Shown: positions 1 to 64,000 of the stretch, piece by piece
Layout: each line of letters opens with the position of its first letter
How positions within the stretch are numbered: the stretch's first letter is position 1
Assembly: GCA_964304625.1 (NCBI GenBank)
Contig: OZ199838.1
Location: forward strand, 16,207,731-16,271,730
Source of the DNA: Kudoa neothunni
Taxonomy: Eukaryota; Animalia; Cnidaria
Reading direction: 5' to 3'
DNA length: 64,000 nucleotides
Made by a program: the position numbers and the translations under genes
The notes under the pieces: generated by a model
Databases searched by the model: none
What the model saw: the letters and a program-made list of their open reading frames with translations, nothing else
Told to the model about the DNA's origin: nothing

Positions 1-575
1 AAGTAGATTATGTGAATAATATATCATCATAAAGAATTTTCAAGCATATAGGAATATATACTTTTAATTTAGGTTATAGGTAGAATACTAAAATTAGGTG
101 TACTGGAAAAAATAATAATATATTTAACAATTTTATTCGCATGGGATAAATCAGTTAAGTTAAGGAAAGTTCAAAATTACAAAATCATCCATTGAAACTG
201 TATACTTTAATTTTCTAGTTGAAAAAATTATTGTTTTTGACATCTGTTTAAATATATTTTTGAATGCCAAATTTCGTATTTAAAATTATATTTAATAATA
301 AAAATATTACAAAATTAACTTCTATTGTTATATTATAATATAAATATTATGATATATTTAATCCGATATAATTATTTAGGTGCGACACAAAATGAGTTCA
401 GATTAATATACTATTTTAATCTTATAATTTCTGAATAGTTAAATAAGTTTTAATATCTAATAAAGTAATATATTATATATCAATTTATTTATAAGAACTA
501 TTTTATATGTTATAGAATTTAAAATGTAATTAGAGATTTTTCGGCGAATAGGATTTAGGTAATTGTCATAAAATA

Positions 576-2550
576 ATGTTCTGTTGGATAATTTTCTCGA
601 TCATAATTTTTTACATTCCCAAAGTATTTGGAGAGCTTGATAAGAAAAAAGTAAATATTTTGTTTATTAATATCAATATCTAATTTTCATAGGAAGTTTT
701 GCTTTATATGTATTATGGTATTATCCAAATGGAATCGTATATATGTGAAATGGATAAAACTAAATTTTTCGGAGTAAACTGTACGTTCAAGAAACTACAT
801 AAATGCAGTAATATTTTAATTAAAAAATGGAGTGTTATTTTGATCAAAGGGATAACTGTTGTGTTGGATACTAATGTTGATCTTGAAAATGAATGCCTAA
901 AACAGTTTAACAAAGAATTCAGACTAATAAATACAAATGTATGGGTAATAGTAGCTGATGAAAATCTACGTAGCTCGTAATTATGTCAATCAAATATGGA
1001 CTTGTCTAATTTTCGTTTATAAAGTTTGAGAAGTAAATATTATGAAAATTATACTGATTTTGGAATTAATGTTCGCAACGTAACCATTGATGACAACAAT
1101 ATAACAATTTCCTATTGGAAACTTACAGAAAAAGGAGAAACTCTATTACAATATGTCGAATCTAATGAGTCACCGATACTAATCGGAAAGGTAAATTTCA
1201 AATTTATATCTTATAATTCTCATTCTATTTAGGGACATGAATCTTATACTCACGAGAGAGTAAATTATTTATTGAATAAATTTATTTTCTAATTTCATTT
1301 TTTAAATAAATATATGATAATTGTTTATTTTATAGGAATACAAAGATTGTGGATATATTCTAATCGATTACGATTTATTTTCACTCGGCTATCCCACAGA
1401 AAAGGACATAACAAACAATACAATAACTAGCTATATCTTTAATGGGAAAGAATTTAATTTTTTCTCAAAAAGTTTTGACAAAATGGGTTATAATAATTTG
1501 TTTTATAAACTAATTTATCAACTTATATTGGTAATTTTTTATATTTATTATTCTGTTTCATTTAATTTTGATACTTATTAGCTTGGAAAATATAACACCA
1601 TTCCGGGAAGTAATGTAATCACCATGGAATTTCCCTGTTATCATCTAAATACATCCATTACGTTTTTTCCCATTCAATATAAGAGTTGGATATCAAAATT
1701 AGAGGGCAGCCACGAAAAATTTTTGGAGCGAATTAATTTAACTGCCGGATATAGTTTTTTAGGATGCTTAGAGTTGATAAACTTAGTTACGTTTTTCCCA
1801 AATCATAGATATCCATGGAATAATAACATAGTTAATTTATTGGAAACGAAGCTTCCGAAGAAAGCTGGCACACCTTGTTTCGATGTAATAAATGTTATAA
1901 AATTGGAAACAAATTATAATTTAATCAATTACTAGGTTTATGGCTATGTATATAGTTTGATTAAGCATGATGATTACTATTCAATGGAATATTTAAATAA
2001 TACGCTAATTAAAAATTTACATGAATCCACATTAATAGTCTATGTAAATTGTCTTTTGAGGTAAAATTAAAAAAATTACATTAGAGGATTGTTGAAGCAA
2101 TGTATTTTCATGCACTGGTTTCCTATTTGTCGAACAGTGGTATTCATTACGGAGACAATTATATATTTAGATTTTATGTATTTTAATATTTTTTCTAAGT
2201 ATTTTATTAAATTATTCAACTCTAGAGCTATCAAAACGTGTGGCAGCCTGTATTACTAGAATATCTCACGATGAGTAATTTTATTAGTCGTAGTTAGATT
2301 TAATATTTATATTTTTCAAATATATAATTTAGAAAGCAACGAAATTATTCTAAGTACTGATAATATTAATGTAATACTGGAAAATCAAACAGGATCTGCA
2401 CAACATAGTCAAAATGAGAGAGTTCAGCGCTCAAAGTCAACGATTGTTATTCCAATTAGTGTTACATTGATATTAATTTTTATCGCAATATCAATCGGGG
2501 CATACATTTATTTTCAACGACCAAGTGATTTGCGCTATCAGACTAACTAA
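576..2550 (+). CDS. Array paralogue 1: type I membrane protein with divergent GDA1/CD39 (E-NTPDase)-like ectodomain, 11 exons, 496 aa
   Basis: Exons 576-650, 693-807, 850-976, 1025-1190, 1233-1259, 1336-1530, 1582-1884, 1936-2043, 2085-2177, 2226-2289 and 2333-2550, all GT-AG, sum to 1491 nt (497 codons including stop). Signal-like MFCWIIFSIIIFYIPKVFG; family motifs FGVNC, ECL, VIVADENLR, GYP, EFPC, YPW, PKKAG; TM IVIPISVTLILIFIAISIGAYIYF. Confidence 0.85.
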
Positions 2551-3171
2551 ATTATTTATTTAAATTACAAAATATAGATTTTCATTTCGTAAATTATATT
2601 TTTTATTATAAGTGCCATTTTATCATTTTGTTATCGGCATCAAAAATAATTATTTTCAATCTTCCTATCGTATTTTTAAAATACACTCAGTGACCGGGTT
2701 TAAATAATCCCTTAGGAACATGGGAAAATGTATGTGAAATTTGTAACGTCCAATTTTACGCATTTATTAACACCCGCATATAGTAATATAAGTAGCTATT
2801 TAATATAATTGAATATCATACATTTAAAAAAAATAATTAACTGTTTTCTCACCAAAAATTCTTCCAAATATTTGAAATATGACTTTCATCATTGCGATTA
2901 TGATTGAGCGATGTTTTTTGTCAAATATGGATAATTTTTTGACCTCATTTTAATAAATTCACAAATGAAGACAATAATCGATTTGTATTCAATCACTTCA
3001 AAAATTTGATTTGTGTTTTTTAAGGTACCATAGGGGTTCGATATTTAGGATACGTCTGGTGCATTCTATCAACAAATTTGACTGCTTTTGAGGAAATATT
3101 GAAGACGTATTTTATTATTTCATGTTTTGATTTGATTTTTTCTCTTTTAATTTAATTCTTTCGAACATTAA

Positions 3172-5070
3172 CCTTCCGATCGCCTCAAAATCGACTATAC
3201 GCTTAGTACTTAGTACCTTTGGGGTCTATTAGATCCCACTTTTTTTATTTATTATTATGAATTTATGTAATTTTTAAAACTTCATCGCGCAAAAATAAAA
3301 TATTCTATCGACAATATCGCACAATATTGGCAAAAAAACATGCCCGCGAATTTTCCTGATACCACCCGAATAATGTTAAGAGCTTTATATTCTTGTTAAA
3401 TTAATTTTTACGAAATATTATTTCAGAATAACCTTGAAAAATATTCATAATAATGTGTTATAAATTATCTAATATATAATTAGTTAGATTAAATCATTTA
3501 AGGTGCAGCAAAATAGTTATCAACAAAATTGTCTAAAAGGTTTTCAATGTTTAACTTAAACGAATATAGCTATGTAAAATTTAATATTTACTTTCTGTGA
3601 CCTTCCTGATTATTGTAAAAGAGTTTAGGGGTATTTTAATATCATTATTTATACCAGATCTAAAATAAAATCGATGCTCTGACCTTAATTAACAATTTAT
3701 TATGTACGTCAAAACCGAAATCTCATTCCAGAAAAATACGAAAATTATAATGATATCCAGACGTTTATTTGTGTCCAATGAATTGCTAAAACGAGCAGAT
3801 GCGGTAAGTTCTCCACAGCAACGATTCTTATATACAACACATGTATGTATTGTCTTACGATCACAGTTTTTTGTGCTCACAGAAAATATTTTACAGGATT
3901 TTTTGGAACAATATTGGTGCTACTTGGATTCCCTGCTCTTAATTTAGTTCCAAATTTAGCGTCAAGGAACTGCTGAAGGAACGGAATGTGTTAGCGAGAT
4001 TCTCTAAAAATTAGGCTCTTTTGATTTTTCCAACATTGAATATAATTTTGTATAAGCAAAACGCGTTTAAGAGATTTATGTCGATATTATAAAAAATAAC
4101 TCCCGGCCCGCGCCTGGAATATCTTTAAAATCTTGTAGAGAAGAAAATCCGATCAATAGCTCATTTAATTTTGTTATAATAATTGATGCTACCAGGCTTC
4201 TTTTTTTCATCATTCTGTATATTTGTATAAGCTGTTGCTTTGGCTAAAATTAACAAATCCTTATTATTTTAGGGTCTTAAGAAGCCAGATTTTCTTTTCA
4301 TTAAACAGAAAAAGTGTGCTAAATGACTCCTTTGTATTATTTTTTTTATTATATGAGGAACATTCCACTTATTAGCTTTAAGTGTTCTTATCATGGCAAG
4401 AATCATTTTCAAAAGCTTAAAGCTCTTTGCAGAAATGATTATAATATTGAAAATCCAACATAATTAAAAAAGTCCGTAGTATGAGAGGTTCTATGATTTG
4501 CAACATTCGTAAGATAATAGGCCTTATTTAAAAAGATTTATTTTCGTATTTTGAAGGTTTTTAAGACTTCTGTAGAAAAGATAAGGTTATTGTCATCGAT
4601 TTTAGATAAATCAGTGACAGAATCAATAAAATCAGACGAATCGATGATTTCGCCGAAGTCGGAATTAAAATCAGCAGAATATATTTCGCTAAAGGTCTTC
4701 ATGACGACAAATTTCCGTGATATGCGCGGTTCGTACATAGTCGTAAAAACTCGTTGATAAGTAATTCTCATTTTTCTCATTATATCGTCGATAGATTTTG
4801 TTAATATTTTCAATTCCATTTTTTTATAATTTTTTACATAAAATAATAAAATAAAATTGTGGGGTCTATTAAATTCCAAAAATGTCAAGTGTATAATTTT
4901 TATTTTATTTTACATTCATTAATGATACTTCAAAACTTATTTGACAGGAATATAATGTAAGTAATTATACATGAATAGAGCGAATTTTAGAAAATTTGGA
5001 TAGTTGAAAGGAGCAAAAACTAATTTTTAATATGGCTTGGGATTTAATGGGTCCCAAAAGCATTCGAAGG
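3172..5070 (-). mobile_element. Degenerate piggyBac-type DNA transposon
   Basis: TTAA at both ends with imperfect TIRs (CCTTCCGATCGC / CCTTCGAATGC) and subterminal GGGGTCTATTA motifs at 3221 and 4861. Minus-strand remnants KPGSINYNKIK*AID and SRRGPGVIFYNIDINLLNAFCLY resemble piggyBac YNxxKGxVD and RRWPxxxFY..LNA motifs; also an acidic N-terminus and a Cys-rich C-terminal remnant. Confidence 0.75.
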
Positions 5071-5970
5071 TTAAACGAAATTCATCTATTTTTTTAAAAA
5101 CGCCCGGAAAATTTGCGTAAAACCTAGAAGTCATCTGATTAACAATCTGGACATTTCGCAACCTTTTTATATCATTTAGATCCGAATTTTTTAATAAAAA
5201 AAATATTATATAGTAATTGTATATTTGATTATTCATATTGTGTTTCTTTTTAAAAAGTGCGTAAAAATGGTCATTGCCTGTAATATGCGAATATTTATGA
5301 CTCTTAAATTGAGTAATCACTAATATTTCTAACGAATAAGGTAAATAGCATTAAAAATAAAACTTTGGACATGTTCAACTAATTAAACATGATTTATATC
5401 GAAATAATCGTTCTTGGAACTTAAATATCAATTACGACAATATTATAATTTTTTATTTCATATGAAGAATAGTTCCATTTAACTTAGTATAACTTATTTT
5501 AAAAACATAATATATAATTCTCGATGTTTATAATAGAAAAAGATTTTTTTATACATGTATTTTAATTTTAATGTAGGATCAAATAATACTATGAGTATTA
5601 ATAAACGCCAAAAAAACAAATTAAAATTATTTCAAATACAATATAACAATATTTAATATATCTAAAATATTGAAACGTTATTTCTTTAAAATGATGCTCA
5701 TTTGTTTAAAATGTATCCCAAAAGTAAAAAACGAACTTTTCCGATAATCCAAAGAAACCGTTTGTTAAAATATCCTGTAAAATATTTTCTTAAATTTGAA
5801 TTGCGATATTACATATATAATTTTTTTTGCGTTTCTAAATGAAATATATTTTTATTGTACAATACGACTTAATCTTCTTCAATGTTAACTATTTCTTAAG
5901 TCGTAAAAAATGAACCACATCACAAAAAAATATATATTATAATTATTAATGTTACTTACATTCATCATGA

Positions 5971-5991
5971 ATATATATATATATATATATA
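5971..5991. repeat. (AT)n microsatellite
   Basis: Direct reading. Confidence 0.9.
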
Positions 5992-6273
5992 ATGTTAAAA
6001 TCAGGTTATTTAATTTTTTATTTTTTTCGAATATAAAATTAATATAAAAATTATTGTAAAAAAAATATTAAACTAAAAAATGGCTCGGAGTTATCACCTA
6101 TTTAAAAAGTAATTTCTCATGACCATCTTGTTTTGATTCGATATTAAAGTTTAATACTGAAAAAGAATTCAAACCAATGTTAAATTCCATAAATAAACAT
6201 TAAAAATTAAGCCGCGATATATCCAGGCCCTGTTGCCTTGTCCATCAAGCGTAAATAACAAACTCCTATGCAG

Positions 6274-6296
6274 TAACTAACTAACTAACTAACTAA
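6274..6296. repeat. (TAAC)n microsatellite
   Basis: taactaactaactaactaactaa. Confidence 0.9.
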
Positions 6297-7513
6297 TAGT
6301 AGATCACTAAATAAATTAAAAAAAGTCGTTCCTTCGCGAGTAATGTCGCCCTCTTAATAGGCTATCAAAAGTTTAACGACACCGTCTATAATTATCACAG
6401 GTCCGACTGTAAATAAAAATAAGAAACTTCCGTTTGTAATATTGAATCACTCGAAGACGTTTTACAGGACGAACAATACAAAATTTCAATGTCGTGCACC
6501 CATTAATTCTAACTCATTTTCCCTTTAATGTCGGATAAAACTACAGTCGTCAATCGCCACGTTATATCATTCCGTCTCTTGACAACGTATAGCATTTGAA
6601 TTCTTATTAATTAAACAACAAAGAAATGATTAAAAAATATAATAATTAATAAAGATAAATAAATGAGATGACAATTATCATGATCTGTCACTTATTAAAA
6701 ATTAAATTTAAGATATATTATTTAATTATTTCAGTTAAAAAAACTAATTATTTTTTGTGTTGAAATATTTAAGTTTTAAAGTATAATAAAATTTTTAAAT
6801 TAATGGTTTATTAGAAATTTTTACAATTAGAATTAATCTTTAACGTGATGGTTTCGGTTTCTACTACTCTAAAATGTTAATGAGATATTTTACTGATCAT
6901 GAATTTTTAATATTTAAATAACTATTATGGTTTCATAAATTTTAAATTATGATTATTAATTGATAAATCGTTTTATATATAGGTATTCAGTAAATTTAAT
7001 AAAGTAATTAAAATAATTAAATAAGTTTAAATTTTAAAATCGTTAAAAGATTTATTACATTTAATATTTCAAGGTCATTTATTGTATATTTTAAAATATA
7101 TCAATAGATGATAATTGCTGTTCACTTTATCTGATTAGTAAAAAATTGCAACTAAAATGATTTTATTATTTACATATTATATTTTAAAAATAACTCAAAG
7201 TAAATAATTAGTTGCATTGATTAATTAATTATTGAAGTTGAATGTTTTAGATTAGAACTTATCATACTAATGACATTTATTTTAATACCATTTAATTGTC
7301 TTAGTTAGTTTATTCAGATTATTGATAAAAATCTCATGCAATTAGTTCACATTAACACATTGTTTGATCAGGTGACGAACAAGTATTATTTATTGGGAGA
7401 CCTAAAGAAATTTTCGGGAAAAATATAAAAATACCACAATAATGTTAAGGTCGTTCAAATCATTTTCTAAATACTTGCTATGGAATGATTACCTGTAATT
7501 TCATTATAGGAGA

Positions 7514-9590
7514 ATGATGTTCTGGTTAGTGTGTCAGATGTTAATTGCTTATTTTCCATCATTTTTGAATTTTGATGAAGAATCTAAATTAGTTTGAATT
7601 ATTCATAAATTGCATGATCTTTATTATATTTTGTGTAGGAAATTATTCTCTATGTAGATAATGGAGAATTAAGTGTTAATTCATATATCTGCTATCAGCA
7701 CAATCCATCGTATTTTGGTGTTATTTGTGACGACTATTATTCTTATGATTGTTCTGGTAATCAATTATTTTAATTATTTTTTAAATAATTAGTTTAGAGT
7801 TCCTTGACGATGAATATGACAATATAATGGATCTTGAACAAGATTGTTTAACACCATTAGGTGATGAAATCGATCTCACAGATGCAAGTATAACGGTGTT
7901 GGTATCTGACGTAAATCTCAAATCTTCGTAATTAACATTATATATACTTTTCAATAATTGAATAATAATAATAAGTGTGTAATATGAATAAGTTAGAATG
8001 AGGAGCGAACACTACCCTGGTTACGAGAGTATAAAATCGAAAATACGTGAGATTTCAATCGATTATGAACTTATTAACCTACAATACCTAAAACTCACAC
8101 CATCGGAATTAATATTTAATTATTTCGCTGTGATCAACCTAGAAAATATAAATAAAATTAATGTAAAGTTGTTTGTAGCTGAATTTTCTCATTTATATTT
8201 TATTTAAGGAAGAGGAAGGATCCATTGTCTCAAGCGTAAATATATATTTTCCCTTTATAAAATCAAATAATTTTTTTAAATGAAAATTAATTAAATATTA
8301 AAGAGATATATTCAATTAAATTCATATAATTTGATGTATTATACAGTCTAGAAAAGACGATGGATTTATATCCTTCGAGGCGGATGTGGTAATGATAGGT
8401 TATCCTATAGAGAAAAATTCAAGAAACCGTCATGTTAATGTTTATACTGTCAATTTATATGAATATCATTTCTTTTCATTATATTCAACATTTTTTGTTT
8501 ATAAAAATGTTTTACCAATATTGATGTATAAGTATATGACCGTAATTTGATATAATGATAATATTTATCATTTATTTTATTATACTTTAAAGAATAATAA
8601 TGACATTGAAGAAATTACTATCGAATTTCCATGTTCGATAAAAGATGAAATCAAATCAATTACACGTGAACAATACAATGATTGGATATCTATGTTAGGG
8701 GGACAGCAGTATAGTTTTTCCGGGCGAATAAATATTAAAGCCGCGTTCAACTTTGATCAATGTTTCAATTTTATGTGGGAATTGTTGTTCAGATACAATA
8801 GTATCTACCCAAGGAATCTAAAAATAAATGAATTTGTTTCAATCGATTTCCCACCAAAAATTGGTGAAAATACATTTAACGTAATGCATCAAATACTATA
8901 ATACGCGTTTAAAAAAGTTACGATATTAATTATATTATAGGTTGTTATTAATGACGAAACAATTAGTTGGCCTCAAGAACCAACAAGATTTTTTGACTTA
9001 AAAAAAATAATAAACAGAGCTATAAGGAGATTATCATTAAATGTTGACGTAATTTATTATTAAATATTTAGTTTAATATACTTTTCTAGGAAATAGTGCA
9101 ACAGATCTATTATTATTCGACAATTTCATATATTTATGAAAAAGGATTAGAAAATCATAATGAATATTTATTTAGATTTGTTGTATCTGAAGATCTATCG
9201 AATAAAAAATATTTAATTTAATATTTTAGCAAGAAAAAGTGAATTGGGTAACAGGGGCTGTTCATATCCTTGCAAAGAATAAATATGACAATGGTATAAT
9301 GACATTAATTTGAAATCTTTAACTAATGCGAATCAGGCGAAGAGAATGCTTCGAAGTTTCAAAATCATGATAATAATTTGGAACAAAATCCAAAAGACAG
9401 TAACAATGATTACCAAGAGGCACAACATTATAAAGATGAAAATTCTGATCAGTCACAACAAACTAATGGAAAAATATCAAATACGGTTCTGTCGGTGTCG
9501 ATTGTTGTACCAATTGTGGCACTGATAATTGTTATATCTATTCTAACCATCGTCATCAAATATCGACGTCAAAATCGAGGAAACGATTAG
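7514..9590 (+). CDS. Array paralogue 2 (NTPDase-like type I membrane protein, 11 exons)
   Basis: Start MMFWLVCQMLIAYFPSFL. Same intron positions and phases as paralogue 1. Motifs FGVIC, VLVSD, LTPSELIFNYF, IGYP, EFPC, FDQC, FPPKIG, WVTGAV; TM VLSVSIVVPIVALIIVISILTIVI. Confidence 0.85.
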
Positions 9591-10149
9591 AGATTATACT
9601 ATCCATCTCAATAAAGAATATAACTATTACTTGAATTTAATTATTTTAATAAGTATTTATTTAAATATATTTGAATTATAATATTCATTTAAACTATCCT
9701 ATAAGGTATGAAATAATACAATTTTAATATGACAAGTATTAAAAAGAAAAATATATTTGAATTAAAGGGATAATTGTAATCATATTTACTTAAATGAGAT
9801 AATTTAATATCTCGTTTAAATTGAGTAAAGATAATTTCAAAGATTGTCTGTAATCCCACGAGATGCTCAATTAATTAATATTTGGGAAAGTAATTTATTC
9901 TTGCAAAAAATTTGATACGGAATATGTTTTTATTTGAATTATTTTCTACTAATAAAGCTCTAAGTATTTTACCAATAATTTAATAATTCATTTATTACGT
10001 ATAAATTATTAGTTATAATATTTAAACATGTTTTTTGAGAAGAGATTTTCAACTTATTAATAACCTATAATTTATTAAATTATATAAATTCAAAAAATAA
10101 TAATCATTTATAAGATAATTTTTTATTAAATTATAAAAATTATTGAAAT

Positions 10150-11114
10150 ACATTGGGTGACGGGTAATACGCACGTTTGCTTTTTCATATAGAATTTACT
10201 ACTTGTTGAGCACATTATTTAAGTTTGCGTTTTAAACATAATTTTGTTAAGTGTTTCTGACAAAATTTAATAAATATTGTAATTTAAAGGCATTTTTAGA
10301 TTTACGCACCTTTTCCCATAAATTAATCTCGAAATTGCACGTAGATATTATTTGATTTTACGTATGGTTGACAAAAACCTTTATGCTATGATAATAATAA
10401 ATGAAAAATAGTATTTATTAAAATAGTTGAAATCAAAATCATTAAAATAAAAATCGACGCGATTAAAAATTTTGTTGTTGAATTCATATAAAGTTTAAAT
10501 AAAATCCTACCACAGAAATTACAAATTTTACAAATTAGGGAATTGGTGAAAATGGAACTGAAAACATTAAAAAGCAGAAAAATCGATAAATTTGATAAAA
10601 AATTACGAATTGATTATTTAAATAAGTTTGAATATTTTAGTTATTCATCATACGAATTTATTTGTAAAAGTAATGAAATTGTGAAGACCATTATATAAAA
10701 TGTCTATGATATTATTATCAATGATTGGGTTAAAGAGGCTAAAGTAAACATTAGCCAAAACAAAATTTATTTTGTTAACCAAAAGACATGTTCATATCCA
10801 TTTAAAACAGTTAATGAAGAAATATCTAAATCACAAAAACCATATAACATTTAACCGCGTCAATTCTATGAGATTATATTAAAAATGGCTCTACATATGT
10901 TTAAAAGTATGCTTAAAGTTCGAAGAAAACTTATTTAATATAAAAATGGAGTGTAAAAATAATAGAAGTTCTCAAAAGTAAATTATTACGTAATAATTAA
11001 AAAATTTTTGAATTTTAATTATACGCTTACCCCCCAAAAGTGATATTTCCCACCATTGTTGGCTAATTCGCACTTTTTCTACTGTCCCGAAGAGATTACG
11101 TATTACTCACTGTA
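10150..11114 (+). mobile_element. Possible highly decayed Tc1/mariner-type element
   Basis: Right end reads TACAGTGAGTAATACG on the minus strand, with a weak left partner (GGGTAATACG at ~10162). The interior is only faintly transposase-like. Confidence 0.3.
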
Positions 11115-12520
11115 TACAAAATTATTTAATTTAAAATTTTTATAATCTCTTCATTATTAAAAGACTAAAAATTAAAATAGCAGGTTATTTGACTATGAAA
11201 ACAAACTTAGATATGCTAATTCTAAAACAATCAATAGATTCTCCTGGAATGTGTATTTTATCATTTCGAGGATAAAATTTTGATTTTTGGGACTATATTT
11301 ACAAATCAAGTTTTGAGATATAGAAATATTTTTATTATCTTCAAAAATTGGCTCCGAAGTTGATAACGGATAAAAATCCATGCTATATAATATCATTCTT
11401 ATATAAAAAAATTTGATTTGTCATAAATATATAAAGTAGTATTTTAAACAAATCAAATATAAATTTATCAAAATAATGTTATCACTGAAGGCGCATATGT
11501 CGGAATTTACTGATTAATTCTTATATATGATTAATTATTCACATTAGAGTTAATAACTGCTTTTCAAAAGTCTAAAATTGAATATATTCAACTGATTATA
11601 ACAAAAAAACACGTTATTTGTAGAAAAGATAGAAATTTTGGAGGTCTTTATTAAATTATTAAGGTAGAATAAAGTAAGTATAAAATAATAATTAATTCTA
11701 GTTATTCGCGTGATAGTTCAATTGGCACTAACAGCTTAATGGCTTTATGGGTTTATGAATGAATGTACTTATAGATATGTTATGTGGGGGATATCATGAT
11801 TTTTGAATATTTAAATTGTCTAATGTGATTGCTAATAATTTTTAATAATTAATTAACTATAACATGAAGAAAAATTTAAATTAATAAACTGAGAATAATT
11901 TCTTATAAAATTATTTATTCATACGATAATTCGTTTAACATTCATCAAAAATTAATTTTCTAAATCTTTTTTGAAAAATAATAATTATTTAGTGCAAAAT
12001 ATTATATTTTGTGCCCAATTATAAGAAATATATTTGGAAAGAATTTTATTTTTTAGCGGTGATTTTAATTCATTAAATTAAATATGCCATTATAATAATT
12101 TATTCTTTAATTATATATTCATTAAATCATATTTAACCTCTTTATTCAATTAGGCATATTTATATGTAAGCATGATATTATTAGTTAGTATAGTTTTCTT
12201 TATTATAAAATGATAAGTATGTATATAATGAGAAAAAAAATAACAGTAAATTTAATTTTTTAATATTATCGAATTAATATTATTAATCAGATTAGATTTA
12301 TTTTTAATTATTTTATTTTTGAAACGAGAATTTGGACGTTCTAACAATTTATAAATAATTTTATCGTGTTATAATAGGAAAAAGTTATGTAACATGCTAA
12401 GAAATTTATTGTTTAACATTGAATAATAATTAATTATAATTAGATTAATGATATAAAGTGTTTGTAAAATTAGTATTCCGTGAGTGTTATTGAAAAAATA
12501 TTCCTATTATGAATTTTAGA

Positions 12521-14507
12521 ATGTTATTCCATTTGATGTATATATGGTTTGTTGGCTATATTTATACGGAAATGAATTTTGACTCGGATCCGAGAACTGT
12601 TAGCTTTATTTTTAAATTTAAAAAATTTTTATATTCTTCAGGAAGTATTGGTTTATATAGAGAGTGATAAGTTCCATGTAAAGTCGTACAGCTGTTTTTT
12701 CAACGAATCCACCTACTTTGGTACCTTTTGTGATTCCACTTATGATTTAGAATGTCCAGGTAGAACATTATATGTTAAATTTTAGTATATAAATTTGTAT
12801 TAGACTATGAGAATTATGAATACGAAAGTGTAACTTACCTTGAAGAAGATTGTATTAAACGCGTAGGAAGAATAGTGGATCTAACAGGTGCAAATGTAAC
12901 CGTGTTGGTCTCTGAAACAAAACTAACATCCTCGTACTCATATTTTTGATATTTTAAATGTGTTTGTAATAAAATGTTACGTAGAATGCGTAGTGATTAT
13001 TATTTAAATTGGGAAATGTACGGTCCAAAAGTTCGGAATATCGTCATGTGGGATGATTTATATATTCCAATATCATACCAAAAACTCTCATCGTCAGAAT
13101 TAATATTTAGTAATTTCGCTATGACTAACTCAATCAATTATCTTAATAGAGATGTATATTATTTCAATATATTTACTATTCTAATATTATTTTAGGAAAT
13201 GGAAAACTCTATCATCCCCAAGGTAAATATAATAATTTGCATATCTAATTCTAAAAGATTATACTTTCATTATAATTTTTATTAACTACAAATTAATATT
13301 TTATTTAATAAAGTCAGCTTTCGACAATGGATATATATCTTTTGAAAAAGATGTGTTCATGATTGGATATCCTACCAACAAAAATTCGAGAAACAACCAT
13401 ATTGATAGATTCACGGTCGGTTCAATTGAATATCATTCGTTTTCGATATATTCAACTCCAATCGTTGACAACATCTTTCCTAAATTAGTCTACAGTTTCG
13501 TAAAGGTAATCCGAAAAAATATTTTATATAAATTATTAAATATCTAGCTTCAGTCTTTTAAAGGTAACAAACCTATGGATGAAATTACCGTAGAATTTCC
13601 ATGCTCCATGATAAATGAAGTAATTACAATCATGTCCGAAGAATATAGAGAATGGATATCTAAATCCGAGGGAAGCAACGATATTTTCTTGGGACCAATT
13701 AATTTTGAATCCGCATACGATTTTGACAAATGTTTGAACTTCATAATAAATGTCTTGTTAGTTCCTAATGTTGATCATCCCTGGAATTCAATAAATAATG
13801 AATTTATTGCAATTCAATTCCCGCCTAAAACCGGAACAATAATTTTTGATGTATATTATTTTTTTAATTAAAAAATATTAATTAATTTCACTTAGACTTT
13901 TATAAATACTGAGATCATTGATTGGCCTTCAATACCTACAGATTTGTCGACCCTACATACATTAATAAACAATGCGATTGTTGAATCCTCAATGGGAACT
14001 AAGGTAATAAATTTTCATTAATTTAAGTTTAAGGCCATTTTAGGAAGTTGTGGATTTAATGTATAAGTATGCGTTAATTTCTCATGTATGTGAGAAAGGT
14101 TTAAATAATCAACAAGAATACCTATTTAGGTTTTATGTATTTGAAAATTAACTAAACATATAAATTACAATTGAATATTTTAGTCTGATCATTTGCCATG
14201 GGAAGTGGGATTTGTCAATATTCTAGCAAAGTCAAAGTTTGATAAAGGTAGAATACATTACTTTTTTTAAAAATTGATTTTATTAGAAATTGAAGCTAAA
14301 CAATTAATTAAAAATAAAAAAGATATGCGTGAAGCATCGCATAAAGGTAATGTTGAGAGTCCCGAATCTTCCCAAATGAGAGAATCGAATAATTCAAGCT
14401 TGACTTTGCTGGTCTCTATTCTTATATCCGTCATGATATTAATAATTGGAATCGCAATCATTACGTTCTATAAACTTCAACTCAGAAAAAATACAAAGGA
14501 TATATAA
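12521..14507 (+). CDS. Array paralogue 3 (NTPDase-like type I membrane protein, 11 exons)
   Basis: Start MLFHLMYIWFVGYIY. Motifs FGTFC, LSSSELIFSNFAMTNSINYL, GYISFEKDVFMIGYP, EFPC, FDKC, HPW, FPPKTG, WEVGF; TM LLVSILISVMILIIGIAIITFY. Confidence 0.85.
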
Positions 14508-17053
14508 CTGATATTAACTAGCATATCGTTTACTTAATTAGTTAACCAGATTCTAATTTTGTGTGGTCATTTTCAGATTACCGTCGTGAGTATTTTTATA
14601 TAATTTTTTTGATTATACGGAGTATTTATTTTAACTTAAATTAGGTTAAATTATTGTATATCAATTAATTCTTATGACATATTTTTCACAAAAGTAAAAT
14701 TTTTAAGTATAGATTTCGAAGTATTTTTACTTTGTGATAGAAATAACACTTATTTTAATAAAATTGAACAACCTGAATATTAGTTATCAAAAGTTGTAAT
14801 CAAGGCAGAACTGTTTATTGATTGAAAAATAAAAATAACGTATAACTACATATAGAAAATATGAATGGTTTTATAATCTAGTCGGATTGTTTAAGAAATT
14901 GTAATATATTTTTTTAATGAAAACAAATAGTGAAGCACATTTAAAAATATTACGTTTAAGAATAAACTTAGAAAATGTCTATTACAGATGAAAGATTTAA
15001 GAATTATTAAATTTTATCGCTAATCAACTAAAATATAAATCTATATTAAAAGAGAGACTTAAATATGATTTATATGTGTTAAAAGAATTAGTTGATTCAT
15101 GTTGTTTTATCTTTAAAAAAATTAATCAATTAAAATGCACTCTGAATATACAAATTATCGGGATACATCATTTTTAAAAAAATGAGGACAGATAGATTTA
15201 TGTTGTTGCAAAGATGAATGTTTTTTAAGATGATTCCGTAATGCTTTTGGAGTCTTCTCACAATTGATAATATAAAATGTATGATGTTACGAATTGCATG
15301 AAACTATTTTCTCTAAAATTCTATACTCATACCGGTTATGCCAGACGCCAGCACCGACTAAATCTTTCGATCATTTAGATTTATATATTATTTTAAGACA
15401 ATATGCATGTTTAATAGTCTTCAAAATTACTTATATTAAAAAAAATTATATCATAATGGTAGAAGTGTATAATTGGGCAACCAAAATATTAGAGATAAAT
15501 AAACTGATAATTCATTAAAAAGTATATTATACGTTCAGTAGAACCAAGATTAGTTGCGGAAAGAAGAAATGTGGTAGATAATTGATTGATTTATCGTGTG
15601 TACTCTCCTCGAAGGATTATTAGCCGTGTCTGAATAAAGTGGGGTAGGTAAGTAACACTATAAGAGCTATTTTGTTCATAACTAAAAGAAAACCAAATAT
15701 TTTCTGCATGGTCTCCTGAATACTTCTCCTAAATTTCAAAGCTTCATGTTAAACTAAAACAGTTGAAGATTTAGATTTTTAAGAGCAAAATTATGTCATA
15801 CTAAATGACACTTTTAACAAAAATTTGTGTTAACGTTCGGATATCGCTGTCTTCGTTCGTTAAATGACTTACTTAATTATTTCAATAACGTTAAAATTAT
15901 AACAGTAATTATTTAATCATTATAAATGTTAATTTTTACTGTGAAAAGGATGTCTGCAGATTAACGAAAATTAATCTTAAAACCTTGTGCTAATCTCTCG
16001 CTGGTGGAAGATCGATTTTACAGAATTACAAATTAAAAATTCAAACAAGTAAGATCAAAATGCAACAAAATACACATTAGAAATAAGAAAATAACACACA
16101 TATGAAGATTGGCACCTTTGAGATTCAAAATCCGCATATTCCGACAACGGACGAAAGTGGTCTGTTAATGTGTAATTTATCAACGGCGGAATAAATCATA
16201 CTAAATTTTGTTTTTAACGCTTCTGACCTTTATCAAAGGATAATATCCACAATTTCTTTTCCATAGTTTGAATTTGGCTCATTTAATTTCCTGCATTTTC
16301 TCTTAAGTATAAATGGTATAAATGATACAGTTGACAAACAATCTCATTTGTTGTAATGAAGGAAATGAAAATTTAGCTTAATACGAGTTTTTATAAGCTT
16401 AACAAAAAATTAAAAGGAAGACGATCGAGTTATGAACATGCAATTTTTCAATAACAATGATTTTTTATGGAATCGGTTAATGATCCTATTTCGGAATGGT
16501 TACATTATTTTTTACTCAGTACCAGGAAAGTTTAAACGTTGGGTATTTCTTAATTTGTTAATAATAAACAAAATGAAAATAGGTAGCATGGGGACGTTAT
16601 TATCGAAAAATAAGAGAAATTCATTTGTTCATTTTAACTTTTGTAAAATATTTTCAATTCCAATCGTGTATTATATCAACATCTAAATGATCTTAGGTGA
16701 GTTCAACAGCCAACTACAGTGTGCTTATGATAAAAGTCTGATCAAACGCACGAATAATGAGAACACATATTAATTAAATATGTATATATTATTTAGCTTA
16801 TAAATTTGGTGAAAATGTCGTTTAATGAGCGAAATAATTAAATTTGAGATCTCCGTTTTTAACATTAATTTGTTAAAAATTCGCAATTAAAATCGACGTT
16901 TATTTTAGCCGGTTTAATATTACACATGCGCATGTTTATTTTTACATCAATTTTAAAAAAATTACGTAAAAACCTTTCTTATCAAATTGCCACCTTAACT
17001 CTCATACTGAGTTTGGGTTCAAAAGTGATCCCAGCGAAAAGTATACTTCTTAA

Positions 17054-18845
17054 CCTTCCCATCGCCTGAAAATCGACGTTACATATTCCTTCTTTTGGGA
17101 TAAGATGGAACCCACATTTTTTAATTTAAATTCGGATAAAAATGTAATAAATAATTTATTAAAGTATGAGAGAAAATTATTGATAAAATATTGAAAAATG
17201 TTACAATTATGATGACGCCGGGTGTTAACGATCATTGCCGAGGTTTTAAAAAAATTAAATTATGCATCTAATTTAACACATTTAACTTTATTTTTTAATT
17301 TAATGGATTTATATAAATAAGTAAATATATATTATTCAATATTAACGAAATCTTAAAAAATTTTTTACTTTCTAATTAATTTCTTAATATTCACGCCCAT
17401 AAAACTCGAAATACATATTGTTTCAAAATAGATAAAATGCGAGCTAATTATATTATCTTAGCTTTTAAAATTAAAATATATCACTTAAACCACTTTGAGT
17501 TGCTTTTATAAACATAAAAAAAATTCATCGCTTTTCTGTCTCGAGTTCTTGAACAATAACAGCATCATTTGTCACAAAGGAATTCGAGTAATTATAATTT
17601 AAATTTGAGAATTAACATATAGACAAGGATTATAATATAAGCAAATAATTGTTGTTTTGTTTTCCCTTCAAATAATCCTAAAAATTTAATTGTCAAACTT
17701 GTTAGTATGTGATAACAGTTGAGAAAAAGTGTCACCATAAAAAATAACAAATATATAAGCTAAGAAGACGATTCGGTCATGAATATGAAATGTAAACCTT
17801 GAGATTTTAATTATTTTAAGTTTCTCAGAAAACCAATTAACACAATTCTTATCTTTGTACTTATTTCAATAGCATTTATTAACTCCAGATACAATAGATT
17901 GACATTAATAACTATTTAATCAAAAGTTATCATAAATTTCTTTAAATTGGATCCAATTACATTCAAAATATTACACTAAGAATCGTTTATGACAGCATTT
18001 CATTCGTCGGTAATGATCGGGATTTAACGTACGCATAGTTTTTTCAAATTATCCCTGCTTTCAAATAACAAAATAATATTTAACTCTTGGAATTGCTGTA
18101 AATTATTTTTCTTCGTCGTTTCGTAGAAAAAAACATGGGGTCCATTGGACCCCAAATGAATTTTTTTTGTCTACAAGGTTAGACCCCTGGCGCAACATGT
18201 TAATTTGTGAAGATCGAACTGGTTAGGACTCTCCCTTTTTACGCTTTAGGCACCGCAGTTTCATATTAAGGCTACTTACATTTATGCGATAGTGTAGGAC
18301 TTTAACCAATTGAACAGCTTCGTTTCGGGACAAGTACCATCTCATCCTTACCCTGAATTATTCAAAATTTAGTCTGTAAAAGTCTTCTGAATGGGGGCAT
18401 CGGTTCTACGGAAACCACTTACTGGGTTGTATTTCATTCCTGTACCCCGGTGTTTATGAGTTTATGAGCGCCCGAGATCTACCCTTCTGTCAGGATCTTT
18501 TCCCAGCTGCAAGCAAGGCCACGACAAATCGTAGATCTTTGCGATTACTACAGCTTCCCTACTTAATTTCGGATTAAGAGTATAGGAACATCCCGACTAG
18601 GCATCGAACTCGCAAACTCACGGTATGCGATCTCAGCCTAACACCTCTATGCCATATTGTCCAGGCTATATACAGACTCCAAAAGAAGAGATGCACAAAT
18701 TAAACTTTTCCGTGATATTGTAATAGAACTCATATTTGTAGGAGAATTGATGTGATCCTAAAGTCACTGATGTAATATAAGATTTTCTAAAATTGAATCA
18801 AACATTCTTTGGGGCCATTGTACCCACCCCAAGACGCTCGGAAAG
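17054..18845. mobile_element. piggyBac-like element nested at a TTAA inside the 16999-20290 element
   Basis: Left end TTAA|CCTTCCCATCGCCTGAAAATCGAC is nearly identical to the 3172 element end. Degenerate right end GCTCGGAAAG; palindromic GGGGTCCATTGGACCCC at ~18137 and a related copy at ~18811. Confidence 0.55.
18172..18665 (-). mobile_element. Candidate tRNA-derived SINE
   Basis: GC-richer ~490-bp block. The minus-strand head has a Pol III A box (TGGCATAGAGG) and B box (GAGTTCGATGCC) at tRNA-like spacing, followed by a non-tRNA body. Confidence 0.5.
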
Positions 18846-20469
18846 TTATATGCTATATTGATCATCATGGAAACATCTCATTTATTGTTGTAAATCCACT
18901 TCTTTATATGTCATTTTTATGAAAAATTATTTTTATTATATTTGACCCCAGGATAAATAATTATATTAAAACAATAACGATTTGACGTAATAAATAAACT
19001 TTAATATTATCTCATAAACAAAAATCTATTTAATATTTCAGTTCCTTTTAAGGTTTTCAAGAAGAATCCTGTACAGCGGTAGGCATAACTCTATCCGTGG
19101 GACGGATCTTGCCCTATGATGTTCCATTCGGTCATCGGGAACGATGGCAAATTTACTATAGAATTGATCTATTTGTGATAGATTTGGTATTTAGTTCCTC
19201 TCTGAGATATTTTAAAAGCCTGATCAATATTAATTCATCCGTAACTATAACGTTGTAATATTGTTTTATACTTATGTTTAATTTAATAACTATATACGTT
19301 AGACTTTCAATTAGAAACATGAATAATTATTAAATATGCCTAACGATACTTAGAAAATTTGATATAATAAAGCATATGAGTTAAAAAAAATATGCGGCGT
19401 CACACATGTTATGCAAACGTATAAATCAATAATATTGTAGAAGGAAACTTCGTTATTTATATTTTTTGGAATGGCGTTTTATATAAACGGATTAGCCATA
19501 CTTCAAATAATAAAATTACCTCACTACAAACTATCTATTTAAGAAATCTTTAGAAAATTAAGTTAAAAATTAGTCATTTAATTTATTAAATTCTTTGTGA
19601 TAAAACTAGTTCGAGATATATTTTGCCTCGTTTGAGTATACTTAAAAAGTAATTGCTAAACCTATTAAACGTATAATCCCTCCACAAGATGTTTAATATT
19701 AACCACAACGGATATTAAAACGCAAAAAATTGATAAAACGTCCTTTGTTTTTAATAAAGATTTGGTTGAAGTATATTTATTTGTGCATACTGACCCAACT
19801 CTGTTTGCCTTGTTTATCGACATATCTGTACAATACTCAAAAAATCAATTTTTTGTTAAATTTTATTTAAACCGCAATTCAGTTTATATTGATAGAAAAA
19901 TTTTTTGTTAAAAAAACCGTCCCGCGGGAATATTATTGTCTACTCCTGAATAAGAGGAAAATATATTGTTAGCAACGTTGAAGAAATTTAAAATGAATAT
20001 GACATGGACAACGCAGAAATAAGACTTAATTTTCGCGACAACGAGATAAATTAAAGGGTAAGATATTCCATTTGCCATTAAAATCGTATGAAACCTATGT
20101 TAAACCCTCATATATCAACAATACGTGAAAATTGCATACAAACATATTATTAGAAAATTATATCTAACAAATTGTGATATGTATGTAATTTTTGATGGAG
20201 AAATTTATTAGTAAAACTACTATGTCTATCCTTGGGTCAAAAACGTCCCCAAACTCCTTACAAGTGAAAATAGTCGACTCGGTATGAGTGTTAAAAAGAA
20301 GAATAATGACCTCATTTTCTGATAAAAGATTGTAATTAATTCAGATATTAATTCTGAATTTAAAAAAATAGGATGAAATTGTTTAAAAAATTCTATTTAT
20401 GATTCCCCCCAGTTTATTCCATAAAATTATTTTTGACGGTAGCGCTATGCTTTCGATACTATTTAACAC

Positions 20470-21330
20470 CTAATGCTTGCAGAAAATATGAAATTCTTAT
20501 TCTTATAGGCAGTGCTCTAATGGTAGGTATACGACAGAGAGAAATTGGACAATCCATCATACTCATAAATTACAATAAATAAAGCATGCATTACTCGATC
20601 GATTAAATGGTGTGGCCTGTTGAAAAAACCGCGAGGGGTTAACAGTTATTTCAATAATATATTACAGTCGCTATCATTGATAATAAATAGGATGCCGAAA
20701 TAAAATTAACGGTGTTGTAACACTGAAAAATACACTAACTGAAATAATTAACAGGTTCGGTTTTTTCCGTTGTTGCTGATATGGATTACGGCCATTAACC
20801 TGAAATTTAACAATATTTTTTGTAATTTTAATAATCTTTTATTAACGATTTAAAATCAAAAGCTATCATGGTTGTAATGTAGAACAATGTCCGCATTTTC
20901 CGATTGAAGATAATAATTAGTTCGTACATTTATTTGATTAAATTATCGTGATAATTGTTGAATAATTTGTGATATGAATGAGTGGATTTCGTCCAACAAT
21001 TTATTTTTTAAATTAAATATATACCAGCGCTATAATCAATAATCTAATGCTGATATAAAAAATGGAATACCTATTCCTACAGATATGGAATTAATATAAG
21101 GCATTCGTTAATGATGAAATATGAAAATCGATAAAAAATTATAGTTGCCACACTCAAATTTTAAGATAAATAAAGCATGCTTCACTCGTTCGATTAAATG
21201 GTATTCCTTGTGGAAATAACTACGCGGGGCTAGCCGTTATTTATATGATAAATTAAAGAAACTATTATTGATAACGAATACAATGCTGAATATAACCTAA
21301 TGGAGATGAAACAATGATAACAACAAATAA
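20470..21330. repeat. Diverged direct duplication with ~590-bp period upstream of paralogue 4
   Basis: TAAATAAAGCATGC..ACTCG.TCGATTAAATGGT at ~20576 and ~21167, with continuing patchy similarity. Confidence 0.7.
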
Positions 21331-21732
21331 TTAAAGTAATCAATCAAAGTATCTATCGTTATATTATTATTTATATCATTTAATCTAATACCTTGTTGAT
21401 ATAAATGAAATCACAATAGCTCCTAAATTTATTTGACGAAAAATAAAATTATTGTTTATAAAAATTATATAAATACTTATATATTCTCTTAATAAAGTAT
21501 ATGAATTATTTAATGTAAATAACCATATCATAATCATATTTACATGGATTATTTCGTATCCGCCGACCATCGTTAGAACATAGTGGGTAACAAATTGGTT
21601 TAAAAGCTAATTTAACAAAATACGCTATATAAGTAAGATAATCTTTAAATCTATAAGGATATTTAAATTAAACTTTTATAAATTACTACAACGAATTTAT
21701 TGGGTTTTTAAGTGCATTATAATGCATGTAGA

Positions 21733-23756
21733 ATGTCTGATATATGGATTTTTCTTGTCCTCTTTGTGTATGATTCCTCAATCTTATGTTTCGTTTTGAA
21801 AGAAAAGCTAGTATATATCGTTTGGATTTATTAATATATGTGTTATATTATGTAGGAGATCGTGCTTTTTGTAAATGATTCGAAATATCGAGGCACCGCG
21901 TACCTATGTATTGATTATGAGCCATTAGACTTTGGAGTGTATTGTGATAATATATTTGAAGTTGTTTGCACTAGTAGGAACGCATCTCAAAAAATATATT
22001 TTATTTAATTTTATAAAGATGATTACACCGATCAATTTAATGATTCGGCTGACCTTGAAAAGCAGTGCCTAAGACGCATAAGTCAGTATGTGAAAATGAC
22101 AGAAGGCAGTGTAACCGTTCTAATTGCTGATGATAATATAATCCCATCGTAATAAACTTATTTTTTAATTTAATTATAATATATAATAGAATGAAAATCA
22201 GTTATTACAACAAATGGAATAATTATGGTACTGAAATTCGGGATATTACGTTAAGTAATACACTTCTACCAATCTCATACGTAAAAATCACATCATCAAA
22301 TCTAATATTTTGTTATTTCGCCATGGCAAACGAGGTGAGTACTATTATTTTAAAATTAAATATTATTGATATGTATTTGTAATGATAAAACTTTTTATTC
22401 TAGGAAGATGTCTTGTTTATTAAAAAGGTAATTTATTTATAAATATTTTTTTAAATAGTTATAAACTAATTTTTTTAATAATAATAATAATGATAATAAA
22501 TGGTACTTTGAGGTATTTAATAATCTAAGATCTAGCCAAAATACGACTTCGGATTTGTATTTTTGGATGCGGACGTATTTATGCTTGGATACCCCACGGC
22601 GACCAATTTCAATAATATAAACATAAATACATTTACACTTAATTCGAATGAACATAAGTTTTTTTCGATATATTCAATGCTCATGGGTCATAAGAATATC
22701 CTTCCTAAATTGGTTTATAAATATATAATTGTAAATTACTTGTTTTCTTTTTTTTATTGTGTTACTTTGTGATATATTTAGCTTAAAAAGTATCATGTCG
22801 AGAAACTCAGCGGTGAAATTACCATGGAATTCCCTTGTTCAAAAAATGATGAAACAATTACGATTACTTCTAAAGAATTCAGAATATGGGTAACCGGGTT
22901 GGACGGTGATAGTAGAAAATTTTTAGGACCCATAAAAATGGTGGCTGCATATGATTTATTAATTTGCTTTAATTTATTGAGGGAAGTTACGTTAATTTCT
23001 AATAGTACCCATCCATGGAATTTGGAAACTGAAAAATCTCTCTCCATTGAATTTCCACAAAAATATGGAAGCAATTACTTCGAAGTTGATCTCATAATAA
23101 AATTTTAATTCTAAAAATAAATTATATTTCTTCAGATATACTCGAATTCCGGTAAATTTAGTTGGGTCACAAAATCTATTGCATTTTCGGAGTTGCAATC
23201 TTTATTAAACGCTGAAATACAAAAATCTTCCTTTAATGTGAATGTAATTTTGTTAAAAATTATTAAGCCTTAATCTATTAATAGGAAGTTGTCGAACAAA
23301 TATATTATTATTTACTTATTTCCTATATTAATGACAAAGGTCTAGAAAATCATGTTAAATACACATTCATATTTTTGGTATTCGCAAACAATTCTAAAAT
23401 ATATATATTTATTTATTTAAGGATAATTATCTACACTGGGAAGAATGTTTTGTAAAGAATACTACAAAAATCAAATTCAATAATGGTATATTTTTTTATA
23501 TAATCATTATTAATAATATCATTTAGATAGGAAAAAATATTTAAAATCACGAGATAAAGATGACGCTAATAAAGGTCAAAATAAGCCACTTAATGAAATT
23601 AATGATAATTCACCTGAATCCAAAGAAAATAACCAATCTAAAATTTCCAACAAAATCCTGGTAGTTTCAATTATTGTTCCTACCTTGGCAGTAACAATAG
23701 GTATCACCGTTTCATTATATTTCACCTACGGACGCTCCAAATTTGAAAGATTATGA
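21733..23756 (+). CDS. Array paralogue 4 (NTPDase-like type I membrane protein, 11 exons)
   Basis: Start MSDIWIFLVLFVY. Motifs FGVYC, VLIADD, LGYP, EFPC, HPW, FPQKYG; TM ILVVSIIVPTLAVTIGITVSLYF; stop TGA ending 23756. The exon 4 donor appears shifted (see findings). Confidence 0.82.
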
Positions 23757-24015
23757 TTGGAATAATCAAACTTCATTATTTTTATATATTATAATGACTA
23801 GAAGATTATTGTTTAATGCATTGTTTACATACAATTTTTTCATATAATTATGGGTTATTTCTATAAACCATCCGATCGTCATTTATTTATCAAAACCAAA
23901 TTTGTTTTTAATCTTTCAAAATATAAACAAGAAAACCAATTTTTAAAATTATAAGTTTGATGTAAGCCTATTTAATCTGATATTCCCAGTTTCGCGATAG
24001 TCATTGTCTTTTAAT

Positions 24016-24184
24016 TGAGTGGACCTCCCGCTTATGCGAAAATCGCTCTATCCGAATGATTTCTTAAAATCTGTTTGAAATTGACGTAGAATCTAAATAA
24101 ATAAATTTCGTTTAACCGAAATTTCAGTATCTGAAAGGAAAATGCCAGGTCCCAACATTTTCGGATAAATTGGGTTCGACTGTA
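24016..24184. mobile_element. Short Tc1/pogo-type MITE candidate
   Basis: Right end reads TACAGTCGAACCCAATTTATCCGAA on the minus strand; degenerate left counterpart GAGTGGACCTCCCGCTTATGCGAA. Confidence 0.4.
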
Positions 24185-24409
24185 TTATGAAACTTTCATT
24201 TTTAAGTCTTATTTTTCAGAAAAACAAGAAAAGTTTAAAATTATAATAAATCGGCATAATTAATTGAAATCAAATAATTCAAATAGTATCAATATTATTT
24301 ATTTTATATATTTAAGTTGTTATATATGGTTCACTGTTGTATATTGTCGTTATTACTATTACATAATAAATAATTTTAAATTGTACATGAATAAATATAA
24401 CGCTTTTAA

Positions 24410-24630
24410 TCCTCTAAATATAATTGGAGTACTTTGGACTCAAGAAGACATTAATTATCAATTTTTTACCACACTAACTTGTGAAAAATTTTCGACAGGC
24501 AGCCTATTCTTCTAAAATTGTATGTAGTAAATTTCCACTAATTAAAAAATTTGTTTATTACTTAGAAAAAAAGTTTATGTTAAAACACCCCGTAAGTAGT
24601 AAAATTGGGGTCCAAAAAACCCCATTATTT
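24410..24630. mobile_element. Left-end fragment of a piggyBac-like element
   Basis: TTAA|TCCTCTAA followed by GAGTACTTTGGACTC and GGGGTCCAAAAAACCCC motifs, similar to the ends of the 40.3-kb family. Confidence 0.4.
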
Positions 24631-26251
24631 TTTTCCATCTAATTATCCGAAATATTGAAGTAAATGTTCGGGAGAACTTTGAAAAAAATCTATCGAGTAA
24701 ATATATTTTTATTGCATGAATATCATGTCTTCGTTTGAATCGTACTTGCATCATAATTATTTTCAATGATGTGTTCGAGTGATCTTAATAGTAATTACTC
24801 CGATGTCGAAATTTCATATTCATTTTCTTCCTTTCATGATTATTTATCGTTGGAAAAAAATTGATATTGATACAGATATACAACATAAGTCATTAATCCA
24901 CAAGAACGAAACGTAATGGTTAGAGCTTCGAAAAATCGAGGATATAGGGATTATTCTCTAATCCGAAAAGATTAAGTTAATGTATTAATAAATAGAGTGA
25001 TTCGTTCACATTGGATTTTGTAATCAAAATTCATTAATGCATTATTTTTTGGAATACACAATTTTATTTCTTTTAAAATATCAGCTAAATTACGTTACTA
25101 CATTATCTGTGTACGAACTTCGGCCGAGGTCGCATACAAAGTCTGAAATAAAGTCATTTCCTACAATTCGACCTGTTAATTCACTTCTTTTTAAAAGTTT
25201 TTTCATTTTTGATCTTATTACAAAAAATTACATTATGTAGTAAAATTCAGTTCAAAAAGAATAACCTATAAACTGAAAATAAATCTTCAGTCGTGTACAT
25301 TCGGATTTACGTGGAATCTCTGTTGTTGATAAATACATCAAAAAAATTATTATTTCTCTATAATTTTAACAACTTCGAAGTTGTTAAATGTTCAACGATT
25401 TTTTTTATTTATATCTATTAGTAATAAATTTATAAATGTTCAATCATAACTTCGTATTTAAAAAAACAGAACTTTCTGATTTATTCTATTCAAAATTATA
25501 AAAATAATGTTTCAATTTAACTATAACGTAAATTAATGTGTGTTTTAGTTTATAAATTTTTTCTGTTAATTTATTCATGATTAAAAAACTATTATAATAA
25601 TATTTGTTCCGAAATTCATACATGATAATTTAAAATTTATTTTATTAAGTTAACTTTTTATTTCTATCTATTACAGAACTAAAAATAAAAAATAATAATT
25701 TTTCAATTTGAATGAATTTTATAGTGGAATAATCGTCACAAATCAAAATATACGATTTATAAGCATTTTATATTAATTCGAACGTAGTTGTTACTAAGTA
25801 GTTCACATTTTTTTTACTTTTTTTAACAATACAAAAATGATGTAAAATTTAAATAAACATTTATTATCTTGTTATTGAATATATAGCAAAATATTACGTC
25901 ATATTTTAAAATCTACTTCAATATTTTTGTGTGGCTGAATGTTTCAAGAGGTATAAACTAATATAATTAGTTTACTGACAAGTATTAACTCTCAAAATGT
26001 TTGTAAAAATTAGTAATAACCACAAAACGTTGGAATCATAAAATCCTTAATAGTCTTCATTTCAAATATAATCACCTTCGTTTTTAAAAAAATTTCCTCG
26101 GCCCTCGATGTTTTAAAGGCCTAGTTATGGTCGATGAACCCACCCATCGTTGGCGTCTAGAACATGTGTTGCAAATAATATGAATGCTCGTCCTAATGTC
26201 TCTCCGTTTTATTACAATATATAATTGACATTTTCAGAATAATCTTTAATT

Positions 26252-26832
26252 ATGTTATGTACGTCATTATTTAAAAAAATATATCAGTACACGGATGGAA
26301 AAATTTTTGGTGATAGATTGATCGAATTGGATGGGTTCAATAGCTGTTTATTTCTGATGGGATATCACGGGGATAATCGAGAATCAATTAAAGAGATATT
26401 TGGGTTAGAAGATGGAAAAATATATCAAGATTTATTCTCTTTACATAGGTTCCGTCAAATAATGCACTTTACATTTTGAAGGTATTGAAAATATTGCTGT
26501 AATAAAATAATCCTGGAAGTTTTGCCATGTCGATGAACTACGGCATATTTAAGTGAATTTTGAGTTATGTTTATTGAAAATATGCGATCTCAAAAGTAAT
26601 ACATACACGTATTGTACGCTGTGGTTAAAATATTTCTTTATCATTCTCACATGCGCACACAAAATTACATGATGTTATTTATGAAATTATTGAATATATA
26701 ATCGATATAATATTTTATAAACTTCTAAAAATACATATTATCATTTTTTCAAATATTTTATCAAATAAAAACTTGGGTCTTTTGCATTCCAATTATACTT
26801 GGAAGGTGTAAATTTTCATGTAACTCAGAAGG
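26252..26832 (+). mobile_element. piggyBac transposase remnant with right end
   Basis: LFLMGYHGDNRESIKEIFGLEDGKIYQDLFSLHRFRQIMHF resembles the piggyBac N-terminal segment ending in MSxxRFxxI; element end CTCAGAAGG|TTAA. Confidence 0.5.
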
Positions 26833-26973
26833 TTAATAGGATAGTTGGTATATATTTTTAAGTATATTTTCAAATCATTTATCAGCATTCCTCCTAATAT
26901 TTAAAAATTTATTAAATAATAAGTTATGTAAAAGTTTCTTATTTTTTTAAAAACCTCCGCCTAGCGCTATTAA

Positions 26974-28307
26974 CCCTCTAACACAGCGCTTCCCAATTAA
27001 AACTGGACTCGCACCCTCATTTTTTGACAAAACGAAATTCGCACCCCTTTGCATACGATAACGTGTAACTGACTTAAATTTTATCAAAAATTATTTTCAA
27101 TTTTGATCGGATTTCGCACCACCTGAAACCAAAGTTCGCACACCCAGTTGGGAACTCCTGCTCTAACTTGCTTAGAGTCTAATCGACTCTAAGATAAAGA
27201 TGAATACACTATAATTTTTTCTCCCTTCATTCTAATGTTCTCGAATTCAAGCCATTCTTCACAAATGAATTCTTCTAGGCAATCGAGGAAAAATGAATAA
27301 TGTAGTTCTTTTATGTAGCCATATTTCGAAGGATACCTTGCAACAATCATTTGGGGTCGATTCGACCCCATCTTTTAAATTAATGAAATTTTTTACATGA
27401 GAGATTAAAAATTTTAACCGACAAAATTCTAAGAAAAATAAAAATTGATCCTTGAACTAATTGTACGCGACCTAATCGAACATTGCTCATACACAGATAA
27501 TAAAATTAATTTTTTACTTCAGTAGTGATTTAATGTCAGGAGAGTTTCTAGAGATTCTGAATTTGATTTTATATTTCATAACGATGAGTCTTCTGGTAGT
27601 GAGTATAAGTATGTGTCTCGAGAAACTGATGACGTCGTTCTGGACATATATGATACTTCAATGATTAGCAAATATAGATTAGTTAAGAGTGTAACAAAAA
27701 ATCTACGTCAAGAACAAGCGCATAAAATATTTTTTGAACTCTCCGCAGGACTCAACTATCCATACGACTTTGAGAGTAAAATCAATGCTTGATTGTTGTT
27801 ATTAGTTGATTGTGCAATCGTCATTTTTGCAGTGACCATTCAGTTAGATGTTACATTCGGGGTTTCAAAATAGAAAAAAAATAAACCAAGAGAAATTATA
27901 GATTACATTAATGTTCTTATGTTATGGCGAACGTTCGACTACATTATTTTTTAAGCACGCTGCCATAAAACTACTTTTTATGTTTATTTTAATTTCATTA
28001 AAATTGTAACAATTAACATCATTGAATTAGTTTACATTGATAAATCTCATTTCGCAATGTAGCCGCAGTTTCCCTAGCATGCAGTAACGATATTTAGCGC
28101 AATTGTCTGAATCCCTATATTCACGGATTACCGAAGATAAATGAGTTAGTAAACTTTAATTTACTCAAAATTTCGTCGATAGATCTCTCACATAGTTTGT
28201 TAGCCTAAACAAAATATTTGTTGGTAATGGAAAATAAAATAAAAAGATGGGGTCGATTCAATCCCGATGATCGTTGGAGGTACGACGTTTTTTTGATCGT
28301 TAGTGGG
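26974..28307. mobile_element. Non-autonomous piggyBac-like element whose left TIR is interrupted by a hAT MITE
   Basis: TTAA|CCCTCTAAC ... GTTAGTGGG|TTAA; internal palindrome GGGGTCGATTCGACCCC at 27353 with related copies at 27172 and 28249. Confidence 0.7.
26984..27160. mobile_element. hAT-superfamily MITE (177 bp)
   Basis: TIRs CAGCGCTTCCCAA / CAGGAGTTCCCAA; 8-bp TSD CTCTAACA / CTCTAACT; four internal TCGCAC motifs. Confidence 0.85.
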
Positions 28308-29035
28308 TTAATAACAGTGTACATTTAATTACACACTTTAATTTTCTCTAGATAATTAACATGGGAATAATTGTTATATTATAATTGTTATATATTGGGG
28401 AACACCCTTAATTAAAGGTGTACATTATTGCTATATATATTTGTTTAATTAAAATTTTTATTATTTAAGTCGATCTTTCTATATTATCAGCAATAATTTT
28501 CTAGTATTTTATCCAAATTTTGTTTTATTATATAATTAGTCTTATTAATCTCCAAGTTTTACTAAATAATTAATATGGATACTCAGAATGAAGCGATTAA
28601 AATAATCCTAAGGTTACCGTTATAAATATATACAACACTCTTTAATCTATAAGTTTACCCGTATTACTAATATTCCTAATTTTGTTTGATGAAAGATATT
28701 CATTATAACTAATTTTAACGACGTAACACAAGAAATATTAAACTAATTATATATTTTCACAATGAAATAAAACTTAATATATAATAATTGTTTATTGAAA
28801 AAAATATAACGTCAGGTAAATCTATAATACATTAAAAAATTATAAATTAAGTAATTTAGATATTAAAATTAATATAAATTGTCATACAAATTAAAAATTA
28901 TTCAAAATTTTTACTATGATTTATTATTGATATGTAAAGTCTAATTTTTAAAAATATATTTAATCTTAATAAATCTTTTAATATCGCTCAATTAGATTTT
29001 CATTAATTATTTTTGTGTGTATACAATGTTTTTAC

Positions 29036-29062
29036 ATATATATATATATATATATATATATG
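29036..29062. repeat. (AT)n microsatellite
   Basis: Direct reading. Confidence 0.9.
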
Positions 29063-29394
29063 TCGCTACAAATACAAAATATTTATGTATTTTATATAAA
29101 TACTAATAAATTCAATTTATTTAGGAACGAATTCTAAATTAATGCAATATATTAATTTACTTATTATTATATTAAAGTGTTTTAATCGGATTAAACCTAT
29201 AGATTAGACAGTAGATTGAGACACGAAGAGGTAAACATAGTATTTAACAGTATTTAAATATAAAAAACTTATTTATATATTTTTATAATAAATTTATATT
29301 TAATATAGTTATTTGAATATCAATAATAAAAGAAATTTTCGCCATAGGTACTTGTTATGTGTCTAATATATTTTAAAAAAATAAGTCAGCAAGT

Positions 29395-31781
29395 ATGTCA
29401 CTTATACTGGTTTATTCAATGATTATTGCGTTATATCGAATAATGGTGGATACGCAAACAAACAATAAAAGGGTAGCTTACGTTTGTTGGTTGGTAATAC
29501 GTTTTATTTATCTAGTAATTTATAGGATGTCCTATTGTATCTGGAGAATGAAAAATTCCACATAAATTCGTATAATTGTTATTTAAATGATTCAACATAT
29601 TTTGGGGTGCGTTGTGATAGGTTAAAATCAACATATTGTGTTGGTAATATATTTAATTGAAATATTATCATTTGACGTTCACCAAAGATTTCAATAACAA
29701 TGATTATGTGAACGCTTTTGATCTTGAAAATCAATGTTTAAAAGATTTCTTTAATACGATCGATCCCACAGACGGTCGCGTAACCGTACTTGTAGCTGAT
29801 GAAACAGTAACATCTTCGTAATCTATCATATCGAATTAGTATTTTAATTCATTATTAAATTTTATAGAATGCAAAGTCACTATTATACGAACTGGAAATA
29901 TTTTGGGTTCGGGATTCGCTACATTATCGTAAACGATGTACGTCTTCCTGTGTCTTATTATAAGATCGCCAACCTGAATATAATGTTTTGTTATTTCATC
30001 GTGGAGAACGAAATAGATCACATTACTCTGGATGTATATCAATAAAATTGAAAAAAATAAAATTCATTATAATTTTAGGGAAAGAATGAATATGAAATTA
30101 AACAAGTAATTGAATTAATTGATAATTATCAACTTTATAAAAATGCGAAATGATAATATTAAGTTGTTTTGCAAATATATCATCAAATAAAAATATTTAT
30201 ATATAAAAGACGGCCTACCAATTTGGTTACGTTTACTTGGATCCAGAGGTGTTTATGCTTGGATATCCCACAAATACACAGTCGACAAATACGAATATAT
30301 ACAAATACACCCTTAACTCGATTGATCATCAATTTTTTTCAATATATTTAAAATCAATGGGATATAAAAACATCTTGCCAAAATTAGTCTATAAAAATAT
30401 ATTGGTAACTTTATAATAATTTTTATTGAAAATTAATATTTTTTAATATTTTTAGCTTGATAGATATAAGGAAGTACGACCCGGGGGTGAAATTCACATG
30501 GAATTTCCATGTGCTACTTCTGACGAAACAATAACACTTACTTCAGTTGAATTCCAAGAATGGATATCCACATTAGATGAAGATAAAAAAAAGTTTTTGG
30601 GGCCCATAAAATTACTGGCTAAGTACGATTTTACAAACTGTTTAAGCTTAATGGGAGACGTGCTATATTCGAATGTTTCCCATCCTTGGAATTCGGAAGC
30701 ACAATACTTTTTATCCTTCGAATTTCCTCCGAAAAGTGGAATAAAATCATTAGACGTATATATTTAACAATTTTACCATAAATTTAACTTAATGTTAATT
30801 GAAGGTGATTGCGAGCGATGAGGAAATCAATTGGCCCACCAAACCGGTCACGTTACTTGCATTACGACATGCATTAATCATATCAATGATAGAGAATTCG
30901 TTTAACGTTAATGTAGTTTTTTATGAAATTAAGCATGGAATATTTACTTTTAGGAGCTCTTAGAACGGTTTTATTATTTTTTCATTATTTCATATATTAA
31001 TAATAATGTTAATGGAAAAAAGGAGGGATACACATTCAGATTTATTGTATATGATATTTCAATATAATGTAAATATAGTTTAACATTTTAGAGTAAAACG
31101 ACTCCATGGCAGAAATGCATGCTCCAAAACATCACCAAATATAACATTAATAGTAATATTTTTATAAATTTTGTGGATAAAGTTAATTTATGTATAGGGG
31201 ATGATCCAATAAATGGTGCTAGTGTTAATATTGACGATTACCCTCTGATCGATAGTGATATTACAGAGGATTCGACTCGAACTCTTACTGATAAAACAGA
31301 GAGCTCGTCTCAAGACAACGGTGATACGTTATTGAATCCTACGCACACCAGTAGTAACGATAATGTTGGTGAAGCCTCTCAGACGGATAATGAAAATCTG
31401 GACGGTTATTTGCAAACCGAGAGTGCTACTTTCGAGGATTCTACTCATATTCATAATGAAAAAATAGAAGAATCCTCTCAAAATGATAATGATAATATAG
31501 ATAACGGTATACAAAACGGCAATGAAAATAATAATGAAGCTTCCTCTCAAAATGATAATGATAATATCGATAACGGTATACAGAACGGTAATGAATACAA
31601 TAATGACGCTTCCTCACAAAATAATACTGAGCATACTACTATAAAAATTGTGGAAAAATATAACAAAACAATCTTGGTGGTTTCGATTGTCGTTCCACTA
31701 ATGATTTTGATAATCGTCATTGCAATTATTATTTTATTTTTCAAATTTCGAACAAAAACGTACGACGAATACTATATATGA
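29395..31781 (+). CDS. Array paralogue 5 (NTPDase-like type I membrane protein with extended N/D/E/S-rich stalk)
   Basis: Start MSLILVYSMIIALY. Motifs FGVRC, VLVADE, LGYP, EFPC, FTNC, HPW, FPPKSG; long last exon with 69-bp repeats; TM ILVVSIVVPLMILIIVIAIIILFF; tail KTYDEYYI. Confidence 0.85.
31467..31625 (+). repeat. Coding tandem repeat, 2.3 x 69 bp (EESSQNDNDNIDNGIQNGNENNN) in the paralogue 5 stalk
   Basis: Units start at 31467, 31536 and 31605. Confidence 0.9.
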
Positions 31782-33538
31782 TATAACTCGGAAATAAATA
31801 ATTCAATCGATTTTATTCGAATTAATTAATTTTTGTCAGATTTATTTTTTATTGTATTATCGTATGGAATTAATAATTTAATCACCTCCGAAAGGCACGG
31901 TATCTGGTGATCCTAATTTAGATTTTTTCTCAATTTTATTCTAATCGCTTATAATTGTTATAATCTTATGCATTAAATTGGATAAAAATAAAATTTTGCA
32001 ATTCCTATTTTCTAAAATTTTTGTACTAAGTTTATCAGTGTAACTTTATGTAAATAAATATGTTTCTTAGTTTATATATTTTTTTAATATTATATATTAT
32101 TAATTGAGGAAATATTGTATGCTAATTATTTGCGAAATTTAATCTATCCATAAATATAATGGTTGTACATTAATATAATATATTATAATGTTGAAGAACA
32201 GTATCAAAAATATTATTATTGTTATCTTTGTTAATAATTTTAAGATAAAAACTTTAAGGACTATTTTTAACGATAATACATTAATAACATTTTTTAAGAT
32301 AAATAAAATATAGTTTAAATAATTTTTCGGAAGATTTTTTGTCTCAAAGATTTATCTAAATAAATTAAATAATATTCAAAACTTTATTTAAGAATAAAGT
32401 ATAGTTTAAAGGAAATAATTATTAACTTAAACTTTATTTTGCAGAGTCGGTTCATAATTTATTAGACTTATGCTTTAAACGTGCATTAGAACTTGTGAAA
32501 TATAACTATACATTAATTTTTACTAAAATTACTAATTTGTTATTTGTTACCAATTTAAAAGTGGAACATTTTATACAAATTTATTGGTGAAATTTTTCTG
32601 ACTGACTTCGGACAAGAAAATGAATGTACGAGTTACTTAAATAAATTATTGGTTTATTTATTAATACCATATCACCTTTTCAATGTATGCTACAATTTGT
32701 ATTTAAATATAATTTCTAACACGTGTGTGTAATACTGAAATCAACCAAGAATAATATAGGAACGCTAAATATGCCCTGTTTACCCAGATAAAAAAAAAGG
32801 CATTATTTTTATTTTTGGCGAGGTTTTATATTTGTAACAGAAAGAGAATTTCCTATTCTTTATTTAACTTTTACGAAATAATGGAAGATACCTTTGTTTT
32901 AGATGTATAAAATATTATTTTATCGAAAGAGATACGATGCGAACCATAAATTGTTGTGGATGTTTAACTTTTCATTAAAAATGAAGCTAAATTGACAATC
33001 AAATCAATAAATCTGTCTTTAATGAGCATTTTACGTTAAAAATTTTTATATTAATTAATATATAATAAATTTAATTTTTGGAGCTATTTATTTATATAAT
33101 ACCGAATATCACTGAGTAAGAGTATTTACTAAGTCTTTAATAATACCCAACCAAAAATATAATGATAATTCTTATTTTCGGGAAACAATAATACAGTGAT
33201 TCGTTCAAGAATTAAAGTTATATACACTTGTTATGAACATTACAATAATAATATGATGATGAATATTAGAATATGAAATACCTGAATTTACGGGGAAGTT
33301 GTTATCAGAGAGATTATGGCCTTAGGTCCCCCGTCTAAATCCTCGTGGGGGTAGAATTAATATTTGACAATTTCAGTAATATATATTATATTTTTATTAT
33401 ATATTAAGATAATATAAATTTACTAGAAGAAAAATATTAGTGAAAGTTTTATTATATATTTCTATAAGGATATTTATATAGTCCATTTTATATCTTTTAT
33501 TTTAGCGTAATATAAGTAAAATATCTAGATCCTCTTAA

Positions 33539-34900
33539 TCCTTTCGTTTCCAATTTTGTTCAAGCTAAAAATTATTATTCTACATTAGTTGTGTTTGACT
33601 TTTCAATTTTGATAATGATTATTATTATTAGACAAGCCGATTCATTCTATTGGAATTTATGCTTAATTTTTCAACAGTTCTATATATGGGATAATGCGAA
33701 TATAAGTAAGCCATAATACAGATGTGCGTGTTCATGAAAACACTTATTTAGTGATTTAATTAATTATCATTTTTCTTCATGATATTGAAAAAAAATTTCC
33801 CTTAGCGGTTAAACAACATTATGAGTTGCATTTCCCATCGCATAATCTAGTTTTCATTTTGCAAACGCGACACCTACACCTGTCAGTACGTATCTCAGGA
33901 TAGTGACCTACGTTATCAAATCTGATGGGTCCGTAAGCTGCCCATTTTTTACTGAAACCATTATTTTAGGGTTCAAGGAGAGTTTTAGAAGGATTTCCTC
34001 TTTTTTTATAAGGGCGATTTTTTTGTAAAATATAAGATTACCACTTACACTTAATGAAAAATCTAACAAATCTAAAATATTCTTGTTCGGTACATTTTTA
34101 ACAGCGCAATTTCGTCGGTATAGTATCCAAGCATTGATTATTGTGTTCAAGCAACAGTAGAAAATTCAATGATAATATTTCCTGCATTTGCTGTGTAACA
34201 TAAAGTGACATCAACATATCAGAAAGGTCAACCCCTCCCATGTTTTTATTATATTCGCTGACAACTGCTGAGCAAGGTACCTCTATTATTCTTTTCTTGG
34301 ATCGGTCAAATCTCCATGAAAATGAATCGGGCCCAACTGAGGCATGGGTAGAAGAGAGAGTGAAAACAGAGCTACCAAACCAATGTGTAAGATATACACC
34401 GTTTTTAGAATCTCCGACGTAGTATAGTCATATGAACCGCATCCTAATTTCTTGAGCTCTTTGTCGTTCGTCGGTGAAGATCCATTCACTCTATTTGATA
34501 GTATCGTTCCAACCGAAATAAATGTTTCCTTTCTTCAGAAAAATTTGAGGTGAAACAGAAGTATACCAATTATCAAAATAAATATAATGTTTACCGTGGT
34601 AAGGCAAACGTTTACAAAGCTTATTAGAAAAGTGAGCAGAAGTAAGACCACAGCTTTTACGCACTACGCACATTTGGTTTATTTCCACCATAGTGGTGAG
34701 AATCATACACCAATTCATTAACAACGCATCTGGCAAATATTTTGAAACCCCATTTTGTCGGTTTTTTCGGAATATATTTCTTGACCTTACATTTTCCTTA
34801 AAAAGGAATAATTTGCTCATCTATCGGATTATTTCTCTCACATTCTATTTTCAGACAGGCTTCTATGATCGAATTTAGCAAAGGGCGAATTTATCATATT
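33539..34900 (-). mobile_element. Degenerate piggyBac transposase gene
   Basis: Minus strand encodes YFDNWYTS, EYNKNMGGVDLSDML, INAWILYR and a Cys-rich tail RCRVCK..C..KC..CCLT. Multiple frameshifts; TTAA|TCCTTTCGTTTCC end near 33539. Confidence 0.88.
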
Positions 34901-35991
34901 TGGGAGAGTTTGGATCAGCCACAATGTTATTATTACTGTAGGTGATGGATTAGCCGTGGGCACTTAAAGAGAACCAAGCAGTTTCGTTCTTTGAAAGATA
35001 AAATGGATATAATGCCATATTATGAAAGAATATCGAATTGGAAAACTGAATAACTAAAATTCTTAATTAGTTATATTTAAAATCTCTACCCTCTTAAATA
35101 AGATTTTGGATAATAAAGAATTCATTATTAGGTCCCATATTGGAATGAATATTACAAATAACCACGTAATATTAAAAAAAATTAATATTTCTATAAGTGA
35201 AGCTCTAATTTATTTGAAAAAAATTTACTAATTTTTCAGAAAACGGAATTATCAAGTGCTATCCACGGTCATAGATCTAATAACGACGATTTACGATTAA
35301 AGAATGTGAGAGTTTTACCAATAAAATATGAATAACATTTCAAAGCAAAATCCAATTAATAAATATGATAAAAAATTTTTGTTATATTTATTGAATATTA
35401 TAATTAATTTTATGAAATTTATGTATATCAATATATATTAAATTAATCATGATGACTAACTCCTACTTCACTTGAGTACAGAAAATAATTTATTTATTTA
35501 TTTATTACGCAACACTTCCTTAAGATATAATAATTTATTAAGAAAGTTTTCTGCATGTCGTTATTTAAAATCGTCCAAACCTAATGATTAAAATAAAAAT
35601 TATAATTTGGATTGTAATAAATTTGGATTTGTGAATTGATATTATCTTTTTTAATTCTTGTTGACAAATATCGATATTATCATCAAGTTGTCTAAAAAGT
35701 TTTTTTCTACAAATTAAATCTAGGATCGACTAGATTAATCGTATTTAATCTTTACATGATTGCTATAATAAAATTTTATTTTATTAATATACTTTGAATA
35801 TAAATGCAAACATAGTGATAAATAAGAGAGATTAAATTGCAAGAGCCCACATTATAATTTTTCTCTGCTCGGATGCGTCATGGCAGGTTGTGAGCAACTC
35901 AAACCCAATTCCTATTTTAACGCCCACAACCTGTCACCTACTGTGATTTTTTATTAAAATTATTTATACTATATAATAAATGTCGCAGATA

Positions 35992-37280
35992 TACGTGGTA
36001 AGTTAAAAAAGTATCGAGATTTTTTAAATGTACAAAGAAATATCTACAATTATAAATATTTGATTTATACCCCTTCATAATATTCACCTTCCCGATCAAC
36101 TCACTTTTTCTGACTATTTCTCCAATTTAGAAATCATTGAAAAAGGTCTGTTTTTTGAGGGAAATTAATTCCTTTGTCGCATTTTGTTTTATTTCCAGAA
36201 TCGATGAGAATTATCTCCCTTTTAAATGAAATTTTATCTTTGGGGACAAAAAAAGTCACAGGGTACCAAATCTGGAGAATATGGTGGATGTCGGAATTAT
36301 TCAATTTCAAATTTGGATAAAAATCGTTGTATTTTAATGGATACATGAACAGGCGTGTTATCGTAATGTATAATGCAACTACTGCTGCTTCGCATTTTAA
36401 GTCTCTTTCGGCGAATGATGTCTCTAATCTCTAATGCGGCGTAGAACATTTATTTGATATTCTATGGTTACTTTTTGACCGTTAGGTTCATATCATAGTG
36501 AACAGTTCGCATTGTGTCTAAAAATACGGCGAATAAAACGTAAGTTTTCTTTTGATTTCCCCCGATTTTCTCGGTTGTGGGGATGGTAGAGTCTTCCACT
36601 CGGACCACTGCGACTTGGTTTCTGCGCCATAAACGTAAGCCCACGTCTCGTAGTTGATGATGATTATAATAGAGGGAATAAGTTTGTCATATTCTGATAC
36701 ACTTTTGAAGTGATTCCTTGAAATTTTAACACGTTTATCTTTTTGTTCTTTCGCAAGCAAGCAAACAAACAAGCGTGGACCGAACTTGACCACAATACTT
36801 CTCATTCCAAGATCACTTGTTATAATTGTGTGACATGACCAAAGTGGAATTCCTGATTCTTCACTAATTTCCCTTATGTTTAATCTTCTATCTAAATTAA
36901 ATAAATTTTTTTCAGTTTAAATTAACTCAGTATTGTTGCTCTATAAGGTTTTTCATTGCTATCGTTACTTTCAACGGAGATTCTTCCCGGTTTATATCTT
37001 CAATACCACACATAAACTCTGTATCGACTCATAGAATCATTTAAAGATGCCTTTTAAATCATATCGTATATTTGATACTGGTTATGCAATGTTTGGCGCA
37101 AAAGTTTATGCAAATCCGCCGTTCATAATTCTTCGACATTTGATCGTCACCTTTAAAATGTGTTAGAATTCTTTTAGTTTTTTATCAATTTTTGTCGGAT
37201 GTATAAATAATATTTATTAGTATATTTTAATATATTTTAAATCAGTTTTAATATTCGATACTTTTTGAACAGACCACGTA
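35992..37280 (-). mobile_element. Full-length degenerate mariner (Tc1/mariner) element, ~1.29 kb
   Basis: ~30-bp TIRs TACGTGGTAAGTTAAAAAAGTATCGA / TACGTGGTCTGTTCAAAAAGTATCGA with TA ends. Minus-strand YETWAYVYGAETKSQWSEW, HYDNTPVH and HPPYSPDLVPCDFF are mariner catalytic motifs. Confidence 0.92.
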
Positions 37281-38103
37281 TATCAATTATTAAATAAAAG
37301 ATGATAATTAATAAAAAATAATGAAGTTATTTAGAATTATTAAATGTACAAATGACGCTGTTATTTTCGATAATATTAATAATACTAGAAACTATTAGGT
37401 AGAGGATATGTGCGATCTATACTTAAAATTATTCTTATTCGACCAGAAAAAATCCACAAGAAAAATTAAAAATAGTAATTTTAAATAATAGAAATTTAAT
37501 AATATTTTAAAAAAAATCTATTTGACGTATAATATAATGTTATTATATATGGTTGATTTATGATTGTGCAAAAATACCACATTTCTCAAGAAGGAATATC
37601 AAATTAATTTAAAATATCTATTAATTTAGTTAATTACTAATATTGTGGGTTATTCGTTAATAAATATTTTGGGAAAAATTAATTCTAATTACATATATTT
37701 AAAATACAAATATAAAAATAAATGTAGAAATTATAATATTTTATTGAAAACAAAATGATTTAATATAATTTTGAATAATTTAATTGATAATAATATATAA
37801 AAAAAACTATTTTCCTCAACTAAAAATAAATCATCAGAATGGTATAGTTAATTAAATAAATTTTAATTACAATATTATTTTAATGTGATTAAAGGGGATT
37901 TTTATGATATTAATCAAGGGTGGAAACAAATAAAGATTTATTGTATATTTTTATTGGATTGTAAGAGCATAGATCTTGTGTATATAAAGTTTTTAAGATA
38001 AATTAAAGAATAAGTTTATTCAATTTGTTAAAAATCTTTAAAGTAATTTTTTAGTAGACACTTTCATATATAAACACGATATTTGTTGCAAAATCAAGGA
38101 ACA

Positions 38104-40136
38104 ATGCCGCTCTTATTGGTTTTATCACTTTTTGTATCATACTTGGCAACGATAATGAATCTCCAATCGAATAATACATTAGTAACTCCCATAACAAACT
38201 ATTAATATTTCTATAAATTAATACATAGGAGCTATTTCTTCATATTGAGGATAAGAATTTCAAAGCTGAATTATACCTATGTTACCTTAAGGGGTCTAAT
38301 TATTTTGGTGTGAATTGTGATAATTTAAAATCAGCAAATTGTGCAGGTAAAAACAGTGGACTCAATATTTTTTAATTTTTCTTCCAAAGAGTTTAATAAA
38401 AATGATTATGAAAACGCCCATAATCTTGAAAATCATTGTTTAAGAAATCTAAGTGTTGATGTCGATCTCACAGACGTTGAAGTAACTGTACTGGTGGCTG
38501 ATGAGGAGTTCGATTCTGCGTAAATAATCACTGTAATTATACATTTTTATTATAATTGATATTATATAGGTTTCAAAGTGAATATTACTTAAATTGGAAA
38601 AATTTCGGTTCAAGAATTCGTGAAGTCAGCCTCAATGATATTACACTACCGATATCATATTATAATCTCACCAATTCGAAGATAATATTTGGTTATTTTG
38701 CCCTAAGAAACGAAATGAATTATTTTACATGGAAAGTAATCTACACGATTATCACCATGTTATACAATATTATAATTTTTTTAGGAAAGTGAAGAATCAT
38801 ATGATTATGATAGTGAAGTAATTGAAATATTTAACATTAATGTTGAAATAAAAATTTAAAAACTTATAATGCCTTTATGCATAAAAGATTTAAATATCAT
38901 TAAATTTTTTATTTTATACACAGCGACCAAACTTTGATGTTGGATTCGTATCTTTGGATTCGAAGAAGTTTATGCTTGGATATCCAACAGAATCTACTTC
39001 GAAAAATATACACATAAATAAATATACTATTAATTCTACTGAACACAAATTATTTACAATATTTTCCAATTCAATAAGTTTCGAAAATATTCTTCCCAAA
39101 TTAATCTACCGATATATAATAGTAGATTAATATTTATTTATTAATTCTGTGTAATTTTACATTGTTCAGCTAGGAAAATATGAAGATAAACAATCTGACG
39201 GTGAAATTGAAATAAAATTTCCTTGTGCACGATCAAATGAAAGAATAACTATTCAATCTGATGAATTCAAAGTATGGATATCCAAATTAGATGGGGATAA
39301 CAGAAAATTTTTAAAACCTATTAATTTGGTGGCTGACTTTCAATTATCGTATTGTATATTTTTCATGGGAGATGTACTATTGAGATCAAATGTTGATAAT
39401 CCATGGAATTCTGATACAGAGGACTTTTTCTCGATCCAATTTCCTCCAAAAAATGGAACCAAATCGTTTGATGTATTAATATAATCTTGATATTAAAATC
39501 TATGTTAACACAAGATTTGGGATAATAATGAAAAAAGTTTTTGGCCAAAAACCCCAGTCACATTATTAGGTTTGCGTCATGCTTTAGTTAGGGCACTAAC
39601 AAAGGAATCCTTCAAACTTAACGTAATACATCGGATAATTGTTTATTATTTACTTTCTTGTAGGAACTTCTCGAGCGGATATATTATTTTACCTTTATTT
39701 CATATATTAATGATAAGGTTTCAGACAATAAAGAAGAATACACTTTCAGATTTTTTGTATTATTTACAAATTCTAAATTGACCAATATTATTTTGATCAT
39801 TTTAGACTGATGATTTAGCATGGGAGGAATTTTTTGTCAAAAACATCACCATGATTAAACTCGATAAAAGTATGGTTTTTTGATATAAGTATATTATAAA
39901 AAATTATAGAAGCTAATTCCGACAATAGGAACACTACAAATTCTATTTTTGATAAATTTGGTTTACTAAAAAATCCAAATCAGGGGGATTCCGATTCATC
40001 CTCCGATAGTGACTCCAAAAAAAAGAAGATAATTTTGGTTGTGTCTATTGTTATTCTAATATTGATAGCAACAGTTTGCGTTGTTATATTTTTAATTTAC
40101 AAATATCAATATTCGGTATATGAAAGTACATTATAG
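38104..40136 (+). CDS. Array paralogue 6 (NTPDase-like type I membrane protein, 11 exons)
   Basis: Start MPLLLVLSLFVSYLATIM. Motifs FGVNC, VLVADE, LGYP, KFPC, NPW, FPPKNG; TM IILVVSIVILILIATVCVVIFLIY; tail YQYSVYESTL. Confidence 0.85.
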
Positions 40137-40313
40137 TTGAGTTTGACCGACAACAAATTTCGAAGCACATTTATAACCTGAATGATTATAATTTTTCATG
40201 TTACACAAATTAGATGTTTTTCATTTTTATATTGCTTTAAATTTTTGTAAGCACTATAAAAATTTTTTCTTCTAAATTATGTTAACGCAAAAAAAGCTAC
40301 ACAAAAACGACTA

Positions 40314-41280
40314 CACTGCAACGAACTTGGGGTCATTTTTCCTTTGGAACCCAGTTTTCCAATTTACTATAGTTAATAAAAAAATATTTCAAGGCGCACA
40401 ACAAATTTTAGGCAATTTCTACTGACTAAATTTTGAGAAAAAGATGATTCATTTAGCCAGTTAATCCTACGAAATATTATTCGGTAGGCTTATATAACGT
40501 TTCGTAAATTTTCGTTTAAATATATCAACAATTTTTCATTCTATAGAGAAAGAAATAAACATAAAAGAATCAAAAAATATTTGAGTGTCAAAGCCAATAG
40601 ATTTTTATTTTGAACACTAAGTATACTTACTCGAATAATTAAATCAGCCAATATATTCTCATAATTAATGCATCGAATGTTTATTATTTATTATTTAGAC
40701 GACTAAAAATTTTCAAAATACTTTCTTAAGGTTATATTCCATTATTTCGATTTCTTAGGAACGATATGAATTGGGTTTTTTAGTTACATTATGATCCATT
40801 GATTGTTAACTAGTTATGGCTAATAGAAACATATTAACTATTATACTGTTTAATTCTAAACATGCTATATTGATTAAAAGCCTAAGAATTTGCATTCTAA
40901 ACATGTAACATCTATCGCGCTTGATTTTATCGTTCAACGAGTTTATACGAAGTGTTATATTAGTTTGTCGAAATGACTTCGGGAGGATTAGTTGGCTCAA
41001 TGAATCATCTTTTTCTCAAAATTTAGCCGGTAGAAATTTCTTAAACTTTGTATAGTATTTTAAAATATTTTTTTATTACCTATCGCGAAATAAAAACCTG
41101 GGGTCCAAAAGACCCCATGTTCATTGGAGTGTAGTTTATTATTTCAATGTTTAATAAGTTCTAAATATCGTAACTTAATGAAAATAACATAACTATCAAA
41201 TTTTTTAAAGGTATAAATAACATATAATAATAAATTTAAAACTACTTTGGGGTCCAAAAGATCCCAAGTTCGTTAGAGGA
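40314..41280. mobile_element. Non-autonomous piggyBac-like element (uninterrupted copy of the 54.7-56.6 kb element)
   Basis: Right end CCCAAGTTCGTTAGAGGA|TTAA; degenerate left end CAACGAACTTGGGGTC; GGGGTCCAAAAGACCCC palindrome; long homology to 54745-55199 plus 56395-56623. Confidence 0.8.
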
Positions 41281-43676
41281 TTAAAAGGAATTTTACAATT
41301 ATAAATTAATTTCTTATTTAACTCGTATATAATCTTCAGGTAGAATAAAAATTTCTCATTAATTCAAATCATTAGTCTGTATCATTCTAAAATCCACTAA
41401 TTGAAGAAATCAATTCACCGAATAACATCAATCCTTTTATGGAGAATTATAATTTTTTCAATTTAGAGATGTAAAAATTTGTACGGTTGTAATCAATAAT
41501 ATAAATATTAAACAATTGTAAATATATCTTATTTTTATATTAATTTTCATATGTTTATTTTTATATTTCTATTGTTAATAATAAAATTTATTATTATTAC
41601 AATTCGAGGGATTTTTAAGTATTATAATTGACAATATAGTTCATAATGTAGTGATATTAGTGGATAAAAGTTTCACTCAACTAAATTCATTAATTTTCTA
41701 GCAAGTTTTCTCCGATTTGATTTATTTACCCAAAATAGAAATTCCGAAACAAATATTTCTAAGCTAAATATTATATTTATTTACGCTTCAGTGTTTTAAC
41801 AAGTTTAACACTTTCGTGTCTTTTGCTTACTTTATAAAAAATACGAAAACATTGATCGCTCTGTTTTTATTTTTTTGAAAAAAATAAAAAAATTTTAAAG
41901 TAATTTTAATAATAATATAATTATGAAAAATTATAATAGACGAAAAGTAAAAGTTTTCTATAATATTGATTCACAACGATTAAAATTATAATAGTTTTTT
42001 GTTAACAAATATTTTTAAGTAATTTATAAATATTCATATATATATTATGAAAATAGAAAAATTCATTTAAAAAGTTATTAAGCTATTTCTAAGGTGCTTT
42101 GGTTAGTAAATCATTATTTTCATCATTTACAATTATATAATACGTATACTTGGTTGGAAAAAATTTATATACTAAATTTCAACCTATTTTACCTATACTT
42201 AAAAAATTTTGCTTCAATTATTTTTAGATTTTGCAGAGTTTCAAAAATGAGACATTGGCATTCATATATGCGCATGCGTGAGAAATTTGATTGATGAGAA
42301 CATTTTGATTATATTAGGCAAATTTTTAAAAATCAGACTTAAAATAATTTTTTAATGCATTTGAAGGAAGGATGAAATTTACACATGTTTGCGATGAGTA
42401 CGAATAGTTTTTTTATTGACTCCTGTAGTTTAATGATAACAGTTTTTAGACTGTCGGAGGGATTCTATTAAGATAAATTTATGATCTTTAATTATCGCTC
42501 ATTAGAATCCCCAAGGTGGTAGTTAATTATGTGTTGATATAAATAAATTATTATTATCACCAATTAGTTTTTTCGCTGTATTTAATCGTAATGTTATGAA
42601 TATTAGTTGCAACAAATTTAGCAATAATTTATATAAATTTCACTGAACTCTTAAACTTATTAAAATTTTAAATGTTATGATTTTCAATTATTTTGTAATG
42701 TATTACTTTCTGACCCAAAAAAATTGGGGGATATTGAGAAGTTAAATTTTTTATGGTTGAAAATAAAGTCACGCATTTTTAATTATATATGGTTCGAATG
42801 GTATATTGTTATTTAGAAATTTCAAAAAAAATTATCTTAATTTTTATTAATATTACCTAATTTAAGTTAATATAGATTAAAAAGCCGAGTATAATTGTAT
42901 ATTTTACTTAGCATTAAAGTTTATTACTAAATTTAATTAATCAGAAATATTAATTTTAATATATTTATTGAGATAATCTAGGCACGATTTATATGTTATA
43001 TCTAATTACACCATTAATTCGAATAATTAAATTTGTATTTTAGTAATATTTGTTTTCGAGCATTAAATTATTTTAAAATATTTTATAAAAATGTTCAAGT
43101 TGAAAAATCACTTTTAATTTACCTCTTAAATTAGTGATAATACGATTAATGTGACAATTATATCGATATACGTGTCATGTAGGTGTAATTAAATATGTTC
43201 TTAGGATTATGTAGCCATTAACCAAACTTCTTACGTGGCCAATCTCAATCTTTACTGCGCATTAATAAAATTTATATATGTAAATTACAATTTATTAAAA
43301 AAAATGATTTATTTTTTTAATTTAAAATTATTATTTAAAATACAAATTTGTAAATATTTCCTGTAAAAATCCTTCGAAGTGAATTAACGACAAATGAATA
43401 AATATTTAAACATTTTATAATTTCACGATTAAAAAAAACATTAAAATGTATTAAAAACAATTATTTCTCGTTAAATTAACGGAAAACACATTAATAGCTG
43501 TAAAAGAGAGTAGTGAGTGCAAGAATTATTATTCATTTCACAAGTATTATAGACAAAATATAGTTATTGAGTGAACATTTATTATTCTTTTACATATTTG
43601 TTATAGAAATTTGAAGTAATAATCGATATAATTTACCAAAAATTAGAATTAAAATAAATAAAAATTTATTCAAGAC

Positions 43677-45881
43677 ATGTTATTTTTGATTTACTCAATT
43701 ATAATTGGATCTTTGAACTATATATTGAGCAAAGAGTTGAAAACGCCTACAGTAAAATAATTTATTTCTCAATTTTTTTTTATTTTTTTATAGGAATTAC
43801 TGGTTTATTTCAACAACGACAACTTAATATTCAAGCCATATTTGTGTAATCAAGAAGAAACAAAAATATTTGGAGTGCATTGTGAAGAGGAGACAGAATA
43901 TATTTGTTACGGTATAAGAATTATTAAATCACGGATTACTATATAAATAATTAAGATTTTTCAAGCAGAGGAAATTCAAGAATAATTAACGAAAATAAAT
44001 GCTTCCTAGAATTTATTGAAGAACGATCGCCGAATATAACTAATGTTACCTTCGCATCAGTTGATAACTTATTAGAATTAAAGTGATGAGTTTGTGTTTT
44101 TTGTGTATAAAATTCAAATTATTGCATTAAGAATACAGAATGGATATTATGATTTGACGCAAGAACAAATAAATGACCGCCATGTAAACATTTCGGGGTT
44201 GCCACTGCAAATACATTATTCCGTTTTGGAAACATCTGAAAAAATATTTTTTAATTATTTAAAATCTAATGAAAAATTTTCAAGATTTAAAACGGTAACT
44301 TAGTGAATTCTAACATATATCTTACCTCAACAATTTCCTTTACCTTTAGAAAGACGGTACGATGGTAACTTTAAGGGTAATTAAAAAGATAATTATATAT
44401 TCTTTAATATTCAAATTTCGGTAAATAAATAAATTTTACATAGATGAATAAGAAAAATGGATATATTTCTATTGATGAATATGCCACTTTGATTGGATAT
44501 TCGACTGATTATGACCCTCAAAACGATGATATTACCATGTTTAGGGTAAAATCACAGGATTATCCATTCTTTTCAAAATACATAAAATTGGGTTATAAGG
44601 ATATTGTTCCAATTCTAATATACAAAAACATAATGGTAACCGAAAATTATTTATTCCATAAATATAAAAAATATTATTCATTAGAGTGGAGATTTATAAA
44701 ACATATGTTGATAAACCATATCAAATTTTATGGATTCACCTTGCTCCCTTATTAACACAACCATAAATATTGATTATAATGAGAAACATAATAGTTGGAT
44801 AACGAATAAGAAAGTTATTAATGAATTGTTTTTTGAGCCAATAAATATCGTTTCCAAATATGATTTTGTGAAATGTCTGGATATAATCAAGGATTGTGTA
44901 TTGGTATCAAATGAAGAAAATCCTTGGAATGATCAAACGAAGAATTTGATTCAAAGGGCGTTTCCAATGAAAAATGGTGGAAATTATATTGATGTAAATT
45001 AATAATCGATCAAATCCTTTCATTTATTAAAATATTATGATTGATTGATTAATTAGTTAATTATAGATGTATAACTTCAAGTCAAAATCCCAAAATGACT
45101 TTTTACACTAGCTCAATTTCATCATTACAAGAACTAGTAAATGTTTCAAATCATTATAAAAATAGTGGCGAGCATGTATCTTCATTGACATTAAATGAGG
45201 CCACTGAATACTTCTACGAAACGGCTGCTAGGATGTATTACTTGGCCATTCTCAACTTTTTTTCTTCTGGAGAACATATTCACAACAAAAATTACGTCTA
45301 TAAGTTTAATGTATTTTAATTATTAATAATTATATTTATTGTTATTTCAGAAGCTCAACCCAAATTGGCAGACTGAATTTATTAGTTATCACACAATGTT
45401 GAGATTATTTGAAGGTAAATATGTTTATTTGTTATTAAATATAAAAATTTTATAAGGAGCGGAAAAAATCAGAAAATCTATGGATAATGATCATGAAAAT
45501 GGCGTAAAAATAAATACTAACGCATGTGGCCTAATAAATAACATTTAGTTTGGAACTGATGAATCGTCTACTCCTAATGATGTAAGTATTGGAGACCAAC
45601 AAAAAGCTGATGGAAAACCGGATTCTCATAAAAATAATGAGGACTCACCACCAAATTCTGGAAATGACAACGAACAAATAAAAAATGATGAAGAGGATAA
45701 GGATTTTTCTGAAGAAAATACTTCAAAGTTGACAACCAAATCACCCAACCAAAGATATAAATCAAAGTCTTCGTTAGTGGCCGCGATTGTTATCCCACTT
45801 GCGATAATTTTGATTTTATTAATTATTGGAGTATTTGCTTTTACGAGGAACAAAAAGGCTGGTAACCTCCGCTTCAACTAA
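43677..45881 (+). CDS. Array paralogue 7 (subfamily B); frameshifted in this sequence, either a pseudogene or assembly errors
   Basis: Start MLFLIYSIIIGSLNYIL. Motifs FGVHC, GYISIDEY, YPFFSK, DSPC, FVKC, NPW, FPMKNG; TM LVAAIVIPLAIILILLIIGVFAF. Frame breaks at ~44690-44730 and ~45090-45104, both in or near homopolymers. Confidence 0.75.
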
Positions 45882-46539
45882 ACGCTATCTAATAATGAAT
45901 AATGTTTCTTCAACTAATATCGACTTCATTAATTACATTATTGATTGTAAATGTGGTTATTCTTTGCTAACAACAAATTTTTTTATGCTCTAAAATTTGT
46001 TCAATTTATATAAAAATGATTTGATTATTATTATTGGTGAAAAAGGAATATTTTATTTAAGGATTAATTTGATGATGCCATTTTCGACCGGTCAACATTG
46101 CTTGGTATTTATTTAGAAAATACAATTTTTAAATATATATTTATTTAAAATAAACAATCAAATTTTAACTGTCGATTAAAGATATTAAACAGCATTTAAA
46201 TATATTTATTCTACTAATATACTGAATCTTTATTACAAGGGGTCATTAGAGTACAGTGTTGAAAAAATTATTTGATTCTGCATAAATTCATAGATCGGCT
46301 TAATCTATATTAAATTAAATCTATTTTTTGTGTTACATTATTTTAATATAATAATGTGACTAATAAATATTATCCTTATATTAATTCAACAAATATTTCC
46401 TGTATAATCATTTAACTTTATCTAAATTTTTAAGTCATTTATTATTATAACATTTCTTCTTTTTATAATTTTTATTTGTCATTTTCTGCAGAGTTTGTTA
46501 CTTTATGAATCAATCTAATTGCCAGATTATCTACCAAAT

Positions 46540-46805
46540 ATAATGCTGAATTGTTCTTGTGTGTGTCTTCAGTACGCAAATAAGACAAAATTTTTTCCTT
46601 ATAGAGACATTCATGAAATTTTTGAAATATCGTAATGTTTCAAAAGATTTTTCAGTTATTTTTAAAGTGAAAAATATTTCCAAGAATGTTTAGAATATAG
46701 TCATTTTGTCGATTCAAAGTTTGTTAAGCTTGTTACCTGTGTTCAACTGTAAGATTAACACCTGCTTATGTCCTAGTAAGGGGTGGTTGAAGTTAACTTC
46801 CCCCT
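46540..46805. repeat. Dispersed repeat, copy 1 (shared with 63437-63705)
   Basis: Shared blocks GAGACATT.ATGAAATTTTT, TGTTTAGAATATAG, TTTGTTAAGC, GTTCAACTGTA, GGTTGAAGTTAACTT. Confidence 0.8.
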
Positions 46806-47949
46806 CATATTCTTTGTCAAATATTAATTGAACGATGTCATATATTTTTATGTGTAAGATCGACGTAAAAATTTGAATGTTTGTGCGAATACTCTCCTTA
46901 TTTCACTAGTTTTAACGTATTTGACATGATAAATATTTGTTGGAAGTTTTATTAACGGTTGTAGATAAGACAAAAAGCCTATATTTACATTATTAATAAC
47001 GAGTTGATAGTGCATATTGTAATCAGATAGATTTTTGCATTGTAATACAAGTACCGTGTCCGTAGATTTCATTGAAATCTAACGGTGTGTTGAACTTTCA
47101 ATGAGTAAATTTAATGCATATGGTTTTTACTTTTACTTCATTTGGTTAATTAAATTAGTTGTGTTGATGTTGATTTTGATACGATTTGTGGTTGTTTGTG
47201 GGGAAAAACGCATTAAAGTTTATGCCGGACCAAAGGATATTTATTTAGCAATAAAAACTAATTTTCGTATATTTCCTACTATCTCTATATCTTGTTGTTA
47301 TCTTCTATTAATAGTTGTGCTCCTGTTTTCTGAGCCGAGTCGGAATTCGACTTTGAACAATACCAGGGTCAAAAAATAACGTTTTAAATTGCGCCTTAAG
47401 GGAATTTAAATAATTTGGTGATGCAAATTAACTACAACACTGATGTTATATTATTTGGTTTTGGTGCCAGGACTGATACACCCCTTTAAAGAAATGATCA
47501 TAATTTAAATTCCATATTCACAATCGTCAAAATATGCTTACAAATATTTTTTGTATGACTGTATCTATATGTTAATTTGCAATAATGATAATATCTTTTT
47601 TGAATGTTATTAAGAAATTTTTTTGTTCTTAATACTCCCAAGCAAAGCTTGGCAATTCCCGCTAGTATATTTATAAATGAAATCTTCGATACATGAATAT
47701 TTATCAAAATTTTCATTTTTTAATCTTCCTCTCATTTTAGTGGGTTAATTTTTAACAATATTATTAAAAATTATTTTTTCTTATAGTGCCTAATTGATTT
47801 TTTATATTTTTACTCTGGACGTTAATCATAAAATATTTAGAATTATAGATTTTAATTTATGAGACAATAATAATTAATTTAATTGTATATAAAAATAATA
47901 TCTTAAATAAATATTATTTTTTGTGTTAAAAGTTCGTTCAATACCAATA

Positions 47950-49656
47950 TCTTTTGTATACAAAAATATGAGTTGTCCGTGTGTGTGCACTAATCTTCTC
48001 CTTATATAAAGACTTATTGGACAATTTGAGTTTTTAGTATATTAAAATTTTTAAACAAAAGTTTATGATTGTTTATTAATGGTGAATTGGGGGGGGGGGC
48101 AAACTTTTTGTTGGAAAAATAGCGCTAATGATAATGAAATTACAGCTGTATGTGATCTACTAATGAGTTCAGTAAAAATGTAGTTACATTGATGTTTCAA
48201 TTATTTTATATAATCATGGCGTTTATATTCTATTCTTTCCCTACACTTAGAATATAGTTAAGATATTCTATAGCGCTTTTGTTTTCGTAGGCAAGCAACT
48301 CGGTGTTAACGAAGATTTTATGTTAAAAAGTGATATTAATTTATTAATATTAAAGAAAAATATTTACTTTTCGTGTTTAATTAGCAATAACAAACGTTCA
48401 TTATTTTTTGTATAAATTTAAACTGAAGTTGACACATTTTCATTTAATGCAACGATGTAAACTAACTTTTAGATTGGTTGTTTTTTCAAGAGGTAAGTTA
48501 AAACGATTAAAATGCTACACGAATTGAAAGAACTTATGATTTCTAATGAAGCTAGAGACCATTCAAACAGATGTGAGGAAGATCGGGATATTGCTGTTTA
48601 TTTTAATCAATCAAATCGCTAAAAGAACGATAATGTGATCAAAATTTGCGTTTAATATTTTAATTGGCGGGTCAGTTTAAAGATAAAAATTATTTTTTTT
48701 GTCAGTTTTTCTAATTACCGTAATGGACCTCTCATACGTACATCAGTTATTTTACATATAAAAATGTTTACTCGTATATATAATGATTTCGAAGATTATT
48801 ATATGTTATTATTAGTCGTTTCAAACAATTTAAAGGCATAATTCGTAAGAAAAAATGAAAAATAAAAGTCACTTGAGGATCAGTCCTATGTATTTTTTTT
48901 TCTTCGACCGCGTGATTAAATTTGATTAAATAAAGCATTTTCTTTCTTTTTTTACCACGATTCAACAATTGGTAAATTTTTATAATTACTTCTATGTGGT
49001 AACTAATTGAGAAATGATGGATAAACGTAGATACATATTGTAGATATATAGTGTGGTTTATAATGATGTCTTCTCTAATTCATAGAAATAACAATGACAC
49101 AATAACAATCCCTCCCAAATAATTCAGAAACGGATGATGATATTATTGATCAAAAATGAGCCATTTAGAGATGACCTTATTTTATTTTGAAAGGCTTGGC
49201 AACGTTTATAATTTATAAACACCATGGTTCAAAAAAGTGGGAGTTAATGTCTCATTCTATTCCATAGGTTTATTCATTTTTAAATCGTAATTTTAAACAA
49301 AAAAATTGGCTTTTAATTAAAATTTAAGTAATAGATAGTTTTGTGTTTTAATATTTTTGTGTGTTTGCGCAAAAAAACACGTACTATCCCTTGCCGGGAC
49401 CGGTAATACGTACAATTTTCGCGTCCCAAGGGGGTTACATACGGCCAATTCCTTACTGTAAATAGTTTCATTATGAGGCGGATCCAGGTGATTTCATACG
49501 ACCAAAATTTTTTTTAATTGAAGTGGTTGTCAAAGGATAATATTAAAAGCACATATGAGTTTATTCTGTTCGGCAAAGGATTAAATATTGTTTTAATTTT
49601 ACAAGTTTTTTATTTAAATTTTCTGACTCCCGGACAAAGTCGGGGTTACACACTAG
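47950..49656 (+). mobile_element. Non-autonomous Helitron-like element
   Basis: 3' GC hairpin CCCGGACAAAGTCGGGG seven nt before CTAG|T; candidate 5' end A|TC followed by a GTCCGTGTGTGTG microsatellite-like motif. The 5' boundary is tentative. Confidence 0.5.
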
Positions 49657-50995
49657 TATTTATATATTTTTATTAATCATTAAAGATCTCAATAATTTAG
49701 AGATTATTTCTTTTAACGTGGAGAAATTTGGATATGTAATTTATTTATTAAATATTTATATTTTGATATTCACAAAAATAAATCATATCACGATATCAAA
49801 TATTAATTATACTATAAAATAAGCTAAAAATGAACATTGATTTTGGTAAATATTTTTAATGTATTATCGTCTAATCACCCCAATTCTCATTTCCCTAAGG
49901 TAATCGAGGTATATTTGAACTTTTATATTATGTTGGAAAAAATAATAAGAAAAAAAATTTGATTAATATCTCATATCAAAAATAATATTATCTTTAGGAT
50001 AATTCACCGCAAAAATTTTAAATATTTTATAATACCCCTATGAACAATAAAAAAATAATATATATATCATTTTCTTAATCATTTAATTTTATGAGATGAT
50101 TACAAAAAATATACAGATATTATACAGGTGATATATTTTATGTTAATTAATAGCGTATTATAATATAATTAAATTACTTTTGTTGAATAAATAATCTAAG
50201 TAATAAATATTTAACAAAAAAAATAAGATTATTTAGATCCAGCTGATATCTTTTTAGACATTTTTGATTTACAATTTTTTTTTTGGTTAAAAAGCTATTT
50301 AAATAAAATAATATTGTAAAGGCTGCTGTAGCTAATATCCATTCCAATTTAGCCAAAATAAGACTAGTAATCTATTTAGAGATAATAGTAATTTATATAT
50401 AAAGATGTTAATTATTATTATCTTGGGGACTCTAATAAAATAAATTACTAACCTTAAATTATCAATTATACGAATCCCTCAGGTATTTAAATATATATGA
50501 TTTGAACATTAATAAAGTACAATTAAAAAAATTTAATATAATGTTTTAAAATTTTACTACAATATAATTTTTTTTATTTACCAATGTGGAAAATAAATAT
50601 TTTGAATAATGCGTTAATATTACAAACACAAACTCATAAAATAGGGGATAATTAAATTTAAATTTTATTATTTTTACAAAATTAGATAAAATCCGGATTA
50701 TTAACACCATTTTTCACCGTAAATTATTCCAAAATCAGAATTGTGAAAAAAGAACTAAGAATTAATTAGAAGCATTATTTTTAATTTTCCAATAAATTAT
50801 GTTTATTATTATTACATATTAATTAGAACTATACTCTTTAATTTAGGTTGTGTGCATTGATAATAAGAGGGGAAAGTAATATCAATTATATATCCATAAA
50901 TCAATTAAAATATTAATTTGAAAAAATTTTAAGTGGTAATCAATAAATTATATAGTTAAATTGAATTCATAATATTTTATAAAAACCGTTACTGG

Positions 50996-53936
50996 ATGAT
51001 GTTGAAATTTTTGTTTTGTTCAATTTTTATTGGGTATTTTCTAAATATTCTAAATGAAGAATTTAAAGACCAACGAGTAAGGTATATATAAAACAATTGA
51101 CGAAATAATTTGTTGAAGAACTTGTTGGTTTATCTCAACCACAGCCAATTTGTTGTTAAATATTATTCGTGCGATACAGTAAAATCAAAAATTTTTGGTA
51201 TAGAATGTACTGAAAAGAATAAATATACTTGTTCAGGTATAAGATTTTCCCTATCTGCAAAATATATTAATATATAAATAGATTTAAAAAATAAAATTAT
51301 TAATTCAAGGATTGAAATTGAAGACGAATGTCTCATTGAGTTTTTTAATGAATATCAACTTCCACCAACTTACATTATTTTTGCTGTACCCGTGGAAACA
51401 TTAGGCTCAACGTAATTTGATAGAAATTAAAATATATTGATTATTAATTTATTAAGATCAAATGATGCACATGCTATTTGGTCCGAAGACATCGAAGATC
51501 GTATGTTATCATATACTGGCAAAAACTATCCAATACATTATTCAAAAATGACATCATCAGAAAAAATATTCTATAAATATTTAAAATCAAATGGAAAATC
51601 ATCCCAAGCTGAATCAGTAAAATAGATTTATTTATTCATAATAATTATATTCTAGCTGGATGGATTAAAGTATAATGAATGGGTATATTATTATATTCAT
51701 TTCTTCTGACATATAATAACGCACAGTTATTTTATCATTTAAATTAATTACAAATATAATTTTCACCTATAAATTAATGTAAGCTAAGATAAAAATATTT
51801 TAGACATATGAGGACAGTGGTTATATCTCTATTGATGAAGATGAAATTTCGATTGGATATTTGTCAGAAATCGATCCCCAAAATCCAGATATTATTACTT
51901 ATAGAGCCAAAAAGGAGGATTATCCATTCTTTTCAAAATATATAACAGATCTTGGGTATAACGATATAGTAGCAATTCTGATATATTATTTAATAAATGT
52001 AATCAAACGGAATATTGGTTCGCAATATGTGACCTATTTTTGTTAGGAAGGAGAATATAATATTACCCCGAGTAATGTCGTCGTTATCGAATTTCCTTGC
52101 TCAGTAACAAATGCAACGCTCAGTATTGCTGACGTAAAATATATTAATCAGCAATTCCAAAGTTTAATCACTAAAGAATTATTTTTTGGAACATTAAATA
52201 TTATTGCAAAATATAATTTTCCTCGTTGTGTAAAAATTATTACTGATGCATTGTTTACCCCAAATGAAGACCATCCATGGAACGAAAAAACAAAAAAATT
52301 AATTCAGACTGGATTTCCTAAAAAAGTCGGCACAAAAACCTTCAATGTATTTAATTAATTATGCAATTACCTGAAGAAAATCGAATAAATAATTTATATG
52401 TTCTTTAATTTTAGCTATATAATTTCAAGGCGAAATCAACAACTAAAGATGGCTTTCATTCATTGCAATCCATACGAATAATAACTAATATTTCTAAAAA
52501 ATATCAAACGAGAGACGAACATATATTGTCTTTCCAACCTGATGAAACCAATAATCATTTTTTTGAGGTGGTTGAACGGATGTATTATTACGCTCTAATT
52601 TACATTATTTCTACTGAAATATCAATGGATGGGTATGGATACGCCTATAAGATTCACGTTTATAATATTTTCTTAATAACATGTTATATCATTTTATTAA
52701 AGGAAAATAATATTGAATGGGATTCTGAATTTGTTAGTTATATCACTATGATGAGATTTTTTGAAGGTACAAATATTTTTCTATTTTATAAATTATGATA
52801 AAAATTTATAAGACGCCGAAGAACTCTTGAAACCAACCAAAAATGATGAAGAACAAACACATATCGTCGATATAGATCAAAATAGTGAGACAGCAGATAA
52901 TATTAATGATTCCAATGAATCTACTCAAGAAGTTGATGAATCCAGTGAATCTACTCAAGAAGTTAGCGAATCCAATGAGTCTACTCAAGAAGTTGATGAA
53001 TCCGGTGAATCTACTCAAGAAGTTAGCGAATCCAATGAGTCTACTCAAGAAGTTGATGAATCCAGTGAATCTACTCAAGAAGTTAGCGAATCCAATGAGT
53101 CTACTCAAGAAGTTGATGAATCCAGTGAATCTACTCAAGAAGTTGATGAATCCAGTGAATCTACTCAAGAAGTTAGCGAATCCAATGAGTCTACTCAAGA
53201 AGTTGATGAATCCAGTGAATCTACTCAAGAAGTTAGCGAATCCAATGAGTCTACTCAAGAAGTTGATGAATCCAGTGAATCTACTCAAGAAGTTAGCGAA
53301 TCCAATGAGTCTACTCAAGAAGTTGATGAATCCAGTGAATCTACTCAAGAAGTTAGCGAATCCAATGAGTCTACTCAAGAAGTTGATGAATCCAGTGAAT
53401 CTACTCAAGAAGTTAGCGAATCCAATGAGTCTACTCAAGAAGTTGATGAATCCGGTGAATCTACTCAAGAAGTTAGCGAATCCAATGAGTCTACTCAAGA
53501 AGTTGATGAATCCAGTGAATCTACTCAAGAAGTTAGCGAATCCAATGAGTCTACTCAAGAAGTTGATGAATCCAGTGAATCTACTCAAGAAGTTGATAAA
53601 TCCAGTGAGGTTCCCCAAAAATCAAACGATTCCATCGAGCCTAATCATAACGATGATGATTTGAAGGATGCTCTTCCAGTGGATGGAGGTGAAAGTAACC
53701 CCCCTCAAAACAATGAGGAAACCGAGAGTGAAATACAACCGGATGAGAGCAATGAAGAAACATCGGATGATAGTAGCTCCGTAGCCACAACCATAAGCGC
53801 TAGAGAAAAATCGAATATAAATTCTACAATAGTGACGCTAATTGTTGTTCCCATCTTGGTATTAATAGTTTTGGTTTCAATTGGAATATATATCAAAATG
53901 AAAAAGAAGAAATCGAATAATACTGACATAGTCTGA
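50996..53936 (+). CDS. Array paralogue 8 (subfamily B, 10 exons) with ~230-aa E/S-rich tandem-repeat stalk
   Basis: Start MMLKFLFCSIFIGYFLNIL. Motifs FGIEC, GYISIDED, YPFFSK, EFPC, FPRC, HPW, FPKKVG; last exon corresponds to ORF 52827-53936; TM IVTLIVVPILVLIVLVSIGIYI. Confidence 0.87.
52908..53609 (+). repeat. Coding tandem repeat, ~23 x 30 bp (ESTQEVDESS / ESTQEVSESN) arranged as a 60-bp dimer
   Basis: Near-identical units ctactcaagaagttgatgaatccagtgaat and ctactcaagaagttagcgaatccaatgagt alternate. Confidence 0.97.
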
Positions 53937-54744
53937 ATTAATAGTGCCACAGGGTACCATTGGACAACTATTTGATAATTAATTGATTATATTACATTAT
54001 ATTAGTATTATTATTATGTTGCTAGTGTGGAAATTCCAGTTTTACAAATGATATTTGGTTGGTTTTATAAAATTGTTGATTCAATTACATTTAGATATAT
54101 ACTGCATACTATAGTATCTAAAAATTATTTAATAACTACAAAACATTACATAACACACATGCATCTGAAGAATTTAAAAAACTTATCATTGATGTAGCAA
54201 GAGGAGTAATTATACGAATATAAACATTGATAAATTAATTATTAAAATATTAATAAAACTAATCAATATTTTATGTTCTAAATAAATATAAATTATGGTT
54301 AGGATATGAAATTATTAAATGAAATAGTAGCAATAAAAAAATAAACGATTCCACACAAACCAAAATACGACAATTGTTATTGCGCCGTTTTTAGAGGATT
54401 AATAAGAATGTACGAAAAACAATAGCGATACCCAAAGATGCGGGATTTTCATAAGTATAAATATATTTATGATGAATTTTTAATTAGATTAACGATTATA
54501 CAATATGTTAATTTTAAAAATTGATGATTAGAATTTTATTTATTTTGAATTCTTCAGTTTCTTATTATAATTCTGAAATATCAAAAACCTCGATTAATTA
54601 ATAAAATTTATGGATAGATAGAATTTTTGTTTACGCATCCACAGCCAAACTAACATAAGAGATTTGTTGGATAAAAAATCTTAATTAACTATTGGGATTC
54701 ATCAATAATAGTTCTTCGTGCAATGCTAAGAGACGTCAACATCT

Positions 54745-56623
54745 GCAAAAGAAAAAGAAATTTTTGAATATGGAAACCAATAGATTTTTTTTAACACTGA
54801 TTATACTCGAATAGTTAAATCGACCAAAATATCCTCACACCTAATGCATCGAGTGTTTATTATTTATTATTTAGACGACTAAAAATTTTCAGAATACTTT
54901 CTTAAAGTTATATTCCATTATTTCGATTTCTTAGGAACAATATGAATCGGATGTTTAGTTACATTTTGATCCTTTAATCATTAGCAAATAATGACTAGTA
55001 GAAATATAATATATATTATACTGTTTAATTAAAACATCCGAAATTGATTAAATACCTAAGAACATGCATTCTAAACATAAAACATCTATCACGCTTTATA
55101 TTATCGTTCAGCGAACTTTTAAAAGTATTATATTAACTTGCCCAATGAATCATCTTTTTCCCAAAATTTACGTTGAATCTTGAAATATTTTGTTATTAAC
55201 CCTCTAATGATTTTGGGATAAATTTTACCCTAAAACGATTTTATTAATGGTATATCTTTTTATAAAATAAAAAAATACCTAATAGATTACAGTTATTCTT
55301 CTAATATAATTTTGGCTTTAATTTGACGAAGTGATTTGTTTCGAGAAAATATTGTATAAATTTTAATTTTATCTTGTAATGGTCTTTGGGGTAAAATATC
55401 CATCATGTTTTTTTTGATTAAAAATATTTCAAAAAATGTAAAAAATTTCGATTATAAATATAATAAAATTCCCATGAGGAGTTTTTGTAGAAAGTAAGGA
55501 AATGTTAGAGAAATTAAATAAATCGCATGCGTGAATTATATTAGAATGTGTGATTCTTATGATTTTTATCGATGAATTATGTTTATCAGGGAATGAACAT
55601 TATTTTTTTGAAGAAAATATCTTCTTAGCGATGTTTCTTTCTGAAAATTTGTTGGAAAAAATTGACAATAGAGGCATTACGTGAAAAACTAAAGGGATAC
55701 CACCATGCCTGCAATCACCACCAAATAGAACCCATTGTGGTAGAACTTTTGTTTTCCGTGAAAAGTATATGTTGATATCTCATGTTACCAGTAAATAAAT
55801 ATGTGTGATTTTTTTAAAAGAAATCGTTTAACATTTATACAAAACATTGTTGACAACAAAATCCACAAACAAAACATTAAAGAAAAGTTTCATTATTACT
55901 TATGTTTTCCAACTGGAACCTCTACTTAATGTAAAGCGAGCAGAATGTGAAAAAGGCGAGAGGAAAAATGATAAAAAATCATCTAAATGGTGCACAAATT
56001 GTTATAAATTCGATTATCCATTTCAAGCATTAAAAAACTGTTTTAACATCTCACATCTTGCAACAATTCTTCTTATATTTTTTTAATATTTCAACTGGCG
56101 CAACACGTTTAATTCCGCTGTATTAACGCGATCACCTTTTTAATGAAACATCGATGTGTACCGACATAAAACGGATCGTAAACGAGTCCGATTATCGCGT
56201 GGATTACGTCAAAATTTAATAAACATTTTCCAATGTTTCATCCATAGGAATTGAAAATTATTCGGAAATATTGATTATTAGGGTTTTTAAAACGTTATAA
56301 TTCAAAAAAAATGTGGGGTAAAATTTACCCCAAATTCCATTTATTATTTATTATTCATACACGTTCGTTGATTTTGGGATCATTAGAGGGTTAAGTATCG
56401 AAAAATAAAAACCTGAGGTCCAAAAGACTCCAACTAGGTTGGAGTGTCATTTTTTATTCCAATGTGAAATTTTGTTAATTTTTGTTCAAAGTTTAATAAA
56501 TTGTAAATATCGTAATATAATACAAATAAAATGGATTTCAAGTGTTTTTTGAAGAATAAACAACATATTATAATCAGTTAAAAACTTCTTTGAGGTCCAA
56601 AAGACCCCAAGTTCGTTAGAGGG
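54745..56623. mobile_element. Second copy of the 40.3-kb piggyBac-like family, interrupted by a nested element
   Basis: Collinear with ~40565-41280 on both sides of the insertion; ends GTTCGTTAGAGGG|TTAA. Confidence 0.8.
55200..56390 (+). mobile_element. Internally deleted piggyBac element (1191 bp) nested at TTAA
   Basis: Perfect 12-bp TIR CCCTCTAATGAT with TTAA on both sides; GGGGTAAAATTTACCCC-type subterminal palindromes; Cys-rich domain remnant ECEKG..KWCTNC..NCFNISH (ORF 55847-56086). Confidence 0.88.
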
Positions 56624-56665
56624 TTAACAAAAAAAGCCACCATCAATATTACAAATTTGGGAACA

Positions 56666-58888
56666 ATACCAGAATCGGTGGTACCTTTGTACGCACGCGT
56701 CAAAAAATGTCGCGAATTAAACAAAATTCTGTTTTAGGAGCGCGCAGTCGACCACCGGGCACAATTATACACCCAATTCGTGTACCGCGTGATTTATTTT
56801 TTTAAGCTCGCGCATTTATCATCGAACTCATTGCCTTAATACCTACTGAGGTTGCTAATCACACGCCGCGCCCGCTAACGCCAATCTAATTACAGACCGC
56901 CTGGGCACACTATTAATTTATATATGTCATTTTGTGTAACTTTTTTGGATATGCAGCAAATTACTATTTTGATATAATAACGAATCATGAAGTATAACGT
57001 AAAAAAAATAATCGAAAATTAACGCTTTCAAAAATATTTTCCTAATACATTATATATGTGGATTAAAACCATATGAATTTTCGTCAATTATAACAAACGT
57101 ATTTCAAAAGTAATTATTTAAATTATCATATATAGAATATAGTTCATTAATTAAGTTTAAAAGTCAAGTCGTCCCAATTGTCTTAACATTTCCAAAAAGG
57201 GATCTTCCTTGTTTTTCAGATATTTTCGTTTGAAAATATATTTATAGAAATAACTAAGTCAAAATTTAATAATTGATCAATTATCTATATAAAAACCTTG
57301 AGTACAAGTATTTTCTCGTTCCATTAGACGGTAACGAAAGTTTCAACTGACGCCAAATTGATTCAATAGTGTTAGTGTGTGTGCCGTCTTTCGCAACATA
57401 GCACTCACTATGGTTTACCACGCGATGTTGATAACCTAGTGAGGACGACTTTTTATATACTTTCGCTGCATCGGTATGTATAGTGGTACCTAAATACAGT
57501 TATATTGTTTTTATTTAAGATAAAAACCGGGTAAAATGTATTTCTTGATCAATGGTATTAGAGTTTGGTGGTTTCTTTTATTGACTGGGACGGCAATAAT
57601 ACTGTGAGATCCTCGCTCTATACCACCAAATACCCATTGTCCTTCGATAGTTCGGTCGCGATTATACTTGCGTTTCCCGAATTTCGATTCGTCTATTTCG
57701 ACGATTTTACCAGGACCTAACGAAATATTAATTATAAATAGAAAATATAATTACCTCCAATCTTTGGGAATCCATTTGGAGAATTTCTCCACACAGGAAC
57801 CTAAATTTTTTTTTCCAGTCCACAATCCACAAATGAGTTAAAGGAGGAAATCCTTAAATCGGATATTATGAATTTATTCCTACATTCATGGATCCAATAA
57901 TAAATAAGTAATAAGATCGTCTAAAACTATTATATATAATGTTGAGTAAATCAAAATACTTTAATTTTTAACTTTGAAAATTCGAAAATAGAATTCTTAC
58001 GAAGAGAAATAAATTTCCGACATTTTTTATTGTTACATCTCCAAGCAACTTTATCTATAATCATTTTTGTTTCTTTCACCAGTTTCACATTTGGTACATA
58101 CGCCGGCTCTATCTTTTAACAAATTATAAAGTTTGTCGTTGTTCGAGCACAACTTGTATATTTTGTTAGTGTTGAAACTTTTACTTAAATATATTATTCC
58201 GCGATATAATATATAATAAATTGGTTCTAGTAATTCCATAATTTATATAGCATTGTTCTTAAGGATTGAGCATTTAATTGGTTAAATGCTTTTAATCAAT
58301 TATTAACTTTATTATTAATATGAAGTAGCTTTAAATTTGAAATATAAATCATGTTATTTCTGCCGTGGCTTTATGAACTCATATATTAATAATCACATCA
58401 AATATAATTTTCGTAAAATTATTAATCGGGGTCCAAATAGCATAAATAAGACGTTATATATGTACATATATATATTAATTAACTACCTATGATTTCATTA
58501 CATAAATTCTAATAATGTACACTAATAAATCTAAGTACTATTGTAGTAAATCTCATATTATTCTTGTTTTTATTATAATAATTCTAAGTTGCAATCGCAT
58601 TATAATTTATTGGTTTCGTATTTAAACAACATTTAAGTATTGCTGATTTACAATAACCATGTTTAGTTCTTAAAATTAATGATTTACGATTGGTGATTAG
58701 AGTCTTTGAGGATTTTGCCATCAGTATTGTTGACATGTAACCCTAAAAAAATTCCTCAAACTAAAATAGCCGTGAAAATATTGTTTGAAACATAAACGAA
58801 TGCGCCAGCTACAGAATATCAGGCGATTTCTCGCTTTAGAGCGAACCTGATGGGCGCATGCGCACATGAGTACCACCGATTCTGATAT
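56666..58888. repeat. ~35-bp inverted repeats bracketing the Merlin transposase
   Basis: 56666-56701 ATACCAGAATCGGTGGTACCTTTGTACGCACGCGTC versus the reverse complement of ~58853-58888 ATATCAGAATCGGTGGTACTCATGTGCGCATGCGCC. Confidence 0.75.
57157..58239 (-). mobile_element. Merlin (ISXO2/IS1595-like) DDE transposase gene with four short introns; some frameshifts
   Basis: Spliced reading gives CTKC..WRCNN(K)[81 protein letters not shown] and [15 protein letters not shown]. GT-AG introns at 57959-57921, 57754-57717, 57527-57490 and 57296-57254. Confidence 0.9.
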
Positions 58889-61149
58889 GGAGGGAAAATT
58901 TGCGATTTAGGAATAATTCAATCACTCAAAATAGTTGTGAAAAAATTCTCCATTTCCATAGTTAATTGTATTATAAAATATTATTCAAAAGCTACATTAT
59001 ACTCGATTAAAAAATAAAAAATTATTTTTAAATGTTTCTATAGAAACAATACTTTTTTAATTTTGTAAGAAATGTTTAAAAAGTCAGTAACATGTCAAAA
59101 TTATTAATATAAAATAAATTAGACAAATTTGATGATATTAATTCTGAAATTAATGGAATAGTTAACAAAAAGGAAAATTCGTCCCAAAATTTTGAAAGCA
59201 ACCTATGTGGGAAATCTAATAATAAATAACCTAAAATATTGGATTCTATGGAAACATTCCTGCAAAGGCAAGTAAAGAAATTAAACAAACTTTAAAGGAG
59301 GACAAATTTACGAAGTAAACAGATGGTTTATCCGGCTTACTGGTTTTCATGGACAGGTAGATCACAATAAAAACCCAGTCTAAATTACTGTAAGGAAATT
59401 TTTTTAATATTTATAAGTATTTTTATTATTTAAATTCTATATATTAAGAACAGATTAAATCATACAATAAATTTTATAGTGTGTCGCCATTGGGTATTAA
59501 AGTGCACCTCTGATTTACATAGGTTAGGTATTTTAAGGTTAACTCCTTTTAAAGTGAAGTTGAAATTATTAATATTTTTTTTCTGCTCACTCAATTGAGT
59601 TCATTTTTTATACTTCAACGTCTATTCCAGAAATAAATATTATGTATCAAATAGAATTCGCGCTTTGTTTTTTCCTCCGTACCATGCTGCCATCTTTTTT
59701 TTTCATAGTAAATATATTTAATATTATAAAATTTGAAATAAAATAGAAACGATATTTCTTTTATTTAATGTATGTGATGAAACTATAAATTTTTTATATT
59801 AAAATTGTCGTTCAAATTCCATGTGAACAATGTAGAAAGATTATTTGTTAAAATATCACTAGTCCAAATAAATAATAAATTTATATTTAAAATAATTAGA
59901 TATTGTAATTGTGAGTTATTTGGGAAACAAAAGGATAATGACGTTGTTTGAGAATCATTAATTTAACTATTGGGTGGGTCATAGATAATTTATTATCATG
60001 GTGGTAATAACGACGTATAACGTTTTTTAGTGATTGTGAACATCCTTATAATTTATATATCATTCCAATACAATAACTTAAGAAAATAACTTATACAATT
60101 AACGTAATCTTAAATTATTATTAAAAAATATAAATTTAATATATAAGTTAAAAATTAGAAAAAAAATTATTCAATGATAAAAATAATTTCATTACGAGAT
60201 ATAATAATAACAACTAAAATAAATTAACTTATTAGTTCTTATAATTAAAGGAGTCAACAAAAATGAACGTTCTTTTTCATATGCATATTTTATTTCAATT
60301 ATTTTTACACCATTAATACACGGTATCAATAAGTTATGTTAATTCGATTACAAAATTTGAAAATTTAATTAAAAATAATAATAAAATACAATCAAATGAA
60401 TAAATATAATATTCTAACAATCAAACCTTAATATGATGTCCTCCTAGGTTATCTGATCGTAAAATCACGTCATGGCTCTTTTAAGTGTAATTAAGAAAAC
60501 CATTAGGTTGGTCCTTACTAATAGTACCAAATCAAAGAATTGAGGTTTGTTAGTAATAATAGAATATTTCGCATTCATTTTATCATTTTATTGCAACGAT
60601 ATTAACATTTACCAATATAAAAAAATCAAATAAATATTAAAATTATTTTAATAAATTGATTATATATATATATAATTCAATATTAAAGCATCTATTAGGT
60701 AATCTCATTATGAACCACACCATAATTAATTATTATATTTCATCCATAATTAATCTTATATATAAAAATCTTTTATTAAAATTGAAAATAATTTTATTTC
60801 AGTAATTATATGATTAATATTATACAATATTAGATGATTTTTTATGTGAATGAAATGCGAAAGTTGTAAATATTTATTAAATTATGCACAGGTAAAATAT
60901 AATTAATATTAGTGTCTAATAAATTATATTTTAATTATTTTTGAATGCTTAAATAATGTTTGTTCGTTATTTTTCGTTGATTATATCAAAGGAAAGATTG
61001 GCTAATCGTCCCCCCAAATTGAATATTCACCTAGAAAGAAAATCATAGTACGTATTATTTGTTAAAATTTACTACGTATTCACAAAAAACATATAATTTT
61101 ATATTCATATAGAAACGAAATAATGATTCATCAATATTATTCAAGAAAG

Positions 61150-63130
61150 ATGTTGAGTATTTTCATTTATTCCATTTTCATTGGCTATTTCCATAATGTC
61201 ATAAATGAAAACGCTTTAAAATCGACCGTAAAATGTATTATATACAAAAAAAATAATTTATATTTAAAGGAAATATTGGGTTACCTCAACTACAGTAATT
61301 TCATCCTTAAACGTTTTTCTTGTTATTCAGAGGATGCCATAAGTTTTGGCGTCAAATGTTCCGAACAACAAGAATACATCTGCTCAGGTATGAAATCTTA
61401 AAATATTTTTTAATTTTAATTTATAATCAATAAGATTTCACTGATATAAGTTCAAACTCAAGAGTATTACTCGAAAACATGTGCCTTATAGATTATTTCG
61501 ATCATAATATAATGTCAGAAGCTACCGTTACTTTCTTATTACCCGATAAAACATTAGAATCAAGGTATTATGCTAACTATTGATAACGAGTAGTTTCAAC
61601 TCTTTTTGGACACAGTTTGCAATGGGGATATGACTTTTGGTACGATAATGTAGTAGAGCGTAGCATAACAACCGAAAAAAATAATTTTCCAATTTATTAT
61701 TCGAAAATGTCCTCATCAGGAAAAATATTCTATCAATATTTGGAATCCAATATAAATCAGTTCGGCGATCCAGTAACTATTCCGCTATGTTAGCAACAAT
61801 TATTTTTCATTTAAATATATTCTAGTTACTAGGATCATCCGGTAAAAATATGGTAATTTAATATTTCATATAATTTGTTCACTCCAAATCCACATATTTA
61901 TTTAAAAGAGATTATAAAATTAAACATGAAACGAAATTTACATTCAGCTGTATTATAATTTTTTAGATAAATGATGATCATGGTTATATCGCTATTGACA
62001 AAGATGGAATTTCTGTCGGTTATATGACCGAAGGTAATCCTTACAATCCAAAAATAAGCACATACAACGACATAAATCATACTTATTCCTTCTACTCAAA
62101 AATTGTACACGGTTTTCAAGAAGATGAAATCATCCCAATTCTAATATTTTATTTGATAGATGTGATTGAAAAATATTTTTGTAACGTAATATAGTGCTGG
62201 TTTTATAGATCGGAAAATATGCCACCAATAAGAATGGTGATGCTTATATCGCTTTTCCTTGTTCTACAGTAAGTGCAAATCTAAGGCTTTCAGATAGTAA
62301 ATACATCTATCGGCATTTCCAAAGGGAAACTAAAACAACAAAATTTTTTGAATCAATTAAAATTGTCTCCGCTTATAATTTCGATGAATGTGTGAAATTA
62401 ATGAAGGATTCATTGTTGAAAAAAGGTGGTAAGTCATATCCGTGGAGTGCAATAACCGACCAAATGCTTAAAACTGATTTTCCACCAAAAAAGGGAAGCA
62501 GACAATTCGATGTAAAAATCCCTTTGATATTATCCAAATAGTTTATTTATATCTTGGTTAATTGTAGATATACAACTATAAACACAGTTTTGAAATTGAT
62601 AATTACTACCGCCCCTTGGAATCCATTAGATCTTTAACCTCTATATTCAACAGGGAGCCAACTTATGTCAAACCCTTATCGTCGATTTCACCAGATGAAG
62701 CCATTCAAATTCTGAATTACGTGGTTAAAAGGACGTTTGCCTATGTTATCGCCGCCTTCTTTTCTGAATCAGAGTCAATATATGGCAATGATTACGTCTT
62801 TAAGACTCATGTATACAGACAACTTTATAGGAAATACTTAATAATTTTTATTATAGGAAAATAAAATTGGTTGGCAATCACAATTTATTAGTAATCAAAC
62901 CAGTATACGATACTATTTCCATAGTAGATATAATTTCTCCTTAATGCATTGTTAAAAATCTGATAGACCGTAATAAAAACTTCGGCCCCCAAAGCGATAA
63001 TTTGGGAGAAAAAAAAGGATCAGATATAAGGGAAAATAGGGGCTACACAGATTTCATTGAAGATTTCCAAAGGTCTTCACAAGATAGGAAACAGAGATTG
63101 AGATACAGTGACAAAATAACAGACGAATAA
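61150..63130 (+). CDS. Array paralogue 9 (subfamily B, 10 exons), lacking the C-terminal TM; predicted secreted
   Basis: Start MLSIFIYSIFIGYFH (alternative in-frame ATG at 61123). Motifs FGVKC, GYIAIDKD, AFPC, FDEC, YPW, FPPKKG. The last exon from 62967 is hydrophilic and ends ...RLRYSDKITDE* at 63130. Confidence 0.8.
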
Positions 63131-63436
63131 TCGTATTACATTAATATCATAATTCTTAGGTAATTAATTTTAGAAATAAGAATCAATAACGGTTCTCAGT
63201 GCCCACGTTCTATCTCATCATTTACAGTAATAAAAATTTCGTATAAATTGTAAAATTTTGATTATTTTAGCAGAAAAATCTTAATGATCGTCTATTTAAA
63301 CTAACGTTACTTTACGATACCTTCAATAAAATATCTATTCATTCGCCTATAATATTAATTACTTCGATTATATTATACATGGTATCAATCACTGGTATCT
63401 CTGCGTATAATCCATTATCTACTATCTTCAAATATA

Positions 63437-63705
63437 TAATAGCTGAAGTGTTCGTATGTGTGTTGGTAGTAACGCATATGTATCAAAAATTTTTTCTTAT
63501 AGAGAGACATTTATGAAATTTTTTAAAATTGAAATGTTTCAAAAAATATATAAATTATTATAAGCACGTAAAATGTTCCAAGGATTGTTTAGAATATAGC
63601 GATTTTGTCAATTCAAGATTTGTTAAGCGGATTACATCAGTTCAACTGTAGGATTAAAACATGCTTATTTCATGGTGACGATCGGTTGAAGTTAACTTTC
63701 TCCTT
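63437..63705. repeat. Dispersed repeat, copy 2 (shared with 46540-46805)
   Basis: Same blocks, in the same order and orientation as copy 1. Confidence 0.8.
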
Positions 63706-64000
63706 TATAAGAATTATCAAAGGTAAAACTACACGATGAGATCCATCTTAACGTATAAACTTGGCGGGCTAAAAATGTTTTTAGGACATTTTTCTGTACC
63801 AGTCGGATATGTTCGTGAATTGGTCGGAAATATGAATTTGACTTCGTTATTTATTTGCGATTGGGTTATAGAAGTTATTTTTATATTTAAAAATTGTAAA
63901 AAAAAATTATTGAATTTTAAAACATGTTGAGATGATTCCTAAAACGAGGGATTGTGGCAAATGTCATCAAGTATTGGCATTGAAACAGGTCGTAATATTC

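Follow-up and report, generated by a model that had tools for sequence, protein, structure and literature searches.

Kudoa neothunni, a myxozoan parasite of fish muscle, carries a row of neighboring genes for putative surface proteins that resemble the ATP-splitting enzyme CD39. Are these genes truly descended from an NTPDase, have they lost its activity, and if so, what might they do? We examined a 64,000-nucleotide stretch of the genome (GCA_964304625.1, contig OZ199838.1, positions 16,207,731 to 16,271,730 of the forward strand; hereafter, the window). The original prediction was that the window encodes nine diversified surface proteins with a catalytically dead NTPDase fold. We confirmed the observation, with some corrections, and the interpretation is supported as far as ancestry and loss of the catalytic set are concerned. 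A role as a receptor, adhesin, or antigen at the host interface is still inference, as neither expression nor a ligand has been shown.

Nine paralogous genes and their relatives in the genome

Spliced gene models were built to check reading frames and features. The window contains the following genes and related features, in window coordinates:

576..2550 (+), g1: 11 exons, 491 aa; signal peptide, pseudo-NTPDase ectodomain, 36-aa stalk, TM, and short tail
1233..1259 (+), 27-nt micro-exon 5 of g1, between ACR3 and ACR4 (ACRs are the apyrase-conserved regions)
7514..9590 (+), g2: 11 exons, 506 aa; keeps D-N-G near ACR1 and W-V-T-G at ACR5
12521..14507 (+), g3: 11 exons, 500 aa
13548..13850 (+), exon 7 of g3 (PC...FxxC)
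21733..23756 (+), g4: 11 exons, 495 aa; exon 4 is 7 codons shorter (donor at 22335)
29395..31781 (+), g5: 11 exons, 619 aa; 162-aa acidic Ser/Thr/Asn stalk with a 69-nt repeat
30210..30404 (+), exon 6 of g5 (ACR4 region)
38104..40136 (+), g6: 11 exons, 505 aa
43677..45881 (+), g7: about 565 aa; frame breaks in the window sequence near 44693-44725 and 45100
45176..45217 (+), 14 codons in g7 (also 52523-52564 in g8 and 62676-62717 in g9) where g1-g6 have a 40-41-nt intron
50996..53936 (+), g8: 10 exons, 813 aa; 339-aa stalk
52906..53608 (+), 30-nt (10-aa, Glu/Ser/Thr-rich) tandem repeat, 23.4 copies, in the g8 stalk
61150..63130 (+), g9: 10 exons, 493 aa; no TM in the simple model (secreted, or 3' end mis-modeled)
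63174..63516 (+), two possible further exons (63174-63226 and 63271-63516, the second hydrophobic) behind typical-size GT-AG introns; these could not be joined to g9 with the donors seen

Every modeled intron is GT-AG. The intron phases are 0,1,2,0,0,0,0,0,0,1 in g1-g6, while g7-g9 lack intron 8 and carry the 14 extra codons there. Exon 2 is 118 nt in 8 of 9 genes, and micro-exon 5 is 24-33 nt in all nine, with no shared sequence. Six Cys are invariant: three in exon 2, one in exon 3, and two in exon 7. Exon 1 is hydrophobic in all nine genes, and a C-terminal TM is present in eight. We rejected nested twin introns in the long intron 5, because g3's has no second GT, and we also rejected intronization at intron 8.

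The frame breaks in g7 might suggest a pseudogene. However, short-read contigs of the same sample differ from the window sequence by 1-letter indels at 44693, 44725, and 45100, at the breaks, so these are assembly errors.

Pairwise identity among the nine proteins is 25-50%, and dN/dS is 0.32-0.63 in all 36 pairs. (dS is about 0.8-2.3, which is near saturation, so dN/dS is rough.) The groups g4-g6 and g7-g9 mostly stay nearest neighbors across exons, so there is no wholesale shuffling. The array also runs beyond the window, with 21 copies between 16.157 and 16.353 Mb of the contig, and the superfamily has about 87 loci or more genome-wide. A few superfamily loci elsewhere have stops. If most loci are intact, the family is about 1.6% of the roughly 5,300 predicted proteins (PMC12239612), beside only two genes with intact motifs. 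This is in a lineage that has lost most ancestral genes.

Relationship to NTPDases

To test for NTPDase ancestry, we used structure searches with models of two exons, transitive profile comparisons, and comparison of gene structures. All searches and folds were done exon by exon. The AF2 model of g5 exon 6 (pLDDT 88) retrieved only NTPDases or apyrases at Foldseek ranks 1-48 (best E 0.0099, TMq 0.58-0.71), and the first unrelated hit had a probability of 0.20. VIA tied rat and Legionella NTPDase1 at the top (Z 3.4) and placed 64 of 65 residues on 3zx0 205-270 (rat NTPDase1). For the model of g3 exon 7 (pLDDT 81), the top Atlas match was ENTPD8 (TM 0.52, against 0.38 for the next best). This exon aligns to rat NTPDase1 264-336, and the only two rows with Z>=2 on a second look were NTPDases. 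Note that no Foldseek hit reached E 0.001 and that VIA Z values are low because the models are fragments. With the exon 7 model, Foldseek gave no significant hit, although NTPDase1 chains had the highest TM, and the wide VIA search missed the match.

Profile comparisons link the family to ENTPD4/7 in two steps. For exon 7, the family matched intermediates at E 2e-11, and the intermediates matched ENTPD4/7 at E 9e-7. For exon 6, the corresponding values were 4e-8 and 0.006, and the match lands on ACR4. (Two primate rows and rows under 500 aa were left out of the ENTPD4/7 alignment.)

The genome also contains an NTPDase1-type gene with all five ACRs intact (L046, contig C1 at about 884,070-885,849, minus strand). 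All 8 of its introns (phases 0,1,2,0,0,0,0,0) have counterparts of the same phase in the window family, although intron 8 is absent from g7-g9. Gly6/Gly18 and Trp6 lie at the same distance from the introns. Direct sequence similarity to this gene is significant only for exon 7 (p 0.002). The profiles of exons 2-4 were not significant. The fold of this N-terminal part (domain I) is supported only by intron position, Cys, and motif order.

Other searches were less informative. Pfam found no GDA1_CD39 match in any window exon tested, but this was an exon-by-exon search, and even the intact gene stays below the cut-off when searched in this way. PDB sequence searches with family profiles, a word-based homolog search with the exon 7 profile, and an Atlas search by features gave nothing. 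A search of 1.84 billion representatives gave one true relative, which is from marine metagenomes and 47% identical to one paralog, and two chance hits. No homolog from annotated myxozoan proteomes was detected in these searches, which does not show absence.

Catalytic residues in the family

We then counted the residues at each catalytic position across family members, using introns or conserved residues to anchor the register. At ACR1, the intron-anchored register has Asp in 0 of 26 members. The register is uncertain by one residue: if shifted by one, it has Asp in 6, Asn in 6, and Glu in 5 of 26, and D-x-G is found in g2 only among the nine. The Ser/Thr run that follows is lost. At ACR2 (T-A/G-G-x-R), Thr is replaced by Pro, Ala, or Ser, Gly is replaced by Asp in 16 of 26, and Arg is found in 0 of 26. 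At ACR3, the catalytic Glu is present in 1 of 27 members (g1), with Lys in 12. The Glu or Asp one place earlier (20 of 27) may be a helix cap. At ACR4 (DxGG), with the register fixed by Gly6/Gly18, 0 of 29 members keep the Asp or either Gly, and the first Gly is replaced by Asp or Glu in 20 of 29. The ACR2 and ACR4 motifs are gone in all nine window genes, and no copy keeps more than one of the ACR1-4 elements.

These counts support the loss of the catalytic set but correct the original prediction in three ways. First, it stated that the catalytic Glu is lost in every copy, but g1 has Glu at that register. Second, it stated that the DxG phosphate loops are lost in every copy, but g2 may keep one at ACR1. 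Third, it matched ACR5 (WTLG) to WVTG or WEVG, but these come from g2 and g3 only. The other seven genes keep the Trp, at the same distance from the intron, but not the Gly.

Possible roles and known systems

We propose, with moderate confidence, that the nine genes are part of a large expansion in Kudoa of a cell-surface NTPDase1/CD39-type gene into catalytically dead paralogs that form a non-catalytic, single-pass surface binding repertoire. The predicted proteins have variable stalks and tails of about 8-14 residues. We infer that the two-lobed scaffold is kept but that the phosphate-binding loops are filled with larger and often acidic side chains, so that nucleotides are neither bound productively nor cleaved. 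Each paralog would then show a different surface, at a different height above the membrane, and bind a non-nucleotide partner (host protein, matrix, or the parasite's own cells). The family would be a stable, subfunctionalized adhesion or recognition repertoire with local hot spots of change. This remains a hypothesis: there are no expression data (two RNA runs gave 0 and 1 reads on the window) and no ligand. It is nevertheless a concrete, testable candidate for how Kudoa attaches to, recognizes, or hides in fish muscle. The intact enzyme, the Cys-rich intermediates, and the six-Cys window subfamily also form a graded series for studying how an enzyme becomes a binding protein.

A possible but less likely alternative is that the dead scaffold serves mainly as a changing surface, a variant-antigen or decoy coat with copies expressed one or a few at a time to escape fish antibodies. 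The size of the family, the tandem cluster, the 1-19 N-glycosylation sequons, and the mucin-like stalks are consistent with this, although the surface location is only predicted. Furthermore, in the 96%-identical twins just beyond the window (loci L011 and L013), 15 of 16 non-synonymous codon changes fall in two patches, while exons 4 and 6 are identical. This pair has a dN/dS of 1.1. This patchy divergence fits immune selection as well, but the patches could be gene-conversion tracts. Antigenic variation is reported in myxozoans without a known mechanism (bioRxiv 10.64898/2026.02.11.705288). On the other hand, the paralogs are old and under purifying selection, other recent pairs give dN/dS of 0.3-0.55, and we saw no sign of an expression site or of wholesale mosaicism. 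A bolder reading, which is possible but less likely than not, is that about 90 pseudo-NTPDases form a switching surface coat or host-recognition system. This would be, to our search, the first GDA1/CD39 fold converted wholesale into variable non-catalytic receptors, and a molecular basis for myxozoan antigenic variation or for tissue and host choice.

It is unlikely that the family is still part of purinergic biology, whether as nucleotide-binding sinks, slow or altered-specificity phosphohydrolases, or regulatory partners of the one intact surface NTPDase. An intact paralog with the same topology does exist, the ACR5 Trp is kept in all nine genes, g1 and g2 have the exceptions noted above, and parasite NTPDases are linked to adhesion as well as hydrolysis (PMC8630654). 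However, both DxG aspartates interact with the metal cofactor in all productive complexes (PMC12489842), the ACR4 Asp and glycines are gone, and about 87 divergent regulators of one enzyme is hard to explain. Finally, decaying duplicates without function, or an unrelated family with a chance resemblance to CD39, are largely refuted despite the lack of Pfam hits to single exons and of transcripts, because all nine frames and splice sites are intact once the g7 assembly errors are set aside, dN/dS is below 1, and the structure and profile links hold.

No paper that we found describes a dead-NTPDase family in any organism. ENTPD5/mt-PCPH is a catalytically inactive NTPDase (PMC3829800), but it is a single truncated oncogenic mutant, not a conserved multigene family. 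Sphaerospora molnari, another myxozoan, has expanded lineage-specific membrane proteins (VSP-, RIFIN/STEVOR-, and ETRAMP-like families) that are proposed to act in immune evasion or attachment (bioRxiv 10.64898/2026.02.11.705288). Their sequences are unrelated, and that paper does not mention CD39 or apyrase.

The cell-surface E-NTPDases 1/2/3/8 (CD39 group; PF01150) share with the window family the predicted fold of the ACR4 region and of the PC...C region, the order of the five ACR positions, the ACR5 Trp, two Cys pairs, the ectodomain size, and the C-terminal TM. The window family differs in the loss of the ACR1-4 catalytic residues (with the small exceptions in g1 and g2), in having an apparent signal peptide instead of the N-terminal TM (the CD39 group has two membrane spans; PMC5803232), in the added micro-exon and stalk, and in having about 87 copies instead of a few. 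The intact Kudoa gene L046 is the best candidate for the progenitor lineage, although the exon 7 tree does not resolve its place. It shares the intron skeleton, a 166-nt exon 4, the Gly6/Gly18 and Trp6 spacing, and a signal peptide plus C-terminal TM with the window family. In contrast, it keeps DAGSTGT, GTGGLR, ETEAEY, DIGGSSLQ, and WTLG, has more Cys, and has no micro-exon or stalk exon.

The nine genes and the extent of the family

The window (C1:16,207,731-16,271,730) is part of a 40.26-Mb, four-contig, AT-rich genome. The published assembly of the myxozoan Kudoa neothunni, with 40.2 Mb, three chromosomes, introns of about 49 bp, 5,316 predicted proteins, and too few RNA reads for annotation (PMC12239612), fits this description, and this is the likely species. 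Using single exons as tblastn queries, we found nine copies, all on the + strand, which we number g1 to g9. We built gene models by hand, and in these models every intron is GT-AG and there is one series of phases, 0,1,2,0,0,0,0,0,0,1. The spliced models were used to check frame and features, while searches and folds were run exon by exon. The predicted products are 491-813 aa, exon 1 is hydrophobic, and six cysteines are invariant. Eight of the genes end in a stalk of 36-339 residues, a TM, and a tail of about 8-14 residues, while g9 lacks a TM in the simple model. By eye, several of the short tails of g1, g5, g6, and g8 carry Tyr motifs or end in hydrophobic residues (..STL, ..DIV, ..YYI), which are possible sorting or PDZ-type signals.

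Over seven exon classes, the copies are 25-50% identical, with dN/dS of 0.32-0.63 (by a simple counting method that is near saturation). The reading frame of g7 is broken in the window sequence, but contigs from two short-read runs of the same sample differ by one letter at 44693, 44725, and 45100, which are at the breaks, so g7 is most likely intact. Two RNA runs under the same species label gave 0 and 1 reads, so expression is untested and the functions discussed below are inferred from sequence and predicted structure. Other features of the window are as follows:

45176-45217, 52523-52564, and 62676-62717: 14 codons that replace intron 8 in g7-g9
8236-8346: an example of intron 5, which follows a 24-33-nt micro-exon and in all nine genes is 67-121 nt, as compared to about 45 nt for most other introns; its length is unexplained, but it is not a nested intron
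22335-22403: exon 4 of g4 must end at a donor 7 codons upstream; the homologous donor position reads TT
57157-58239 (-), 33800-34820 (-), 36137-36916 (-), 26243-26476 (+), and 27192-27456 (-): transposon pieces between the genes, namely ISXO2/Merlin (Pfam E 4e-12), piggyBac-like (PF13843, E 0.006), and others (mariner-like etc.) that were identified only by eye
14722-14820 and 32559-32735: weak tblastn matches to family exons (E 0.03-0.3), which may be relics or may be due to chance

To estimate the size of the family, we searched the genome with a profile of exon 7. This identified 33 loci, of which 21 lie in C1:16.157-16.353 Mb. Two rounds of iteration added 54 more distant loci at E<=0.001, on C1-C3, for a total of about 87. 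This is a lower bound, and it includes a few loci with stops. The added tier of degenerate NTPDase-like genes keeps more CD39-like cysteines and motifs such as F-x-C-x-G and H-P-C. Among 27 of these and weaker candidates whose sequences we obtained, none shows intact ACR motifs, although L059, L065, and L066 keep a GIVEMG ACR4-like start. The copy just before the window (L021, C1 16.2026-16.2045 Mb) has about 1.4 kb between exons 6 and 7 instead of about 50 nt, perhaps because of an insertion. Outside of this genome, the only relative that we found among 1.84 billion representatives is a fragment from marine metagenomes (L035/L036) with a matching layout of exons 3, 4, 6, and 7. It is at best 47% identical to any paralogue in this genome (L010) and is probably from another Kudoa-like species.

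We also built an exon 7 tree, but this was a quick tree on 118 columns, and most of its forks are open. The genes in which 14 codons replace intron 8 form one group (support 93) that is nested among the split genes, and the outgroups L032 and L046 (an intact gene described below) have the intron, so the intron was lost or exonised rather than gained. The stretch in g7 starts with GTA and ends with TAC, but its sister L017 does not start with GT.

Predicted folds and an intact relative

Pfam and PDB sequence searches with exons from the window failed; the evidence for the fold comes from predicted structures of two exons, computed from alignments that contained no intact apyrase, and from profile links. 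The model of g5 exon 6 (pLDDT 88; four strands and a helix) retrieves only NTPDases and apyrases in Foldseek ranks 1-48, with a best E of 0.0099, and the first unrelated chain has a probability of 0.20. In VIA, it aligns nearly end to end with residues 205-270 of rat NTPDase1, which is the ACR4 region (Z 3.4, tied with an unrelated chain). For the model of g3 exon 7 (pLDDT 81), the best Atlas match is ENTPD8 (TM 0.52, versus 0.38 for the next best), and it lands on residues 264-336 of rat NTPDase1 (Z 2.4), although the wide VIA search missed this match. By sequence, the family's exon 7 matches the intermediate tier at E 2e-11, and that tier matches 105 ENTPD4/7 proteins at E 9e-7. For exon 6, the corresponding steps have E of 4e-8 and 0.006, and the latter lands on the ACR4 motif. 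The tier's best PDB sequence hit is NTPDase1 (E 0.057). Each of these tests alone is modest, but they agree in family and in position. Structural support is limited to these two exons and does not extend to domain I (exons 2-4).

A weak hit led us to an intact relative. The genome has two intact apyrases:

C1 about 884,070-885,849 (-): L046, a nine-exon NTPDase1-type gene with DAGSTGT, GTGGLR, ETEAEY, DIGGSSLQ, and WTLG (all five ACRs), a signal peptide, and a C-terminal TM
C2 7,278,507-7,279,569 (+): L001, of the ENTPD4/7 type

Exon 2 of L046 scores E 3e-4 against Pfam PF01150, but a genome-wide PF01150 search scores the gene only at E 0.02 because its exons are short. Its eight introns have phases 0,1,2,0,0,0,0,0 and lie where the family's introns do. 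Its exon 4 is 166 nt, as in g1, g2, g5, and g6. Gly6 and Gly18 of the ACR4 exon and Trp6 of the last ectodomain exon are at the same distance from the intron as they are in the family. The intermediate profiles, which were built without L046, score its exon 7 at 28.6 bits (the maximum from 2,000 shuffles was 13.1) and its exon 6 at p 0.001. The family adds a stalk exon and, between ACR3 and ACR4, the 24-33-nt micro-exon, which is of unrelated sequence.

Catalytic residues and possible functions

The five ACRs define the NTPDase family (PMC8630654), and both DxG aspartates interact with the metal cofactor in productive NTPDase complexes (PMC12489842). We used the intact gene to fix the register of these motifs. 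In ACR4, Asp is present in 0 of 29 members and neither Gly is kept; the first Gly is replaced by Asp/Glu in 20 of 29. In ACR2, Arg is present in 0 of 26 members, and Asp replaces Gly in 16. The position of the probably catalytic Glu has Glu in 1 of 27 members (g1) and Lys in 12. The register of ACR1 is uncertain by one residue: in one register, no member has Asp, and in the other, g2 keeps D-N-G without the following Ser/Thr run. ACR5 keeps Trp in nine genes and Gly in two. No copy keeps more than one of the ACR1-4 elements. The original prediction that acidic residues replace loop glycines is right, but its claim that the DxG loops and the catalytic Glu are lost in every copy needs two exceptions (g1 and g2).

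Overall, the results support NTPDase descent, loss of the catalytic set (with these exceptions), conserved frames and cysteines, and a predicted single-pass topology. We infer that the proteins do not perform hydrolysis, that they have an acidic cleft that should disfavour polyphosphates, and that they bind other partners at varying heights above the membrane, with tails that are too short to signal alone. The deep, purifying divergence and the mostly consistent neighbours across exons favour stable, specialised binding proteins, but we consider this only about as likely as not. A role as variant antigens remains possible because of the copy number and because of L011 and L013 (C1 16.279 and 16.291 Mb), near-identical twins whose coding differences are in two patches: the start of exon 3, where 8 of 8 changed codons are non-synonymous, and exon 8/9, where 7 of 10 are. 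These two explanations can both be true. A residual purinergic role is less likely than either.

Among the papers that we searched, we found no NTPDase or CD39 family in Kudoa and no dead-NTPDase expansion elsewhere. Our analysis adds structure-level support for the genes in the window, an intact progenitor-like gene, the count of about 87 loci, and the correction to g7. The proteins descend from the GDA1/CD39 family but fail the ACR1-4 tests for active membership in it, and in kind they appear to resemble other parasite pseudoenzyme repertoires.

Follow-up and report, generated by a model that had tools for sequence, protein, structure and literature searches.

In a family of multi-exon surface-protein genes of Kudoa neothunni, a myxozoan parasite of fish, a minimal intron appears to have been turned into coding sequence. 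At one exon junction some paralogues carry an intron of about 41 nt and others carry 14 in-frame codons, and a comparison of genes from this one species suggests that an intron of about 42 nt ceased to be spliced in one lineage, became 14 codons and then gained a conserved motif. We put the probability of this reading, de-intronization, at roughly 0.65. It is the best reading because the intron is found at the junction in all resolvable outgroups, and because the genes with the extra codons (hereafter, long genes) form a clade nested among intron-bearing genes.

The window (the whole 64,000-nt stretch of DNA that was analysed) is AT-rich, with a GC content of 0.22–0.33, and its + strand holds nine paralogues, P1–P9, of one multi-exon gene. 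In P1–P6, an open exon of 36 codons is followed by a phase-0 intron, which either contains stops in frame or throws the frame off; the exon after it starts with a conserved E/D-[VIL]-[VL]-x-x-h-Y-Y-Y helix. In P7–P9, a segment of 42 nt is in frame and stop-free. This difference between P1–P6 and P7–P9 had been pointed out in a preliminary description of the DNA, and its coordinates and peptides were confirmed from the sequence. The features are listed below as read from the sequence, and for P7 also from a short-read contig of DNA run X1.

2044 to 2084, + strand: P1 intron, phase 0, 41 nt, GTAAAT..TAG
9049 to 9089, + strand: P2 intron, phase 0, 41 nt, GTAATT..TAG
14004 to 14043, + strand: P3 intron, phase 0, 40 nt, GTAATA..TAG
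23244 to 23284, + strand: P4 intron, phase 0, 41 nt, GTAATT..TAG
30913 to 30953, + strand: P5 intron, phase 0, 41 nt, GTAGTT..TAG
39623 to 39663, + strand: P6 intron, phase 0, 41 nt, GTAATA..TAG
45067 to 45310, + strand: P7 exon E7, 36 + 14 + 31 codons plus one extra T (T5 run)
45100 to 45104, + strand: the T5 run of P7, frameshifting the exon upstream of the segment by one base; T4 in the X1 contig
45176 to 45217, + strand: P7 segment, 14 in-frame codons VSSLTLNEATEYFY, starting GTATCT and ending TAC, edges GT..AC
50996 to 53933, + strand: P8 whole gene, with signal peptide, degenerate NTPDase-like exons E2–E8, acidic repeat, transmembrane (TM) helix and short tail
52415 to 52657, + strand: P8 exon E7, 36 + 14 + 31 = 81 codons, one open frame from acceptor to donor
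52523 to 52564, + strand: P8 segment, 14 in-frame codons ILSFQPDETNNHFF, edges AT..TT
62568 to 62810, + strand: P9 exon E7, 36 + 14 + 31 = 81 codons
62676 to 62717, + strand: P9 segment, 14 in-frame codons LSSISPDEAIQILN, edges TT..AT

Because the segments of P7–P9 are bounded by GT..AC, AT..TT and TT..AT, GT-AG splicing cannot take place at their edges; the P7 segment is one base short of a GTA...TAG intron. P8 is open from the signal peptide through to the transmembrane tail. Between its NTPDase-like part and the transmembrane helix lie 23 copies of a 30-nt repeat (52906–53608) encoding ESTQEV(D/S)ES(S/N), an acidic stalk typical for a surface protein, and P5 has a shorter repeat at 31453–31630.

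A search of the genome with the largest exon, E6, returned 31 copies, and a search with an E6 profile returned 34 members of the family, here called family A. Most are arranged in tandem on contig 1 around the window, and the rest are dispersed. All loci were fetched and the junction was inspected in each of the 34 genes. The 42-nt coding form is present in 13 genes (P7–P9, L001–L008, L011 and L013), and 20 genes have a GT..AG intron of 39–53 nt at the junction between exon parts E7a and E7b; the upstream exon has frame problems in three of the latter (L014, L019 and L021). The remaining gene, L026, is ambiguous, with 48 nt at the junction (GTGGTA..CAAAG) that are GT..AG-bounded and also open in frame. 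Thus, with a 13/20 split across the family, the pattern is not a chance of the nine genes in the window. Among individual loci, the twins L005 (C1:16290236-16294514) and L006 (C1:16277966-16282244) are near-identical over the columns used for the tree below (282 columns), but two of their 14 segment residues are different (D to A, S to P). In L015 (C1:16202263-16206538), exons E5, E6 and E7b are spaced 1.4–1.8 kb apart, where family introns are usually about 40–57 nt; this wide spacing probably reflects insertions into two introns, or a decaying gene.

In every one of the 13 long genes the segment is exactly 42 nt long, contains no stop and has no GT..AG pair at its edges. It encodes the motif xSSLxP[D/N]EAxxYhY, of which S2, L4, P6, E8, A9 and Y12 are each conserved in 8–10 of the 13 genes. 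Mean pairwise identity among the long genes is higher in the segment (0.30) than in the 12 residues before it (0.20), and GC content is 0.26–0.48 in the segments vs. 0.12–0.30 in the introns. To judge from these sequences, the segment is coding now and is kept by conservation at the protein level; its S-P-D-E-A run looks like a helix N-cap that may lengthen the helix that follows. RNA runs X4–X6, the only RNA runs labelled with the species, placed 0–1 reads on positions 39480–45470 of the window, and a search of 1.84 billion proteins with the E6 profile found no transcript-derived protein of the family. As a possible relative in other species, that search returned one 82-aa fragment, P0001, which was set aside as its contigs end 111 nt past the exon, short of the junction.

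The intron and the segment occupy the same junction. On the acceptor side, the same codon boundary is used in every gene, and the next codon opens the E/D-[VIL]-[VL]..hYYY helix. On the donor side, the distance from a conserved Y-x-S-L-E anchor is 20–22 residues to the donor in most intron forms and 21 residues to the segment start in long forms, an agreement within one codon. Among intron forms, exon E7a mostly has 33–36 codons (L017 has 39), against 35–36 in long forms and 34–35 in a related subfamily, B, which is introduced below; the segment length of 42 nt falls inside the range of introns at this site (39–53 nt). The preliminary description had proposed that the intron and the 14 codons are the same DNA in two states, a proposal that would fail if the 14-residue indel lay away from the intron position. 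The anchor spacing puts both at one junction, and the acceptor and donor positions, the length and the edge codons together support the view that the ~41-nt intron and the 14 codons are one stretch of DNA in two states.

Two other ways of matching the forms were considered and ruled out. In the first, the end of the upstream exon of P2–P6, S[FL]N[VL]N, is matched with the similar S[FL]xP[DN]E of the long form, so that the intron would fall within the 14 residues and the indel elsewhere; the anchor-to-junction spacing (20–22 vs. 21 residues) excludes this alignment. In the second, the 42-nt intron of L018, which reads VS(stop)LAP..., was taken as DNA-level homology to the coding motif. L018 groups with L009 well within the intron-bearing genes, and the V-S of its reading derives from the donor consensus GTATCA. 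Beyond the edge codons, no nucleotide similarity is left between introns and coding segments.

The number of events was approached with a maximum-likelihood tree of 282 columns, made from HMM-aligned blocks of exons E2–E6 together with E7b and with the segment excluded. In this tree the long genes are one side of a branch with 100/100 support, which becomes 96/100 when three divergent members are added and is 100/100 with outgroups. Because the long form is a single clade, one change is enough to account for it. When the family alone (31 genes) is rooted by MAD or minimum variance, the root falls on the stem that separates the two forms or within the intron-bearing side, and the best root is never inside the long clade; clock-type rooting of the family alone leaves the direction of change equivocal.

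The junction was also read in genes outside family A. Subfamily B (L024, L030–L033, L037 and L038) scores at most 19 bits against HMMs of either form, and both forms score about 77–125 bits against the family profile. In 7 of 7 resolvable genes of this subfamily, a phase-0 intron of 43–56 nt stands at the junction, after a 34–35-codon E7a starting L-Y or L-F and with its donor in the same position as in the intron forms of family A; in the exon that follows, the second conserved cysteine (C2) is reached after seven residues. In a more distant group (L034, L036 and L039–L042), in-frame stops occur 4–10 codons upstream of the C2 helix and acceptor-like AGs 5–8 codons upstream of it, and the divergent family-A members L025 and L027 have an intron at the junction. 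The cysteine pair C1/C2 is kept in subfamily B, in L026 and in the canonical Kudoa NTPDase. Its presence in subfamily B and L026 and its absence from both family-A forms support a root outside both forms. Taking subfamily B as the outgroup groups it with L026 (98/98) and leaves the long clade nested within intron-bearing genes; this placement depends on 90 aligned columns for subfamily B and involves long branches (L026, L016 and L021), so that long-branch attraction is possible. By parsimony, the intron is probably ancestral and the long clade derived. The opposite direction, intron gain, which the preliminary description preferred, is therefore probably wrong, given intron-bearing outgroups and a long clade nested within. 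The gene tree that it recommended for mapping intron presence gave this nesting when rooted on subfamily B. The canonical NTPDase, which it had proposed as the root, was treated as uninformative, since the nearby intron of that gene is in phase 2, not clearly the intron seen here, and the exon structure is different.

Other features of these relatives came to light. L039–L042 have a helix, (E/K)CFxxxIIY, near the canonical CFKSAYILIV, and subfamily B has three cysteines in an E6-like exon. Besides family A, two or more subfamilies of NTPDase-like surface genes are present in the genome.

The strongest of the competing explanations, itself unlikely, is that the 14 codons are ancestral and were made into an intron in the other lineage (intronization), for example when a TAY-to-TAG nonsense mutation 42 nt past a GTA codon was rescued by splicing. 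A single base separates the coding form of P7 from a consensus intron (GTATCT...TAC, then G), intronization is commoner than de-intronization in published surveys (PMC2740785), and the MAD or minimum-variance root on the stem between the forms (31 genes) would permit this direction. The best argument for it, as read from the sequences, is the spacing of the cysteine positions. The C1 and C2 positions are separated by about 25–26 residues in the long form, as against 27 in the canonical NTPDase; subfamily B has 15 and the intron form about 11. The preliminary description was correct that the long form is nearer the canonical spacing, as seen here in the genome's own enzyme, and the intron forms, which are 10–15 residues shorter, are as short as an intronized ancestral loop would predict. 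We rank this match below the outgroup evidence and regard it as a coincidence or a reversion. Every resolvable outgroup has an intron at the junction, so an ancestral coding state would need independent origins of this intron in subfamily B, the distant group and L026; otherwise, these very divergent genes, which retain the cysteines, would have to fall within the intron subgroup, with two losses of the C1/C2 pair. Moreover, no rooting method has its best root inside the long clade.

De-intronization can be described as a short series of steps. The ancestor would have had a phase-0 intron of about 42 nt between an E7a of 34–36 codons and an E7b starting E-V-V-x-R-h-Y-Y-Y. Splicing would have been lost in the ancestor of the 13-gene clade that includes P7–P9, most likely when the terminal TAG changed to TAY, which would have killed the acceptor and, in the same step, removed the only stop that a phase-0 intron divisible by three must hold in frame; the donor GTA would later have decayed to ATA, TTA and other codons. 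Being divisible by three and otherwise stop-free, the intron would have been read through as 14 extra residues, which were retained and then came under purifying selection. We infer the order of these mutations, and likewise the presence of the 42 nt in the mature mRNA.

The edges of the segment fit such a history. The segment's first codon is ATA, GTA, ATC or TTA in most genes of the long clade, and its final codon is TAC or TAT in those that branch early. Parsimony reconstructs the ancestral edges as RTA...TAY, followed by GAA, which is 1–2 changes from GTA...TAG followed by G; for arbitrary codons, the chance of such near-splice edges is about 0.004. Introns that could be read through exist among the paralogues now. 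The 39-nt intron of L010 and the 48-nt intron of L024 (about 2996–3043) are open except for the terminal TAG, the 48 nt of L026 (about 2409–2456) are fully open, and the 45-nt intron between E7 and E8 of P8 (52658–52702) is fully open in frame. Open introns divisible by three could be retained without breaking the protein. According to a study of minimal myxozoan introns (PMC13644364), splice signals in this group are reduced to GTa...AG, and signals so reduced would make the switch cheap in both directions.

A history with two switches is also unlikely. Here the intron would first have arisen by intronization in the middle of the inter-cysteine loop, and the long clade would later have returned it to coding sequence, restoring the canonical loop length. 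The loop figures accommodate this sequence of events (27 residues in the canonical enzyme, 15 residues plus an intron of about 45 nt in subfamily B, and 25–26 residues in the long clade), and so do the intermediate states in the family: L010 and L024, open but for TAG; L026, open with GT..AG; and P7, coding and one base from an intron. On a wider view, where splice signals are no more than GTA...AG, the ~41-nt introns and 13–16-codon segments of Kudoa would be freely interconvertible.

Two unrelated events are likewise improbable. In one version, the long clade would have lost the intron precisely and then received an independent insertion of 42 nt. In the other, loop and intron would both have been present in the ancestor; the intron would then have disappeared from the long clade, and the loop from the remaining genes as their donor moved upstream. 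When introns are lost in other lineages, precise loss is the most frequent kind (PMC4443532), and the canonical NTPDase does have a coding loop and then an intron two codons before C2. However, no donor shift is visible, as subfamily B and the intron forms of the family share one donor position, and unrelated events would require several coincidences: a length within 39–53 nt, the exact junction, and edge codons one step from GTA and TAG.

The P7 exon upstream of the segment is frameshifted in the assembly, a defect that does not appear in the preliminary description. In the short-read contig of run X1 the run at 45100–45104 is T4, which gives back the 36-codon exon; further differences between this contig and the window occur at 44337 (6 nt missing), 44693 and 44725. 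L002, a minus-strand locus, is shifted by +1 in a T run at the corresponding point at the start of exon E7, and L019, compared with L012, likewise has a +1 frameshift in a homopolymer run at the start of exon E7. Long-read assemblies err at sites such as T runs. The homopolymer frameshifts of P7, L002 and L019 are probably assembly errors rather than marks of pseudogenes. The weakest explanation, that the two forms do not differ at the mRNA level, because the 42 nt of P7–P9 are removed via other splice sites or alternatively spliced or because the long genes are pseudogenes, draws on the GTATCT start of P7, the in-frame AG 57 nt downstream and the frameshifts of P7 and L002, and is very improbable in view of the absence of a GT..AG pair at the edges in all 13 long genes (0/13), the conserved peptide motif and coding-like GC across a deep divergence, the missing P7 frameshift in the short-read contig, the location of the L002 shift in a T run and the fully open frame of P8.

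For the identity of the family, searches and folding used single exons, and exon blocks were joined only for the trees. Exon-by-exon Pfam scans of the seven P8 exons and of 28 E6 exons gave no match to GDA1_CD39, and PF01150 searched against the genome matched only the canonical gene on contig C2; L023 is the canonical NTPDase locus of this genome, and a run of N at about 3460–3700 of it lies past the gene's stop codon as we read the gene. The E6 profile found no NTPDase among 1.84 billion proteins or among PDB sequences, and exon-wise hhalign comparisons with plant apyrases gave nothing significant (P-values 0.015–0.26). An AlphaFold2 model of exon E6 alone (mean pLDDT 77) had rat NTPDase1 (3zx0, 3zx2 and 3zx3) as all nine of its best Foldseek matches, which are weak (E-values 0.5–1.9, TM-score 0.45), and a VIA-align comparison of the model gave Z 3.2 over 57 residues. 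The family motifs come in the same order as in CD39. In the E2 alignment, hLhYhxxxxhxhxxYxC is found where the canonical Kudoa enzyme has IIDAGSTGSRLYMY, and the phosphate-binding DxGSS of ACR1 is absent; thus, the family proteins are unlikely to be enzymes.

In sum, the family resembles the GDA1/CD39 NTPDases (PF01150) in its motif order, in the weak Foldseek matches of E6 and in its surface anchor, a TM helix. It differs from them in lacking any Pfam, HMMER or profile-profile match and the DxGSS motif, and in having a C-terminal stalk of acidic or Ser/Thr-rich repeats. The NTPDase identity given in the preliminary description is weakly supported, by motif order and a weak fold match, and finds no counterpart in the exon-wise Pfam, HMMER or profile-profile searches. 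'Pseudo-NTPDase' is a reasonable label for these putative relatives of the NTPDases.

De-intronization has been defined as a loss of splicing that turns a whole intron into exon, with a signature of extra sequence that is divisible by three, has no in-frame stop and has lost its splice boundaries (Roy 2009, PMC2740785). No case was found among 28,256 Cryptococcus introns, from which strong selection against such insertions was inferred (PMC2740785), and a few cases have been reported in Schizosaccharomyces (PMC3629103). In Kudoa, similarly, a whole short intron corresponds to coding sequence that is in frame, stop-free and divisible by three, with the splice boundaries absent. This holds in 13 of 13 long genes; the extra exonic sequence lies exactly at the intron position of the homologues, and the intron appears ancestral from subfamily B (7/7), the distant group, L025, L027 and probably L026, with few columns and long branches behind this polarity. 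Unlike the published cases, the Kudoa event is old, lies between paralogues rather than orthologues, is fixed in a 13-gene clade and added residues that now form a conserved motif; it is known here from genome sequence.

The case also bears comparison with intronization of exonic sequence (Irimia et al. 2008; Catania and Lynch 2008, PMC2586383; Roy 2009), with which it shares two states at one site and a small mutational distance between them, P7 being one base from an intron. The polarity indicated by the outgroups is reversed, although the nonsense-rescue route is still a viable rival. The Kudoa introns are like the minimal myxozoan introns described elsewhere (PMC13644364), with GTA donors that have a weak T at position 6, acceptors of TAG, AAG or CAG, and lengths of 39–53 nt; the sections of that paper drawn on here cover intron length and splice signals and make no mention of conversion between intron and exon.

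On sequence comparison, the junction is probably a new instance of a process that is known but seldom observed, here in an animal whose introns are minimal and with the new residues recruited later. De-intronization has clear published criteria and very few accepted examples. In the Kudoa family, sister genes keep the intron, and other paralogues are one mutation away in either direction. If confirmed by RNA, the family would be a natural system for the traffic of sequence between intron and exon where introns are about 40 nt long and splice signals minimal, and it would show that protein segments can be added and removed in this way in a rapidly diversifying family of parasite surface proteins.
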